A DNA stretch of 64,000 bases from Mustelus asterias. Lineage: Eukaryota. Positions 1-64,000 of the stretch are shown piece after piece; the stretch's first letter is position 1; the number at the start of each line of letters is the position of its first letter. The notes beneath the pieces are model-generated. The model was not told the origin of the DNA. It worked only from the letters and a program-made list of their open reading frames with translations, and made no database searches. The DNA lies in NCBI RefSeq assembly GCF_964213995.1, contig NC_135809.1:9672001-9736000 (forward strand), given 5' to 3'. Both the position numbers and the translations under genes were made by a program.

Positions 1-59
1 TAAATGTTGCAAAGCAAGACACCAATAAACATATTCCCCTCACGTCCTAATGTGCTTTT

Positions 60-1545
60 TTTATTCTTTCATGGGACGTGGGCATCGCTGGCTAGACCAG
101 CATTCATTGCCCGTTCCAAATCACTCTTGAGAAAGTGGTGGCGAGCTGCCTTCTTGAACCACAGAAGTCCATGTGGTGTAGGGGCACTCACTGTGCTATT
201 AGGAAGGGAAATCTACTGATTAGAGAAACATTGAAATGGCCAACTTCTGCAGAACTGTCCCTGAAATATAGTTTGACACCATGGGCTACATTTTCAGTCG
301 GGGATCGGGAATTCGATGCCTGGATCATTTTTGGGCCCTGACTCTGCATCACTGATATTTCACAATCTTTCAAATGTAGTTCCCCTAATCGGACCGGGGG
401 CAAGCTTGACACTCAATTAATGGTGAGGAGTGCTGCCAGGCGGTGGGAGCTTATAGCTGAGTGTAATCCTCAAAGGGAAATGACAGCTATGACTGGGCTT
501 GCAAAATAGAGGAGACAGGAGATCGGAAGGCCAGCAGCCTCATAGAAGAGAGAAGTAGCCAAACAGCAAACAAAAAATTACTGCTCTCCAACTGGACCAT
601 TAACCCTTTATATCAAAATGTATGACAAACATGACTCGATTGCTTCTCTGAATTGTACCCAACAGCGGCGCATGAATATGCTCCAGAATGTTTGGGTCTG
701 CCAACCTGGGACTTGAAAATTGACTTCTGGCCCTCCCTGGCCCTTTTTTGGACTGATGGGGCAGCAATTGACCGAGCTGGATTTGTCCTGTGTACTGGAC
801 ATACCTGGGCAATTTTCCACATTGCTGGGTCAATGCCAGCATTGTAGGTGTACTGGAACAGCCTGGCTAGGGGTGTGGAATGTTCTGGAGCACGGCATTA
901 GTACTATTGCCAGAATATTGTCAGGGTCCATAGCCTTTAGCCATTTCTTGATGTCACGTGGAGTGAATCAAACTGGCCAAAGACTCTCATCTGTGATGTT
1001 GGGGTCATCCGGGGAGGCCAAGATGGATCATCCACATGGCACTTCCGGGTGAAGATTGTTGCAAATGTTTCAGCCTTATCTTTTGCACTGATGTGCTGGG
1101 CTTCCCTATCAGTGAGGGCAGGGATATTTCTGGAGCCTCCTCCTCCTTCATTGATTGGTGTGGCAGGACTGCAGCGCTTGGATCTGATCCATTGGTTGTG
1201 GGATCCTTTAGTTCTATCCATCCCTTGCTGCGTATGCTGTTTGGCACACAAGCCATCCTGCGTTGTAGCTTCACCAGGTTGACACCTCATTTTTAGGAAT
1301 GCCTGGTGCTGCTCTTGGCATGCATGCCTGCACCCTTCATTGAATCAGGGTTGACCCACTGGCTCAGTGATGATGGTAGAGTGGAGGATATGTGGCTGAA
1401 TACAATTCTGCTGCTCTAAATGACCCACAGCGCCTCAAGGATGCCCAGTCTTGAGTTGCTGGATCTGTTTGAAATCTCTCATTTAGCACAGTAGTGATGC
1501 CACACAATATGATGGAGGGATTCCACAAATAGAGGAGGCTCTTCA
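60..1545 (-). mobile_element. degenerate CR1/L2-clade LINE fragments
   Basis: Broken ORF2-like peptides (HISAKDKAETFATIF...VDDPS); the tail at ~60-150 resembles the tails near 53200, 55280 and 59800. Confidence 0.55.
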
Positions 1546-1902
1546 TATTCCACTGTCCCTCAACACAACTGATATTAAAGGCCAGTGCCTTTTCTTCAAC
1601 ATACTCCCCATTTCATTGGCTATATTAACAGATGTCGAACTTCATGAGTCAGTATTTCAGCTTGGTAAAACTTTGTTCAAAGTTTTCTTTCCCCATTGAG
1701 TTGATAATGTCATAATACAATAATTCAGCTTATTAATCTTTTCCATTTCCAATTTCAAACATTGACCATATTGACTGAAGAATAACCTCCAATCTGTGTC
1801 CTTCAGGAAGAAGTTGATTCAACAACACCAGTGACCAAATGTGTTAATAGCAGAGCCAAGAATAGAATTGGCTTTTATTACATGATCGTGCGATAAGCTT
1901 AC

Positions 1903-2689
1903 CTGTTTGCAAAGGAACTAAATCCATGGGATACAATTTGTCAATAGCATCTCTGCAGTTTATCAAGACTGCTTCTCCTAATTCTTCAACTGTCCTAAAA
2001 ATTTCAACAGGTAATCCTTTATTGACTATCTTTTCCTTCAGTTCCCATACCTTCCGTTCCTCATAATGATCCCTACTTTTATATTTGCTCTCTATCATTT
2101 CCCTTTTCTCCTGTGGAACCTGCTGAAGTATATCGTCGACATACTGGGAATCTCGGAAATAAAAGAAGCTGAACCCAGAGTTCTTCAGCAGAGCTGCTTC
2201 AGTAATCTCAAGCTCCATCAGACTGTAATTTTTGTAATCTTCATGCAATATCCAAGAGTAGCCATTTCTTGCTGCAATTTGTATATTCTTTTCGACCTTG
2301 GATAAAGCTTCCACATCCGTTCCACTTGCATCTGGTGGGCAATACTCACCATATTTCTGACCTAACAAGCAGATGAAGAAAGGTGAGTATTTGGCGATGA
2401 AGTCTAATGAAACCTTTAGGTGGTGGGAATCTGTGCTCTGGTGATGACTTCCTTCATGTGATGCCCACTGCATGTCTAAAACTTTAAAGCTGCTTCTTCT
2501 GCTGTCACAGAATTCACTTAGAAGAGGGAAAACATCACTTTTCAAATAGTTTATTTCCTCCCGAAAATCCTCAGATGTTGAACGGAGAAAAACCCAAATG
2601 GGTGGTCGATAGATGGAATCTGGGTGACATGTAAAACATTCAGTGTCCTCTGGCTCAATGTTCCTCAGTATTTTTAGACATCCACTCAT
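1903..2689 (-). CDS. TTC41: TTC41-like protein, first coding exon (DUF4062-like N-terminal domain); gene continues off the left end
   Basis: ACC-ATG at 2689 with an in-frame upstream TAA; motifs VFLRSTSEDFREE, FFICLLGQKYG, SLMELEI; donor CAG|GTAAG at 1903/1902; candidate acceptor at 2970-2969; head-to-head with HSP90B1 like human TTC41P. Confidence 0.75.
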
Positions 2690-3187
2690 GGTTGTAAATT
2701 TTAGGATATTTTCTTAAGTTCTTTCTACCCAAAGAATGAGCACTGTTTTTTTTTTAAATCATAGAATTCTTGTGACTTTTCCCTCAAAATTGCAGAAGGT
2801 GCAAATGGAATTACATGCAGCCATCTTGTTTATGTGTGCATGTTCATCAACTTCTGCAGCACTTCCATTGGAGATGTGAAATAAAAATGGTCCTTTGAAT
2901 GGGTTCAGAATTCCTTACATAACAACTTCGGTTCCACGTTGCTGATATCGTCAGCTTCTTCACAATTACTAAAATAGAATGGAAATTTGTGTTTTAAGAA
3001 ATCACTGCAAATTTGTAACTCTAAATGGTTTGTATTGCTATCTTTTTAGACAACTGTGTATTCCATTTCAACCTAATTAAAGTACTTTATAAAAAAAGAT
3101 AGTGATTTCTTTAATTGCACAAGAACCTAAGGATAAGCCCGTCGAGCCTGCTGCATCATTGAGTGAAATCATAACTCATCTTCGACT

Positions 3188-3446
3188 GCACAGTGGTTAG
3201 CGCCGCTGCCTCACAGCGCCAGGGACCCAGGTTCGATTCCTGGCTTGGGTCACTATCTGTGTGGAGTTTGCACATTCTCCCAGTGTCTGCGTGGGTTTCC
3301 TCCGGGTGCTCCGGTTTCCTCTCGGTCCGAAAGACATGCTGGTTAGGTGCATTGACCCAAACAGGCACCAGACTGTGGCGACTCGGGGGAATTTCACAGT
3401 AACTTCATTGCAGTGCAAATGTAAGCCTTACTTGTGACTAATAAAC
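3188..3446 (+). mobile_element. HE1-like V-SINE, tail type 2
   Basis: tRNA-like head CAGTGGTTAGC...GGTTCGATTCC, conserved core, tail ...TTCACAGTAACTTCATTGCAGT...CTTGTGACTAATAAA. Confidence 0.85.
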
Positions 3447-4487
3447 TTGTTGAACTGTCCCTATATTCCTTGCTCTCCAGAAATCTAGATGTCTCAGTTT
3501 TGAATAAACTTAATTTCTGAACTTCTACAGGCAATTCACACACACTCAATTTTACAAACTTCAATGCGTTGCAAACCAGATCTAGTTATACTTCTTCAAG
3601 TAGACCTTCCTGGTTTAAGCGCACGTACTGACATCTCTGCAACACCGCATTGCCACAGGAACAGAGATCTTCCAGCACAGAAGGAGGCCATTCAGCCCAT
3701 TGTGCCTGAAGAAATGGCAGCACCCTCGGAAGAGAGTAGGCCATTCCATCCTTAAGGTCTACCTTTCCCCATTTAATTATATTGTGGCAGATGTGTACTC
3801 CATCTAAAATTACTTACCTTAGCTCAAAATGCCCACCCGTCCCTTTAATACCATTATTCAGTAGAATATATTTTTGTCTTAGCTTTGATAATTTCAGTTT
3901 ACCCTCAGCATCCACAGGTTTTCCAGGAGAGCATTCTGAATTTATGCTACCAATTCCATGAAAATGTGCTTCTGATTTGCCTGTTTCCTGGTGAAAGATA
4001 AAAATGGGTCTCCTTCAGAAGCCTCACAAACAGCTCTTGGGAGCTTGCAACCAACATCAAAATATTAGTCTGACAGGCACTTGAACACCACCGGATCCAC
4101 CATATGAACTCACCCCAAGAGAATTGTGATTGCTTTGTTCATCTGCAAATGTTTTTGAGCTAGGATCATTAAAAAAAAATCTCTGGGAGAAACATTTTTC
4201 ATATAAAAGTCTTGCAAAAATGCAGAGTGCCCGCTTCCGGATGCTACTTAATATTTGTAACAGCACCTTCAGTTTTTTAAAATGTTTTTTTATTAGTGTC
4301 ACAAGTAGGCTCAGTTTAACACTGCAATGAAGTTACTGTGAAAATCCCCTAGCCGCCGCATTCCGGCACCTGTTTGGGTACACTGAGGGGGAATTTAGCA
4401 TGGCCAATGCACCTAACCAGCACGTCTTTCAGATTCAGTAAGAAATCTCACAACATCAGGTTAAAGTCCAACAGGTTTATTTGGTAG

Positions 4488-4522
4488 CGCGAGCTTTCGG
4501 AGCGTTGCCCCTTCATCAGGTG
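4488..4522 (-). ncRNA. minimal type I hammerhead ribozyme motif (PLE terminal repeat)
   Basis: CAC-CUGAUGA-A-GGGGC-AAC-GCUCC-GAAA-GC-UC-GCG; one stem I mismatch. Confidence 0.65.
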
Positions 4523-5268
4523 ATTGGAGAGTTGGGTTCACAAACAGGGCATATATAGGCACAGACTCAATTGCAAGATAATGGTTGGAATGCGAGTCTT
4601 AACAGGTAATCAAGTCTTTACAGGTGCAGACAATGCGAGTGGAGAAAGGGTTAAGCACAGGTTAAAGATGTGTGAATTGCCTCAAACCCGAATAGTTAGT
4701 AAGATTTTGCAAGCCCAGACAAGTCGTGGGGGTTACAGATAGTGTGACATGAACCCAAGATCCCGGTTGAGGTCTTCCTCATGTGTGCGGAACTTGGCTA
4801 TCAGTCTCTGCTCAGCGACTCTGCGCTGTCGTGTGTCTTGAAGGCTGCCTTGGAGAACACTTACCCGAAGATCAGAGGCTGAATGCCCTTGGCTGCTGAA
4901 GTGATCCCCAACAGGAAGGGACAACTCCTTCCTGGTGATCGTCAAGCAGTGTCCATTCATCCGTTGTCGTAGCATCTGCATGGTCTCGTCGATGTACCAT
5001 GCCTCGGGACACCCTTTCCTGCAGCGTATCAGGTAGACAATGTTGGCCGAGTCTCAAGAGTATGTACCATGTACCTGGTGGATGGTGTTCTCACGTGAGA
5101 TGATGGCATCCGTGTCCACAACTCTTTAACCTGTGCTTAACCCTTTTTCCATTCACATTGTCTGCACCTGTAAAGACTCGATTACCTGTCAAGACTTGCA
5201 TTCCAACCATTATCTTGTAATTGAGTCTGTGTCTATATATGCCCTATTTGTGAACCCAACTCTCCACT

Positions 5269-5303
5269 CACCTGATGAAGGGGCAGCGCTCCGAAAGCTC
5301 ATG
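5269..5303 (+). ncRNA. minimal type I hammerhead ribozyme motif
   Basis: CAC-CUGAUGA-A-GGGGC-AGC-GCUCC-GAAA-GC-UC-AUG; first stem I pair mismatched. Confidence 0.6.
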
Positions 5304-5882
5304 CTACCAAATAAACCTGTTGGACTTTAACCTGGTGTTGTGAGACTTCTTACTGTGCTTACCCCAATCCAACGCCGGCATCTCCACATCATGTCTTTCA
5401 GATTGTGGGAGAAAACCAGAGCACCCGGAGCAAACCCACGCCAGACACAGGGAGAACATGCAGTCTCCGCACAGATAATGACCCAAGTCGGGAATTGAAC
5501 TCAGGTCCTTGGTGCTGTGAGGCAGCAGTGCTAACTGCAGTGTCACCATGCCACCCCATAACTAAAATATAGTTGCTGCCTCTTTGAAGGAACTAGCCAA
5601 TTCAGTCCCAAACCTTTTCCCCATGGCCTCGCAAATTAGTTGTCTTTATAGGGGTGTGCAGTTTCCTTCGAGACGTTCCAATGGATTCTGATACTACTAG
5701 GTTTGTTTCTTCTGCCAGCTCCCCACACCTATCCTCCTGCATATGTCCCTCCTCACACCTGTCCCTCCTTCACTTATTCCATCCTCACATCTCCCCCTCA
5801 CCTATCCCTCCCTCCCCTGACCCTCCCTCACCAGTCCTTCCCTCCTTCCCTCCCTGCCCCTTCCCTCCATCTGATATCCACT

Positions 5883-5919
5883 CCATCTGACGAAGGAGCA
5901 GCACTCCGAAAGCTAATGG
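5883..5919 (+). ncRNA. minimal type I hammerhead ribozyme motif, variant with covaried stem I
   Basis: CCAU-CUGACGA-A-GGAG-CAGCA-CUCC-GAAA-GC-UA-AUGG, within a PLE terminal fragment ending ~5980. Confidence 0.7.
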
Positions 5920-5980
5920 CATTTGCTACCAAATAAACCTGTTGGACTTTAACCTGGTGTTGTTAAAACTCTTACTGTGC

Positions 5981-8900
5981 CTTCCCTCCCCACCAGTCCT
6001 TCCCTCCCTCCCTGCCCCCTTCCCTCCCCACCAGTTCCTCCCTCCCTCCCTCCCCTGTCCTTCCCTCCCTCCCTCCTTCACCTGTCCCTCCCTCCCTCGT
6101 CCCTCACCTGTCCCTCCCTCCCTCACCTGTCCCTCCCTCCCTCCCCTGTCCCTCCCTCCCTCCCCTGTCCCTCCCTCCCTCCCTCACCTGTCCCTCCCTC
6201 CCTCACCAGTCCCTCCCTCCCTCACCAGTCCCTCCCTCCCTCCCTCACCAGTCCCTCCCTCCCTCCCTCACCTGTCCCTCCATCCCTCCCTCACCTGTCC
6301 CTCCATCCCTCCCTCACCTGTCCCTCCATCCCTCCCTCACCTGTCCCTCCCTCCCTCCCTCACCTGTCCCTCCCTCACCTGTCTCTCCCTCCCTCCCTCA
6401 CCTGTCTCTCCCTCCCTCCCTCACCTGTCTCTCCCTCCCTCCCTCACCTGTCTCTCCCTCCCTCCCTCACCTGTTTCTCCCTCCCTCCCTCACCCCCTCA
6501 CCTGTCCCTTCCTCCCTCACCTGTCTCTCCATCACTCCCTCACCTGTCCCTCCCTCACCTGTCCCTCCCTCCCTCACCTGTCCCTCCCTCACCTGTCTCT
6601 CCCTCCCTCCCTCACCTGTCCCTCCCTCCCTCCCTCACCTGTCCCTCCCTCCCTCCCTCACCTGTCTCTCCCTCCCTCCCTCCCTCACCTGTCTCTCCCT
6701 CCCTCCCTCACCACCTCACCTGTCCATCCCTCCCTCACCTGTCCCTCCATCCCTCCCTCACCTGTCCCTCCATCCCTCCCTCACCTGTCCCTCCATCCCT
6801 CCCTCACCTGTCCCTCCATCCCTCCCTCACCTGTCCCTCCCTCACCTGTCTCTCCCTCCCTCACCTGTCTCTCCCTCCCTCACCTGTCTCTCCCTCCCTC
6901 CCTCACCTGTCTCTCCTTCCCTCCCTCACCCCCTCACCTGTCCCTTCCTCCCTCACCCTGTCTCTCCATCACTCCCTCACCTGTCCCTCCCTCCCTCCCT
7001 CACCGGTCCCTCCCTCACCGGTCCCTCCCTCCCTCACTCACCTGTCTCTCCCTCCCTCACCTGTCTCTCCCTCCCTCCCTCCCCTGTCTCTCCCTCCCTC
7101 CCTCCCCTGTCTCTCCCTCCCTCCCTCACCTGTCTCTCCCTCCCTCCCTCACCTGTCTCTCCCTCCCTCCCTCCCTCACCTGTCTCTCCCTCCCTCCCTC
7201 ACCTGTCTCTCCCTCCCTCCCCTGTCTCTCCCTCCCTCCCTCACCCCCCCTTCCTCCCTCACCTGTCCCTCCCTCCCTCCCTCCCTCACCGGTCCCTCCC
7301 TCACCGGTCCCTCCCTCCCTCCCTCACCGGTCCCTCCCTCACCTGTCCCTCCCTCACCTGTCCCTCCCTCACCGGTCCCTCCCTCCCTCCCTCACCTGTC
7401 CCTCCCTCCCTCACCTGTCCCTCCCTCCCTCACCTGTCCCTCCCTCATCTGTCTCTCCCTCCCTCCCTCACCTGTCTCTCCCTCCCTCCCTCACCTGTCT
7501 CTCCCTCCCTCCCTCACCTGTCTCTCCCTCCCTCCCTCACCTGTCTCTCCCTCCCTCCCTCACCTGTCTCTCCCTCCCTCCCTCACCTGTCTCTCCCTCC
7601 CTCCCTCACCTGTCTCTCCCTCCCTCACCTGTTTCTCCCTCCCTCCCTCACCTGTCTCTCCCTCCCTCCCTCCCTCACCTGTCTCTCCCTCCCACCCTCA
7701 CCTGTCTCTCCCTCCCTCCCTCACCTGTCTCTCCCTCCCTCCCTCACCTGTCTCTCCCTCCCTCCCTCACCTGTCTCTCCCTCCCTCCCTCACCTGTCTC
7801 TCCCTCCCTCCCTCACCTGTCTCTCCCTCCCTCCCTCCCTCACCTGTCTCTCCCTCCCTCCCGTTTCTCCCTCCCTCCCCTGTCTCTCCCTCCCTCCCTC
7901 ACCTGTCCCTCCCTCCCTCACCTGTTTCTCCCTCCCTCCCTCACCTGTTTCTCCCTCCCTCCCTCACCTGTCTCTCCCTCCCTCCCTCCCTCACCTGTCT
8001 CTCCCTCCCTCCCTCATCTGTCTCTTCCTCCCTCCCTCATCTGTCTCTCCCCCCCTCCCTCACCTGTCTCTCCCTCCCTCCCTCACCTGTCTCTCCCTCC
8101 CTCCCTCACCTGTCTCTCCCTCCCTCCCTCACCTGTCTCTCCCTCCCTCCCTCACCTGTCTCTCCCTCCCTCACCTGTTTCTCCCTCCCTCCCTCACCTG
8201 TTTCTCCCTCCCTCCCTCCCTCACCTGTCTCTCCCTCCCTCCCTCCCTGCCTCACCTGTCTCTCCCTCCCTCCCTCACCTGTCTCTCCCTCCCTCCCTCA
8301 CCTGTCTCTTCCTCCCTCCCTCACCTGTCTCTCCCTCCCTCCCTCACCTGTCTCTCCCTCCCTCCCTCACCTGTCTCTCCCTCCCTCCCTCACCTGTCTC
8401 TCCCTCCCTCCCTCACCTGTCTCTCCCTCCCTCCCTCACCTGTCTCTCCCTCCCTCCCTCACCTGTCTCTCCCTCCCTCCCTCACCTGTCTCTCCCTCCC
8501 TCCCTCCCTCCCTCACCTGTCTCTCCCTCCCTCCCTCCCTCACCTGTCTCTCCCTCCCTCCCCTGTTTCTCCCTCCCTCCCCTGTCTCTCCCTCCCTCCC
8601 TCACCTGTCTCTCCCTCCCTCCCTCACCTGTCTCTCCCTCCCTCCCTCACCTGTCTCTCCCTCCCTCCCTCACCTGTCTCTCCCTCCCTCCCTCACCTGT
8701 CTCTCCCTCCCTCCCTCACCTGTCTCTCCCTCCCTCACCTGTCTCTCCCTCCCTCACCTGTCTCTCCCTCCCTCCCTCACCTGTCTCTCCCTCCCTCCCT
8801 CACCTGTCTCTCCCTCCCTCCCTCACCTGTCTCTCCCTCCCTCCCTCACCTGTCTCTCCCTCCCTCCCTCACCTGTCTCTCCCTCCCTCCCTCACCTGTC

Positions 8901-10165
8901 TCTCCCTCCCTCCCTCACCTGTTTCTCCCTCCCTCCCTCCCTCCCTCACCTGTTTCTCCCTCCCTCCCTCCCTCCCTCACCTGTTTCTCCCTCCCTCCCT
9001 CACCTGTCTCTCCCTCCCTCCCTCCCTCACCTGTTTCTCCCTCCCTCCCTCACCTGTTTCTCCCTCCCTCCCTCACCTGTCTCTCCCTCCCTCCCTCCCT
9101 CACCTGTCTCTCCCTCCCTCCCTCATCTGTCTCTTCCTCCCTCCCTCACCTGTCTCTCCCTCCCTCCCTCACCTGTCTCTCCCTCCCTCCCTCACCTGTC
9201 TCTCCCTCCCTCCCTCACCTGTCTCTCCCTCCCTCCCTCACCTGTCTCTCCCTCCCTCACCTGTCTCTCCCTCCCTCACCTGTTTCTCCCTCCCTCCCTC
9301 ACCTGTTTCTCCCTCCCTCCCTCCCTCACCTGTCTCTCCCTCCCTCCCTCCCTGCCTCACCTGTCTCTCCCTCCCTCCCTCACCTGTCTCTCCCTCCCTC
9401 CCTCACCTGTCTCTCCCTCCCTCCCTCACCTGTCTCTCCCTCCCTCCCTCACCTGTCTCTCCCTCCCTCCCTCACCTGTCTCTCCCTCCCTCCCTCACCT
9501 GTCTCTCCCTCCCTCCCTCCCTCACCTGTCTCTCCCTCCCTCCCTCACCTGTCTCTCCCTCCCTCCCTCACCTGTCTCTCCCTCCCTCCCTCCCTCACCT
9601 GTCTCTCCCTCCCTCCCTCCCTCCCTCACCTGTCTCTCCCTCCCTCCCTCCCTCACCTGTCTCTCCCTCCCTCCCCTGTTTCTCCCTCCCTCCCTCCTGT
9701 CTCTCCCTCCCTCCCTCACCTGTCTCTCCCTCCCTCCCTCACCTGTCTCTCCCTCCCTCCCTCACCTGTCTCTCCCTCCCTCCCTCACCTGTCTCTCCCT
9801 CCCTCCCTCACCTGTCTCTCCCTCCCTCACCTGTCTCTCCCTCCCTCCCTCACCTGTCTCTCCCTCCCTCCCTCACCTGTCTCTCCCTCCCTCCCTCACC
9901 TGTCTCTCCCTCCCTCCCTCACCTGTCTCTCCCTCCCTCCCTCACCTGTCTCTCCCTCCCTCCCTCACCTGTCTCTCCCTCCCTCCCTCACCTGTCTCTC
10001 CCTCCCTCCCTCACCTGTCTCTCCCTCCCTCCCTCACCTGTCTCTCCCTCCCTCCCTCACCTGTCTCTCCCTCCCTCCCTCACCTGTCTCTCCCTCCCTC
10101 CCTCACCTGTCCCTCACTCCCTCCCTCACCTGTCCCTCACTCCCTCCCTCACCTGTCCCTCACTC
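5981..10165. repeat. ~4.2-kb pyrimidine-rich minisatellite, unit about 23 bp CACCTGTCTC(TCCC)nT
   Basis: Directly visible tandem array; unit length varies in steps of 4; it produces the artefactual 1518-aa and 1444-aa Pro/Ser/Leu ORFs. Confidence 0.97.
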
Positions 10166-10197
10166 ATTCACCTGTCCGAACGGCTGGAGCTTTCCCA

Positions 10198-10211
10198 GTT
10201 GCCATGGCGAC
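10198..10211. promoter_or_regulatory. RFX X-box motif in the CpG-rich TTC41/HSP90B1 divergent promoter region
   Basis: GTTGCCATGGCGAC, 13/14 match to the palindrome GTTGCCATGGCAAC. Confidence 0.65.
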
Positions 10212-10304
10212 CGTGTCCCAGCGCGGTTGTCAGGGTGAGCGACCCGGTGCCCCCGGAAGCGGATCAGCGGTGCGGCTGCAGCCTGAGCCGGGTTGGTGTG
10301 TGTG

Positions 10305-10513
10305 TTGGTAGCGGTGGGGGGAGAGTAGAGACAGCGCTGGGGGGGGGGGGGGGGGGTGTGGCTAGCGACGGTCAGAGGGGGTTAGCAACAGCGCTGGGAG
10401 GAGGGTGGGTTAGTGATGGCCCTGGGGGGGGTGGGTGGGTTAGTGACGGCACTTGGGGGGGAGGGGTGATAGTGACAGCACTGGGGGGGAGGGGTTAGTG
10501 ACAGCGCCTCCCT
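10305..10513. repeat. G-rich ~30-bp degenerate tandem repeat running into the gap
   Basis: Recurring GGTTAGTGACAGCRCT(G)n units. Confidence 0.8.
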
Positions 10514-10713
10514 NNNNNNNNNNNNNNNNNNNNNNNNNNNNNNNNNNNNNNNNNNNNNNNNNNNNNNNNNNNNNNNNNNNNNNNNNNNNNNNNNNNNNNN
10601 NNNNNNNNNNNNNNNNNNNNNNNNNNNNNNNNNNNNNNNNNNNNNNNNNNNNNNNNNNNNNNNNNNNNNNNNNNNNNNNNNNNNNNNNNNNNNNNNNNNN
10701 NNNNNNNNNNNNN
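10514..10713. other. assembly gap (200 N)
   Basis: Run of N. Confidence 0.99.
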
Positions 10714-10953
10714 GCTCGCATTGTATGCAATACACTTGGCCAAACTCTAAATAGACCAAGGTGCAAATAGTGGAATTGAAGAGGGTTGCAGCGAAAAGTT
10801 GTGTGGATGCTCACAATTCCAGGAGCTCTGGTTTTTCTCCCTGTATTTTTTACAGGAAGAAAAACATTCTCCTCTTAGACAGTGTTACATGAATTGAGCC
10901 ACTGATGTTGCTAACAGCCTAACACCCATCCCTTTTGCCTTTTTTGTTGGTAG

Positions 10954-11095
10954 GGAGGAAGAAGCTATTCAATTAGATGGACTGAATCCTGCTCAAGTTA
11001 AAGAAATCAGGGAAAAGGCTGAAAAGTTTATGTTCCAAGCAGAAGTTAACAGGATGATGAAGTTGATCATTAATTCTCTGTACAAGAACAAGGAG
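10954..11095 (+). CDS. HSP90B1: endoplasmin/GRP94 exon 3 (first visible exon)
   Basis: AG/GT bounded; [11 protein letters not shown]...[21 protein letters not shown]. Confidence 0.95.
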
Positions 11096-11504
11096 GTAAG
11101 TTGCTTTGAAAAGCTTCACCCCGCTGTTTTGTACTCGAGTTGATTCTGAGACATTTGCCCTAATGATGCTCTTGACTTTCTAAATCTGGCACTTTTGCTG
11201 TACCAAAGCATTTAGAAGTGTTGAATGTTCAACATTCAGTAACTGGCTGCATAATCTATTACAATCTATTATGGATGCAAGGGAAAGACTGATCCACAAA
11301 TACTGTTGGTGATGCCAACCATTGGCTTGTGCCCATTATTTCATGGTAATTGTATGTGGTGTTCTCATAAAACATGATTGATTGTGTTAGAACCACTGAT
11401 TACTGCCATTTGAAGTTCTCAGTTAGGTAGCAAGGTAAAGATCACAAATACCAGTGTATATATATTTGGCTGCAGGATGTTAATTTGATGTTTATTGTTA
11501 TCAG

Positions 11505-11621
11505 ATATTTCTGCGTGAACTGATTTCTAATGCTTCTGATGCTCTGGACAAGATCAGATTGATATCTCTAACAAATGATACCGCACTACATGCTACAGAA
11601 GAGATGACCATTAAGATCAAG
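11505..11621 (+). CDS. HSP90B1: endoplasmin exon 4
   Basis: [18 protein letters not shown], the Hsp90 signature; AG/GT. Confidence 0.96.
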
Positions 11622-12110
11622 GTTTGTTTTCATTCATTTGTCTTTGAAATGTAGTAAAATGCTGCTAGACTAACTGATCACTATTCAGGACTTGGTCAGG
11701 CATTAGACACCATACACAATACAGATTGGCAGGGGTGCTAGCTGAGATATCATGATGCCTGTCATAACATTTGGTGAGTTTGAGTCAGTTCAGGATTTGG
11801 TTCTTTGTTCTACCACTTTTGTGGATGAATACCTGCAAACACACACTCCAATTGTAGAATTGGTTATGTGTGCTGAAACTGCTGTTAACTTGACAAAGTT
11901 ATCTTCCTACCCCTAATATAGTTCACACCTGCCTACGAAGTCTAAATTTGTTCTAATAGCGACTACATTTAATTTAGATATTGTGCACATTGTGGTTTGT
12001 GTGATATTTCAATATGATGGAACAAATCTGGATTATCTGTTTATACAAATGAGAATACAATAATAGTTTGGTGATGGAATGTTTATGCTTGATTTTGTTT
12101 TTTCCCTCAG

Positions 12111-12442
12111 GCTGACAAAGAGAAGAACATGCTACATGTCACTGATACAGGCATTGGCATGACTAAGGATGAACTGATCAAAAATCTTGGCACAATTGCA
12201 AAATCTGGAACAAGTGAATTCTTAAATAAACTGACAGAAATGCAAAGTGATGACCAGTCTTCCTCTGAGCTAATTGGTCAGTTTGGTGTTGGATTCTACT
12301 CTGCTTTCTTGGTAGCAGATAAGGTCATTGTAACATCTAAGCACAACAATGGCACACAGCACATCTGGGAATCTGACTCCAATGAATTTTCAATAATAGA
12401 GGATCCACGAGGAAATACACTAGGACGTGGCACTACTATCAC
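12111..12442 (+). CDS. HSP90B1: endoplasmin exon 5
   Basis: DTGIGMT...[10 protein letters not shown]...[10 protein letters not shown] (GHKL ATPase); AG/GT. Confidence 0.97.
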
Positions 12443-12670
12443 GTAAGTTAAACCTTGCGCGTTCAAATAGTCTGGGCTTAGAACAGTGTTCCTTGATCTA
12501 AGTGGGAGGGGAACATTTGGCTGGTTGGCAGTATTTGTAAAGAGCTTGCAGCTGTTGGCTAACAATCATTAAAATGTGTTGGGGTAATTAATGCTATAAA
12601 GGGGTCAATACTGATTTACAAAATCAAATGTTTGGAATAGTCTAAATTTTCTATGTTCTGTTTACTTTAG

Positions 12671-12782
12671 GTTAGTCTTGAAGGAAGAGGCATCTGACTA
12701 CCTTGAACTGGACACCATCAAAAATCTAATCAAGAAATACTCCCAATTCATTAACTTTCCCATCTATATCTGGAGTAGTAAG
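12671..12782 (+). CDS. HSP90B1: endoplasmin exon 6
   Basis: [12 protein letters not shown]...[15 protein letters not shown]; AG/GT. Confidence 0.95.
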
Positions 12783-12859
12783 GTCAGTGAAATATATAAA
12801 CTTGAACAGTTGAGTGAACTCAACTAATTTCTAAATATAATAAAAGCTTCTCTTAATAG

Positions 12860-12973
12860 ACAGAAACTGTAGAAGAACCAATGGATGAGGAGGAAGCTAA
12901 GGAAAAGGAGGAAACTGATGATGAGGCTGCAGTTGAAGAGGAAGATGAAGAAAAGAAGGCCAAAACTAAGAAG
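12860..12973 (+). CDS. HSP90B1: endoplasmin exon 7 (charged linker)
   Basis: TETVEEPMDEEEAKE...KAKTKK; AG/GT. Confidence 0.93.
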
Positions 12974-13562
12974 GTATGAACATTTTCTGTTAGATAACTG
13001 GTTAGGAAGCTGGAGACATGTCTCCCAGCAATTTGGACTTGGGACTTCAGTATAAGATGACTTGGAAATAAAACTAAATATCCAAGTGTACTAATTAGGT
13101 GGCATTGTAAATAGGAATAATTACTATATTTTCTAATGCTAGAAACCAGAGATTTCGTGGAGTGCTTTTTGTGGGTCCAAGTGCAGAAATCACTAAAGTC
13201 TAGTAGACTGGTACAAAGACATCACCTTTTCAGGAGGGATGTTTAAAAATTTTCATCCACTGCTATTTCATCTAATAGGATATGCCAGAGAAAATGGACC
13301 TAATCTTAGAACTAGATTTTTCAGGAATGCCAAAGCACTGTTCCCCACAGTCGGCCTGATTTATCTCCCAAAAGCTGAGGCTGGATCAAATCTGTTTGAA
13401 AGCCAAGATTGTCATAAATTGTGCAACTGAGGACGTGTAGATGCAAAATCGTGACACAATTTGAGTGCCAGATCAGGTTTGGTGGGTGGGTGGGTGGGGG
13501 GGCTAACTATATAGGTGTGCTGTCTTGTTCCTGGGCTGATTTTTAATTCTCAATTCTTGCAG

Positions 13563-13679
13563 GTTGAGAAGACAGTTTGGGATTGGGAGCTGATGAATGA
13601 CATTAAACCAATCTGGCAGAGACCAACCAAAGAAATAGAAGAAGAAGAATACACTGCTTTCTACAAGACCTTCTCAAAG
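13563..13679 (+). CDS. HSP90B1: endoplasmin exon 8
   Basis: [20 protein letters not shown]...FYKTFSK. Confidence 0.96.
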
Positions 13680-13847
13680 GTTTTAAAAAAATTAGTCTTT
13701 AAGATTGTCTGTTCCCAACTTTTGTAGCCTGTTAGTGACTGTTCTGGAATGAGTGAGCCATAATGAATGCTGTACTAACATTTATGCTGGTGCATGACTG
13801 TAATGTAGTTTCCCTTGTGTATTTACAAAGACTTTTCTCTTTTCCAG

Positions 13848-13985
13848 GATTCTGATGAACCAATAGCACACATCCACTTCACTGCTGAAGGGGAAGTCAC
13901 ATTCAAGTCCATCCTGTTTGTGCCTAAAACTGCACCCCGTGGTTTATTTGATGAATATGGATCAAAGAAATCTGACTTTATTAAG
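13848..13985 (+). CDS. HSP90B1: endoplasmin exon 9
   Basis: [19 protein letters not shown]...KSDFIK. Confidence 0.96.
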
Positions 13986-14408
13986 GTATACTAAGGTTTT
14001 TTAAAAATCATTAGAAATATTGCCTTCAAGTGCTTAACGTAGCAACTTTAACTATGCCAGAATTACTACTAGAACTAGATACTTATTGCCCTAACTTGCA
14101 TCCACCCTTGTCAATGGGAAAGGAACATTTGCAGGTAGTTTCCTGCATGTTAACTAGAAACATTGGATCCAACTAACACCATGTCTGAGGAAAGTTTCAG
14201 TCCTGCTTTTGTGAACCACCAGTTTGTTCTTCCATAGGGGTTGATTCAAATTTCACTGCTATATAGCAAGAATAAAACCTTTCAGAATACAAAGATAGTT
14301 CCTTGCATGATTACCAGCTTATAAGCACATCTCTGTTCTGCTGTGAAATGCATTTCTAACTAATGAACTGGTAGACTTTAACGATTAATCTAAGCTTCTT
14401 TGTTGTAG

Positions 14409-14486
14409 TTGTTTGTTCGTAGAGTGTTCATCACAGATGATTTCCATGACATGATGCCAAAATATCTGAATTTCATCAAGGGTGTA
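14409..14486 (+). CDS. HSP90B1: endoplasmin exon 10
   Basis: [26 protein letters not shown]. Confidence 0.96.
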
Positions 14487-14651
14487 GTAAGTAATCATTT
14501 TTAAATTTGCATTTTACTGCATGCACATGGTGTCTCGCTCGCTTACAAAGGAAGTATGTAATGCCTGAACTTTGCAGGCAAAGTAATCACTGCCATTGCC
14601 CAAATATATGAAATAATTCAGAATCTTCATGTACAGCAAAATCAATTTTGA

Positions 14652-14867
<216 letters not shown>

Positions 14868-15091
14868 TGAATATCTTATGCCCTTAATTCTTAATGATTA
14901 GTAACATTTGAATGTCTTTCAGTATAACTGACTTTTGAGCTCTAGTCTGCCCTTGTGTGGCTTGATATTGACTCTTTCCCCCAGTGCTGAATAATTTGCA
15001 TATCTAGAGAAAATCCAACTTATAATAGTTCTGGTGTCGAAACTTGTTTGCTACATTGAATTTCTAATTTTCCTAATTATCCACCAAATAG

Positions 15092-15361
15092 GTCATTAGA
15101 AAGAAACTAGTACGCAAAACTCTGGACATGATCAAAAAGATTGCAGAAGAGAAGTACGAAGATTCATTCTGGAAGGAATTTGGGACCAACATCAAGTTGG
15201 GTGTAATTGAGGATCACTCCAATAGAACACGTTTGGCCAAATTGCTGCGCTTCCAGTCCTCTCACCATGAATCCAAGCAGACTAGTTTAGAGCAGTACTT
15301 GGAAAGAATGAAGGATAAGCAAGATAAAATCTACTTCATGGCTGGAGCAAACAGACAAGAG
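15092..15361 (+). CDS. HSP90B1: endoplasmin exon 12
   Basis: [13 protein letters not shown]...[29 protein letters not shown]. Confidence 0.97.
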
Positions 15362-15514
15362 GTGAGGTGGCAGATTGTGCTTGGATGATAAACTGTGGGG
15401 GACTCTTCCTTTTGCTAAGTGCATAATGCTACTATGCTGAACAAAATGGGGCGTGTTACTATGAGTTTTGGTTTGAAGTATGGCAAGTAATTAGATACTG
15501 TTTTTGTTTTACAG

Positions 15515-15760
15515 GCTGAATCTTCTCCCTTCGTTGAACGACTTCTGAAGAAAGGTTATGAAGTGTTGTATCTGACAGAGCCTGTAGATGAATATTGTAT
15601 CCAAGCTTTGCCTGAATTTGATGGAAAGCGGTTCCAGAATGTTGCTAAAGAAGGGCTGAAATTTGATGAAAGTGAAAAGGCTAAAGAAAAACATGAAGCA
15701 ATGGAGAAGGAATACGAGCCACTCTTAACCTGGCTAAAGGACAAAGCACTAAAAGATAAA
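15515..15760 (+). CDS. HSP90B1: endoplasmin exon 13
   Basis: [28 protein letters not shown]...ALKDK. Confidence 0.96.
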
Positions 15761-15789
15761 GTATGATTGGTACACAAAGAAATACATAG

Positions 15790-16675
15790 AAACTAGAAGC
15801 AGGAGTAGGCTATTTGGCCTACACCACTTATTTTGAGCATAGATGATTGCATTCAATACTTTAATCTTCCCACCGCCCCCCCCGGCCTGTATCCCTTGAG
15901 CCCCAAGAGCTATATCTAATTTCTGCTTCAACTACTTTGTGGTAGTGAATTCCACATATTTCACCACCCTCTGGGGAAGAAATTTCTTCCCTCAGTTCTT
16001 AAAGGTTTACCCCTTATCCTCAAACTATGATCCTTAGTTTTGGACTCCCCCCACCATTGGAACATTGTTTCTGAATCTACTCTACTCTGTTCACATTTTG
16101 TAAGAGATCCCTTCTCACTCTTGACTCCCAATGAATATAATCCTAACTGACTCCTTGTATGACAGATCTGCCATCCCACAAATCAGTCTGGGAAACCAAA
16201 ACTGCAATACTCCAGGTGTGGCCTCACCAGCACCCTATACAATTGCAGCAAAGTGTCCCATACTCAAATCCTTGTGCTATGAAGACCAACATACCATTTA
16301 CTGCCTGCTGTACCTGCACGCTTGCTTTCAGTGACTGATGCATGAGGACACCAATGTCTGAGTATCTACCCCTCAATTTACATGTTAACTTATTGCTACC
16401 AAAATGGATAACCTCATTTATCCACATTACTGCATATGCTCAAACACAGCCTGTCCAAATCACACTGAAGCATCTCTGCGTCCTCCTTGCAGCTCACCCT
16501 CCCACCCAACTTTATCTGCAAATCTGGAGATAATACATTCAGTTCCCCCTTCCAAATCATTAATATATAATGTGAACAGTTGGGGTCCTGGCAGATCCCT
16601 ATGGAACCCCACTAGTCAGACTGCCAATCAGAAAATGACCCATTTATTGCCAACTCTTTGCTTTCTATCCATGCA
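15790..16675 (-). mobile_element. CR1-type LINE 3' fragment in HSP90B1 intron 13
   Basis: Decayed RT C-terminal peptides (VQVQQAVNGMLVFIAQGFEY) and a CR1 tail. Confidence 0.75.
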
Positions 16676-17576
16676 GTAACATACTGTATTTCATTTGTTT
16701 GTTTGCAGTGTATAACAAACCTAACTTGCAGAACTTTTCTGTAGATGTACATGTCAGAAGGATGACTCAATGCATTCCTAAAGTCAACCTGAACTTGCTG
16801 CTTGTGTGTATAAGTATATGATTCTGGGGAAGGGAAGAAGAGCTTTTTCAAATTTCCAAAGAACACTATGCTAATAAGCAACAACTGAAGGCCTGATTTA
16901 ATAAATCAGGACAGCACCAAATGAGGATGCCTAGAAATTGGGAGCAGATGTAAGCCAACCCTCTTGAGCTTGCTGGCCTCAACTCCCATTCCCCACCTAT
17001 TCTAATAACTTAAACTGTCCACCTTATCAAGCCCCCTCGGGATCTTTAGTGGATTCAGGTCCAACTTTTTCTCAAAATGAACCTTCTCTGAACTGTTAAG
17101 GAGATGGAAACTACAACTGTAGCTGTGATCTCACTAGCACCTATACAAAATCCCTGCTTTTTGTTGCAAGGGGAATGGAATATACTTGACGACATTCTAT
17201 TTGCCTTCCTAATCATTATATCTAGATCCTCTACCTCTACAATCTCTAAATGTTTTACTTGGCAAAGAACAGAATAGGTTCACCTTTACCCACATACACT
17301 CATCTGAGATGTTTGCTCATCCCTTTGCAGACACTCTACCTCCTGACAACTAACTTTCCTATCTCTTTGTCAGTAAATTTAACTGTACCTTTGATCCTTC
17401 ATCCAAGTCATTGATAAATTGTGTATGGCTCGGGCCCAGCACTGATTCTGTGACACTCCTTTTGTCACATCTTGCCAACTTAAATGACCCACTTCTTGGT
17501 GTTGGTACGGATAGAGGATTGATGACTCAAAATTCAGCCTACACCATGAATGATTACTTTGCATAATAACTCTTGA

Positions 17577-17837
<261 letters not shown>

Positions 17838-18128
17838 TAAGTAAGAGTTTTAAAATGACGACATGCCTTTAACATGGTGAAGAATTGTACTTTGCCTTTA
17901 CAGTGCACATTTTTAATTTCCTCCCATTCTTGTTGCTAAATCAAAGGTTATGCTGTAACCTACAAACTGCAGAATGAGCACAACTGATAGCTTGTGGAAT
18001 ATAGTTCAGCAGCTAGCTGAAATGGGGCTGTGCTTCCAAATGCCAATGGAGTGTGTGTTGGTGCAAGAAGGAATGGCTTAGATTAGATTGGTGCATTCTA
18101 TTCTAATCAATCCTATAAATTCTTACAG

Positions 18129-18207
18129 TTACTATTCTGGTCAAAAGAAGACATTTGAAGTTAATCCAAGACATCCTTTGATTAAAGAGATATTGAAGCG
18201 AGTTAAG
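18129..18207 (+). CDS. HSP90B1: endoplasmin exon 15
   Basis: [26 protein letters not shown]. Confidence 0.95.
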
Positions 18208-18518
18208 GTAAGTTTTTTTTTTTAAAAAAACTGTTTCAGGGAGTTCCTCAATGAGGTTTTGTACTGTGGCTATTAAACTTATTCAATTGCTTCAATGAGA
18301 TGAGCAGATGTAAGAAATGCAAATATTAAACAGCTTTACCAATAGTGTACCATTAGTGAGCCATCTCAACATTTGTTGCAAATGTACAATTTAATTCCTG
18401 GGTTAGCACTAATTGTGGTGATGGGAAAGCTCCCCTTTGGGAAGGAAGTCTGATATTCTTGGCCAGTGTTTTACAAAGTCCTGAGCTGCAGGCTAATGTA
18501 AAGCTATTGTCTTTGTAG

Positions 18519-18674
18519 GAAAATGAGGATGATCAGACTGCTACAGACCTTGCTGTGGTATTGTTTGAGACTGCCACATTACGTTCAGGTTACCTGTTAC
18601 CAGACACAAAGGCATATGGTGATAGAATTGAAAGAATGCTTCGTCTAAGCATGAACGTAGACCTCGATGCACAG
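18519..18674 (+). CDS. HSP90B1: endoplasmin exon 16
   Basis: [16 protein letters not shown]...RIERMLRLS. Confidence 0.96.
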
Positions 18675-18823
18675 GTACATCATTGGATTTATGTACATGT
18701 TCTGTTTAAACCAGTTTAGATCAAAACCTCTAGAATTTGGGTTGTTTTGAAAAAATCTTTCATGTATTGTGAAAGTCCTGCTAATTTGAAGTGGACTAAT
18801 GAAACTAAATTGTACTTTTTTAG

Positions 18824-18916
18824 GTTGATGAATATGAAGAATTTGCAGAAGAAGAGGTTGAAGATGAGGCAAAAGATGTTGAGGAAGATGAAGAAACAGA
18901 AGAAAAACAAACTGAG
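18824..18916 (+). CDS. HSP90B1: endoplasmin exon 17 (acidic tail)
   Basis: VDEYEEFAEEEVEDE...EKQTE; AG/GT, frame consistent. Confidence 0.9.
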
Positions 18917-19013
18917 GTGGGTATTTAAATCCTGCACATATCCTATAATTCAAGAACCACATTCAGTAGATGGAGTCACAAATTTCTCTTTCTCTTTCCC
19001 CACCAACTTCCAG

Positions 19014-19043
19014 GAATCCACAGATATAAAGGATGAATTATAA
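19014..19043 (+). CDS. HSP90B1: endoplasmin exon 18, ends in the KDEL ER-retention signal
   Basis: ESTDIKDEL-stop. Confidence 0.96.
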   Translation, partial: ESTDIKDEL

Positions 19044-19266
19044 GGAATTGGGAGACTACCATTTGCATTGAATGAACGGGGAGGTGTAAAATACTGGGAC
19101 AAGAAACCATTGAACAGGATGTTGAACAAACAATTCACTTATCCCTATTAAAGGTCTGGGAGGGCAAAGGAGTTTTGTATGTTACTTGCATTCCTTAAAG
19201 TGAAATGACTGTAAATTTGTAATATTTAAAATGACTTTCTTGTGAAAAACTTGTCATGTAAACCAT

Positions 19267-19272
19267 AATAAA
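19267..19272 (+). terminator. HSP90B1 polyadenylation signal
   Basis: AATAAA ~225 nt after the stop, followed by a GT/T-rich tract. Confidence 0.75.
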
Positions 19273-20227
19273 CCTTTTCCACAAACTTGTTCAAGCTTGT
19301 CTTTGTATTTTGTATTAAACAGTTGGTGCATGAAATCTAATTTAGTTTGTGAGAAGATGCAAATTTACAGGGATGTTGCCAGGACTGGAATTACAGAAAT
19401 GAGATTGAATAGGCTTGGGTTGTTTGCCTTGGAACAGGAGGCTGAGAGGAGATGGAGTGGATGGGAGGGGCATAATGGTCAATGTAGGAGGCCTAAATTG
19501 GTGATATATCACAGGGTCTGGGATGCTGCCTGGAAGGCAGCTGAAGGCTATGGTGTCTGGAAACTGGGATAGTGGCATAGGCACTGTAATAGACATAGTG
19601 TTTGGCCTAATACATCCAGTAATGAATATAATTGCAGCCTTGCCACTCTTGGGAGTCTGCCTCTAAATCTAATCCTGTATGGCTTGTAATCACTTTGCGA
19701 GGGTGAGGATATTGTTCAGAATGTTCCTTTTCACTCGACTGTGTGCTGCCTTTTTGGGACAAACTGGACAAAGGCTCTATCACACCTGTTTTGTAAATCC
19801 CTTCCCTGAAGATCATCAAGTGTTCACTGCACTAGCTATCTAAAACTAGCTCTGGATGTTGCTAGAAGGGACCGCAACTCCTCCTCTGTTGTTTTTCTTG
19901 GCTGGCTAGATTAATTTTTTTAGAGTGTGACATGGGTGTCACTGGCTGGTAATTTATTGCCCATCTTCAAAATTAGTACACTTTTAACCTTTCCCTCTAG
20001 CATTCTAATCTTCAGAAGTAGATGTTAATTTTAACCTGATTTAACTAGAATCCTGCAAGTTGCCAGCTTCGCAGTTTCTTAAATTCTTTGGGAATGCACA
20101 AGTTGTAGGGTCAAAACCCACCCATTTGAGCCATCAAGGCACCCACAAAGCTTAATCATGGTGACAGCCAGAGTGTCAACTTATTGATCTAGCTGCTTTG
20201 CTGAGATGCTATTTCACAAGCTGAATA

Positions 20228-21605
20228 GTCATAGAACCATAGAAAATTACAGCTCAAACAGGCCTTTTAGCCCTCCTTGTCTGTGCTGAACCATTTTTTG
20301 CCTAGTCCCACATCCCTCCACACCCTGCTCATCCATGAACCTGTCCCAAGTTTTTCTTAAATGTTGTGACCCTGCATTTACCACTTTATCCGGTAGCTCA
20401 TTCCACACTCACACCACACTCTGCATGAAGAACCCCCCTCCTAATATTCCCTTTAAACTTTTCTCCTTTCACCCTTAACCCATGCCCTCTGGTTTTTTTC
20501 TCCCCTAGCCTCAGTGGAAAAAGCCTGCTTACATTCACTGTATCTATACCCATCAAAATCTTATATACCTCTTATCAAATTTCCCCTCATTCTACGCTCC
20601 AGGGAATAAAGTCCCAACCTATTCAATCTCTCTAAATCATCTTCTCAAGTCCCGGCAACATCCTTGTGAACCTTCTCTGCACTCAACCTTATTTACATCT
20701 TTCCTGTAACTAGGTGACCAAAACTGTACACAATACTCTAAATTCAGCCTCATCAATGCCTTGTATAACCTTACCATAACACTCCAACTTTTATACTCGA
20801 TACTCTGAATTATAAAGGCCAATGTACCAACGGCACTCTTTACAACCCTATCCACCTGTGACGTCACTTTTAGGGAATTCTGTACATGTATTCCCAGCTC
20901 CCTCTGTTCAGAGTCCTACCATTTACCCTGTATGTTCTTCTTTGGTTTGTCCTTCCAAAGTGCAATATCTCACACTTATCTGCGTTAAATTCCATTTGCC
21001 ATTTTTCTAGTTGGTCCAAATCCCTCTGCAAGCTTTGAAAACCTTTCTCACTGTCCACTACACCTCCAATCTTTGTATCATCAGCAAACTTGCTGATCCA
21101 ATTTATCACATTATCATCCAGATCATTGATATAGATGACAAACAACAATGGACCCAACACCGATCCCTGCAACACACCACTAGTCACAGGCCTCCACTCA
21201 GAGAAGCAATCCTCCACAACCACTCTCTGGCTTCTTCCGTTGAGCCAGTGTCTAATCCAATTTACTACTGCCCCATGTATACCTAGCGACTGAACCTAAC
21301 TAACCTCCCATGAGGGACCTTGTCAAAGGCCTTGCTGAAAGCCAGGTAGACAACATCCACCGCCTTCCCTTCATCCACTTTCCTGGTAACCTCCTCGGAA
21401 AAACTCTAATAGATTTGTCAAACATGACCTACCACGCACAAAGCCATGTTGACTCTCCCTAATAAGTCCCTGTCTATCCCTTATCACACCTTCCAATAAC
21501 TTGCCCACCACCGACGTCAAACTTACTGGCCTATAATTTCCCAGATTTCTTTTGGAACCTTTTTTGAACATGAGCCACCCTCCAATCATCCGGCACCTCC
21601 CCCGT
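20228..21605 (-). mobile_element. CR1/HER1-like LINE reverse transcriptase fragment
   Basis: NYRPVSLTSVVGKLLE, GVLQGSVLGPLLF, SKFADDTK; frameshifted; TTCTATG-type tail. Confidence 0.9.
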
Positions 21606-22413
21606 GAATACTGTCCTCCGAGGAATCGTGACAACTGATGTCCAGTAAGTGCTATAACCAAGCATGACTACAAATGGAACCAGTAGTGATTTAACATCTG
21701 AAATGAAGCAAGCTCACAAATTCACTTCCAATTTATTTGTAATATTTTGCACAATGACTTGCCTGACCAAAACAGATCTTTCCCAAGTTAGACATTTCAA
21801 TATGAAAATAATAACTTGAAGTTGGGTTGATTGGCTATGCTAAATTGCCCTTAGTGTCAGGGGGATTAGGGTAAATACAGGGATAGGGCCTGGGTGGGAT
21901 TGTTTGGTGCAGGCTCGATAGGCCAAATGACCTCCTGCAGGATTCTATGATTTAATGGACAAACCATTTTCTGGTTTGATTTGGGCATTTTCCTTCCATT
22001 GTACAGTGTTGCAAAGAAAAGTTTCTCATTGCAAAGTCAAATTAATCTTGAATAGACATAAACCCCATTTGCACTTGATAAGCCAGGCTTACATTAGAAG
22101 GTCAAAGCCAAACATGACTTGCAAAATGCTTTTACTTCTAACAGCAGGAACATTAAATTATTGTAAATGGGTATGTGCCAGTGGAAGAATTACCAGTTTA
22201 ATTAACCTGTTTTACCTCCGGAAATGGCTACATCACCAACATTAACTAAAGATCCCAGTAAAGACAAAGTAAATGTAGGGAAAAAGTCTACCGTTGAGAT
22301 TGTAGAACATAATGCCCATGTTTTTAAATATAGATCTGTCATCTATAAGCAAATTAAGTTAGATCATAGCTGACCCATATACTTTATGGAAAAATTGAAT
22401 CTTCTATTCCACT

Positions 22414-22509
22414 TCAATGTTTTTCAGAATTATGAGTCTGTGCTCTGTCTTTCAAACCCAGCAGTTCTGTTTTAAGCTCGCCTGGTTTAGGTGGAATTTC
22501 TGGTATACT
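22414..22509 (-). CDS. UQCC6: BRAWNIN/UQCC6 last coding exon
   Basis: TTTTAG|SIPEIPPKPGELKTELLGLKDRAQTHNSEKH-stop; candidate AATAAA (minus strand) at 21732-21737. Confidence 0.92.
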   Translation of the reverse strand, partial: SIPEIPPKPGELKTELLGLKDRAQTHNSEKH

Positions 22510-22734
22510 CTAAAAGAACAGAAAATTGGAATCATTACTTTTGTCAAACAGGAAAGTTCAAAATGAAGTTGATGGTTCTAATATAAATGATAAAGCATTT
22601 TCTATAACTTAACATAGTTAGTAAACATGCCTGCATTCAATCTTGCAGCCCACTGAATGGAGGGCTCATCACTGCTACAAGCTTTGAGGTCTTTTACAGT
22701 CCCTGCCCCTGAGCCAGTAGCTGAGATGTTTTGG

Positions 22735-23308
22735 CCTCAACTACATTCTGTGGTAGTGCATTCCATAGATTTACCACTCTCTGGGTGAAGAGGTTTCCCC
22801 TCAGTTTTAAAAGGTTTACCCTCTTATCCTCAAATTATGACCCCTAGTTCTGGACTGCCCCTACCATTGGGAACATTCTGAATCTACCTTGTCTAACCCT
22901 GTTAGAATTTTAAGGTTCTATGAGATCCCCTCTCACTCTTCTAAACTCCAGTGAATATAATCCTAACTGACTTAGTCTCTCTCCTCATGACAGACCTGCC
23001 ATCCCAGGAATCACCCTGGTAAACCTTCGCCATACTCCCTATCATAGCAAGGACATCCTCTGATAAGGACTCCAGGTGTGGCCTCACCAACACCCTATAC
23101 AATTGCAACAAAATATACCTGTACTCAAATCCTCTTGCTATGAAGGCCAACATACCATTTGCCTTCTTTACTGCTTGCTATACCAGTGCGCTTTCAGCAA
23201 CCGATGCACAAAGACTCAAAGGTCTCTGAGTATCTACCCCTCTCAATTTACACCTATTCAAGTAATAATCTGTCTTCCATTTATTACTACCAAAGTGGAT
23301 AACCTCAA
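22735..23308 (-). mobile_element. CR1-type LINE fragment
   Basis: MLAFIARGFEY...LYRVLVRPHLE; similar to the 15790-16675 copy. Confidence 0.8.
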
Positions 23309-23511
23309 ATTAATTGAAGGTCAAAGGAAGTGCGTTTGAGATCCAACAAATACCAATGGTAAGCAGGAGAGATTCCTGGTCAGCTATCTGGTGGCAAGAC
23401 ATTTGGAGTCTCCACCATTACCATCCATAGCTCCAGACAACATGCATGTGAAAGTGTATATTACCACAGCAACTCAGACTACCTTGAGGAAAGGAAGTGG
23501 GCACATTATCA

Positions 23512-23842
23512 GGGGCAGCACGGTGGTTAGCACAGCTGCCTCACAGCTCCAGGGACCTGGGTTCAATTCCCAGCTTGGGTCATAGTCTGTATGGAGTTTG
23601 CACATTCTCCCCGTGTCTGCGTGTGTTTCCTCCAGGTGTTCCGGTTTCCTCCCACAGTCCAAAGATGTGCAGGTTAGGTGCATTGGCTATGCTAAATTGC
23701 CCCTTAGTGAACTGGGATGGGTAGGTTAGAGGGAATAGCGGGGTAAATATGTGGAGTTATGGGGATAGGGCCTAGGTGGGATTGTTGACGGTGCAGACTC
23801 GATGGGCCAAATGGCCTCCTTCTGCATTGTAGGGATTCTATG
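23512..23842 (+). mobile_element. HE1-like V-SINE, full length, CR1-type tail (type 1)
   Basis: A/B boxes, core, tail ...GGCCTCCTTCTGCATTGTAGGGATTCTATGA. Confidence 0.9.
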
Positions 23843-24835
23843 AAAGCTTGAGTGTGATACAGACTGGAAATGCTAACATGCCAGACCTGCTGAGTTTTTC
23901 CAGCATTTTCTGTTTTTATTTCATTAATACAGGATTTTTATCAGGACCTCCCATCAAATCTGAGCAACAAGTCAAGAATGTGCTGGATTTTATTTTGCTC
24001 ATGCAACTGTTGTAACTCTAAAATGCAATATAAATACAAAGAGAGTCTAAGTCCTTCTGTAATCACTGCTTCAACCTATCTACGTATGTTCAACCTTAGG
24101 GTACTGTAATTTGTTAACTAAAATGTGTACTTCAGTCACAAGGAAAGTTGATAAAATTAAAGCTTTAACTTGATTCATACCTTGATGGTTTACATAAAAT
24201 GGTATTTGTATACAAAAGTTCACTCATTTTCTTGATAACTCTTAATACTACAAACATTGTTTCCAGTAAATCCTCAGCTTATTTTGTAAAACTGTTGGCC
24301 AAAAAAAAAACTTAGAAATTTCACTGTTTCCTTTATTTGGTTTATCGACCACATTGACATCTTCAGCTGTGTTTGGCAAGTCTTTATTAATTCAGAATTT
24401 GAACCAACCAACCACTGGTGTGAAAAAATTGTAGTTTTGAAAAAGATGTAACAACCAAAATGTAGGATGGATAAATAAAATACACTACACCTTTTAATAA
24501 AAATGATAAAGATTAAAATGTATAAAGAAACAAAATACATTAATACTAGCGTGCGAGATGTGGAAAGGCAGAGGTAGGAACATTTACAAGACGGGGAAAA
24601 AAGCATTACATCCGAATTTGTGCAGTGTCATTTTCCATTGATTTCCACATTAATGTGGAAAAAATATTTTAATTAGAATGGAGAGATGTGGCTCACGTGT
24701 CTTTATGCCACATTTCAGCTATGTGCTTAGAGAAAACAAACACTGATTAAAGTTCAATGCAATAATCAGCCCTTAATTTTCATATCCTGGTGGTAAAACG
24801 GCAGATGCCTGGAAAGTTCCCATGCAGGGTGTGCA

Positions 24836-25142
24836 GAATCATAGAATCCCTACCGTGCAGGAAACCGCCATTCGGCTCATCTAGCCTGCATCGACAACAA
24901 TCCCACCCGGGCTTTATCCCCGTAGCCCCACGTGTTTATTAATCCCACTGAAACTAAGGGTTAATTTAGCATGGCCAATCTAACCTGCACATCTTTGGAG
25001 TGTGAGGGGAAAATGGGAGCACTCGGAGGAAACCCATGCAGACACGAGGAGAACATGCAAACTCCACACAGTCACCCAAGGCTGAAATTGAACCCAGATC
25101 CCTAGCGCTGTGAGGCAGCAGTGCTAGCCACTGTGTCACCAT
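24836..25142 (-). mobile_element. HE1-like V-SINE, tail type 1
   Basis: Reverse complement of the same family. Confidence 0.88.
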
Positions 25143-25333
25143 CGCTCTTTTAAGTGACTTTGTAAAGCAGTGCAATCAAATCACCAATTCCAAAAGAGGG
25201 TGTGTTGGTAGTTTACAAAAGAGTCATATTACCATAAACCTGAAGTCATGTTGCCAATCTACCCTTTCCCAGCAAGGGGACATCAATGGTGAGGATTAGG
25301 GAGGTAACTAATTGTACAAGATTTCTCACTCAC

Positions 25334-25441
25334 CAAATCTGGTCTGTAGTACCTGTGTACTACTTCTGCTCCTGCAAACATTGCGAGAATGCTTGACCCC
25401 AGCATCTTCAGATAACGAGACCAGGACACCCCTGCTGGCAT
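25334..25441 (-). CDS. UQCC6: BRAWNIN/UQCC6 (C12orf73) first coding exon; total protein 67 aa
   Basis: MPAGVSWSRYLKMLGSSILAMFAGAEVVHRYYRPDL|GTGAGT; acceptor 9 nt upstream of the ATG. Confidence 0.93.
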
Positions 25442-25689
25442 CTTTATTTGCTAAAATAGTCTCCTAACTCGCAGTATTGTTGACTGTAAAACAAACGTGG
25501 GACATCATTAAATATTAAGTGAAAACAACTGCAATCATGAATCACCAAAGCAGTTAACTTTTCACAATTTGTACTGTAAAGTGAACTGACAAGATTTCAG
25601 AAATTGAATATTCTGATCAAAGCATATTAATTTGGATACAGTAAAGTGCATTTAAAATCTTCCCACTGTTGCTTGTAGTTACCCCTACC

Positions 25690-26990
25690 AGGGGGGTCTG
25701 TCATCTTGGAATATCATGCTCATTTGTCTTGCATCATCCTCACATCCATTGCAGCCCATCTGCAACCGTTCTTTGACGAAGTCCATCGTACCATGATTGC
25801 CCTTTAGGAGGGATCTCTGTAGTTTTTCAGCTCTGATCAAATGGCTGAAATACTGACGTTTTCTCTTCTGGATATAACTTTTTAAGAGTTCTTTTTGTTC
25901 TTACAATTTATTTTATGGTCTGCAATATCAACTTTTAAGCATTTGTTTGAGCATCCTTGTTTCAAAGGCCTCTATTTTCTTCATGCATCTTTATTTATTC
26001 TCCAGATTTCTGAAACATATGGGAAAGTGGACAGAATGTGGCATCTTGAGTTTGAGTTTTTTTCTTGTTAACACATTTCTTTAGCTTCATAAAATTACTT
26101 CTGGCTCTCTCTATCCTGCTTCTGACTTTCAGCATTGTATCTACTATCTTCAGTTATCACTTGTCCTAAATAGACAAACTTGTTCCAGTATGCCACCATT
26201 CACTTCAATCTTCACTCTCATTTCTTCTAATGTATTCTTTCTGTCTATCACTGTTTTGGTCTTTTGGGTGTTCATGCTCCATCCATGTTCTCAACTTCAA
26301 AATTTTACTTGTTCTATATTTTGTGTAGCCTTTTCTGATTTAGTAGTGTGTTGTCAGTGCACAAGTTTGTTAGGTTCTTGCCTCCATTTTTTAGTCTTAG
26401 AAGTATATCTTGTTGTGTGTTTAGGTTGAATAATTTTGATGACAGTACACAGATTCATCGTACTACTCCCGTCGCTCAAAACATGTCTTGTTATCCATCT
26501 TCCAGTTTGATGTTCACTGTTTGGTTCTAATACAGGCTCTGGATAAATCTCACATCTTTATTGTCAATGTCACATTTCAGTAACATGTCATTGGCACTTG
26601 GTGAAAAAGACAACTGAATGCTTTTTCATAGCCAATAAACTATATGCAAATGTTCTTGTTTATAGATATTTATTAGAGATTGTTCTTAAGTTAAATATTC
26701 CCACTCTTGTTCCTACTCCAGGTCTAATTCCAGACTACTTCACCAATTTCTACTTACATTATTTCTTTTATTTCCAAGATCCCTTTCATGACATTAACGT
26801 TTTGGTTCTAGAATCTAAGATTTTCCGCTGTACCACAGTGTATTGTGCAAACAGCTGAACTGATTCAGATTGCACTTTTGAGTTTTTTTGCTAGTGTTTT
26901 TCTAGACTTATCTTGAAGGCATATGAACTGCATTGCTATGCATGCGATTTGGTGGCTGGTAACAAAACATAAGTTTTGCCACAAGTGTCA
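25690..26990 (-). mobile_element. old RTE-clade LINE fragment
   Basis: Minus-strand MKKIEAFETRMLKQML resembles the RTE ORF C-terminal motif; heavily decayed. Confidence 0.55.
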
Positions 26991-27007
26991 ATTGTTTCTT
27001 CTAAAAA

Positions 27008-27308
27008 GGGCAGCACGGTGGCACAGTGGCCGGCGCTGCTGCCTCACAGCGCCAGGGATCTGGGTTCGATTCCCAGGCTTGGGTCACTGTCTGTGTGGAA
27101 TTTGCACGTTCTCCCCATGTCTTTCAAATGTGGCTTTCCTCCGGGTGCTCCAGTTTCATCCCACAGACCAAAATATGTGTTAGTTAGGTGCATTGGCTAT
27201 GCTAAATTTGCCCTCAGTGTACCCGAACTGGCGCCAGAGTGTGGTGACTGGGGGATTTTAACAGTAACTTCACTGCAGTATTAATGTAAGTCTACATGTG
27301 ACTAATAA
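27008..27308 (+). mobile_element. HE1-like V-SINE, tail type 2
   Basis: Full head, core and type 2 tail. Confidence 0.88.
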
Positions 27309-27979
27309 ATAATCTTTAATTTTAAAATGTTGGCTAATGTACGTAAAGCATGGCGACATGAGAACCTGCTTCTAACACACGTTTTTGACTGAACAAATCC
27401 TCAGTGAGAGTTTAAGATGCAACAACGGCAAAATTTTAATAGATAATCTGCTAATTACTTGAAGTACAACTCAACTAGATTTTTTACTCAGAATTATACC
27501 CATGATACATTTTTAAGTTATAAAATTGCATCCCTTTCCTAACAGCACTGTACGGCGCCACATGGACTGCAGCAGTTCAAGAAGGCAATGTCTTTGAGGG
27601 CAACCAAGAACAGGCAGCAAAGGTGTTGCCTTGCCAATCTTGCTCATATCCTATGAAAGCATGAAAAAAAAATTGTTTCAGATGTAATTTTATCTTCTAA
27701 AAAACGTGTAGCTCTAGGATTGGGCACAAGCATACATAGCAGAACAAACTTCAGAATATGTGCAAAACAAAAGCATATACTATTTTTTTTACTCTTCACT
27801 CGGAGGGCGAGGAATCTTTCAAATTCCCCACCCACGAGAGTTGTGGATACTCAGTTGTTGGATATTTACGACTTTATGGGTAGATTTTGAATTCTTAAAG
27901 GAATCAAGAGATATGGAGATTGGGCAGCAAAGTAGAGCTGTGGTAGATGCACAGCCATGAGTGACATTGTTGAATAGCA

Positions 27980-28320
27980 GACGCTTTCCGCTGCCTTGGA
28001 AAAGCAGCCAGCATAATTAAGGACCCCACGCACCCCGGGCATTCTCTCTTCCACCTTCTTCCATCGGGAAAAAGATACAAAAGTCTGAGGTCACGTACCA
28101 ACCGACTCAAGAACAGCTTCTTCCCTGCTGACATCAGACTTTTGAATGGACTTACCTTGCATTAAGTTGATCTTTCTCTACACCCTAGCTATGACTGTAA
28201 CAGTACTTTCTACACCTTTTACTTTCTTTCTCTATGAACGGTATGCTTTGTCCGTATAGCGCGCAAGAAACAATACTTTTCACTGTATGCTAATACATGT
28301 GACAATATATCAAATCAAAC
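27980..28320 (+). mobile_element. Rex1/Babar-like LINE 3' end
   Basis: Closely similar to ~31370-31680. Confidence 0.8.
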
Positions 28321-29244
28321 GTGAGGGGTCATACATATGAAATAGGTGCAGGTCTACTCCGAATTTTTAAGATCGCCTGGGATATTGTGCACTGGTAATC
28401 TGATGTCTGAGGCATGACTACACTTAGCTGCTATTTCAGCCTGTTCGAGAGAGAACACTTGGTCACATGTTTCCTGTGGACAGAATGATATATCAGGAGG
28501 ATAGCTGAGATTATACAGCTGGAAGTTTCTCTAGATAGCCAGCTGCATAACTTCCCCCTTGGGCAGATGCCAAGCAATCTTACAATTAGAAAAACAAGAT
28601 AGGAAATAGCTGCTTTTCTTTCATTTTTGATAGTTTTGAAAAAAGTTAATTTGGGATTCTTTCATAAAACGTGTTAGAACATTCGGAACACAGAAAATTA
28701 TATTATTCGGGTAGGTGTGATAAACGAGTGGACTGGAATTGACATAGCACATTCCTCAAGATATACTTCACAGCCAATTAATTAGTTAGCTGCTTGTAAC
28801 CTCCTGAGCATTTTGTTAACTTATCCTTTTCACAAAGTCTATCTGATCTGCTGAGTGTTTATAGCAACTGCAATAGTTTCAGTTTATTAAGAGAAAAGAG
28901 CACAGCTGCACAGACTGGTTGGACCAAACAATCCATCCCTATATTGTGAATTCTATGGCAAGGGAAGGGCAACTCCTTAACTCTTGTATCCGCGAGACTG
29001 AGTTACATACCATCTAATTGAATTGCTGATGAAGCTGGGGATAATTTGGCCTTGGAGGGAATGTAATGTTCATTTACCAGATTGATACTTTGGGGGGGGG
29101 GGGGGGGGGGGGTGTCCAAGTGGAGACATTACACAAACTACAGATGCTGTCAGACCTGCTGAGATTTTCAAGCATTTTCTGTTTTTTTGTGAGGGATTAG
29201 AGTACGTGAATGCGAGACGAGAGTATGTTCGAAATATGAGTATA

Positions 29245-29730
29245 TAGAATCCCTACAGTGTAAAAGGAGGCAGTTTGGCCCATCGAGTCTGCATCAACTC
29301 TCCTGACAGAGCATCTTACCCAGGCCTACCTTCTCACCTATCCCCACAACCCACATATTTACCACGCTAATCTGCACATCTTTGGACACTAAGGGGGCAA
29401 GTTAATTGGCAGGAAAATAGCATTGATGTTTGTTTGGAGGACTGGGGCAGACATGATGGGCCAAATGGCCTCGTCCTGTGCCATATTTCTGTGAAAGGTG
29501 TTGGAGGCAGAGGCTGGAATTTTACCACTCTGCCTACCACGGGAATCAGACCGGGAAAGGGGCGGAGAATGGGAAAGTCCATTGATCTCAATCCACCTAA
29601 CCTGCACATCTTTGAAGTGTGGGAGGAAACTGGGACACGCAGAGGAAACCCACACAGACATGGAGAACATGCTAACTCCACACAGTCACCCAAGGCTGAA
29701 ATCAAATTCGGGTCCCTGGCACTGAGAGCC
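29245..29730 (-). mobile_element. HE1-like V-SINE interrupted by other repeat fragments
   Basis: Tail ~29245-29400, head/core ~29590-29730. Confidence 0.75.
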
Positions 29731-29964
29731 ACACACGAGTGTACAAGTGATGACTAAGATGAGAATGTGAGACAGAGATATGAGAGAGTGCATGTGTGAG
29801 AGGAGTGTGTCGAACATGAGAATCCAGCAGCTCTCTTCCCATTTGAACCAAAGGAGCAGTGACACCCCTCCCACTAAAACTAACAAAGATAAGACTCAAG
29901 TACACTTTTTGAGCAAGAGAACTTTTTAATTAAAAATAAACATATATATATATATAAGAAATAA

Positions 29965-31682
29965 ATTGTGCCAAAGAAGCGAATCTGCGTGTTTCCCAAC
30001 CAGAAACCATGGATGAACAGGAATATCCACTGCTTGCTGAAGTCTAGGCGTGAGGCGTTCAAGTCAGGCGAACCTGATCTGTACAAGAAAGGCAGATATG
30101 ATCTACGGAGATCTTTCAAAGATGCCAAAAGACAATACCGGACCAAACTTGAGTCCCAGACTAGCCACACAGACCCCGGCCGACTATGGCAAAGCCCGCA
30201 AGACATAACAGGCTACAAGATGAAGACATGGATGGGATACCCAGACGAGCACTCGGATCCTGCACGGTTCAACTGGCAGGGGTATTCGCAGACATCTTCA
30301 ACCTCTCTTTACAACAATCTGAGGTCCCTATCTGCTTCAAGAAGACGACCATCATCCCAGTATCAACAAAAAGCCAAGCAGCGTGCCTTAATGACTATCG
30401 TCCAGTGGCTCTGACATCCATCATTATGAAGTGCTTTGAAAGATTAGTCATAGCACAAATCAATTCCAGCCTCCCGGATTGCCTGGATCCATTACAGTTC
30501 ACCTACCACTGCAACAGGTCCACAGCAGATGCCATCTCCCTAGCCTGCACTCAACCCTGGAACACCTAGATAACAAAGATACCTGCGTCAGACTTCTATT
30601 TATTGACAACAGCTCAGCCTTCAACATCATTATTCCTACGAAACTCATCTCCAAACTCCATGGCCTGGACCTCAGTTCCTCCCTTTACGACTGGATCCTG
30701 AACTTCCTAACCCACAGACCACACAATCAGTAAGGATAAGCAATAACACCTCCACGATCATCCTCAACACCAGTGCCCCATAAAGCTGTATTCTCATCCC
30801 CCTACTATGCTCCTTATACATGTATGACAGCGTGGCCAAATTCCCCTCCAATTCAATTTTCAAGTTTGCTGATGACACCACCATTGTGGGTCGGATCTCA
30901 AGCAATAACGAGACAGAGTGCAGGAATAAGATAGAGAATCTGGTGAACTGGTGCGACGAAAATAATCACCCCCTCAACATCAACAAAATGAAGGAGACAG
31001 TCATTGACTTCAGGAAACGTAGTGGAGAACATGTCCCTGTCTACATCAATGGGAACGAAATAGAAACGGTCGAAAACTTCAAGTTTTTAGGTGTCCAGAA
31101 CACCAACAACCTGTCCTGGTCCCCCCATGCCAACACTATAGTTAAGAAAGCCCACCAATGCCTCTACTTTCTCAGAAGACTAAGGAAATTTGGCATGTCA
31201 GCTATGACTCTCACCAACTTTTACAGATGCACCATAGAAAGCATTCTTTCTGGTTGTATCACAACTTGGTATGGCTCCTGCTCTGCCGAAGACCGCAAGA
31301 AACGACAAAAGGTAGCGAGTAGCCCAATCCATCACGCAAACCAGCCTCCCATCCATTGACTGTCTACACTTCCCACTGCCCCAGCAAAGCAGCCAGCATA
31401 ATTAAAGACCCCATGCACCCCAGACATTCTCTCTTCCACCTTCTTCCATCGGGAAAAAGATACAAAAGTCTGAGGTCATGTACCAACTGACTCAAGAACA
31501 ACTTCTACCCTGTTGCTGTCAGACTTTTGGATGGACCTATCTCGCATTAAGTTGATCTTTCTCTACACCCCAGCTATGATTGTAACACTACATTCTGCGC
31601 TCTCTCCTTCTCTATGAATGATATGCCTTATGCCTACAAGAAACAATACTGCATATTAATACATATAACAATAATAAATCAA
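29965..31682 (+). mobile_element. Rex1/Babar-like LINE, truncated and frameshifted RT
   Basis: [52 protein letters not shown]. Confidence 0.88.
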
Positions 31683-31968
31683 AACACTTTTATAAATTAG
31701 GCTTTTGCACCCGAGTGGTCTGGCTCTTCACAATAAGAATGTTCCTTCAGTGCTCTTTGGAGGTCAAAAGGGTTCAGTGGCTGGAAAAGTTTGGGAAACC
31801 CTGATCTAACACCCTCTTGAAAGTCTCAATGGAACCTACTTCCAGGCAGTGGATTCCAGGCTCTCTTTTTCCCTCATATGCTGCTCTCGCCTCCCCTTAG
31901 ATCTATCTCCACCATTCATTCACCTTATCCCCATTAGCCAGTTCCACATGCTTATCACTCTCTGGGTA

Positions 31969-32253
31969 AGGAGTCTCACAACACCAGGTTAAAGTCCAAC
32001 AGGTTTATTTGGTAGCACAAGCTTTCGGAGCGCTGCTCCTTCATCAGGTGAGTGAGGAGCTGTGTTCACAAACAGGGCCTATATAGATACAGACTCAATT
32101 TACAAGATACTCTCTGGGTATGATGTGGAGATGCCGGCGTTGGACTGGGGTAAACACAGTAAGGAGTCTCACAACACCTGGTTAAAGTCTGACAGGTTTA
32201 TTTGGTAGCAAAAGCCACTAGCTTACGGAGCGCTGCTCCTTCTCAGGTGAGTG
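31969..32253 (-). mobile_element. two tandem Penelope-like terminal-repeat insertions
   Basis: ACTCTCTGGGTA occurs three times (31957-31968, 32109-32120, 32254-32265) around two family copies. Confidence 0.85.
32016..32050 (-). ncRNA. minimal type I hammerhead ribozyme motif with intact core
   Basis: CAC-CUGAUGA-A-GGAGC-AGC-GCUCC-GAAA-GC-UU-GUG. Confidence 0.7.
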
Positions 32254-33022
32254 ACTCTCTGGGTACACAGATTTCTTCAGAATTCCCAGTCACTAAAAAG
32301 CTGGAACAGGCTCCAGGGGTTAAATTACCTCCTTTTGAAGCACAGCTTCCATTCAGGCAAGGTGTTTACCCTCTCCCAGCCCCACTCGCACTCACCCCAT
32401 TCACACTCACCCTCCTGCCGCTCCTCCAGTGCTTTAACCTCCAGCCTGCGCAGGGAGGCGGATGTGCTTCACTCGCAAACGTCCCCTCACTGCGCTGCGC
32501 GAACATTGGTTCCACCCTCCGGAAACAGCCCCGGGGTGCCGCTTCCTTCCTTGACCAGAGCCAGCTTTAAAATAAAGGAATGCGTTACTGACCAGTCATT
32601 AACCCGGCCTCCTCACCCCTGCACTGACCACACTACCCCCTTGCCCTCCGGACTCTCTCGCGCCACCTCACACACACCGACCGTTAGCAATGGAACCCCC
32701 AGCCCAGTTCAAACCGGGTTATACCAATATTGCAAGAGGGGGGGAAACACAAAACACTAAATGTGAATATTGTTACCTCCATCACAGTAAGTGAAGTTTC
32801 AATCACTGATTGGGAAATGTACAATATAAAACTTAACTATCCATCACTTTAAGGCCGGTCGATTGTTTGATTCTTGTGATCTCTCTTACTCTGGGTTTTG
32901 TCTCCCCCCCTCTCTCTCCAGCAGTGCTTGGTGAAGTCTGGCCCGCGTGCGCCCCCTGCGGCAGGGGGCGGGCGGCCCCTTTTGTTTGGCGGGGCTGCCC
33001 GGCTTTCCCCTCACAGGCGACC

Positions 33023-33081
33023 ATGGAGGCGCAGCGGCAGCTGGTAGGCCCGGGGCTGCCTTCCGAATACTTCCACAACTG
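33023..33081 (+). CDS. TDG: G/T mismatch-specific thymine DNA glycosylase, coding exon 1 (10 coding exons, 1242 nt, 413 aa)
   Basis: ACC-ATG-G, MEAQRQLVGPGLPSEYFHN-TG|GTGAG; frame continues through the next exons. Confidence 0.78.
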
Positions 33082-33182
33082 GTGAGCGAATGGATCGGGC
33101 CTAGCCCCCCCCCCAGCCGCCAAATCCTTCTCTCCGATCCCTGACTATAACCTTCTCTAACCCCCTTTGTGTTAACCTTCAG

Positions 33183-33304
33183 GTCCAACAACTCCGGCCC
33201 GGCACCACCTCTCCAGCCGGCCCAGGTTCAGGCCCAGCCACCGGTAGGAGGCCATCCCGTCAACGCGGAGGAGGCCGTAGCCTCGCCGCCAGAGGCCGGT
33301 CAGG
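33183..33304 (+). CDS. TDG: TDG coding exon 2
   Basis: AG/GT bounded, Pro/Gln/Ala-rich, phases fit the flanking exons. Confidence 0.78.
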
Positions 33305-33762
33305 GTAAGAGAGGAGTCTCCAGGCCTGACCAGAAGCGTTTATAATCGTGAAACACACCGCACAACAACAATAAACTCCGCCTGGACCATGTTTTTAAAT
33401 GAAGCATAAAATCATCGCCCTTTCTGCCACTTGTTGGCTGCCCTCGGTGTTGGGGTTGGGGGGGAGGGTGGAAGTGACCTGGTTCCGATAACAACAAGTA
33501 ACTGGAGCTCTTCTGCTCAGATTGACGACACCTTTTGGTAGAGAATGACACGTCCCAAGGCTCTTCGCACAAGATAATAATTACTCTCAGCCACGTAGGG
33601 AGACTTTAAGTCAGCTGAGCAAAAACAAAACTTGGGCAACGAGTTAGATCTTAAAGAAGGAAAGCGAGAGAGCAACTGAAGGCAGGGGCCATTAATAAAT
33701 GGGGAGAGAGGGAGGGGGGTAAATTAGGGATGTTCAAGAGGCCAGAAATTGTAGGAGTGAAT

Positions 33763-34621
33763 AATAGAATCCCTGCAGTGCAGAAGGAGTCCATCCAGTC
33801 TGCATCGACCACAATCCCACCCAGATCTCCGGCACGGTAGCACAGTGGTTAGCACTGCTGCTTCACAGCTCCAGGGTCCCGGGTTCGATTCCCGGCTCGG
33901 GTCACTGTCTGTGTGGAGTTTGCGCATTCTCCTCGTGTCTGCGTGGGTTTTCTCCGGGTGCTCCGGTTTCCTCCCACAGTCCAAAGATGTGCGGGTGAGG
34001 TTGATTGGCCAGGTTAAAAAAAAAATTGCCCCATAGAGTCCTGAGATACGTAGGTTAGAGGGATTAGCGGGTAAATATGTGGGGGTAGGGCCTGGGTGGG
34101 ATTGTGGTCGGTGCAGACTCGATGGGCCGAATGGCCTCCTGCACCATAGGGTTTCTATGATGATTTCTATGATCTTATCCCCATACATTTACTCTAGCTC
34201 ACCCCCCCCCCCCCCCCCCCGACATTATGGCTAATCCACCTAACCTGCACATCTTTGTAGTGGAGATATTTTGTAGGATTATAGGCCATGGAGGGGTGAG
34301 ATTTATTTTAAAAATGGGGTGTTACTTGATCTGTAGATTTTAGTTCAGTTTATTTTTAGTGTCACAAGTAGGCTTGCATTAACATTGCAGTGAATTTATT
34401 ATGGAAAATCCCCCAGTTGCCACGCTCTGGCACCTGTTCGGGTACACTGAGCGAGAATTTAGCATGGCCAATCCACCTAGCCAGCACGTCTTTCACATTG
34501 CAGGAGGAAACCAACGCAGGCGGGGAGAACGTGCAGACTCCGCACAGGCAGTGACCCACACCAGGAATCGAACCTGGGTCCCTGGAGCTGTGAGGCAGCA
34601 GCATTAACCACTGTGCTGCCC
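33763..34621. mobile_element. cluster of HE1-like V-SINEs (+ copy ~33829-34160, - copy ~34355-34621, plus - fragments)
   Basis: Family match on both strands. Confidence 0.85.
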
Positions 34622-34627
34622 ATGATA

Positions 34628-35610
34628 GATCAGCAATATAAGTGGTTTTGGTTGAGTGGGCAGAGAAGTGGCACATGGAATTCAATATGGAAAAGTGTGA
34701 GGTAATGCATTTGGGGCGGGCAAATAAAGCAAGCAAATATTCAAAATAAACAGGAAGATTTTGAGATAAAGGAAGAATACTGTGGATGCTGGAATCTGAA
34801 GCAGAAAATGCTGCAAGATCTCAGCAGATCTGACAGCATCTATGGAGAGAGAATAAAGTCTGGATGACCCTTCATCTGCTGATATTGAGAGGGGTTGAAG
34901 GCGTGAGCGACCTTGGAGTGCATGTCCACAGGTCCTTAAAGATGACAAGATAGGTGGACAGGGCAGTCAAGAAAGCATATAGAATGCTTTCCTTTATTGG
35001 GCAAGGTATTGAAAAGCAGGGATGTAACAATGGAACTGTATAAAACTCTGGGTAGGCCACAGCTGATGTTTTGTGCACAGTTCTGGTCACCACGTTACAG
35101 GACAGACGTAATTGCTGTGGGTAGAATATGGAGGGGCTTTGATAGATTGTTGTCAGGTCTTGAAAATTGCAGCTATAATGAGAATTTGGATAAGCTTAAG
35201 GTTGTTTACCTTGGAACTGAGGAGGCTAGGGGGTGACATAATGGAGGTGTACAAAATTATGAGAGGCCTAGGCAGGAAAAACTTGTCTTCCCCCAGTTGA
35301 GGGGTCAATTACCAGGGGACATAGATTTAAGGTGATTGGTAGAAGGATTAGAGGAGACAGGAGATAAAACTTTTTCACCCAGAGGGTGGTGGGTATCTGA
35401 ATTCACTGCCTAAATTGATGGTTGAGGCTAGAAATCTCAATTCATTTAAAAGGTGCCCAGATCTGGATGTGAAATGCTATAACCTGCAAGGCTATGGATG
35501 AGGTGCAGGAAGTGGGACTAAAATGAGCAGCTAGTTTCCTCCTTCTGAATGGTGCAGGCACGATGGACTGAATGGCTTCTTTCTGCACTGTAGCCTTTTA
35601 TTGGTTCTAG
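34628..35610 (+). mobile_element. CR1-type LINE 3' fragment with a nested short repeat (~34775-34876)
   Basis: MELYKTLGRPQLMFCAQFWSP and a CR1 tail. Confidence 0.8.
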
Positions 35611-38464
35611 GTCAATGAACACAGAGGTAATAGGTAAACAGGACTTGTTTTTATCACAAGCAGAATTTTGGATGATCTCAAGCTTGTGTCAGGCAGAAAG
35701 TGGGAAGTTGGCCAGGAGTTTGTCGGTGTAGTCAATCCTAGAGATAAGACACAAAAACGGGTTTTGGCAGCAGGTGAACTGAGGTGAATAGTTGACGTTA
35801 CAAAAGTGGAAACAAAAGGTCTCTGTGATGGGGTTCAGACATGACATCAAGGTTACAAACCGTCTAACCTGATAGTTGCCTAGAAGAATGGCATTAGTGG
35901 CTAATGTTTGTGGTACAGACTGTTGACAATGGCTTTGGTCTTCCTGGTATTTAATTAGAAGAAATTCCAGCTCATCCAATGCGAAGACCATAAGATGTAG
36001 GAGCAGGAGTAGGCCATTCAGCTTGCTGACTCTGCTTCACCATTCAATGAGATTATGATTGATCTGATGTGATAATCCTCAATTCCACTTTCCTGCCTTG
36101 TCCCCATAACCCTTGATTCCCTTGCTGATTAAAGTCTTGTCTATGCTAAATGCTGGACAAGCAATTTGACATTTGAGAGATGGTGGACGGGTGATGAGAG
36201 GTGGTGGTAAGGTAAAGCAGTCTAGTCAGCATATGTATGGCAAGTGGTGGTGTGATTTTGCATGATGTAATTGAGCGGCAGCATGTAAATGAGATATAGG
36301 ATGGGGTCCAGGATAGACTTTTGGGAACACCATAGATAATGGTACAATAGCAGGAAGAAAAGTGGTGCCCTGGCGAAAGACTAGATACATGTGATTAAAA
36401 ACTGAGCAAACGTAGTCTCAGCTAGCTCACTGTTTTGGATTAGGACGATTTAGTCAACCTTCAAAAGGCTGCAAGCATGTTGAGAGGACAACGAGGACGG
36501 TTCACTATTGTCAAAGTCACACAGGATGTTCTAGGAGAGATGGGCAGGCAATATCACATTCAATGGCCTGGGAGAGAAGAGGGGTGTTGGAGATGGAGTG
36601 TCTGCAGGGCTGGAGGAGTCAAGGTTGGTTTTCTGGTGAGATGGGTTAATGACAGCAATTTTGAAGGATGGGGGACAGTACCTAAGGAGAAAAAACTCAG
36701 AAAATGTTCAGCTCAAATGAGAGTCAGGGAGGGAAATTGGCTCACTGGCAGTTTCATGAGAATAGGTTCAAGGGGGCAAAACTAGGTCTCATGAATGAGA
36801 TGAGCTCAGAGGGCATGAGGGAAGAAACGAGATAGGTTTGAGGTTGGGCCAGGGGGAGCATAGAAAATAGGAGGAGGCCATTCGGCCCTTCAAGCCTGCT
36901 CTGCCATTCATTATGATCATGGCTGATCATCCAACTCAATAGCCTATCATGCCTTTCCACCACCACCGTCCCCCGTTCCCCTCCCCCTTCGCCTCAAGTG
37001 CTACATCTAATTACTTCTTGAAGATATTCAATGTTTTGGCCTCAACTACTTTTTGTGGTAGCAAATTCCAAAGCCTGACCACTCTCTGGGTGAAGAAATT
37101 TCTCCTCATCTCTATCTTAAATGGTCTACCCCATATTCTCAGATTGTGACCCTTGGTTCTAGATGCCCCCAGCATTAGGAATGGCCAATAGATGCATTGC
37201 CCACACCCTGAAAGTAATTTAAGTTGTGAGATGACACTTAATTCAGCTTTGTATACTTTGTTAATTTTGTTAACTTCCTCACAATCAATTCAATGTCCGC
37301 TTTCAGTGCTTGTATTTGCACATGTAAATACTGCTTGTTTAGAGCTGACCATAAGATTTCAGGGTGTGAGCCCCAAAACGAACGGAATCAACAGCATTAG
37401 ATTTCTTAATTTTTGGCATTTTATTATGTCACTAACAATTACTAACATTGCTTCATATTTTGACACGTTTTAAATGTTAAAATTGCAGTTTGTGCAACTA
37501 TAATAAATAAACTATAATATATAAATCTTGGGCAGAGGGAAAGTTATAATACAATAACAAGTAATTTTTGGGAGGGTGTAACAATGTTCTGTAAGATAGA
37601 AAAATTATATTACTAACGTGTCAGTTCTCTATCTTTTCAACCTCTACTGTATTAATAATTTCCTCTTATATCAATTATCTAATAACCTGTTCCCTGAATG
37701 TTGCCGTTGTGTTTAGCCTGCACCACTGTAAAGATCAGAAACTATTGAATTCAATTAATTCCTTTCCTTATCCCTCCCCCTCCATTTGTGACCTCTGTTT
37801 ACTTCTATTGCACAAATTGCGGAACAATACGTGTTAACTCCTGGGTTATTCAGCGGAATAATTCACCTCTGGAGAGTTAATTCTCTTCCCTGATGCTGTG
37901 CACACAACTTTGAAGTGATAACAGTGTATCATCACGCAAATCTTTTTTTTTTGCATGGTGTTTCACAGACATAGACTTACAACATTGCATTTTTAATCCT
38001 GCTGCTAGCAGCAATTCTGACTCTGGAACTAGTATGAACAAAACACCTCCTAACAATATGGAAATTTGCCTCAAGATTTTCTTTCTACTAGATGTAATCA
38101 TAAATAGATTATTTGCTGGTTCCACCATTTTGTCCCTGCTGTGAATGGGCAGAGAGTTCTCAACCAGCCTCATAAACTGTTAATGTAATTTGTGACTCAC
38201 TGACATATAGTGGACTTTGTTCGAAGAAGACTTGTGGCCAGAAACTTTAGAATTACAATTGATTTTCATTTTGTAAATAAATCTTTTTATCAAAATGTAT
38301 CTTCATTGCCAAAATGTAATGTCTATTTATATGCTTTTAAAAGTATATAACTTTGCTGAAGTATCATTCAAGGTCTATGTCTGCTTATAAGACTGGTCGA
38401 AGTTGGTGACTTAAGTGAGCTATGGATGAAATATTCATTGATGCAGTGGTGATTGATTATCAAG

Positions 38465-39968
38465 TCACAAGAAATAGGAGTAGGTAATTTGGCCCATCAA
38501 ACCTGCTCAGTCTTTCAGTAGAATCATAGAATCCCTACAGTGGAGATGGACGCCATTCAGTCCATCAAGTCTGCACCGACTCTCCAAAAGAGCATCTTAG
38601 CAATGCTAACCACTGCTATTGTGCCATCCGTGATTGTGATAGATATGAATGTGGCTTTAATTCTGCCTTTGACTTCCTTGTAGATCAAAAATTGTCTGAC
38701 TCAACCTTGAATATATTCACAGAACCAATCTCCACTGTTGTTTGGTAGAAAATTCCAAAGTTTAATCACCCTCTGACAGAAGTTTCTCCCCATCCCTCTT
38801 AAATGGAAGACCCTTTATTTTATATAACTTTTCCCCCTAGATCTTTATTTCATCCATGGGGAAACGTCCTCAGTGCTTAGCCTGTCAAGTCTCCTCAGAA
38901 TCTTGTGTGTTTCAATAAGATTGCGTTTCATTCTTCGAAACTCCAATGAGTAAATGCCCAACCTGTTCAACCTTTCTTAAGAGAACCCCTTCATCCAAGT
39001 AATCAACCTAGTGAATGTTCTCTGAACTGCTTCCAATTATATTGCTTAAGAGAGCAAAATTGTACACAGTACTCTAGGTGTGGTCTGACCAATGCCCTGT
39101 ACAATTGTAGCAAGACCTCCCTACTTTATACTCCATTGCCCTTGAAATAAAGGTCAATATTCCATTTGCCTTCCTAACTATTTGCAATGCCTGCAGGCTG
39201 ACTTTTTGTGATTTCTGTACATGGACACCAACATTCTTCAGTGGTATTTTGCAATTTCTCTCCATTTAAATATAACTCTCCTTTTCAATTTGTCCTACCA
39301 AAGTGGGCAACCTGATATTTTCACACACACAACTCCAAATTTTTGCCCACTCACTTAACCTACATTTATACCTTTGGAGACTTTTCTTTCGTCCTGATGA
39401 CTTGCTTTCCCTACCTATGTTTGTATTATCAGCAGATATGGCTACAACACAGTTGTCCCTTCATTAACATAAATTGTAAATAGTTGAGACTCCAGCTCTG
39501 ATCCCTATGTCACTCCATTTGTTACAATTTGCCAACTTGAAAATGATCCATTTTTCCTGACTTTCTGTTTCCTGTTAATTAGCCAATATTCTATCCATGT
39601 TAATATATTGTCCCCAACTTCTTGAGGTCTTACCTTGTGCAGTAACTTTTTATATGGAACCTTACCAAATGCCATTTGGAAATCTACATATACTTCTTTA
39701 GTTGGTTTCCCTTTATTCTCCCTGTTTGTTGCATCTCCAAAATACTCTAATAAATTGGTCAAACACCATTTCCCTTTCACAAACCATGTTGACTCTGATT
39801 ATATTATGATTTTCTAAGTGTCCTGCTTTACCTCCTTTTACCAATGGCAGCTGTTAGGATAATTGGCCTGTAGTTTCCTGCTTTCTGTCTCCCTCTTTTC
39901 TTGAATAGAGGTGTTAGTTTTATGGTTTTCCAATTCATTGGGACTTTTCCAGAATCTAGGGAACTTTA
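38465..39968 (-). mobile_element. CR1-type LINE fragment
   Basis: CLTNLLEYF...VYVDFQMAFGKVPYKKLL, decayed RT. Confidence 0.8.
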
Positions 39969-40025
39969 AACTGCACACAAAAACTACAAGCTGTTTCAAG
40001 ATTTGGTGTTACTGTGTTCTTTCAG

Positions 40026-40258
40026 CAGCTCCAAAACGTAAAAGAGGAAGACCTCCAGGGTCGCAGAAAAATAAGTCTGAGGGAGCAAGCACGAAACGAG
40101 GCAAAACAGAAGGGAAATCAGGGGGGAAGCAAGAAAAAATCACCAATGCTTTTAAAGTTACGAAAAGAAAAATTGATCGATTCAATGGAACAACTGAAGC
40201 TGAGCTTTTAACAAAAACCTTACCGGATATATTGACCTATGGTTTAGACATTGTGATT
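40026..40258 (+). CDS. TDG: TDG coding exon 3
   Basis: KRKRGRPP...QEKITNAFKVTKRKIDRFNG...TKTLPDIL...LDIVI. Confidence 0.94.
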
Positions 40259-40659
40259 GTGAGTTAATGTTTCCCTTAATTTTTATGAGTTTGATTTAAT
40301 CCAATTGCAATCAGCAGAAGATTATTAAATATTATGGTCAAGTCTCCAAAGAAAACGATTCAAGATTTTTAGTGTGAAAGCAACATGATCAGAAACCAAA
40401 ATCTGTCGGGTATTTGAATGTGAACGGTGCAGAGATATGTGTTCTTGTGTGCTTCAGCAAGGTAATTGAGCTTTAGGTGGCTTCTGTTATCTCCCTTTCA
40501 TGAGGGGTGTAAAGATTAAATATAAGCCAGGGCTATCCTGCAGTTACCCATGTAGTCAAGTGACTAATAGAGCATTCCACTTTTGAGTGTCTGTAGCCCG
40601 AGAGTGATCAAATTGTGAGAAGGCCTTAGAACTATGGCTACCAAAAGCAAAGAGTAGCA

Positions 40660-41285
40660 CAAGTCTTTGAATGTGATAGGACTAGTGGAAAAAAACTGGT
40701 AAAGGGGCATTTGGGGTTCATGGTTTTATATATATATATAGAGAGAGGCATTGACAAAATCAGGGAAGTTGTACTAATTCTTTATAAAACATAGTTTAGT
40801 CCAAGATGGAGTATTGTGGCTAATGCTGGATGCTGTTCTTTAGAAGGTATGGTAAGGCCTTAGAGAGAGTGCAGAGGAGATTTACTGAATTGCACTAAGT
40901 ATCAACAAAACTACAATTATGTGTAGAAACTGGCGGTAGTCTCCTTAATGCCGAGAAGGTTATGGGGAGATTTGAAGAGATGTTGAAAGCCATATGAAAT
41001 GTTGAGAACATAGGTGAGGGAAAACTGTTTCCAGTAGCAAATGGTTTGATAACCATGATGAACACAGATTTAAGACAATTGACAGAAAAACCAGAGGTGA
41101 TATGAAAAAACTTTTTTTTTACTTCTTGAAATCTGAAACACACTACCTGAAAGGTTGGCGGATGCAGAAAAAATAAATGATTTGTTGGGCAATGTGTGAA
41201 GAAACAAATTGGATAGCTCTTTCAAAAAGCTTGCATTGGCACATTGGACTGAATGTTCTCATTCTGTACTGTATAATTCTATGAA
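40660..41285 (+). mobile_element. old CR1-type LINE 3' fragment
   Basis: Decayed CR1 3' sequence ending TAATTCTATGA. Confidence 0.6.
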
Positions 41286-41796
41286 ATATCTGAAGAGCAT
41301 CACTTTTCTGAATATTATAATTGGAAAAGTATGTTTTTCTTATTTGCAATCTGAATTACAATTCTAAGCTGACAAAAGTGATTTGTCATGCTAATATAAT
41401 GTAGGGAGCCAATCTGTTAACAAGACATATTGTATTGTGGTTGAAAGGTGGGATTAGTTTGGTCACTATTGCAGGGTGAATAACTGTTAGTGTGGGAAAA
41501 ATAGCTAATGTTTTTACTTGGGTATATTTACCTGACATTTTAGGACTTGTTGCTGCAGATTCCTTGATTGCCACTTAGAGGTGCTGCTGATCTTTTGAAA
41601 ATCCATGTTCAGTATGTGTTTTTGAATCCTAAAGTCTAACCGAATTGCTGATGTAATATATTTCCTGTTGACTAAAATATCTAAGAAGCTTTAGGAAGCC
41701 ATGCTATCTAAACAGTAGTTCTTCTGTTGAGGCTACCAGCTAGGATTCATTCCTCTTGCTGTGAAATAGCAAGACAGACACAGCTTAATATGTTTA

Positions 41797-42097
41797 ATAG
41801 CACTGCTGTCTCACAGCGCCAGGGACCCGGGTTCAATTCCAGCCTTGGGTGACTGTCTGTGTGGAGTTTGCACGTTCTCCCTATGTCTGCTTGAGTTTAC
41901 CCTGGGTGCTCTGTTTTCCTCCTAGAATCCAAGGATGTGCAGGTTAGTTAGATTGACCATGCTAAATTGTTCCTTAGTGTCATGGGGTTAGCAGGGTAAA
42001 CATGTGGGGTTAAGGGAATAGGGCCTGGGTGGGATTGTTGTTAGTGCAGGCTCACTGGGCTGAATGGCGTCCTGCACTGCAGTGATTCTATGATTCT
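41797..42097 (+). mobile_element. HE1-like V-SINE, tail type 1
   Basis: Family match. Confidence 0.87.
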
Positions 42098-42931
42098 ACT
42101 CATAGAATCATAGAGTTCTACAACACAAAAAAAGGCCCTTTGGCCCATCCTGTCTGCACTAACCATCAAGCACCTATCTGTTCTAATCCCATTTTCCATC
42201 ACTTGATCTGCAGCCTTATACTATGAAGAAATTAGGTTTATCTATGTAGGTTTCTGATCTAAACTTCCCAGGTGGAGAGGGAAAGCTTTATTGTTTTATT
42301 AGTAAATATACTTGGAACAAGATTATTTCCTATATTGTGCTACTACTGAATCCAAACTATTCTGCTCTGTTGGTGCATAAAATAAAGCTATTTTGAAGTG
42401 GAGATTTCAGCCAAATCTCGGCACTTATATTCTGCCATCAGAGAGAGTATTCCTGACATTTTTGTTAGTGTCTTGAATAATATATCACATCTGGAAAGTT
42501 ATTCAAGTCTTTTAGGCCAAAATTCCATAGAAAGTCTTTGAATATGGTTGCATTTTTCATTAAACAAAGTGATGTGTCCCCGGCGCTCAATATATTGCAA
42601 AATAGAAACGTATGCTTGGTTTCCTGCTTCCCACTGCTGGAAATACTTAATGAAGGCAGAATTGGGCTCAATAGTGATGCTCTTCTCCTGGTGAAATATA
42701 TTGCAAATACTCCGTATCAAGGCTGACCTTTTGAGTTATTGGACATTTCTGCAGGGATGCCTAGCACCAGTGTAACTGCAATATCTTTGACTGTGTTTTA
42801 GAGAAGATGCCCGTCATCAAATTCAGCAGGAAGGCACAATTACTAAATGTTTTGGCTTGATGTATATTTTTTCATAGCTGACTGGTTGTAATTTCCTTTC
42901 CAGTCTAAATTGAATCTGCTATTTGTTTTAG

Positions 42932-43001
42932 ATTGGAATTAACCCAGGGTTGATGGCAGCATACAAAGGACATCATTACCCAGGACCAGGAAATCATTTT
43001 T
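42932..43001 (+). CDS. TDG: TDG coding exon 4 (catalytic GINPG)
   Basis: [23 protein letters not shown]. Confidence 0.97.
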
Positions 43002-43140
43002 GTAAGTTCTTGTATGTACAGAAATTCTGTTGAGTGTTCTTAAATCTTATAGATCTTTTGAAGTTTGTTCGGGTACATATTTTCACTGTCTCGTTCTTGT
43101 TGTATATTTAAACTTTCACACATGCTTCTTTCCTCTTTAG

Positions 43141-43276
43141 GGAAATGCTTGTTTTTGTCTGGTCTTATTGATAAGCCTTTAAATCATGCGGATGATACTT
43201 CTTTACCAGAGAAGTATGGAATAGGTTTCACAAACATGGTGGAGAGGACTACTCCGGGAAGCAAGGACCTCAAAAG
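43141..43276 (+). CDS. TDG: TDG coding exon 5
   Basis: WKCLFLSGL...[19 protein letters not shown]. Confidence 0.96.
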
Positions 43277-43359
43277 GTGATTAATGAATGTAAATCAAAA
43301 TTCCAATTTTTGGTTTTGTTTAGAAAGAAAATGTAATTTAAAAATTCTTTGCATTTCAG

Positions 43360-43442
43360 TAAAGAGATTCGCGAAGGAGGCAAAATACTTCTGCAAAAAC
43401 TGCAGAAATTTAAGCCACGGATTGCTGTTTTTAATGGAAAAT
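43360..43442 (+). CDS. TDG: TDG coding exon 6
   Basis: [27 protein letters not shown]. Confidence 0.96.
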
Positions 43443-44189
43443 GTGAGTAGAAATATGGAAAATCTAAAATCAAACTTTTCACCATCTTAATGTCATAGTT
43501 TAATGTCTCAAATGATTTTTGTGTTGCTGCAAATTGGGGTATTAGTGCTGGGAAATAATACCCAGTATTCATATCAAACATTGCCAGATCATGTGTAACA
43601 AATTAGAGTAAAGCTTCCTCTGTCTCAACCCAAGAGAACACTGCGTCATTTCACCCCATCAGTCTGGACATAATTTAAGACAAGATCTCAGAGGGGAAAG
43701 ACCTCTCTACTACCCAGATCCCCCCAAAAATATGAATTTGCACTTGGAGTGCTATGTTTAACTTTGGCCTCCTTACTTAAGGAGTGATATATTTGCACTG
43801 AGAAGATTCATTAGGCTGGTTCCTGGAATAAAGGGGTTGTCCTATGAAATGAGGGGTCTCACATTTAAGACAGATGAGGGTGATGTTTTTCTGAGGATCA
43901 TACATGTTTGGAATTCTCTCCCTCAGTGAGCAGTGGAGGCTGGGTCATTGAATATATCCATAGCTGAGTTAGACAGATTTATGATTGACAAGGAAGTCTG
44001 TATTATGAGGGGCAGGCAGGAAAATGGTTATTATCACAGTACAATCAGACATGATCTTACTGACTGGAGAAACGCCCTAGTGGCAACATGGCTTACTGCT
44101 GTTCTATTTATTATGTTCTTATCCTTGAATGCAAATTATTTAATAATATGATCTAGAAATAGTTGCTTAGTAATATAGAACTTGAGTAC

Positions 44190-44595
44190 TTTTGAAAAGA
44201 GACATGCTGCTGAAGCTTTTTATCTTGCACTCATCAGAACATAATACCAAATTTGAAAGCGATCATCAATTTGTACTCTTGTGAGAAAAGGGTGCTGATT
44301 GATTGGCGAGTTGACTTTGGTTGAGTTATTGCTGTGGAGAATGCATTAGGGAACTATTGTTCCTCCAAATTTTTGTTTAATTGAAAAGAAAGCTCAATGT
44401 CTGGGCATGTTTGTTTTTGCTTGCAGAGGACAGGTTCCTGCATATGAATACACGTAGCTTTGACCCTTGCTAAATGAGCCACATTGGGAGCCCTAATAAT
44501 GATCTTAAATTGGCTGTTAATATAATTCTTAGCACATTCAGGATTATTCAGCAAGTACTGCCCATTCATGGAATCATATCTAACGTTAGACATTG
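44190..44595 (-). mobile_element. second Penelope-like family, 3' fragment with a degenerate hammerhead-like motif
   Basis: GQYLLNNPECAKNY...FKII.RA...KATCIHMQEPVLCKQK resembles a GIY-YIG C-terminus; downstream CUGAUGA at 44237-44231. Confidence 0.65.
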
Positions 44596-44928
44596 GGCTG
44601 TAACTTCTGAGCTCCACAGCACTGTAACTAAGCAGGATCTAGTAGATGGCTGAGGTAGGGATTGCATGGGAAGTTCAGAATTTCAGTGGGCAACAGCTCT
44701 GCACTGGGAATCATTCAAAAATGCAATTTAAACACAAACTTTGGATGGTTCTGATTATGTCACATAATAGTTACCCAGAAAAGGTTAGAATTAAATCCAC
44801 TTCTAGCTCCACACCGCAATAACCAATAGGAAGGAGATTGCATTGGAAAATGATTGATGCTTTCAAAGCTGATTAGGGGAATCTGCCCTGGTGAATTTGA
44901 ATTTGATTTTGCTTAACTTTTGTTGCAG

Positions 44929-45023
44929 GCATCTATGAGATTTTTAGCAAAGAAGTATTTGGAGTTAAGGTCAAGAAATTGGAGTTTGGGCAGCAGCCGC
45001 ACAAGATCCCTGACGGAGAAACA
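44929..45023 (+). CDS. TDG: TDG coding exon 7
   Basis: [29 protein letters not shown]. Confidence 0.96.
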
Positions 45024-45968
45024 GTAAGCACTGGGTTCGCTTATTTACACACACTCAGCTCCTGTTGGAAAGCTCTTCAACTGTCTTCTCAAAAATCTAT
45101 TCCAATCTGTTGGTTTTTAACCATCCTTTATAATCTTTATTAGGTTAGGTGGAGAAGTGTTTCTAAAAGTTAGCATTTGTTTTACCAGTAATTCATCTAG
45201 ATTCACATTTCAATACATGACCAATCTTCCGCGTTCAAATAATTTATTCCCTTCATTGAAACTTGAGTTCACCTGGAATCGGTCTTAAGTTTGCTGAAGA
45301 AAAGGCTCCCAAGTGTCTCACAGCCCAGTGATCTGTTTTGAGATCACCTTTCTGCCTTTGGATGGAGCAGTTTCCAATATGGTGACCCATAAACCTATTC
45401 AAGCTGGTATAGGGTTAATATTAAATATTGATTCAATTCTCTTCTGGAATTCCAGATTGCTTATTTGGCCTCTATCCCAAAACTTTGCTCTTCAATTCCT
45501 TTTGCCCACAACTCGCCAATTACCCCCCCTTCGCCTCCCTCAACTCAAACAAAACCTTTTAACATCTGCCTGCGCAGTTCTATCTTCCACCCGAGGGGTT
45601 TTTCACAGTAAGTTCATTGCAGTGTTAATGTAAGCCTACTTGTGACACTAATAGATAAACTTAAATTTAGTCACTATGAAACACAGAACAAGTTTGGCGT
45701 TCTTCTCACGTTTGACCTAATTTTTCCCGACTCTTTATTGAGTCGACTCTTCCAATTGCCTTAAGATCTGTACTCTCTGGCTTTCATTTGCCTTGAATTG
45801 TCCAACCTATATTTTTGTATCTTAATCTCATCTGTCCTTGCCACTTGCTGTTAGTGCCACCTTCAAACATGCTATTCGCAGCAACCCTGCTTCATTTCTT
45901 TTTCACTTACTTTCCTCTGGTGAGGTTTCCTGTAAAGCTAAATACATAATTATAACTTTATTTTCAAG

Positions 45969-46140
45969 GTGGTTTATGTCATGCCTTCTTCCAGTGCAAG
46001 ATGTGCACAGTTTCCTCGGGCCCAGGACAAGGTACATTATTACATCAAGCTAAAGGAATTGCGAAATCATTTGAAGGGCATAAGAACTGCTACAGAGGTC
46101 ACTGAAGTAGAATACTCATTTGACTTGCAAAAAGCTCAAG
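45969..46140 (+). CDS. TDG: TDG coding exon 8
   Basis: [26 protein letters not shown]...[10 protein letters not shown] (SUMO-interacting motif). Confidence 0.96.
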
Positions 46141-48068
46141 GTAAATAGCCTGCAGTTACAATTCAAGCATCTCCCTTTTCTTAAAGGCTTAGTCTTAAAT
46201 CTTCCCTCATCCACCAACTTTCTGAAATTTTGTTGCTGGGAGTAACTTGCTTGGATTGATAGTATTTCCATAGATTGCACAGCAATTAATATTTATTTAC
46301 AGCTGAATAGAAATGTGAAGCACAAAACTTAGTACAGTTGATTTGTGTATTGTGTAACCATAAATAAATTAAACTGCTGTAATGTCATTTGTAAGGACTT
46401 TGGGGAAATAGCTCAGCTTTGAGAGTGGAAAGAGCTGCGAGGGGAGGATTTCTCACCTCCCCATGGCGTGTTTCTCGCGGTGGGAGGCAGCATGCCATTT
46501 GCTGGCAGCAGGATGCTCGCGTGCTGCCGCTGTCAACAGGATTTTTTCATTCAGAGGGTGGTGAATCTTTGGAAGTATCTACCACACAGGGCTGTGGAAG
46601 CTCAATCATTGAGCAAGTTCAAGACAGAAGTCAGTAGGTTTCTGGAAGCCAGTGACATCAAAGGATCTAGGGACGGTGCAGGAAAATGGCTTTGATCAGT
46701 TGTGATCAAATTGAATGATGGAGCAGGGTTGATGGGCTGAATGGCCTGCTCATTGTTCCAAATAAATCAACTACTTCAGATAACTGGAAACCTTGTTTGC
46801 ATTGATGTAACCATCAGCTATTTAAATCCATGAGCTGAGTGAATGGGCTGAATCTTCCGAGCAGTTGGATTGCCACTCCGCTGGTATTTTTTTATACTTT
46901 AATATGGAGCTTTGCATTTCTGGCCCAGAATTCTGAACTGGGCTTCTTGAGAAATGCAGAATGTTCCTAGGAGTCCTCTTTCAGTATACAGGATCGTGAG
47001 GGAAAGTCATATTCCAGTAGAGAGTTTAAGCCACTTGAGAAGCTATGGAGAGAAGGTAAGTGAGTGAGGGGGTAGGATCACGGGTGAGAGAGTAGGATGT
47101 CTGGTGATGGGGAGTAGGGTGGCAGGTTGGTGAGTGAGAAGTTAGGTGGGTGATCAGGAGGGTAGATGAATCGGGGTGGTGAAGTGTGAGCGGTCCAGTG
47201 GGGAGTCAGGGTGTCTGTTGAACCTGGGAGTTTGAACTGGTTTTAATCCTTCTAACTTTTCCTGGGTAGCTATTCTGTTAAGCGAGTCGGAACTGTCCAA
47301 AGTCTCTAGTTTTAACTTAGAATTTCAGAGGGTTCCAGATGCAGTGGAATAGCCCATTGGAAGTCCAAACTTCCTGGGGAATTCCCAGATAATCAGGGCG
47401 TTGGGACTTCTGATTGGTTCGCCCAGTGAATCTTTGGGAGTAATTCTGGGGTACAATCATCTGGGGATTGGAAGTTCTGGGCCATTTAGAGACCTTTGGC
47501 TGCTATTGAACTATCATAAGCTCAAAACTATACACTTTCAAAAAACATCCCAATTCTACTCACTTTTTCCCTTCAGTACCCAAAGGGCCTTAATTAGGTA
47601 ACGCTAATTCTGATATTTTCCTAGCTGAAAAAAATTTCCTAGCTGAAATCTATACAAGTGGTTGTTTCACTGCTGGATAGGAAGACCTGCTGTCAAACAA
47701 AAATATTAATCAATTACTCAACAAGGAAGAGCGCATCCAGTTAAAATACAATGCACTGAGGGTTAAAATTCAATTACTGTAACTTTTATTTGCTGTACGC
47801 ATTTTAGCTTTATACCCAGTTTATGTAGAAATGAAGGTTAATACCCAATTAGTATCAGTGTTCGCTATAGCATTGGAATGTTGGATTCCAGTTAATTAGA
47901 CACAGGCTGAATCCGAGGCTTTATCATCACAATTGATGAGTTCTTGATTTGTCCACAATTTGTAGTAGTACAATTAAAGCACCTCTGAATTCATAGTCTG
48001 TTTTTATTATTGTTTTAAATAAAAATCATTTTTTAACGAGCTTGATGATGTTCTGATTCTCCCTCTAG

Positions 48069-48197
48069 CGGAAGCAAAGAAAATGGCGATTAAAGAGGAG
48101 AAATATGACCCTGGTTACGAAGCTGCTTTTGGTGGCTCATATATGGAAAAATCCGATGAAAGCAATGGGCAGTGCCATTTTGCTACAACTGAACCAG
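48069..48197 (+). CDS. TDG: TDG coding exon 9
   Basis: AKKMAIKEEKYDPGYEAAFGG (SUMO consensus IKEE). Confidence 0.94.
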
Positions 48198-49807
48198 GTA
48201 AATGTACAATTGATTTCTACAGTGAGCAAATGGCTTGGGATTTTACAGCTTATGTTGATGTGATCTTTTTACTAAGTGCCAAACGGTCTAGTGACCTGCA
48301 GGGAGCTACCATATGTGGATTTTTATCAGTCATATAACTTACAATATCAAAGCAAATGCTGTTAATTTGTTACTAGTATAATTCGAGAGTCAATGAAGGA
48401 AGCGTGCTACCTTCTTCACAGCATCACAATTATTTGCACTTTTAATTAAATAATTATTCTTGAAGAAAGGATACAATCTTTGTTGTGATTCCTAAACCAC
48501 ACTGTGTATACAAACTATGATTCTGGCAGATCTCTGTATAAATAGCCATATAGCTCCCTCCCTGGAATCCATTTGTCTCAGTATGAAATAGTTGAAGAAG
48601 GGTATGAGCAAGGCCCGAATAACCTATCCCTGCTCGTATTTTCTATGGTTGAAAGGAGTAATCCTTGTGAAGTACAAGTTATTTAGAGATTGAAATTGGA
48701 AATTACCAGTTGTCCTTTTGAAAACTCTGCTATTACTACATGTAAGTTGCTACTGTTGGACTAACCTATGTTTTGGAAGTGTTCTAGCCTACTTAGTTTT
48801 TTTAAATGAGTTGGTTTACAACTGCATGCAACAACTTGTATTATTTGGGGATAGTAGGGGACAGAATTCAGTAACCCCAATATAAACAATGTATAAAGGA
48901 TTACAATGCACCATTAAATGCATTATGCAATATAATAATCTGAAGTTGGGTGTGGCATATATTTCACACTATGGCTTGCTTTGTTTAAAATGTCAGGCAA
49001 GTTTTCATCAGATGGAAGTGCAGCGACTAGAGATTGTTGACCAACAAGCAACTTCAGCTTGTCGAAAAGAGTAGAACCAGAGAATGCACCCTGTATTTGA
49101 AGGAGGGTTGAATTCAAAACAAATCTGCAAAAATTATATGTTAGTGAGTGAGCGGTCAGTCTACAGAGCAGATCCTTAGTGAGACTGGCTGATTTAATTC
49201 AGAGTAGTTGGATTTCTTTTGGCAAATAATATTTGAGTTACAGTATATGAATAATTTGAGACATAATGTGGTAAGTACGGAATGGTTGTGGTTGGTTGGG
49301 GGGGTTGCGGTGGGAATGTGATTTTCGACCAATGGCTCCCAAAGTCTCCGCCACAGGGATTTTCCTTGTGTCATTTCTGTATTTGTTGTAGACTAATAAA
49401 TTGCTGACTAATCGTAGTAATTATTCTCTAACAGTGTTGTACTCTGGAGAAAAGCAGAAGTCATGTTAGAGGATCCATGGTCTCAGTTCATTGAGCGATT
49501 CCTATGATGATCTTGTGTTGCAAATGTAGTGCAAAACTTAATGAATTCCATAGTGACTCAAGATGATTTCCTGGTGTTTGTCTTGAAAGAAGATAGGTTC
49601 AAAATGTTTGTACGTTGAAGTTGCAAAAGTTAGTAACATTACAATATTAAATGCTTTCATCTTTGAATTTATATTTTAAACTTCAGTTCAGCATTTTTTG
49701 ATTGCAGTCACATTTACCTAAGCATAGTATTTTGATTATATTTTTGGACCATTTTCAGATTTACTTTACAAAATAGCACCGTCACTTTGATTAAATTTGT
49801 TTTATAG

Positions 49808-49950
49808 CGGCAGCCACCAACTCTGAATTCAACATGGGCTCAAAGTTTTGCCAAGTTCCTGATGGTCAGTGGATGACCCAGTCGTTCGCAGATCAGATTC
49901 CTTCAATCAACAACTATTGCACACAGTCTGAAGAAGGAAATAGTACATAA
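49808..49950 (+). CDS. TDG: TDG last coding exon
   Basis: GQWMTQSFADQIPS...GNST-stop. Confidence 0.92.
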
Positions 49951-50856
49951 TAAATTGACAGGTTTGCAGAATTTCATGTTACTGCAGTTTTAATGCAGTC
50001 TTACAAAGTACTGTACCTCAGTTTTTGAACTGAAGAGGTTTTGGGATAATATTTCTTTTTACCCTAATGTTTTAAGTCTAGAATTGTGCGTAAACGTAAT
50101 GATGTAGTAAAGGTTAGAAAGCTGAATTCTTAAACTTTTAGAATTAAACTTTGCCCAAAATATTTATAGCTGGAAAGAGAAATAGTTTTAAATGAACATT
50201 TCTGGGGTTTTTTTTAAGTGGACAGGTGCTCATTTGATTCCTGTAATATAGTTGGGGGTTTCTTGCGAGTACAGATTCTCTTCTGCCCAAGTGTTTAAAT
50301 TGTAAGGCTGTTAGGTCATTCAGAAATTCTTTCTGTTACTGCTAGCAATAGATTGGGTGCAGTGTAGCCTTTATTGATCTTGGTCAAAGTAGTGGGAGTT
50401 CAGAAACAATCATCGTGTAACATTTCTAACAGAGTTGAAACGATGCTGTTTAAGGTCTTGCTTATTTGAAGCTATTTTAACATTTGCATTTTTCAGGATA
50501 TGTTGAAGTTCTAACAATAGCTGTTTCGATTTCAGACCTGTTCAGCAAACTACTTTAATTTTAAATTTATTAGACCAAAGGGTGCATGTTTTTTTTTAAA
50601 AATCGTATAATGAATACGGGTCCAGGTGTCCATTTGTTTATGCAAATTCAACACTAGATCAGAGCAGTTTCGATTCATTACTTTAAACCCGTTTTGAAAT
50701 GTTGGTGAGGGTGGCAATATGTCGCTTCCCCATAGAAAACTAAAACTAAATTAAGGAAGATGAACTTATTTTTTCCATTGACTGTACTTTTTCACTATGT
50801 ATTTAAGAATAAGGGTGCTACACTGTTGTAAAAACAATAAGCATAAATAATCATGT

Positions 50857-51060
50857 GGAGTTGCCGGCGTTGGACTGGGGTAAGCACAGTAAGTAGTCTC
50901 ACAACACCAGGTTAAAGTCCAACAGGTTTATTTGGTATTGCGAGCTTTCGGAGCATTGCCCCTTCTTCACTCACCTGATGAAGGGGCAACGCTCCGAAAG
51001 CTCATGTTACTAAATAAACCTGTTGGACTTTAACCGGGTGTTGTGAGACTTCTTACTGTC
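50857..51060. mobile_element. palindromic Penelope-derived mini-element in the TDG 3' UTR
   Basis: Inverted arms; direct repeat CATAAATAATCATGT at 50842-50856 and 51061-51075. Confidence 0.88.
50972..51006 (+). ncRNA. minimal hammerhead ribozyme motif, sense to TDG mRNA
   Basis: CAC-CUGAUGA-A-GGGGC-AAC-GCUCC-GAAA-GC-UC-AUG. Confidence 0.6.
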
Positions 51061-51189
51061 CATAAATAATCATGTTTTACAATTGACACTTGTAAGTCTA
51101 TTCTTCACTCAAAGTTGCTTTATTTAAATTCTGATTCATATTTTAGCAGTATGTTCCCCATTTGTATGGTTACTTTAACCATATTGCTT

Positions 51190-51195
51190 AATAAA
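51190..51195 (+). terminator. candidate TDG polyadenylation signal
   Basis: AATAAA with a downstream T-rich tract. Confidence 0.5.
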
Positions 51196-51615
51196 AATTA
51201 CAATTCTTTTATCTTTTTGCGCAAAGCAATTTTGAATTATCAGAAGTAGACCATTTGAAAAGTTGTCAATGGTGCACAAGAAAAGCCAGAGGATAGGTTC
51301 TTGGGCAAATATTTTAATTATGTTTAAAAATCTGAGTCAGCAATAATACAAGCCTTCAGCATTTGTGGTTTTAATGTTTTTGCATTCACTGTATAAGATT
51401 CAATTGAAAATTGTCTGGATATTAAATGGGGCATTCACAGTTCTGGCTCTCGTGCATTTCAAAGCACTTATCCCTTCGGGCTGAATTTGTGCACTTTTCT
51501 CTTCAAGCTAAATTTGTGCAACAATTTTCTTTCAGCCTGATTCAAATTTGAATACAGAGAATTAAATTCTTTCTGTGAGCCCTTGTGCTTAAATCTAGAG
51601 AAATGTAGCTCACTC

Positions 51616-52116
51616 GCCCAGATTTTAACCCCCACACTTGAGAATTGAGGCAGTTTATTTGGCCAATCCTTGTCAATTTAACAGGTGTTCTTTTGACTGC
51701 TAGCATGGTCCTCACACCAGACAGATCAGGGACTAATTCAAATCAGAATCTGGTTATTTAGCTCTGGAAGCTACTTTTGGTGCCCAGGACTGACCCTGTC
51801 AGGAGCACCAGCTGCAAAGACGTATTGGGGCAAAAGATACCATTTTATTTTTACAAGTTTCCTCATTGGCCAGGGCAATGGGAGTGAGTCTCCAAAGGAA
51901 ACTTTGGGCTTCCTTCTGATTGCCTACTCAATCCCAATCCCCTCCTCTTACCCCTCCACTACTTGTCTAACTGACCGGGGATCATTCCGGTGGGTTGCTG
52001 GCCCTGGCTCCTGTAAGCGTGAAGTCATTGATGCTGGATTTGTGCAGAAATCTGGTCCAAAATGGCCTAGGCTTCAAGCCTGCCAGCCCCATACTCTCCC
52101 CGCTTAAAATCCAGGC
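51616..52116. mobile_element. putative non-autonomous DNA transposon (MITE-like)
   Basis: Terminal inverted repeats GCCCAGATTTTAA / TTAAAATCCAGGC. Confidence 0.45.
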
Positions 52117-53914
52117 TACCGAGTAAAAGTTGTTACAAATGGGACTATGTAAATGCCTTAAAGGTTCATTAAGGAAGCTATTGTAATTGACCTGCATGAG
52201 TGTTTTCAACAAAGCATTTGTAAGATTCTGTTTTTAGTAACTTAAAGCTGTTGTACAGGGCGTTTTCAGGTAACACACACACCACATGTTCTAGTACGTT
52301 AAATGTGCCTGTGGGAATATATACAAGTAAATGTACTCTGACTTGAAGTGAATGGGCAGCTACTGGAAACTTTTAAAAATGATACTGTTTACAACTTGTA
52401 CATTTGGTGCTCAATCCTCTTGCAAGAGAGGGATGGTTCTGAAAGCTGGCAAAAAAAAAACAATAAAAATCACAATGAATACTTTTTACTTTTTTTGTTT
52501 TGTATTTTACATTGTTCCATGCCCACTTGGGTGAATCTTGAAAACACTTCAGGTAAGTCTGATCTTGCAAAGTTGGTGTGTTTCTGCACATCTCCAAGCT
52601 GGATAGGACAGTTCATACTTTCTGCGCAGGGATTGATTTTATGCGCTGGTTTTCCACACACAAACTGCATGCTCACCCAGTTGAATAAAGGAACTTTGTT
52701 TTGTCACACAAATTAGATCATTTTCTATATTGTTTACTTAGGTTTTACACAACCGGAGGGCAGAAGGTAAATGGCCCTCGGATAACAATTCTAATTTTGC
52801 ATACAAGACCCGCATGGTTTCTTTGGAGTTTGGAAGTGATTGGGAATATCAAGCTTAATATTTTTTTAAAATGGGTTGCAGTGCATTAGAGGGATGCCTT
52901 ATTTTCCTTGTATTGTGTTTTTGGTTGTCCTTCATTTTTGATCTGTTTAATATTTTCACCTTCCAAACACATGACCTCAACCACCTAGCACAACATAGGG
53001 CAACAGATGCATAGAAACATCACTAATGTAATTTCCCCTCCAAGCCCCACAATTCCTGAATTGGAAACTAATGTATCGCCATTCCTTCACTATCGCTGGA
53101 TCAAAATCCTGGAACTCCCTCCGTAACAGCACCATCTATGTGTACCTACACCACATGGGCTGCAAGGGTTCAAGAAAGTGGCTCACTGCCACCTCCTGAA
53201 GGATTATTAGGGGTGGGCACTAAATGCTGGCCTATGAAATAATTTATTTAGTTTGCCATATATTTGTTCCAACAGATCTAAAGCCTTTTGTGAATCCATT
53301 GCTGGTTGCTTTGTGTACTTTTCTCACTAATTCAGCCATATTGCAGTTAGATTATTTATGCTGCAACATTTGGAGTAGGCACATCTGGCTTTTTAGGAAC
53401 TCGCTTTGAAAGGAAAAAGCTGCTACTTTCACATTTGCAGTTTGAAAACAAGATCTCCCACTTCTTTTGGAATTTCATTTCATTTTAAGACTAAGATTCA
53501 TCTTAATCTTAAACTAGCAGAGATTTCTTTAAAATCTTCTTAGTATCCTCTTACCATGGGTATCATGAGCAAGGCTGCATGTGTTGCCCATTGCTACTTT
53601 TCCTGAACTCTGTAAAGACATTTTCAGGATAACGAGTCAGCCATGTACTGGATTGAACTTTCACATGTGGCAGATTCCCTTCCCTGAAAGACACTTAATA
53701 AATTGGCTTTTAATGACAAAAGCAGGAACTGCTTTAATGGTTCTTGTTCGACACAAGCCCACAAATTATTGAATTCTGTTCCACAATTTACCGTAGTCGA
53801 GATCTGAATTCTCGACCTCCACTTTACTACACTGCTACACTCAGAAACCTTGATGAGTTCCTGCAGTGCATCTAATAGATGCTGCCACTGTGGAGTGTGA
53901 ATATTTGTGGAACT

Positions 53915-55510
53915 GCCTCTAAAGCAATTATATTATTTTCTAAATGAGACCAAAATTGCGCACAGTACTCCATGTGGTCTCACTAAGGCCCATGTACAAC
54001 TCCATAAAACCTCCCTAGTTTTATATTCCATTTCCCTTGCAGTCAATGCCAATATTCATTCCATTTGCGGTCCTAATCCCTTGCTGTACCTGCATCATAA
54101 CATTGTGATTCATGTACCAGAACACCTAGATCACTGGTACAGAGTTCCACAACCTTTCTTCGTTTAAATAGTCTACAGCTTTTCTACCTGCTAAAGTGGA
54201 TAAGCTCACGTTTACCCACATTATACTCCCATCTGCCAAGTTTTTGCCCACTCACTTAACCCCATCTATATCCCTTTGCAAATTCCCTTGCCTCCCATCG
54301 GCAAATTTAGGTACCATACATTCGGTCCCTTCATCCAAGTTTTTCATATAGACTAAATAGTGGAGTACCCAGCACTGATCCTTCTGGCACTCCATTAGTT
54401 ACAACTCGTCAATCCAAAAAAGACTAATTTACCCTTACCTTTTCTAACAATGCTTTATCCACACTAATGTGCCACGCCCTATGCATGTGTTCTTGTTTTG
54501 TAAAATTGCCTTTTGGAAATCCAAGTACACTACATCTGAATCCCCTTTCTCCACCTCCGATGTTACTTAGCAAAAAAAAAATTCTAACAGCAACAAGATC
54601 TCCCTTTCATGTTGGCTTTGCCTGATCAAATTGTGATTATCCAAATACCTTTCCAAAACCTTGATAATGGATTCTAGCACCCCCTACAACAGATATTAGG
54701 CTAACTGGCCTATAGTTTTCTGCTTTCTGCCTCCTTCCTTGAATAAAGATGCTACATTAGGTGTTTTCATTAGTACCTTCTTACAATCTAAGAAATTTTG
54801 AAAGATAACCAAAGAATCTGCTCTCTGTGCCGCCACTTCTTTTAAGACTCCAGGATGCAGGCCAGCCTTTAGATCTAATAGTTTTCCTAGCACTCTTTCC
54901 CTGGTGATTGTATTAAGTTCATCCTTTCCTATCACCTCTTGAATTTCAAGAAGCTTGGGGAAGTTTTCTGAGTCCTCTTCCGTGAAGACAGTATTGGGGA
55001 GGTGATGGCCTAGTGGTATTGTCGCTAGATTATTAGTCCGGATACTCAGCTAATGTCTGGGGGCTCAGTTTCGAATCCCGCCGTGGCAGATGGTGGAATT
55101 TGAATTTGATTTTTTTTTAAAATCTGGAATTAAGAGTCTATTGATGTCCATGAAACCATTGTCAATTGTCGGAAAAACCCATCTGGTTCACTAATGTCCT
55201 TTAGGGAAGGAAGTCTGTTGTCCTTACCTGGTCTGGCCTACATGTGACTCTCAACTGCCCTCAGGCAACTCGGGATGGGCAATAAATGCTGGGCAGCCAG
55301 CGACACGAATGAATTTAAAAAAACACAAAATACCTGTTCAAGGCCTCCGCCATTTCTTTCCATTACCAATTCCCCAGGCGCGTGCTCTCTCTCTCAAGTC
55401 CTTTAGTTGCTCTTCTCCAATTCAAATGCTTGTAGAAACTTTTACCATCTGTTTTTAAATTGCTTGCTAGTTTTCTCTCATATTCCGCTTTTTTTTTCAT
55501 GATTCCTTGC
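53915..55510 (-). mobile_element. CR1-type LINE fragments
   Basis: ITRERVLGKLLDLK...HPGVLKEVA decayed ORF2; hosts a nested SINE. Confidence 0.75.
54996..55315 (+). mobile_element. second tRNA-derived SINE family
   Basis: A-box TGGCCTAGTGG, B-box-like GTTTCGAATCC, LINE-type tail GGGCAATAAATGCTGG. Confidence 0.7.
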
Positions 55511-55531
55511 TGGAAAGAAATGCTTCGTCAT

Positions 55532-55855
55532 ATAGAATCCCTACAGTGCAGGAGGAGGCCATTTGGCCCATCGAGTCTGCACCAATCCCACCCACGGCCC
55601 TATCCCCGTAATCCCACATATTTACCCCGCTAATCCCTCTAACCTATGCATCCTGGGACACTAAGGGAGAATTTAGCAGAGCCAATCAACCTGACCCACA
55701 CATCTTTGGACTGTGGGAGGAAACCGGAGCACCTGGAGGAAACCCACGCAGACACGGGGAGAAGGTACAAACTCCACACAGACCGTGACCCAAGCCGGGA
55801 ATCGGACACGAGTCCCTGGAGCTGTGAGGCAGCAGTGCTAACCACTGTGCCACCC
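55532..55855 (-). mobile_element. HE1-like V-SINE, tail type 1
   Basis: Family match. Confidence 0.88.
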
Positions 55856-56405
55856 ACATCGGCAATGTTCCTCACCCCTCAAGCTCCCAGCTCTAACTTT
55901 TAGGTTATTCCCCGGTTCTGGATTTATACCATCCTATATTTCTAAATTAAGCGTGACTGAAAGTTAGGCAGGAACTGTTTAAAACTGATTTAATCATTAT
56001 TTTTTCCCATTTGTAGAATACATTGCTTTTTAACTTTACCGTTCAAGTACAGAAAAGCAATTACAAAAACTTATTTGCAGTCATTCAAGAAGGTTAAGGA
56101 GATACAAATCAATTTGGTAAGTCATATTTTTACATTATACCAAAATGTAACAAAAACTCCCTCTGCTGAAAGTGGTGAATATTATTGTGCACGACTGCAT
56201 TTTCTCTCCTGATGTAAAAATATTTTCACTGAGTAATACAGAATACCTTTTTAATCTGCTAAACCTCAATTCCATTGCAGTAAGTTCTGCGTCCATTTAG
56301 TTCACAGAAACAGAAGTATGGAGAGTGCATTACTTAGACTGCAGCGTGCCTATGTGCACACTTAATTCGACAAAGAAATAAAAATTCTGTACAGGATAAG
56401 AGCTC

Positions 56406-56578
56406 TTAATTGTTGGGTCGCACCAATCGAAACCGTCCTGTTGGATCAGGAAGATACCATTTTTCCCAGAGATCCACATGCGCAGTGGGATAATCCCAAG
56501 GTTTAAACCTTCCGTTCCAATGTAGTAATTTAGCTTCAGAAAGGAAGTGTTCCGAATATCTGGCATCAGGACTCCAGC
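56406..56578 (-). CDS. GLT8D2: glycosyltransferase 8 domain-containing 2, last exon
   Basis: WSPDARYSEHFLSEAKLLHWNGRFKPWD...DPTGRF-stop; AG acceptor. Confidence 0.93.
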
Positions 56579-56769
56579 CTACAGAAACACAATTGGAAAA
56601 ACGCACTAGAGCTATTCCGTGGCTATAAACTTAAAGGAGAAAGACAAGATGTCTTACATTAACTACACAGAGCACTCCTTAAGAGTTCTTCCTGGCACTA
56701 AGTACATTCTATCCTTCAACCCAAATAGAATACCTTTTTAATATCAAACTTTTAAGCCTACTTAAAAGT

Positions 56770-57061
56770 TTATTTAATTAGTATCACAAGTAGGCTTATA
56801 TTAACACTGCAATGAAGTTACTGTGAAAATCCTCTAGTTGCCACACTCCGGCGCCTGTTCGGGTACACTGAGGGAGAATTTAGTATGGCCAATGCAACTG
56901 ACCTGCGCATCTTTGGGACAGTGGGAGGAAATCGGAGCACCCGGAGGAAACCCGGGCAGACACAGAGCGAGTGTGCAAACTCCACACAGACAGTGACCAA
57001 GCCAGGAATGGAACCCAGGTCCCTGGCACTGTGAGGCAGCAAGTGCTAACCACTGTGCTGC
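56770..57061 (-). mobile_element. HE1-like V-SINE, tail type 2
   Basis: Family match. Confidence 0.87.
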
Positions 57062-58483
57062 TTCACTATTGCCCCACTTGTGACACTAATAAATAAATGT
57101 TGAACTTTGTCTATGTTCTTGAGGTTCTGTCCTGCAGGTATGTGTTTGTCAAGACTTTAATTCTGCCCATGACTTTGCTGGTGAATTCATGGTAATTGTG
57201 GAGTTTTCCTCTTGCAGCACACGTCTTCAACAAAGAACAAAGAAAATTACAGCGCAGGAACAGGCCCTTCGTCCCTCCAGGCCTGGACCGACCATGCTGC
57301 CCGACTTAACTAAAACCCCCTACCCTTCTGGGGACCATATCCCTCTATTCCCATCCTATTCATGTACTTGTCAAGACAAGTCACTAAAATCACTACCGTA
57401 TCCACTTCCACTACCACCCCCAGCAAAGAGTTCCAGGCACCCACTACTCTGTGTAAAAGATCTGCCTCGTACATCTCCTTTAAACCTTCAGAGAATGTTT
57501 CTCAGGCTTTGATTAATTTCTCACCATAATATTAAGTCTTGTGCTATAAATACATCCAGTATTTAATTCTTATTGGGTTGCTAAAGTTGTCAAAGATTGG
57601 GGGACTCTATTTAATTTCAGGCTAAGAGCTCTAAAGGAGCGAATTATGGCAGAATGCAAAACAGTTTTTAGAAAGTGTAATGTCTGCGTATATTGAGGTC
57701 ATTTTGATTTTACTAAGAAACGGATAGATTAAAATAGCAACAGTCCCAAAACAGCCCATTTGTCGTGCTTTGCACAGTTCCCTGTTCTTCGCAGGAATTA
57801 TATTTTGCTTCCTGCTCCATGTCTCTAACTCATCCGTTGCCAATGTGCAACCTTATCAAAAGCTTTCTGAAAATCCAAGTATAGAATACAAACTGCATTC
57901 TCCTTTTGACCATGTTAGTAATGTTGGTTTATTAAGAAGGAAATCTTGTTAATTTAACATGCCTCCCTTCATTGCTTTTTAATAACTAATGTTTTCCACG
58001 TGTTCATCCAGAAGACTGTTCCAAATATTTTTTAAGCACTTTTTTTTTTAAGCACATTCAAAGAAGTGCGAGTTAGGTGGATTGGCCATGCTAAATTGCC
58101 CCTCAGTGAGCCAGGAATGTGTGGTGGGATTAGTGGGGGTAGATACATAGGGTTATGGGGATAGGGCCTGGGTAAGATGGTCTGTCAGAGATTTGGTGCA
58201 GAGTTGATGGGCTGAATGGCCTTCTAAGCGATGGAACGGGAAATCCATTGCATGAATGTAACAGTTAAAATTGGGGTCAATTTCTGTCTTCACTGTTTGG
58301 TCAGTCTGGTGGAACAAACTGCAGTTACTTTACAAGCTCAAGTTACTTTTTCAGAACTCGCCCAATGTGATTTCAGTTGATTAGAATGGAGTAAAAGCCG
58401 TGGTGGGTTGCATAAAGGGTGGACAATCCACTCCACTGGCCGAGGCAGCGAGGACAACCTCAGCCCCATTATAAAGTTAAAGT

Positions 58484-58724
58484 TTATTTATTAGTCACAA
58501 GTAAGGCTTACATTAACACTGCAATGAAGTTACTGTGAAATTCCCCTAGTCACCACAGTACGGCGCCTGTTTGGGTCAATGCACCTAAACCAGCACGTCT
58601 TTCAGACTGTGGGAGGAAACCCACTCAGACAACATGCAAACTCCATACAGACCAAGCCAGGAATCGAACCCAGGTCCCTGGCGCTGTGAAGTAGCAGTCC
58701 TAACCACTGTGCTACCGTGCTGCC
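58484..58724 (-). mobile_element. HE1-like V-SINE, tail type 2, internally deleted
   Basis: Family match. Confidence 0.82.
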
Positions 58725-58905
58725 TTGTATAAAAGAACTGCAGGGGCTACGGGAGTATTTTGATCTGTTCCAATCTGAATTACATAGTCAGGGTTCCCAA
58801 GTCAGATCCAAGGTGATAAAAATCTAACTGAACTGCTCAGTAAAGTGTCCTTTTCATCTCCCTGTCTTTAAAAAACAAACAGACAGAGCATGGGGAGACT
58901 CTTAC

Positions 58906-59018
58906 CCAGGTGCCGAATGTGCCATAGTGGGTTCAATTGCGAGTGTTTATTGTGAAATACAATTAACATTGGAGGGGTCACCACTCCTTCAGCTAGTGCA
59001 CTGCTGTAGAGATTCTCC
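58906..59018 (-). CDS. GLT8D2: GLT8D2 penultimate exon
   Basis: ENLYSSALAEGVVTPPMLIVFH...PLWHIRHLG; AG/GT. Confidence 0.93.
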
Positions 59019-59448
59019 CTATAAAAGAATAGAAATACACATGAGTGAGTGAGAATAGTATACTGACAACACTCGTATACTGATAAGAGATACAAAACCT
59101 TGCTCTGACAACAATATAGAAGAATGCACCATGCAAAATAGCAAATACATCACAGCGAGTGTTAAACAATCAAATTCTCATCCGATGGTTCAAATCCCTC
59201 CGCGGCCCCATCCATCCCTATCACTATAGCCTCCTCAACAACTGAGAAGGACAAGGGCGGTAAATGTATGGAAACACTACCAGTTGCAAGTTCCCCTCCG
59301 GGCCCCGCACCATCCTGACTTGGAATATATCGCCATTCCTTCACTGTCGCTGGGTCAAAATCCTGGAACTCCCTCCCTAACAGCACCTAAACCACATAAA
59401 AGGCAATGGCTCAAGAAGGTGGCGCACCACCACCTTCTTGAGGGCAAT

Positions 59449-59794
59449 GCGGCGGCACGGTGGCATAGTGGTTAGCACTGCTGCCTCACGGCGCCAGGGA
59501 CCCGGGTTCAATTCCAACCTCTGATCACTGTCTGTGTAGAGTTTGTACATTCTCCCTATGTCTGGGTGCTCCGGTTTCCTCCCACACTCCAAACATGTGT
59601 AGGTTAGGTTGATTGGCTATGCTATATTGTCCCTTGCTGTCCCAAAATGTGTACAATAGGGGGATTAGTGAGGTAAATATGTGGGGTTGCGAGGATAAGG
59701 TGGGGAGTGTGGGCTTGGGTAAGATGCTCTGTCAGAGAGTTAGTGCAGACTCAATGGGCCGAATGGCTTCCTTCTGCATTGTAGGGATTCTATG
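59449..59794 (+). mobile_element. HE1-like V-SINE nested in a LINE 3' fragment (~59170-59860)
   Basis: The LINE tail resumes after the SINE. Confidence 0.82.
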
Positions 59795-59906
59795 AATTAG
59801 GAATGGGCAATAAACATTAACCTAACCAGCGACACCCACATTCCGTGAAAAAATGAAAAGCCCTCCAATTCTGGCACATCCGAAGTTCCTTTGCTCCAAT
59901 ATTGGT

Positions 59907-60111
59907 GATGTGGAGATGCCGGCGTTGAACTGAGGTGGGCACACAGTAAGAAGTCTCACAACACCAGGTTAAAGTCCAACAGGTTTATTTGGTCTGACGA
60001 GCTTTTGGAGCGTTGCTCCTTCATCAGGTGACTCAGCTGATGAAGGAGCAGTGCTCCAAAAGCTCGTCATACCAAATAAAGCTGTTGGACTTTAACCTGG
60101 TGTTGTGGGAC
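59907..60111. mobile_element. palindromic Penelope-derived mini-element with two mutated hammerhead motifs
   Basis: TSD CTCCAATATTGGT at 59894-59906 and 60112-60124; inverted arms. Confidence 0.88.
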
Positions 60112-60534
60112 CTCCAATATTGGTACCCATAGCTTCAGCTGCCTTCGATTCTAAGCTATAGAATTTCCCACTTAAATCTCGCTTGAGTTTCTACCTCCTC
60201 CTTTAAGATGCATCTTAAAACCTACATAATCCTTTACTTGTCTGAATATCTCCATATCTGACTCAGTGTCAAATTCTGCCTGCTAAGACCCCTGTGAAGT
60301 GTATTGGGATGTTACACTATGTTAAAAGACACAAATTATTGCCATATGAAATATTGTAAGCATTGTTAACAAAACAGAAAATATATAAAAGGTAAATAGA
60401 CAGGACACACCCTGCCTGATATTTTTAAAGACATATTTAAACTATTCTGGATTAAATCAATAGTTGCAAGATTCAGAATTTTCAGATGTTTGGAATGAGA
60501 GCTGAGGGGCACAATTACCCTGGTAAGTTGTGAA

Positions 60535-60979
60535 GGGGACATAAGGTTACAAAAGGATCTAGATAGGTTATGTGAGTGGACAAAGATTGGGCAAATGAAA
60601 TATGTGGGGAAATGTGACTTGTCCATTTTGAAAATAAATATTTAAAAAAGCATATTATGTAAATGATGAGAGATTGCAGAGCTCCAAGGTGAAGAGGAAT
60701 CTGGGTGTTCTAGTGCATGAATCACAAAAGGTTGTTATGGAGGTACAGCAGGTAATTAGGAAAGCTAATAGAATGTTATAGTTTATTGCAAGGGCAATTG
60801 AATACAAAAATAGAGAAGTTGTGGCTCAGTTATACAGGGCATTGGTAAGACCACGTCGAGGGTAACGTATATAGTATCAGCCTCTTTATTTAAGTCAGGA
60901 TGTAAATGAGTTGGAAGCAGTTCAAAGAAGGTTTACCAGACTAATACCTGAAATGGGTGGGTTGTCTTATGAGGAAAGG
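60535..60979 (+). mobile_element. CR1-type LINE fragment
   Basis: Decayed RT C-terminal region. Confidence 0.75.
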
Positions 60980-61850
60980 TGTCAAGAAACAGAGGTAGGT
61001 TTAAGTGATCTCTATTTGCATGTTAGATATTAGAAGCAGGGTATAGATTTAATTGGGTTTAATTTAATGTTCTTGCTTAAGAAAGGGTACAAGTCTAGTT
61101 AGATTCAGGTTAAACAAAAGTGTTTGCATATATGGGGGGGTTTGGTTTTCGTTCAAACTGGATTTCTATGAGAGTTTACAATGGGGAAAGTAAACATGAG
61201 CTTTGGGAAGGAATGAGATGTTGCCTAGCAACCAGGGTCCCCTTTTAGGGAAAATACCTTTTTGAGTTTAGTTTTAACTGGAAGCAGAATGGAAGGAACT
61301 TAGCAGTGAGAGAGGGAACATCCCTCATAGCTTTGCTAGAAGAAAAGCCATACAATGGAGCAAGGGCAGAAATTAAGTGCTAGAATGCTAAAGGACAGCT
61401 AGTTAAGGAAACAAGAAAATTAAGAGAAATTTCCTGAAAGCCTGAAGTTAAAGGAACAGAGGAAACTGAAATGGGGTTCATTGAAGCTACAGACAGAGCT
61501 GAGAAGGAGTTGGCTAGTGAGAAGCCAGAAAGAAATCAAAACTGATTCTAAAGTTTGTGATATCTTACTGCAGCCTATGAAGCAATAGTTGAAATAACTG
61601 TGTGGAGCAATCAGTAGTTAGATCTCAAGAGTTTGTGGAAAAGCATTCAAGGTGAAGTAATCATTGGAAGAAGAGTTGGAAAACCTGGAAGCAGATCCTT
61701 GTTAAAACAGCTGAGAGAAAGGCTTGTTTGTAAAAGGAGTTGAAAAACCTGGAGGAGGATCCTTGATGAGAACAGCTGATGAAAGCATTGGTTAGAAGAA
61801 GATTTTAAAATGTGTCTTTTTGAGAGTGGAATTTCGAAACACTCGAGGAA
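60980..61850. mobile_element. possible LTR-like element abutting the CR1 fragment
   Basis: Abrupt start at TGTCA, purine-rich composition, internal RFX motif; right end not defined. Confidence 0.3.
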
Positions 61851-62701
61851 TTTGGAAACATATCTGGATGGCTCAGAAGTGCAGCAGACCAAACCAAACT
61901 ATAAAAGATCTCAGATGTTGCCTGCAAAACCTAACGCATCCCTAACAGACAAAACAAGTATTTTAGTGTGCAGCTACTTGAAAAATGATGAAAGGAGGTG
62001 CAGAGGAAACTTGAAAAACTGTCAGAAAGGTGCTTACGAGAAATATCCAACAGCCACACTAGAACATTTCAACTCGGCATTTCTTTTTCTAAAGTGCAAC
62101 AACTCCCTGCATGTCTATGTTTGCGCTGGAGAGAGAAAACGCTAAGAAAATGAACCGTCTCCAGCTAAGTGGCTAGATTATAATGAGGGGGCATTGCTGA
62201 ACCCTGGGCACATGAAAGGGATCCCAGCTTTGCGTCAAGGTCTTTTGCTGAGGCTTTGATCACAGGTCTATTTTGTTAAGGGTCAGGCTTACACTCCAGG
62301 TCAGGCTACGTAATCTATATACCGACCAATACATTTAAAGTATTGCATCTGTGCATTCCATCAGCAGTTTCCCCATGGCAGCTCCATCTCCAGTGGATAA
62401 TGGGAAATGTCTATGTAAAACCTGCACGCCCCTTTCCCCAGGGGCGCTACAATGTGGCCGATAGTGCATCGTGGCAGGACCTGTTTGCAGAGGAGCTTCC
62501 ATTGGAATAGGTGCGAAAAGCAGGGCAGAATCCGTGACTTGAAATTCAGGATTCAATTGATCCAATTGACCCCAAGCCCTGAAATTTACTAGTCCTCAGA
62601 AAACAGGGCTGACGTTGCTCGTAAGGGCCTTTTGTGAAGGAAAATATCAAGACTTTGTGTTGTACAGAAGTATAAACACACGAGAACAGCGCACGACTTA
62701 C

Positions 62702-62868
62702 TCTACGTTGGTGGCCAGCCATTTTTCCAATTGCTTCGTGATCCGCTGCCGTTTCCATTCTGTAACATTTGCGACAAACACGCCCACGTTAAAGGAACAT
62801 GTCGTGGGGTTTATCCCCAGCCCTCTGACTGTCGCCTTCCGGTAGTCCAAATGTCCCATGTATGTGGT
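62702..62868 (-). CDS. GLT8D2: GLT8D2 internal exon (absent from the ORF track)
   Basis: TTYMGHLDYRKATVRGLGINPTTCSFNVGVFVANVTEWKRQRITKQLEKW; AG/GT. Confidence 0.93.
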
Positions 62869-63065
62869 CTGGAAAGAAAATGTGTCAGAGGTTCAGCTGC
62901 AATTCTTGACGGAATAAATTTGAGGGTTGGGTGGCTGCCGAATCTTGCATTGATAAAAGAAATGCAAATTAAAGGAAGCAGTTTTTAAAAGAAATATGGG
63001 TACATTTTCCCCGTAGGTGCATGCTTTGCTACAGGCGCCAATATAAGCCACATTACAGAAGTCAC

Positions 63066-63178
63066 CTGCATTCCCATACTCCTAACCATCTCGTGAGTCG
63101 AGGTCAGGTCACAATCCGTTGAGAAGGCGGCGGCGTGGCCTGGGTTCAGGACAGTGTCGTACAAGTCCTGGATATCAC
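63066..63178 (-). CDS. GLT8D2: GLT8D2 internal exon; gene continues beyond the right end
   Basis: GDIQDLYDTVLNPGHAAAFSTDCD...MGMQ; AG/GT. Confidence 0.93.
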
Positions 63179-63469
63179 CTATAGTCAGAACCAATCCCAA
63201 TTCAGATCACAAAGACATGGCGACAACAAGCAAGTCAGCAGTTTAACAAAGATGCATTTGTCGGCACTACTGTAACATGAAGGCGGGGCAAACGGGAAGC
63301 AGGATAATTAGACAAACCAAATGACAAAATAATTTGGTCAAAGTAACCTGCAATCTTAGCACTTTGGGCACTGTATTGTAAAGTTTAATTATTAGTGTCA
63401 CAACCAGGCTTACATTAACACTGTAATGAAGTTACTGTGAAAATTATATCTTCTTGTGGGGAAGTCTAG

Positions 63470-63790
63470 AGGCGCGGTGGCACAGTGGTTAGCACGGCTG
63501 CCTGACAGTGCCAGGGACCCAGGTTCGATTCCCGGCTTGGGTCACTGTCTGTGTGGAGTTCGCACGTTCTCCCTGTGTCTGCGTGGGTTTCCTCCGGGCG
63601 CTACGGTTTCCTCCCCACAGTCCAAAGATGTGCGGGTTAGGTGGATTGGCCATGATAAATTGCCCCTTAGTGTCAGGGGGATTAGCAGGGTAAATGCATG
63701 GGGTTATGGGGGTAGGTTCTGGGTGGGATTGTGGTCGGTGCAGGCTCAATGGGCCGAATGGCCTCCTTCTGCACAGCAGGATTCTATGAT
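63470..63790 (+). mobile_element. HE1-like V-SINE, full length, tail type 1
   Basis: Near-consensus copy. Confidence 0.9.
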
Positions 63791-63849
63791 GCTCCAGGTT
63801 TCAAAGGAAGTTTGAACACTCAGTTCAGCCAGGCAAGCACGGCTGAGAA

Positions 63850-63960
63850 CCCAACAGGGCCAAGAGCCCGGCACGGCCCAGAGCCCGGTACGGCCCAGGG
63901 CCTGGCACGTCCCAGGGCGGCCCAGGGCCCAGCACGGCCCAGGGCCTGGCACGGCCCAGA
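63850..63960. repeat. GC-rich 17-bp tandem repeat
   Basis: About 6 units of GCACGGCCCAGGGCCYG. Confidence 0.85.
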
Positions 63961-64000
63961 ACACTGAACACTGCTCTTCTGGACTGTGAATCCATTCTGC

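Follow-up and report, generated by a model that had tools for sequence, protein, structure and literature searches.

The 64-kb window, meaning the whole stretch of shark DNA that was analysed, holds a repeat with a hammerhead ribozyme motif, and the question it raises is what kind of element leaves such short copies. The sequence-only reading took them for about nine full or partial copies of a Penelope-derived, retrozyme-like family, most of them ORF-less mini-units with target duplications of their own. All nine repeat arms were found at the positions it had given, but they belong to six insertions, not nine. Duplications of 12, 12, 15 and 13 bp exist, in keeping with the 12-15 bp it had proposed, but they flank whole insertions and not single arms. 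Most of the insertions are indeed short, with ~12-14-bp duplications, but the one at 4436-5392 carries the GIY-YIG end of an ORF on the minus strand. The insertions and their parts are listed here, with PLE standing for Penelope-like element:

4436..5392, both strands: insertion 1, a head-to-head PLE whose target is a SINE; the ORF-bearing no-tail arm is on the minus strand and the inverted pLTR arm with the tail on the plus strand; duplication GTCTTTCAGATT at 4424 and 5393
4436..4674, minus strand: insertion 1, 3' pLTR reaching the end without a tail; its hammerhead core, 4523-4487, is intact, with one mismatch in stem I
4733..5116, minus strand: insertion 1, remnant of the PLE ORF's C-terminal GIY-YIG endonuclease, interrupted by one in-frame stop; full-length relative L061
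5117..5392, plus strand: insertion 1, inverted 5'-truncated pLTR; hammerhead 5268-5304, AATAAA at 5310, 37-nt tail 5356-5392
5234-5240 and near 5266, plus strand: insertion 1, putative promoter-like signals, TATA-like and initiator-like (CCACT) respectively
after 5300, plus strand: insertion 1, predicted hammerhead cut
5869..5979, plus strand: insertion 2, one no-tail stump lying in a C/T-rich satellite, with hammerhead 5883-5919, whose subfamily has a CCAT/ATGG stem I
31969..32108, minus strand: insertion 3, no-tail stump; hammerhead 32015-32051, the sole fully paired one in the window
32121..32253, minus strand: insertion 4, stump with a tail, from a different subfamily; hammerhead broken
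50850..51059, both strands: insertion 5, palindrome with a 15-bp duplication; the minus arm has the tail and is cut inside CUGA, the plus arm has no tail and holds hammerhead 50971-51007
59906..60111, both strands: insertion 6, palindrome with a 13-bp duplication; both hammerheads G12A

Insertions 3 and 4 share a triplicated 12-mer, ACTCTCTGGGTA, at 31957, 32109 and 32254. The candidate 10-bp duplication of insertion 2 falls in the C/T-rich satellite and is unreliable.

The repeats in the window are 5'-truncated pieces of the pLTR of one Neptune-type PLE. Their Penelope-derived origin, as had been suspected, is borne out by a full-length source elsewhere in the genome: L061 is an intact copy with a pLTR-ORF-pLTR arrangement and an inverted stub, and its single ORF of 892 aa encodes RT together with a GIY-YIG domain at the C terminus (Pfam RVT_1, E 6e-10; GIY-YIG, 23.6 bits vs a cut-off of 22.6). 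A Pfam search with the window's 106-aa endonuclease stub alone did not recognise it. The linker of L061 has the form CX4CxxC (CHSNLCKTC at 754), kept in 47 of 47 aligned proteins, and the clade is probably Neptune-type by this CX2-5CxxC RT-EN linker motif, which Neptune and Nematis have in common according to the passages on linkers in PMC8557442. Shark relatives of L061 show 82-96% identity, and the family extrapolates to ~220,000 insertions in the genome. It has the hallmarks of PLEs, namely a pLTR partial tandem, an adjoining inverted 5'-truncated copy and a 37-nt tail of the 30-40-bp class; the tail end of the element lies within the ORF start codon. Neptune EN+ PLEs are similar, as portrayed in portions of Craig et al. 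2021 (PMC8557442) and Arkhipova et al. 2013 (PMC3846280): they combine RT, a C-terminal GIY-YIG and the CX2-5CxxC linker with partial tandems, an adjacent inverted 5'-truncated copy, TATA/initiator-like motifs in the pLTR and a 30-40-bp tail, often at one end only.

The hammerhead motif proved to be as described, with a CUGAnGA-A-stem II-GAAA-GC-U-H layout, an AGCU palindrome replacing stem III and AATAAA after it, and it matches the minimal type I hammerhead of PLEs. From 275 arms that cover the motif, 190 were parsed; all 190 have the extra A after A9, 180 have GC at 15.2/16.2, and H17 is U in 94, A in 58, C in 37 and G in 1. Metazoan PLE hammerheads, in excerpts of Cervera and de la Pena 2014 (PMC4209133), likewise have an extra base between 9 and 10.1, a G10.1-C11.1 pair, a palindromic 15.2-16.2 and a short stem I, and they occur mostly as single motifs in truncated PLEs, with opposite-strand pairs 100-700 bp apart. 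The same excerpts give 4,000-9,000 copies in coelacanth and Xenopus, whereas the number in this shark is far higher; sharks go unmentioned in the results and discussion as excerpted. A 28-nt hammerhead core has 14,676 exact matches in the genome vs 0 for the reversed control, and the CTGANGA word alone stands at chance level (46 vs 41.1 expected).

Compensatory changes in stems I and II, the check that the sequence-only reading had proposed, are present between subfamilies. Among 22 recurrent haplotypes, which represent few independent events in subfamilies related to one another, 94.2% of cells are paired and 3 pairs are altered on both sides; no shuffle out of 500 scored as high, and slid controls gave 24-55%. 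Within the window the catalytic core is intact in five of the nine arms, and only the arm at 32015-32051 additionally keeps all stem pairs. The arm at 32215 is without N7 and has GTAA, the one at 50942 is that cut inside CUGA, and the G12A arms are those at 59998 and 60037. A search of Rfam returned no hammerhead family and two miRNA-like hairpin matches below the gathering score, which arise because the arms are palindromic. Unconstrained folding of monomer and dimer did not give the hammerhead fold, a result of little weight with a motif this short. The palindromic head-to-head pairs folded as hairpins at -129 to -147 kcal/mol with their hammerheads on opposite strands, so such pairs cannot form a dimer in cis. 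The hammerhead thus placed is predicted to be buried in the long hairpin and idle, and we infer that it is under selection in the parent element and passively carried in the stumps.

How the stumps are built was followed in a genome sample of 168 insertions, made up of 80 simple head-to-head pairs, 70 single arms and 18 complex ones. The 37-nt tail is on exactly one arm in 78 of the 80 simple pairs, target duplications are present in 71 of them, and no tail-to-tail pair with both ends was seen among the 168. The two arms of a pair are matched: they share a subfamily class in 24 of 24 pairs (mean of 7.9 in shuffles), the loop II variant is concordant in 9 of 11 young pairs (shuffle mean 2.5), and their 5' ends correlate (rho 0.85), lying within 15 nt of each other in 49 of 78 pairs vs 12.7 shuffled. 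The loop II mismatch in 2 of the 11 young pairs implies that two RNAs, or later mutation, do occur. Two RNAs of one source locus, or gene conversion, may also give matched arms. The 5' ends have a main peak of 20.1 per 1000 nt (57 of 167 arms at risk), which sits 30-45 nt upstream of the predicted cut, just upstream of the hammerhead, and leaves the whole ribozyme in place. Two ideas about this hotspot were dropped: that full-length copies start there, which none of five near-full-length copies do, and that it is a 3' splice site, as AG is absent in several subfamilies.

The empty targets have a symmetric TG-N15-17-CA around the ~12-bp duplication in 63 of 97 distinct sites, while shifted controls over the 97 gave a mean of 3.1 and a maximum of 5. 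These targets were reconstructed by anchoring on midpoints; an exact-end version yielded only 12 sites. Unbiased tiles contained the motif in 10 of 18 cases (random centres, 4.8%), and a fresh sample fetched once the motif was fixed, taken from a single junction class within one subfamily group, contained it in 26 of 28 (controls, mean 1.5). Window insertions 1 and 5 are among the 34 of 97 targets without it. The gap from motif to duplication is exactly 2 unduplicated nt, on each side, in 27 of 51; priming through RNA-DNA pairing at TG/CA was dropped because these ~2 nt are unduplicated. The symmetric motif was not found in the literature searched. Where PMC8557442 and PMC3846280 deal with targets, Neptune-type linkers are tied to a microsatellite bias and no symmetric target is given, and the shark PLE differs from published Neptune in its TG-N16-CA target, its ~12-bp duplication and a one-tail rule that is nearly strict.

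The explanation we consider probable is that the stumps are 5'-truncated, mostly mirror-image PLE insertions, made by nicking both strands of the symmetric TG-N16-CA and extending two cDNAs on one RNA. It builds on what the sequences show, namely one family with a full-length source, pairs in which one arm has the tail and both arms match, a hotspot of 5' ends and a motif at the target, and its steps, from nicking and priming to the RNA ends and the joining of arms, are read from genomic scars. GIY-YIG domains, probably paired, would nick each strand ~2 nt 5' of CA(G) and leave ~12-nt 3' overhangs, later the target duplication. Of the two nicks, one would prime reverse transcription from the tail end, within the ORF start codon, and the other from 37 nt upstream of the tail end; this pair of start sites would match the two reported in vitro for a lizard PLE (PMC11167929). 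Both cDNAs would head for one and the same RNA 5' end or point of stalling, in many cases shortly upstream of the hammerhead at a TATA/initiator-like start, and their 3' ends would join through short complementarities to give a head-to-head palindrome. Poseidon PAc from the green anole (Frangieh et al. 2024, PMC11167929) has RT start sites at both boundaries of the tail, and both strands are cleaved and extended. It prefers AT-rich ATT sites, whereas the shark PLE has a defined symmetric motif, and its ORF begins in stem II, whereas that of the shark PLE begins at the tail end. The further step, a two-fold symmetric integration in which a paired GIY-YIG nuclease acts on palindromic CTG-N16-CAG, makes a 12-nt staggered break and sets two RTs on one RNA 37 nt apart, is in our judgement evenly balanced, and is undescribed for retrotransposons in the literature searched.

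The mirror arm might instead come from one nucleic acid of the same element folding back, by self-priming of cDNA or of an antisense template, though we think this unlikely. Folding back would account for matched arms and correlated ends, short inverted matches are favoured at the junctions (overlap in 41 of 73 abutting ones), and parts of PMC3846280 attribute head-to-head PLE palindromes to self-priming on an antisense template. A tail-primed cDNA that folds back, however, requires the tailed arm to be at least as long as the other, whereas in 16 of 78 pairs the arm without a tail exceeds its partner by >15 nt, a margin that the tailed arm reaches in 13. One exact junction recurs 338 times, and in 70 copies scored the tail is on the long arm in 43, on the short arm in 23 and on neither in 4. 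Because either arm can be longer and either can carry the tail at an identical junction, two cDNAs are favoured over one fold-back, which alone does not explain the symmetric target either.

A self-copying retrozyme-like non-autonomous family, whose short units would be transcribed, cleaved as dimers, circularised and re-inserted, is very improbable, and for the dispersed copies that reading is largely refuted. It would fit the 97 of 168 insertions that are <=260 bp, many with duplications, and the 338 occurrences of one exact junction, and portions of bioRxiv 10.64898/2026.07.22.740005 describe PLE-related tandem retrozymes in the sole cartilaginous fish sampled there. But lengths run on continuously, with 57 of 168 insertions extending into the ORF and no fixed-length unit, and junctions are re-made per insertion, all 19 of the 19 hotspot junctions printed being distinct. 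The recurring junction, present in more than one subfamily, can have its tail on either side, the palindromes fold as long hairpins, and head-to-tail monomers are scarce: two same-strand hammerhead arms occur in 3 of 267 insertions, and the window case has one arm broken. Non-LTR retrozymes, as far as sections of PMC7229834 and of the same preprint depict them, are also ORF-less and PLE-related, with a type I hammerhead and duplications >4 bp, but they are head-to-tail tandem monomers giving circular RNA, whereas the shark copies are dispersed, variably truncated and head-to-head. Also very improbable is that hammerhead self-cleavage of the template RNA sets the 5' ends of the stumps: the 5'-end rate around the predicted cut (8.7 and 7.3 per 1000 nt on its two sides) does exceed the 3.5 just upstream, but the main peak lies farther upstream with the ribozyme whole, ends near the cut coincide with the AGCT palindrome and with AAAT/ATTT matches, several of them running beyond the cut, and hammerhead mutants had no effect on insertion in vitro, for which the PAc hammerhead is dispensable (PMC11167929).

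Hammerheads in PLEs were already published, and the one-tail rule, the matched arms and the symmetric target are what is added here. These three make PLE insertion, where the origin of tandem and inverted insertions and of the one-sided tail is termed open in passages of PMC8557442 and PMC11167929, a question for a defined in vitro test, and the shark's insertions are a large natural data set on PLE integration. If true, the two-fold symmetric reaction would account in one go for the tail, for arms inverted head to head and for the duplicated target, and the symmetric site would supply a defined substrate for reconstitution. For annotation, the palindromes should be called PLE truncations and not retrozymes, MITEs or miRNA precursors.

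The window insertions had also been placed inside host genes. None overlaps a coding exon among the exons located. Insertion 5 lies 0.9 kb beyond the stop of a gene that peptide motifs mark as TDG-like; a UDG family search did not detect its exons. A position within a gene is shown for insertion 6 only, while the others are near genes and their placement is inferred. Insertion 6 is in an intron between two exons of a glycosyltransferase-8 gene, and its target matches TG-N16-CA.

All nine repeat arms of the sequence-only reading are present at their positions in the window, but they are not nine units: they group into six insertions of the terminal repeat (pLTR) of a Penelope-like element (PLE). 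The catalytic core of the hammerhead is kept in 5 of the 9 arms and every stem pair in 1, and an Rfam search of the window gave no hammerhead match.

Insertions and other features of the window
4436-5392: insertion 1, head-to-head pair, minus arm with the C-terminal GIY-YIG part of the ORF; flanking 12-bp duplication
5869-5979: insertion 2, single stump (5'-truncated piece) inside a satellite
31969-32253: insertions 3-4, two same-strand stumps; one 12-mer present three times
50850-51059: insertion 5, palindrome of ~210 bp; 15-bp duplication
59906-60111: insertion 6, palindrome of ~210 bp; 13-bp duplication
1844-2713, minus: DUF4062 exon (Pfam, below cut-off)
10900-19050, plus: Hsp90 gene (Pfam family support)
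22500-25440, minus: UQCC6-like gene
33020-49950, plus: TDG-like gene
56400-62865, minus: glycosyltransferase-8 gene (Pfam family support)
5980-10177: C/T-rich minisatellite, 4.2 kb, unit ~23 bp
10514-10713: assembly gap, 200 N
3188-3445, 23514-23843, 33831-34163, 55529-55854, 63471-63791 and others: SINE-like repeat pieces
20870-21295, 29965-31596, 39505-39798: LINE reverse-transcriptase remnants (Pfam RVT_1)

A genome search with the window's endonuclease stub found L061, an intact full-length copy laid out as pLTR-ORF-pLTR plus an inverted stub. Its 892-aa ORF has RVT_1 and GIY-YIG, and its linker has CX4CxxC, common to 47 of 47 aligned relatives; a linker motif of this type marks Neptune/Nematis (PMC8557442). 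The nearest named proteins are from sharks (82-96% identity) and turtles (42-44%). In the 3.68 Gb genome there are 178,956 occurrences of a 27-nt pLTR word and 14,676 of the 28-nt hammerhead core, against 0 for each reversed control. In unbiased tiles there were 51 insertions over 850 kb; adding the window block brings this to 61 over 974 kb (2.4% of bases), which extrapolates to ~220,000 insertions genome-wide. Earlier papers already describe pLTR hammerheads, truncated inverted copies and tails on one side only (PMC4209133, PMC8557442, PMC3846280); the shark element is of this known kind, and the sequence-only reading misread part of it.

We scored 168 insertions, of which tiles supplied 61 and anchoring on the 3' core the other 107, with edge cases left out. 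They divide into 80 simple head-to-head pairs, 70 single-arm insertions and 18 of complex structure. The 37-nt tail is on exactly one arm in 78 of the 80 pairs, with one pair borderline two-tailed and one ambiguous, and duplications, mostly 12-14 bp, were detected in 71. Paired arms share their subfamily in 24/24 cases (shuffle mean 7.9) and, in young pairs, their loop II variant in 9/11 (shuffle mean 2.5). Their 5' ends correlate (rho 0.85) and lie at most 15 nt apart in 49/78 pairs, against 12.7 when shuffled. A short inverted overlap is present at 41 of 73 arm junctions.

The simplest reading is symmetric double nicking with two cDNAs on one RNA, and we infer every enzymatic step. Both strands would be nicked ~2 nt 5' of CA(G), two cDNAs would be primed on one RNA, one at each end of the tail, and these would then be joined at short inverted matches. 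Such steps agree with the account in PMC11167929 of a lizard PLE, in which both strands are cut and extended, two start sites bound the tail, and insertion is independent of the hammerhead. If instead one strand folded back to make the mirror arm (PMC3846280), part of the data would be accounted for; the longer arm is either the tailed or the tail-less one, and fold-back fails for pairs whose tail-less arm is longer.

The retrozyme-like non-autonomous family proposed from sequence alone is not supported. Lengths run into the ORF (97 of the 168 are at most 260 bp, 57 extend into it), and junctions vary, differing in 19/19 pairs with both ends in the 5' hotspot. One junction recurs 338 times, in more than one subfamily; of 70 copies scored, 43 carry the tail on the long arm, 23 carry it on the short arm and 4 on neither. 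By definition a retrozyme consists of tandem monomers (PMC7229834; bioRxiv 10.64898/2026.07.22.740005), whereas two same-strand hammerhead arms occur in only 3 of 267 shark insertions. The window palindromes are predicted to fold as long hairpins that bury both hammerhead motifs. A separate retrozyme offshoot elsewhere in the genome is possible.

Double nicking is also where the targets point. In rebuilt empty targets, TG-N15-17-CA is centred on the duplication at 63 of 97 distinct sites (controls 3.1), and CTG..CAG at 22 (controls 0.3). The TG-to-CA spacing is 16 in 38/51 sites, and on each side taken by itself the gap from motif to duplication is 2 nt in 27/51. In a fresh set of 40 loci, all of one junction class, 30 had duplications, and with repeated targets merged 26/28 fit the motif (controls 1.5). 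The motif is absent from two of the three head-to-head pairs in the window. The literature searched held no symmetric PLE target; such data may exist beyond it, in Repbase/Dfam entries, in supplements, or in Pyatkov 2004 and Arkhipova 2006. PMC11167929 gives an AT-rich ATT target for PAc, PMC8557442 a microsatellite bias, and passages of PMC2377424, PMC12602865, PMC12910113 and PMC6155905 no target-site information. With the target motif validated and insertion rules set out, the mechanism of PLEs can now be tested.

Targets repeat at 10 of 107 sites. Single positions in other repeats were hit independently several times (L166/L284/L313, L155/L280/L305/L336, L167/L194, L197/L278), and locus L343 is an insertion into another pLTR copy. 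At window 31957-32265, three copies of one 12-mer separate and flank two same-strand stumps that belong to distinct subfamilies and of which just one has the tail. A CpG island lies ~250 bp away. Either one target was used repeatedly or this is another double-priming outcome.

The rate of 5' ends is highest in the 17 nt directly upstream of CUGAnGA, at 20.1 per 1000 nt; within stem II it is 3.5, and near the predicted cut site 7-9. Pairs with visible junctions show this peak too (21/52 at risk). TATA-like and initiator-like motifs lie there, spaced as in a promoter and resembling those noted for PLEs in PMC3846280. None of 5 near-full-length copies starts at the peak, so RT stalling or joining bias stay candidate causes and may account for it. 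At the other end, the tail terminus falls within the start codon of the ORF. Copies at L246-L248, L251, L260, L265, L268 and L271 continue 25-230 nt beyond the tail into the ORF start and then stop, which suggests rarer downstream RT starts. Contigs of related organisms (X1, X6) exit the element at L061 2925-2927 and 2962-2963, which match the two ends seen in this genome.

The hammerhead motif is spanned by 275 arms, and in 190 of them it can be parsed with the core intact. An extra A follows A9 in every one of the 190, and positions 15.2/16.2 are GC in 180; the cut-site base is U in 94, A in 58, C in 37 and G in 1. Across subfamilies stem I alternates between CAC/GTG and CAT/ATG, and stem II takes the forms GGAGC/GCUCC, GGGGCU/AGCUCC and GGGGCU/AGCCUC. 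Over 22 recurrent haplotypes 94.2% of cells are paired, with three pairs altered on both sides; 0 of 500 shuffles were as high, and slid controls gave 24-55%. The covariation in stems I and II on which the sequence-only reading had staked its claim is present, in few independent events among related sequences. Judged by sequence, the motif is clearly maintained in source elements; of 89 arms in tiles, 50 extend to it and 21 retain both core and stems. The motif agrees with the minimal hammerhead published for PLEs, for which PMC4209133 also notes pairs on opposite strands and low activity in vitro; cleavage here is predicted.

The claim that copies lie inside host genes holds for insertion 6, between two exons of the glycosyltransferase-8 gene; insertions 1-5 lie near genes. 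Insertions 1-2 are between the DUF4062 exon and the Hsp90 gene, insertions 3-4 upstream of a UQCC6-like coding exon beside a CpG island, and insertion 5 is 0.9 kb beyond the TDG-like stop. At ~1 insertion per 16 kb, such positions need no special explanation. We take the genes to be TTC41-like (DUF4062 exon), HSP90B1-like, UQCC6-like, TDG-like and GLT8D2-like. The SINE-like repeat has at least 15 pieces in the window, and insertion 1 landed in one. If insertion 5 lies inside the TDG-like 3' UTR, it would give ~90-bp double-stranded RNA. One AATAAA overlaps the TDG-like stop, and the next one downstream (51013) is provided by the plus arm of insertion 5; the host sequence has a further AATAAA at 51190, and there is an ATTAAA at 50143.

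What the first reader, a model, noticed from the sequence alone, without database searches (positions are those of the whole stretch)
5981..10172. 4.2-kb minisatellite that is an array of 5' splice donors and G-tracts on the TTC41 strand
Seen: on the minus strand each unit reads (GGGA)n-GAGACAG|GTGAG-G, a near-consensus U1 site (CAG|GTGAGG), repeated very roughly 180 times. It begins immediately after a candidate TTC41 first-exon donor GACAG|GTGAAT at 10172/10171 and ends at a PLE terminal fragment. Inference: the array arose by amplifying the exon 1 donor junction. It could act as a U1 snRNP or hnRNP H/F sink, give variable 5' UTR lengths, and form G-quadruplex, H-DNA or R-loops beside the HSP90B1 promoter.
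Basis: partly seen in the sequence, partly recalled or inferred. Interest (0 to 1): 0.7.

Follow-up and report, generated by a model that had tools for sequence, protein, structure and literature searches.

The report
Splice-donor minisatellite in shark TTC41 intron
A 4.2-kb tandem repeat in a houndshark copies the splice signal at the end of the TTC41 gene's first exon about 155 more times into the following intron, and the single transcript piece available still uses the first, genuine signal, so it is a large example of an oddity already known from several human genes.

Summary
The array is real as described: about 180 units of 23 bp, with 156 CAG|GT sites on the minus strand. One contig from a same-species run joins window 10172 to 2968 across a 7,203-nt GT-AG intron. 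So the proposed TTC41 exon 1 donor is genuine and the array is transcribed in intron 1. The first unit spans that junction (6 exonic bases), and both array edges keep the exon-type hexamer, which fits an origin by junction duplication; no outgroup could test the direction. The used donor pairs more weakly with U1 than the decoys (-8.4 vs -11.6 kcal/mol). This is the known F7/IFI6/CBS/LMNB2/PDGF class of donor-reiterating minisatellite (PMC1557585), where the first donor wins. This scan noted the class before on other DNA, including two shark genes. Corrections: the array continues, degraded, beyond the Penelope-like fragment, and HSP90B1 exons 1-2 are absent from the visible sequence, presumably in a 200-N gap, so its promoter distance is unknown. 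A U1 or hnRNP sink is implausible; variable 5' UTRs are untested. Verdict: new, large member of a known kind, probably tolerated rather than selected.

The parts
10172..10232 (-). TTC41 exon 1 (non-coding for the main frame; minimum extent, true start not mapped)
   Evidence: X8 contig has 59 loose letters beyond 2970; the 30 shown match window 10174-10203 exactly and uniquely; the other 29 are assumed collinear
10166..10177 (-). Authentic 5' splice site GGACAG|GTGAAT, cut between 10172 and 10171; also the start of the first array unit
5981..10171 (-). Main minisatellite, about 180 units (modal 23 bp), 155 downstream CAG|GT pseudo-donors, 565 G-tracts, 91% purine
5879..5980 (+). Interspersed repeat fragment with a hammerhead-core-like motif (Penelope-like terminus by recall), lying inside the oldest part of the array
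   Evidence: 79-86% matches at several other places in the window; core motif at 5887; family name recalled, Rfam gave no hit
5719..5871 (-). Diverged distal remnant of the same array
   Evidence: TRF rows 5719-5868; 72-78% to array units; eroded donor-like sites at 5831, 5801, 5758, 5728
2969..10171 (-). TTC41 intron 1, 7,203 nt, GT...AG, 72% pyrimidine in the 18 nt before the AG
1903..2968 (-). TTC41 exon 2: 5' UTR part, ATG at 2689, N-terminal DUF4062-like domain
   Evidence: 263 of the first 263 residues identical to Mustelus asterias TTC41 P0001; Pfam DUF4062 E 1.1e-4, below cut-off; contigs in 4 of 4 runs laid
10198..10259 (.). X-box-like palindrome (10198-10211) and ETS-like CCGGAAG (10253) in a CpG-rich stretch (CpG o/e 0.83): likely TTC41 promoter region
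   Evidence: pattern scan; motif definitions recalled
10514..10713 (.). 200-N assembly gap, presumed to hide HSP90B1 exons 1-2 and promoter
   Evidence: tblastn of 5 shark endoplasmin N-termini finds nothing before residue 44-47
10946..11098 (+). First visible HSP90B1 coding exon (residues about 45-95; exon 3 by recalled numbering)
   Evidence: tblastn

Best explanation
It is a donor-reiterating minisatellite. A segment of about 19 bp spanning the TTC41 exon 1/intron 1 junction (6 exonic plus about 13 intronic bases) was duplicated in tandem (inferred). GGGA slippage and larger unequal exchanges then grew it to about 180 units, a derived GAGACAG variant filled the interior, and a retroelement fragment landed in the old distal end (inferred from unit structure). 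The array is transcribed and removed with intron 1 (shown by one contig). The spliceosome takes the most upstream donor even though the copies match U1 better (shown once; general rule from F7). Likely reasons are 5'-to-3' scanning, the position next to the cap, and G-tracts that favour the donor upstream of them (inferred from mammalian work). Because the spliced mRNA is unchanged, the array is tolerated and has no selected job; at most the nearest one or two copies are used occasionally, as in IFI6 and CBS.
For: Junction 10172 to 2968 with GT-AG ends, 0 differences over 291 aligned letters. GGACAG|GTGA, identical to the real junction, occurs 33 times in the array and 0 times in the other 59.5 kb. 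Duplicating junction bases -6..+13 reproduces the first repeat. Exon-type GGACAG ends 3 of the 3 units next to the exon and GGAC(A/C/T)G ends 30 of 45 units in 5981-6999, but only 1 of 112 in 7450-10099. Internal blocks are similar but not identical (369 matches between 384 and 376 nt), the pattern of past block duplication. Five human precedents with the first donor used alone or with two pseudo-sites; F7 pseudo-sites strengthened to a consensus value of 91 still do not compete (PMC1557585). G-rich sequence between competing donors favours the weaker upstream one through hnRNP H/F in PLP/DM20 (PMC1919487).
Against: Only 1 contig (depth 2.4) from 1 run crosses the junction; its library type is not on record, and contigs drop rare isoforms. 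No relative's exon 1 was obtained (0 of 2 other-species runs laid), so donor-first versus array-first is not decided. Identity with the exon reaches only 6 nt, and the decoys differ from the real donor at +5/+6, unlike F7 where they are identical. Neutrality is inferred, not tested. All mechanism evidence is from mammals.
Confidence: 0.72

Rival explanations
1. Cis-regulatory element: the array matters for TTC41 itself. Occasional use of nearby donors lengthens exon 1 and rewires its upstream reading frames, or the dense U1 sites and G-rich nascent RNA support elongation in the direction opposite to HSP90B1.
For: Decoys pair better with U1 than the used donor and than all 11 inferred HSP90B1 donors (-11.6 vs -8.4 vs median -7.1 kcal/mol). 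Use of any of the 4 downstream donors tested would cut the 51-codon upstream frame that starts in exon 1 to 13 codons and add another upstream ATG. Unspliced 5' splice sites protect nascent RNA from Restrictor (PMC11741429, passages). G-rich first-intron elements are common and conserved in vertebrates (PMC2275096, abstract).
Against: The single junction seen uses the first donor. One proximal donor should already give U1 protection, and the non-array part of the intron has only 2 AATAAA and 3 ATTAAA. The leader already holds 8 upstream ATGs, so changing one may do little. No conservation or expression data.
Confidence: 0.12
2. Array first: a G-rich minisatellite that happened to contain CAGGTGAG arose independently, and its edge unit was later recruited as the exon 1 donor and then drifted.
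For: Exon identity is only 6 nt and the real donor is the most diverged version, as edge units usually are. Exon 1 is non-coding, so its boundary is free to move. The most eroded units lie at the far end, 4.4 kb from the exon.
Against: Sequence upstream of base -6 shows no repeat-like remnant. The same arrangement recurs at coding exons in humans (PMC1557585), where the exon must predate the repeat.
Confidence: 0.1
3. Trans-acting sink: the intron RNA sequesters U1 snRNP or hnRNP H/F, as expanded C9orf72 repeats do with hnRNP H.
For: 155 U1 sites and 565 G-tracts per transcript; precedent for hnRNP H sequestration (PMC5050020, search listing only).
Against: Two gene copies with a few nascent transcripts give hundreds to thousands of sites, against about a million U1 particles per cell (recalled figure). 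TTC41 cover in the same-species runs is thin and patchy (contig depths 2.1-4.2, a poor measure of expression). Nothing suggests that the excised intron persists.
Confidence: 0.02
4. Assembly artefact: the array is absent or much shorter in the real genome.
For: It ends 342 bp from an assembly gap, and its DNA support could not be checked.
Against: 45 unit kinds in ordered domains, diverged internal block duplications, almost no off-phase indels (177 of 183 units), an old remnant interrupted by a retroelement, and exact phase with a used donor. The copy number may still be wrong or be one allele of many.
Confidence: 0.04

Closest known systems
Human F7 intron 7 37-bp VNTR (Borensztajn et al. 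2006, PMC1557585; read: abstract, discussion, passages of the introduction and references)
   Same: First unit spans the exon-intron boundary with a few exonic bases (4 in F7, 6 here); donors are reiterated into the intron; the most upstream one is used.
   Different: F7 has 5-9 units with identical donors after a coding exon. Here about 180 units follow a non-coding first exon, the copies are predicted stronger than the real donor, and each carries about 3 G-tracts.
Human IFI6 (6-16) intron 2, CBS intron 13, LMNB2 and PDGF intron 4 minisatellites (as described in the introduction of PMC1557585; the original papers were not read)
   Same: Minisatellites that repeat the authentic donor 10-25 times; only the first, or the first plus two pseudo-sites, are used.
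   Different: About 6-15 times fewer donors; use of nearby pseudo-sites is shown for IFI6 and CBS but untested here.
G-rich intron 1 elements (GrIn1; Eddy and Maizels 2008, PMC2275096; abstract and outline only)
   Same: G-rich, G4-prone non-template strand at the 5' end of a first intron.
   Different: Those elements are found in 16% of human genes and reported as conserved; this is a 4.2-kb tandem array whose conservation is unknown.
Intron gain by tandem duplication of AGGT-containing segments (PMC3265369, PMC4974935; search listing only)
   Same: Each unit holds AG|GT, formally both an acceptor end and a donor.
   Different: Units have no polypyrimidine tract (7% pyrimidine), so they cannot plausibly act as acceptors; no new intron is made.

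Membership tests
Donor-reiterating minisatellite (F7/IFI6/CBS/LMNB2/PDGF type) | Head-to-tail array with a minisatellite-sized unit | tested here: met
   period 23, 180.3 copies; 183 units parsed
Donor-reiterating minisatellite (F7/IFI6/CBS/LMNB2/PDGF type) | First unit spans an authentic, used exon-intron boundary | tested here: met
   1 contig joins 10172 to 2968; 6 exonic and 4 intronic bases shared in phase with the next units
Donor-reiterating minisatellite (F7/IFI6/CBS/LMNB2/PDGF type) | Donor sequence reiterated through the intron | tested here: met
   155 further CAG|GT sites; identical at -3..+4, different at +5/+6 in 153 of 155
Donor-reiterating minisatellite (F7/IFI6/CBS/LMNB2/PDGF type) | Downstream copies silent, or only the nearest used | tested here: inconclusive
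   1 of 1 same-species junction contig uses the first donor; contigs drop rare forms
Donor-reiterating minisatellite (F7/IFI6/CBS/LMNB2/PDGF type) | Copy number varies between alleles | not testable with these tools
G-rich intron 1 element (GrIn1) | G4-prone non-template strand at the 5' end of intron 1 | tested here: met
   565 G-tracts, 44 non-overlapping G3/N1-7 motifs, 95% of windows >=1.2
G-rich intron 1 element (GrIn1) | Conserved across species | not testable with these tools
   no orthologous intron 1 start available; 2 other-species runs gave no exon 1 sequence
Intron-creating AGGT tandem duplication | Duplicated unit supplies a working acceptor (pyrimidine tract before AG) | tested here: not met
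   pyrimidine fraction at -20..-3 averages 0.07, max 0.22, against 0.72 at the real acceptor
Protein-sequestering repeat RNA (C9orf72 type) | Stable repeat RNA foci that deplete a splicing factor | not testable with these tools
   needs FISH and CLIP; the stoichiometry argues against it (recalled U1 abundance)

The most novel reading that the evidence does not exclude
The array is a tunable cis element at a head-to-head TTC41/HSP90B1 promoter. About 155 U1 sites stronger than the real donor, set in G-tracts, let hnRNP H/F levels or allele length shift splicing to internal donors, which rewires the upstream reading frames of the TTC41 leader, or they set elongation and R-loop/G4 load in the direction opposite to HSP90B1. 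It would also be a natural test of first-donor choice against more than 150 stronger rivals in a first exon, with no reading frame to enforce it.
Probability: 0.12. Interest if true: 0.6.

Novelty: new member of a known kind. Interest (0 to 1): 0.3.

Why it matters
As biology it is probably a tolerated repeat expansion. Its value is as a natural experiment on 5' splice-site choice: a weaker donor appears to win over 155 better U1 matches spread over 4 kb, in a non-coding first exon and outside mammals. A few hundred junction reads would test the F7 scanning model at a scale that the human cases (4-25 pseudo-sites) cannot reach. It is also a practical warning for annotation: the locus sits next to a gap, and the matching public HSP90B1 protein record lacks its signal peptide.

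Tried and rejected
No whole genome is held, so I could not count such arrays genome-wide. Run search listed no holder on record as RNA; RNA nature of X8 is inferred from the GT-AG join. A processed retrocopy would give the same join, and would still record use of this donor. My advance guess that exon 2 began near 2784, made from the word share of X7, was wrong: X7 simply stops at 2721 and the acceptor is at 2969/2968. X7 (1 contig) and X9 (3 contigs) do not reach the acceptor; X1's loose end is not exon 1. Rfam found 0 matches in the window. Pfam did not name the Penelope-like frame at 4736-5053 (0 hits at E 0.001, one chance hit below cut-off at E 5), so that label is recalled, with PMC4209133 seen only as a search listing. 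The three long plus-strand frames across the array (1423-1535 codons) are rejected as products of a C/T-rich repeat that cannot spell a stop. The plus-strand ATG near 10204 with a donor-like site at 10235 is not HSP90B1 exon 1: it does not resemble 5 shark N-termini. No ERSE consensus in the window. RNA folding of 10040-10232 gave only weak G-U helices and no usable difference in donor accessibility. MaxEntScan was not available; U1 duplex energy is a crude stand-in, and the 11 HSP90B1 donors were picked as the best GT near alignment ends, not from transcripts. Literature: no paper on a shark case in searches 'minisatellite, splice, shark, intron' (8 papers), 'TTC41/HSP90B1' or 'TTC41, Grp94 neighboring, BC030307' (20 of 23 listed); one search returned only hammerhead-shark papers. 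The library lacks most subscription papers. No supplements were read.

Full report
Observation. Tandem Repeats Finder reports an array at 5997-10165 with period 23 and 180.3 copies. On the minus strand of 5981-10172, 156 of 180 GT dinucleotides are CAG|GT: 153 CAG|GTGAGG and one each of CAG|GTGAAT, CAG|GTGAGT and CAG|GTGAAG. CAGGTGAG occurs 154 times on that strand, 0 times on the other, 4 times in the remaining 59.5 kb, and 0.12 times on average in 200 shuffles. My parse gives 183 units of 45 kinds; 77 are the modal 23-mer and 177 differ from it in length only by whole 4-base steps. The strand is 91% purine with 565 G-tracts; 144 of 182 23-bp bins hold a purine mirror repeat with arms of 10 or more. 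Most units (113 of 183) have three G-tracts and 39 have four or more, so most quadruplexes would need two units.

Setting. The frame at 2689-1903 (minus) is identical over its first 263 residues to the Mustelus asterias TTC41 record and 59-76% identical to 14 other shark and ray TTC41 proteins, so the window is from that houndshark or a very close relative. HSP90B1 runs on the plus strand from about 10946. Its residues 1-44 are not found anywhere in the window with 5 shark N-termini as queries, and a 200-N gap lies at 10514-10713. The M. asterias endoplasmin record has 716 residues and starts inside the first visible exon. The two genes are head to head, but the distance from the array to the HSP90B1 promoter is unknown. 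An X-box-like palindrome (10198-10211), an ETS-like site (10253) and CpG o/e 0.83 mark 10172-10330 as the likely TTC41 promoter region (motif definitions recalled).

The key test. I laid contigs of 4 of the 9 listed runs on the unique stretch 1840-3170. Ten contig pieces were laid; two had loose ends, both at 2970. In X8, from the same organism code as the full-share holders but another sample, a 350-letter contig (depth 2.4) matches 2680-2970 with no differences and continues for 59 letters. The 30 letters shown match window 10174-10203 exactly and nowhere else. Allowing for the two letters shared by both sides, the join is 10172 to 2968, and the skipped 7,203 nt begin with GT and end with a pyrimidine tract and AG. 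So the proposed donor is real and the whole array lies in TTC41 intron 1. Limits: one contig, library type not on record, and contigs show presence, not proportions. X7 stops at 2721 and X9 covers only 1903-2162. The other loose end (X1, another species) is not exon 1; it matches window 3725-3754 at 28 of 30 letters in the opposite orientation.

Origin. Junction bases -6..+13, duplicated, reproduce the start of the array, and the next units differ by a change in one 4-mer and one added GGGA. The 10-mer GGACAG|GTGA occurs 33 times in the array and 0 times elsewhere in the window. The exon-type ending marks 3 of the 3 units next to the exon and 30 of 45 in 5981-6999, but 1 of 112 in 7450-10099, where AGACAG (97) and AAACAG (14) have taken over. 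Edges that keep the old form around a homogenised interior are what minisatellite turnover is expected to leave (general knowledge). Blocks with rare marker units recur in diverged form (369 matches between 8977-9360 and 7880-8255; 240 between 6739-6980 and 6272-6543), which points to past block duplications and against a simple mis-join. A 72-78% diverged remnant at 5719-5871 lies beyond the repeat fragment at 5879-5980, so that fragment sits inside the array and does not bound it. Against a firm conclusion: identity with the exon stops at base -6, and no outgroup exon 1 was obtained, so recruitment of an edge unit as donor remains possible.

How it most likely works. In a simple duplex model the used donor pairs with the U1 5' end at -8.4 kcal/mol and the array donors at -11.6; 11 inferred HSP90B1 donors range from -4.1 to -10.7, median -7.1. 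So the real donor is ordinary and the copies are strong, yet the one junction seen uses the first. [quoted passage not shown] G-rich sequence between two donors favours the weaker upstream one via hnRNP H/F in PLP/DM20 (PMC1919487; abstract and introduction), and here G-tracts lie between every pair of donors. Cap-proximal U1 recruitment at first exons (recalled) would push the same way. These steps are inferred from mammals. The units cannot serve as acceptors (7% pyrimidine before the AG). The mRNA is therefore unchanged and the array can grow at little cost.

Sink: a few nascent transcripts from two alleles offer at most thousands of sites against about a million U1 particles per cell (recalled); I rate it 2%. 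Variable 5' UTR: possible for the nearest copies, as in IFI6 and CBS, and it would have a testable effect. The spliced leader seen is at least 340 nt with 8 upstream ATGs; the one in exon 1 opens 51 codons, and any of the 4 downstream donors tested would cut that to 13 and add a further ATG. No such isoform was seen. G4, H-DNA and R-loops: the sequence potential is high, but G-rich non-template strands at the start of first introns are common (16% of human genes; PMC2275096, abstract), and nothing here shows function. Unspliced 5' splice sites can protect nascent RNA from early termination (PMC11741429, passages), but one proximal donor should suffice.

Comparison and novelty. The introduction of PMC1557585 lists F7, IFI6 (25 pseudo-sites), CBS (15-20 units), LMNB2 (10-15) and PDGF (16-18) as minisatellites whose first unit spans an exon-intron boundary. 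This locus meets the three structural criteria I could test; silence of the copies is inconclusive and allelic variation was not testable. It differs in size, in following a non-coding first exon, and in having copies stronger than the original. I found no paper on a shark case. Earlier notes of this scan describe 8 similar arrays in other genomes, among them shark GIPC1 (about 63 units), shark EMILIN1 (56 copies) and sea urchin RCE1 (about 377); these are unchecked notes that I did not verify, and none is listed for this genome or its look-alikes. I had reached the F7 reading before seeing them.

Verdict. A real, transcribed, large donor-reiterating minisatellite; new member of a known kind; most likely tolerated rather than functional. 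Interest 0.3. The regulatory reading has about a 12% chance and would deserve about 0.6.

Noticed in passing
window 10514-10713: 200-N gap where HSP90B1 exons 1-2 should lie; the Mustelus asterias endoplasmin record (P0022, 716 aa) lacks the signal peptide and starts inside the first visible exon, so the public model looks truncated by a gap at the same place.
   Followed up: partly
window 2971-3756: The loose end of a contig from another shark (run X1) next to the exon 2 acceptor matches window 3725-3754 at 28 of 30 letters in the opposite orientation. This may be a roughly 770-bp inversion just upstream of the acceptor in one lineage, or another copy of a small repeat.
   Followed up: partly
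window 2687-2968 and 10172-10232 (minus): The spliced TTC41 leader has 8 upstream ATGs; the first, inside the X-box-like palindrome, has a strong Kozak-like context and opens 51 codons, which suggests translational damping.
   Followed up: partly
window 10310-10513 (plus): A second, G-rich tandem repeat of about 28-30 bp units on the HSP90B1 strand runs into the gap; it may be the start of a longer array that broke the assembly.
   Followed up: no
window 4436-4674 and 5117-5355: Two 93% identical inverted copies of a Penelope-like terminus in TTC41 intron 1; one hammerhead-core-like motif (near 4519) lies on the TTC41 sense strand.
   Followed up: no
window 1840-1902: Contigs of X7 and X1 run past the exon 2 donor at 1903 into intron 2, while other X1 and X9 contigs break at 1903: unspliced or intron-retaining TTC41 RNA, or DNA in those runs.
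   Followed up: no
window 5981-10171: At the DNA level the array is also 155 copies of the E-box CAGGTG, a site for E-proteins and ZEB/Snail factors (recalled); it is nearly free of CpG (o/e 0.07).
   Followed up: no
window 1903-2689 (minus): The exon encodes the DUF4062-like domain, which a 2026 preprint (10.64898/2026.09.21.753143, passages) places in a TIR-like NADase family; there the TTC41 domain is described as enzymatically inactive and human TTC41 as a pseudogene. The shark frame is open in this exon.
   Followed up: partly
window 61220 and 63858-63960: A second X-box-like motif, and a GC-rich tandem repeat at the window's end, possibly another promoter region.
   Followed up: no

Follow-up and report, generated by a model that had tools for sequence, protein, structure and literature searches.

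The likely 3' UTR of the TDG gene of Mustelus asterias very probably carries a short, protein-less, mirror-image insertion of a Penelope-like element (PLE) that is a neutral passenger there, with a hammerhead ribozyme motif that is predicted to be inactive. Within the window (the whole 64,000-nucleotide stretch that we analyzed, on contig NC_135809.1), an insert at 50857-51060 is flanked by an exact 15-nt direct repeat (50842-50856 and 51061-51075), interpreted as a target-site duplication (TSD). An initial annotation of this DNA had described a ~200-bp insertion with a 15-bp flanking repeat and inverted arms ~900 nt past the TDG stop, and each of these features was recovered: the insert begins 892 nt 3' of the stop codon, and its inverted arms (50881-50969 and 50976-51064) are 89 nt long, 88% complementary and separated by a 6-nt loop. 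What the annotation overlooked is that, judged from its sequence, the cassette is a copy of a Penelope-like repeat that is very abundant, composed of two 3' ends of that element's pseudo-LTR (pLTR) placed head to head, with a tail on one of them. The parts of the insert are given below, with pLTR positions numbered on the copy at 5117-5392 of the window.

50842..50856, no strand: left target-site duplication (direct-repeat search)
50853..50969, minus strand: left arm, pLTR 3' end with 36-nt tail (pLTR positions 157-276)
50964..51059, plus strand: right arm, pLTR without tail (pLTR positions 145-240)
51061..51075, no strand: right target-site duplication (direct-repeat search)

The left arm is antisense and the right arm sense. 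BLAST matched 50850-50969 to the pLTR at 5273-5392 and the right arm to the pLTR at 5261-5356, the latter with 95% identity. The outer ends of the two arms correspond to pLTR 276 and pLTR 240, both of which are family boundaries, and the 36 nt between them constitute the one-sided tail. The final 4 nt of the left duplication are identical to the end of the element's tail, a microhomology; the tail end is visible in an intact element, L043.

The TDG gene itself is represented by nine exon blocks, all on the plus strand, from 33023 to 49947, followed by the stop at 49948-49950; one exon is 96% identical to shark TDG (best match). The features that bear on the position of the insert are as follows.

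39905-40267, plus strand: TDG exon (exon mapping)
49808..49950, plus strand: TDG last exon, coding part (acceptor AG 49806-49807, stop 49948-49950)
49951..52712, plus strand: likely TDG 3' UTR (contig cover and ends; poly(A) signal candidates, 52462 and 52684)

To place the 3' UTR we relied on contigs from six small runs of five organisms (X16, X18, X1, X19, X2 and X4). These runs are not on record as RNA and were treated as mRNA-like because their contigs start at the exon acceptor, carry unaligned sequence upstream of it and leave the intron uncovered; X15-X18 share one study and may be the source of the assembly. The last-exon contigs start at 49806 in five of the six runs and at 49811 in the sixth, and the X16 contig has 1112 more letters upstream, a length close to that of the upstream exons when spliced. 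Contigs from upstream extend to 50881-50894 in X16, X18, X1 and X19; those from downstream start within the element, at 51012-51034, in the same four runs and in X4. With a junction counted as bridged only if 31 letters lay on both sides, the left junction was bridged only in X19 (38 letters) and the right in X1 (49) and X4 (31), the remaining junction contigs overlapping the element by 25-30 letters. Among the records no contig spans the whole insert, and a single continuous transcript is what we infer from the pieces.

The downstream contigs of the six small runs end at 52460, 52460, 52473, 52470, 52426 and 52712, close to AATAAA sequences at 52462 and 52684, although such stops could also stem from an A-run at 52451-52460 and contigs cannot show RNA ends or strand; the large DNA-like runs continue to 52900. 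These stops hint weakly that the TDG 3' UTR extends some 1.4 kb beyond the insert and probably ends at about 52.46-52.71 kb, and not at 51013 or 51190. The initial annotation had placed the insert in the presumed UTR, upstream of an AATAAA at 51190. Location in the likely UTR stands, and 51190 probably does not mark the UTR's end, since the contigs reach 52426-52712. Nor does TDG mRNA appear to end before 50842, the case that the annotation had named against itself: spliced-looking contigs enter the insert and resume for ~1.4 kb beyond it. Contig depth is greater downstream than upstream of the insert in all six small runs, a contrast that we did not use because the parts of a gene cannot be ranked by such depth and because the same contrast would arise from 3' bias as well as from a stable 3' cleavage product.

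Several neighboring features were observed in the same region. The AATAAA at 49949-49954 overlaps the TDG stop, such that an isoform nearly devoid of 3' UTR is conceivable. Downstream lies a convergent glycosyltransferase-8 gene, which we take to be GLT8D2 from vertebrate gene order (minus strand, exons 56409-56630 and 62701-62865, with a PF01501 match at 62701-62865). Its 3' UTR may approach or overlap that of TDG; of the six downstream contigs, all but one stop short of 52480, and none is connected to this gene. Upstream of TDG are HSP90B1/endoplasmin-like exons at 10946-18665 (fused annotation P0013).

The family to which the insert belongs is well represented nearby, with at least nine pLTR pieces within the 64-kb window. 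The copies found in addition to the insert, by sequence match where they are single pLTR pieces, and the intact parent found elsewhere in the genome are listed here.

4436-4674: pLTR copy
5117-5392: pLTR copy
5877-5986: pLTR copy
31966-32109: pLTR copy
32120-32253: pLTR copy
59906-60114: pLTR copy
4436..5392, plus strand: longer family member (inverted pLTR 4436-4674, endonuclease-coding 3' end, tailed pLTR 5117-5392)
59894..60124, no strand: second palindromic stub of the same anatomy, 9 kb away, with a 13-nt flanking repeat
G000:C7:82392000-82397500: intact parent L043, with an uninterrupted 892-aa ORF

In the longer family member, an open stretch on the minus strand (4733-5053) corresponds to the 3' end of the reading frame between the two pLTR copies. 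The 106-aa endonuclease remnant at 4736-5053 gave nothing significant in Pfam and PDB sequence searches, and the GIY-YIG assignment therefore rests on the intact copy L043, whose ORF contains RVT_1 (E 6e-10) and, at its C-terminus, a GIY-YIG domain (E 6e-5), both above the Pfam cut-off. Between the reverse transcriptase (RT) and endonuclease (EN) domains of L043 is a CxxxxCxxC motif that fits the Neptune/Nematis linker, as described in the available portion of PMC8557442. L043 has direct pLTRs plus a tail-less inverted pLTR upstream, its pLTRs match both arms of the TDG insert (78-94%), and its tail ends at the ATG of the ORF; it belongs to a sister subfamily in which the hammerhead region is ~10 nt longer. 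In this family, a pLTR follows the end of the ORF, and direct and inverted pLTRs are both present, the standard organization of EN-bearing PLEs in PMC3846280 and PMC8557442. Together, RT plus GIY-YIG, the pLTR arrangement, the tail and the TSD identify the parent family, at the level of sequence features, as an EN+ Penelope-like element. First-look genome searches returned 1059 DNA candidates and 84,113 endonuclease candidates, figures that are not copy numbers; a search of a plasmid collection, uninformative here, gave no match. Around these copies, we also noted that the remnant at 4436-5392 sits inside a tRNA-derived SINE-like repeat, and that the pLTR piece at 5877-5986 lies near the start of a long C/T-rich tandem array (5760 to ~10000, units of ~15-27 nt).

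The palindromic form is common in this family. Head-to-head pairs account for 16 of the 30 sequences that best match the right arm (TDG copy counted) and for 13 of 29 loci that were chosen by the tail end alone, a set from which the window's own pLTR (L055) was omitted. Among these 13, the partner arm stops at pLTR 233-246 in 10, and a flanking repeat of 8-14 nt is present in 8. The second stub in the window, at 59894-60124, is located within the downstream convergent gene. The tail occurs on either arm with an identical apex junction (L001 versus L020 and L026), which points to repeated independent formation and not to the copying of one master. Furthermore, the set chosen by the tail (L046-L075) includes 19 truncated arms that carry it, and 7 of these start at pLTR 147-154, ~30 nt below the TATATA at pLTR 118 (nominal P of 5e-6 for a uniform spread and 1e-3 for the last 60 positions, with the interval picked post hoc), which suggests run-off where transcription of the element begins. 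We considered truncation at the ribozyme cut for five arm ends at pLTR 186 (the cut falls after 184) and rejected it, as these are mostly alignment breaks at a 10-nt insertion of the sister subfamily; L065 alone among the 29 loci has an arm that starts exactly at the predicted cut.

These ends may record the route by which the stub was inserted. In the available text of PMC11167929, a PLE protein cuts and extends both DNA strands in vitro, and reverse transcription has two internal start sites, one on either side of the tail. By analogous steps, the GIY-YIG endonuclease of the element would make a staggered cut, the top-strand DNA end would prime reverse transcription at pLTR 276, aided by the 4-nt microhomology between target and tail, and the bottom-strand end would prime it at pLTR 240. 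Each short cDNA would run off near the 5' end of the element RNA, ~30 nt below the TATA box, and the two cDNAs would join head to head at the apex. The published alternative, in the portion of PMC3846280 available, proposes instead that head-to-head junctions arise by self-priming on an antisense template. Under a two-primer origin, which we infer from the positions of the ends, both DNA ends are probably primed at the two starts that define the tail, a route that fits the recent in vitro work.

The sense hammerhead core (50975-51003), the mismatch of its first stem I pair and the AATAAA sequences at 51013 and 51190 that the initial annotation reported are all present in the sequence. The motif is laid out as follows.

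50972..51006, plus strand: minimal type I hammerhead (comparison with the available text of PMC4209133)
50972-50974, plus strand: stem I, 5' strand
50975-50981, plus strand: CUGAUGA
50982, plus strand: unpaired A
50983-50995, plus strand: stem II
50996-50999, plus strand: GAAA, with a palindromic AGCU in place of stem III
51003, plus strand: C51003 of UC, after which the cut is predicted; then A51004, mismatched with C50974
51013..51018, plus strand: AATAAA, part of the family pLTR (family comparison)

The sense arm keeps all conserved core nucleotides and has a 5-bp stem II. With the minimal hammerheads of PLEs (min-HHRs), as characterized in the available portion of PMC4209133, it shares type I topology, the CUGANGA / GAAA / UH core, an extra unpaired base before stem II, a G-C first stem II pair, a two-base palindromic stem III remnant (15.2-16.2) and a short stem I; it differs from them in that the first stem I pair, beside the cut, is broken (C50974-A51004), leaving two stem I pairs. 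Immediately after the cut, 12 of 14 copies that were not picked with the TDG query have G, where the TDG copy has A at a CpG. By this comparison the TDG hammerhead is a decayed copy of the PLE min-HHR motif. The minus strand has no ribozyme because the left arm lacks C3 and stem I.

Folding predictions indicate that the motif is buried. The hairpin has a predicted energy of -141 kcal/mol (z = -16.7; equalled by 0 of 200 shuffles) and contains an imperfect 77-bp stem whose longest uninterrupted run is 28 pairs. Within it, the pairs of stem II have probabilities of 1e-13 to 1e-19, and forcing the hammerhead fold carries a penalty of 42 kcal/mol (8.4 without the left arm), energies that take no account of proteins. 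In folds of growing prefixes the core is captured while it is being made. In a TDG transcript the antisense arm would be made first and would capture the ribozyme as it emerges, such that both the dimer-dependent hammerhead and the internal AAUAAA would be unavailable. The suggestion in the annotation that the hairpin masks the ribozyme agrees with these predictions, according to which the hammerhead is inactive and locked in the hairpin.

The annotation had also raised self-cleavage in the style of Clec2, in which the hammerhead would cut TDG mRNA at 51003/51004 and remove its poly(A) tail. The core nucleotides are complete, the motif lies in sense orientation after the stop and before the poly(A) signals, and the Clec2d ribozyme reduces reporter output by 80%, as given in the available text of PMC2950038. 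We nevertheless consider such cleavage extremely unlikely. A minimal type I motif without stem III needs a dimer, and the whole TDG gene contains one sense hammerhead core, with no same-sense partner. The pair beside the cut is broken, with only two stem I pairs left, and the folding penalty would have to be overcome. As far as the accessible sections of the cited papers go, single minimal PLE motifs were uncleaved in vitro and dimers cleaved at a low level (PMC4209133; dimer cleavage is summarized in PMC6765202), and an anole PLE hammerhead was reported to cut only when the element's protein was present (PMC11167929). A search of the window with Rfam at the gathering score gave 0 matches, hammerheads included, and among the papers listed by a literature search there was no report of a hammerhead in TDG mRNA. 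Clec2-like cleavage was therefore set aside in favor of a dimer-dependent PLE motif, and the case serves as a warning that hammerhead matches in shark mRNAs are usually transposon debris. Elsewhere in the window, at 31966-32265 on the minus strand just upstream of TDG exon 1, two pLTR ends lie in the same orientation, each followed by an identical 12-nt sequence, and this direct tandem could in principle form a minus-strand hammerhead dimer.

An alternative poly(A) site within the insert, also suggested by the annotation, fared no better. The AAUAAA at 51013 is a canonical hexamer with a GU-rich stretch 15-30 nt downstream, and low-level use would be possible if cleavage factors bound before the hairpin closed. 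All six of its bases, however, have a predicted unpaired probability of 0.00, with the pairing strand transcribed earlier. The hexamer is a family feature present in every copy, and in all six small runs contigs cover the UTR past the insert, ~1.4 kb further (to 52426-52712). That it yields a shorter TDG mRNA isoform is very unlikely.

The insert is shared by several species, as the presence/absence comparison named in the annotation now indicates. Junction contigs join the TDG UTR to the element in three other organisms (A, H and C) with UTRs that are ~2-5% divergent from that of Mustelus asterias, indicating that the insertion is older than those splits. The match of the upstream contig stops at 50852 in X2 (organism B) and X4 (organism C), with 42 and 53 letters unaligned, respectively; in X2 neither junction was bridged, and none of the joints listed skips the insert to give an empty site. 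Persistence across species is compatible with drift and also with use, the interior of the element not being visible in the relatives. Of 85 positions compared between the two arms, 10 differ, with 0 compensatory pairs. Against the majority base of the family columns, the arms diverge at 4 of 85 and 8 of 84 positions (5 and 7 with one query-biased column corrected), compared with a median family divergence of 5.9% (range 2.4-13.1%) for 50 copies. Assessed against paralogous copies only, the arms appear to decay at the ordinary rate of the family, and their age fits neutral decay.

Inverted Alu pairs in human UTRs offer an analogy for a role of the hairpin as double-stranded RNA, and an A-C mismatch is a preferred ADAR context. 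The stub might accordingly now work as a long dsRNA element in TDG mRNA, acting through ADAR, Staufen, retention or decay. The 77-bp imperfect stem with its 28 unbroken pairs, A-C mismatches at 51004:50941 and 50955:50990 and the junctions in three other organisms speak for such a role; the zero compensatory changes and ordinary decay speak against it, as does the abundance of such hairpins in the contigs of X16 and X18, and editing alone would not equal function. Family pieces were found on 1431 of 180,334 contigs in X16 and 859 of 117,621 in X18, which makes transcribed copies look commonplace. Within the element, A>G differences are also seen in large DNA-like runs and are no test of editing because other family copies supply them. 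On this evidence we regard a dsRNA function as unlikely. There is an even fainter chance, the slightest of any considered here, that several sharks have retained the stub as a Penelope sensor on TDG, a DNA-demethylation gene: a rise in Penelope RNA and protein would open the hairpin and supply a second hammerhead in trans, A-to-I editing at A51004-C50941 would restore the first stem I pair, and TDG mRNA would be cut, with less TDG made and methylation and silencing favored. As it stands, the insertion matters little, being one of very many Penelope stubs that is located by chance in a UTR. Because several species share it, comparison among them could readily test whether a long UTR hairpin made by a transposon is tolerated or used.

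Our data place the TDG insert among several known systems, each of which is compared here as described in the portions of the cited sources that were available. The Clec2 hammerhead is type III, discontinuous, active as a monomer and conserved from rodents to platypus (PMC6155905, PMC2950038, PMC6765202). The TDG copy resembles it in having a sense-strand core between the stop codon and the poly(A) signal, with a 3' UTR location upstream of the poly(A) site that is indicated by contigs of runs not recorded as RNA. In contrast to the type III monomer, the TDG motif has type I topology, no stem III and a fold predicted to be inaccessible, and is of a dimer-dependent transposon type buried in its own antisense copy. 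Pairs of PLE motifs on opposite strands, 100-700 bp apart, have already been noted (PMC4209133), whereas the partner in TDG is adjacent, truncated before C3 and paired with the sense motif. Like non-LTR retrozymes, whose exon-overlapping copies are mostly in 3' UTRs (bioRxiv 10.64898/2026.07.22.740005), the TDG insert is protein-less, hammerhead-bearing and PLE-derived. Retrozymes, however, are head-to-tail tandem units with at least two same-sense ribozymes, and the TDG insert is a single head-to-head palindrome with one complete motif and no tandem hammerhead units, which rules it out as a retrozyme.

The closest likeness is with the complex insertions of EN-bearing PLEs, which, in the available portions of PMC3846280 and PMC8557442, consist of an inverted 5'-truncated pLTR, a one-sided tail of 30-40 bp and a TSD. 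Both those insertions and the TDG insert have head-to-head inverted pLTR ends, a one-sided tail and a TSD, and both they and the parent of the TDG insert have an ORF with RT and, at the C-terminus, a GIY-YIG domain. The TDG insert differs from those described in being only ~200 bp long with zero ORF sequence, in belonging to a shark family and in its position within a host gene's last exon. The stub in the likely TDG 3' UTR is a truncated PLE insertion, ordinary and of a kind that has already been described.
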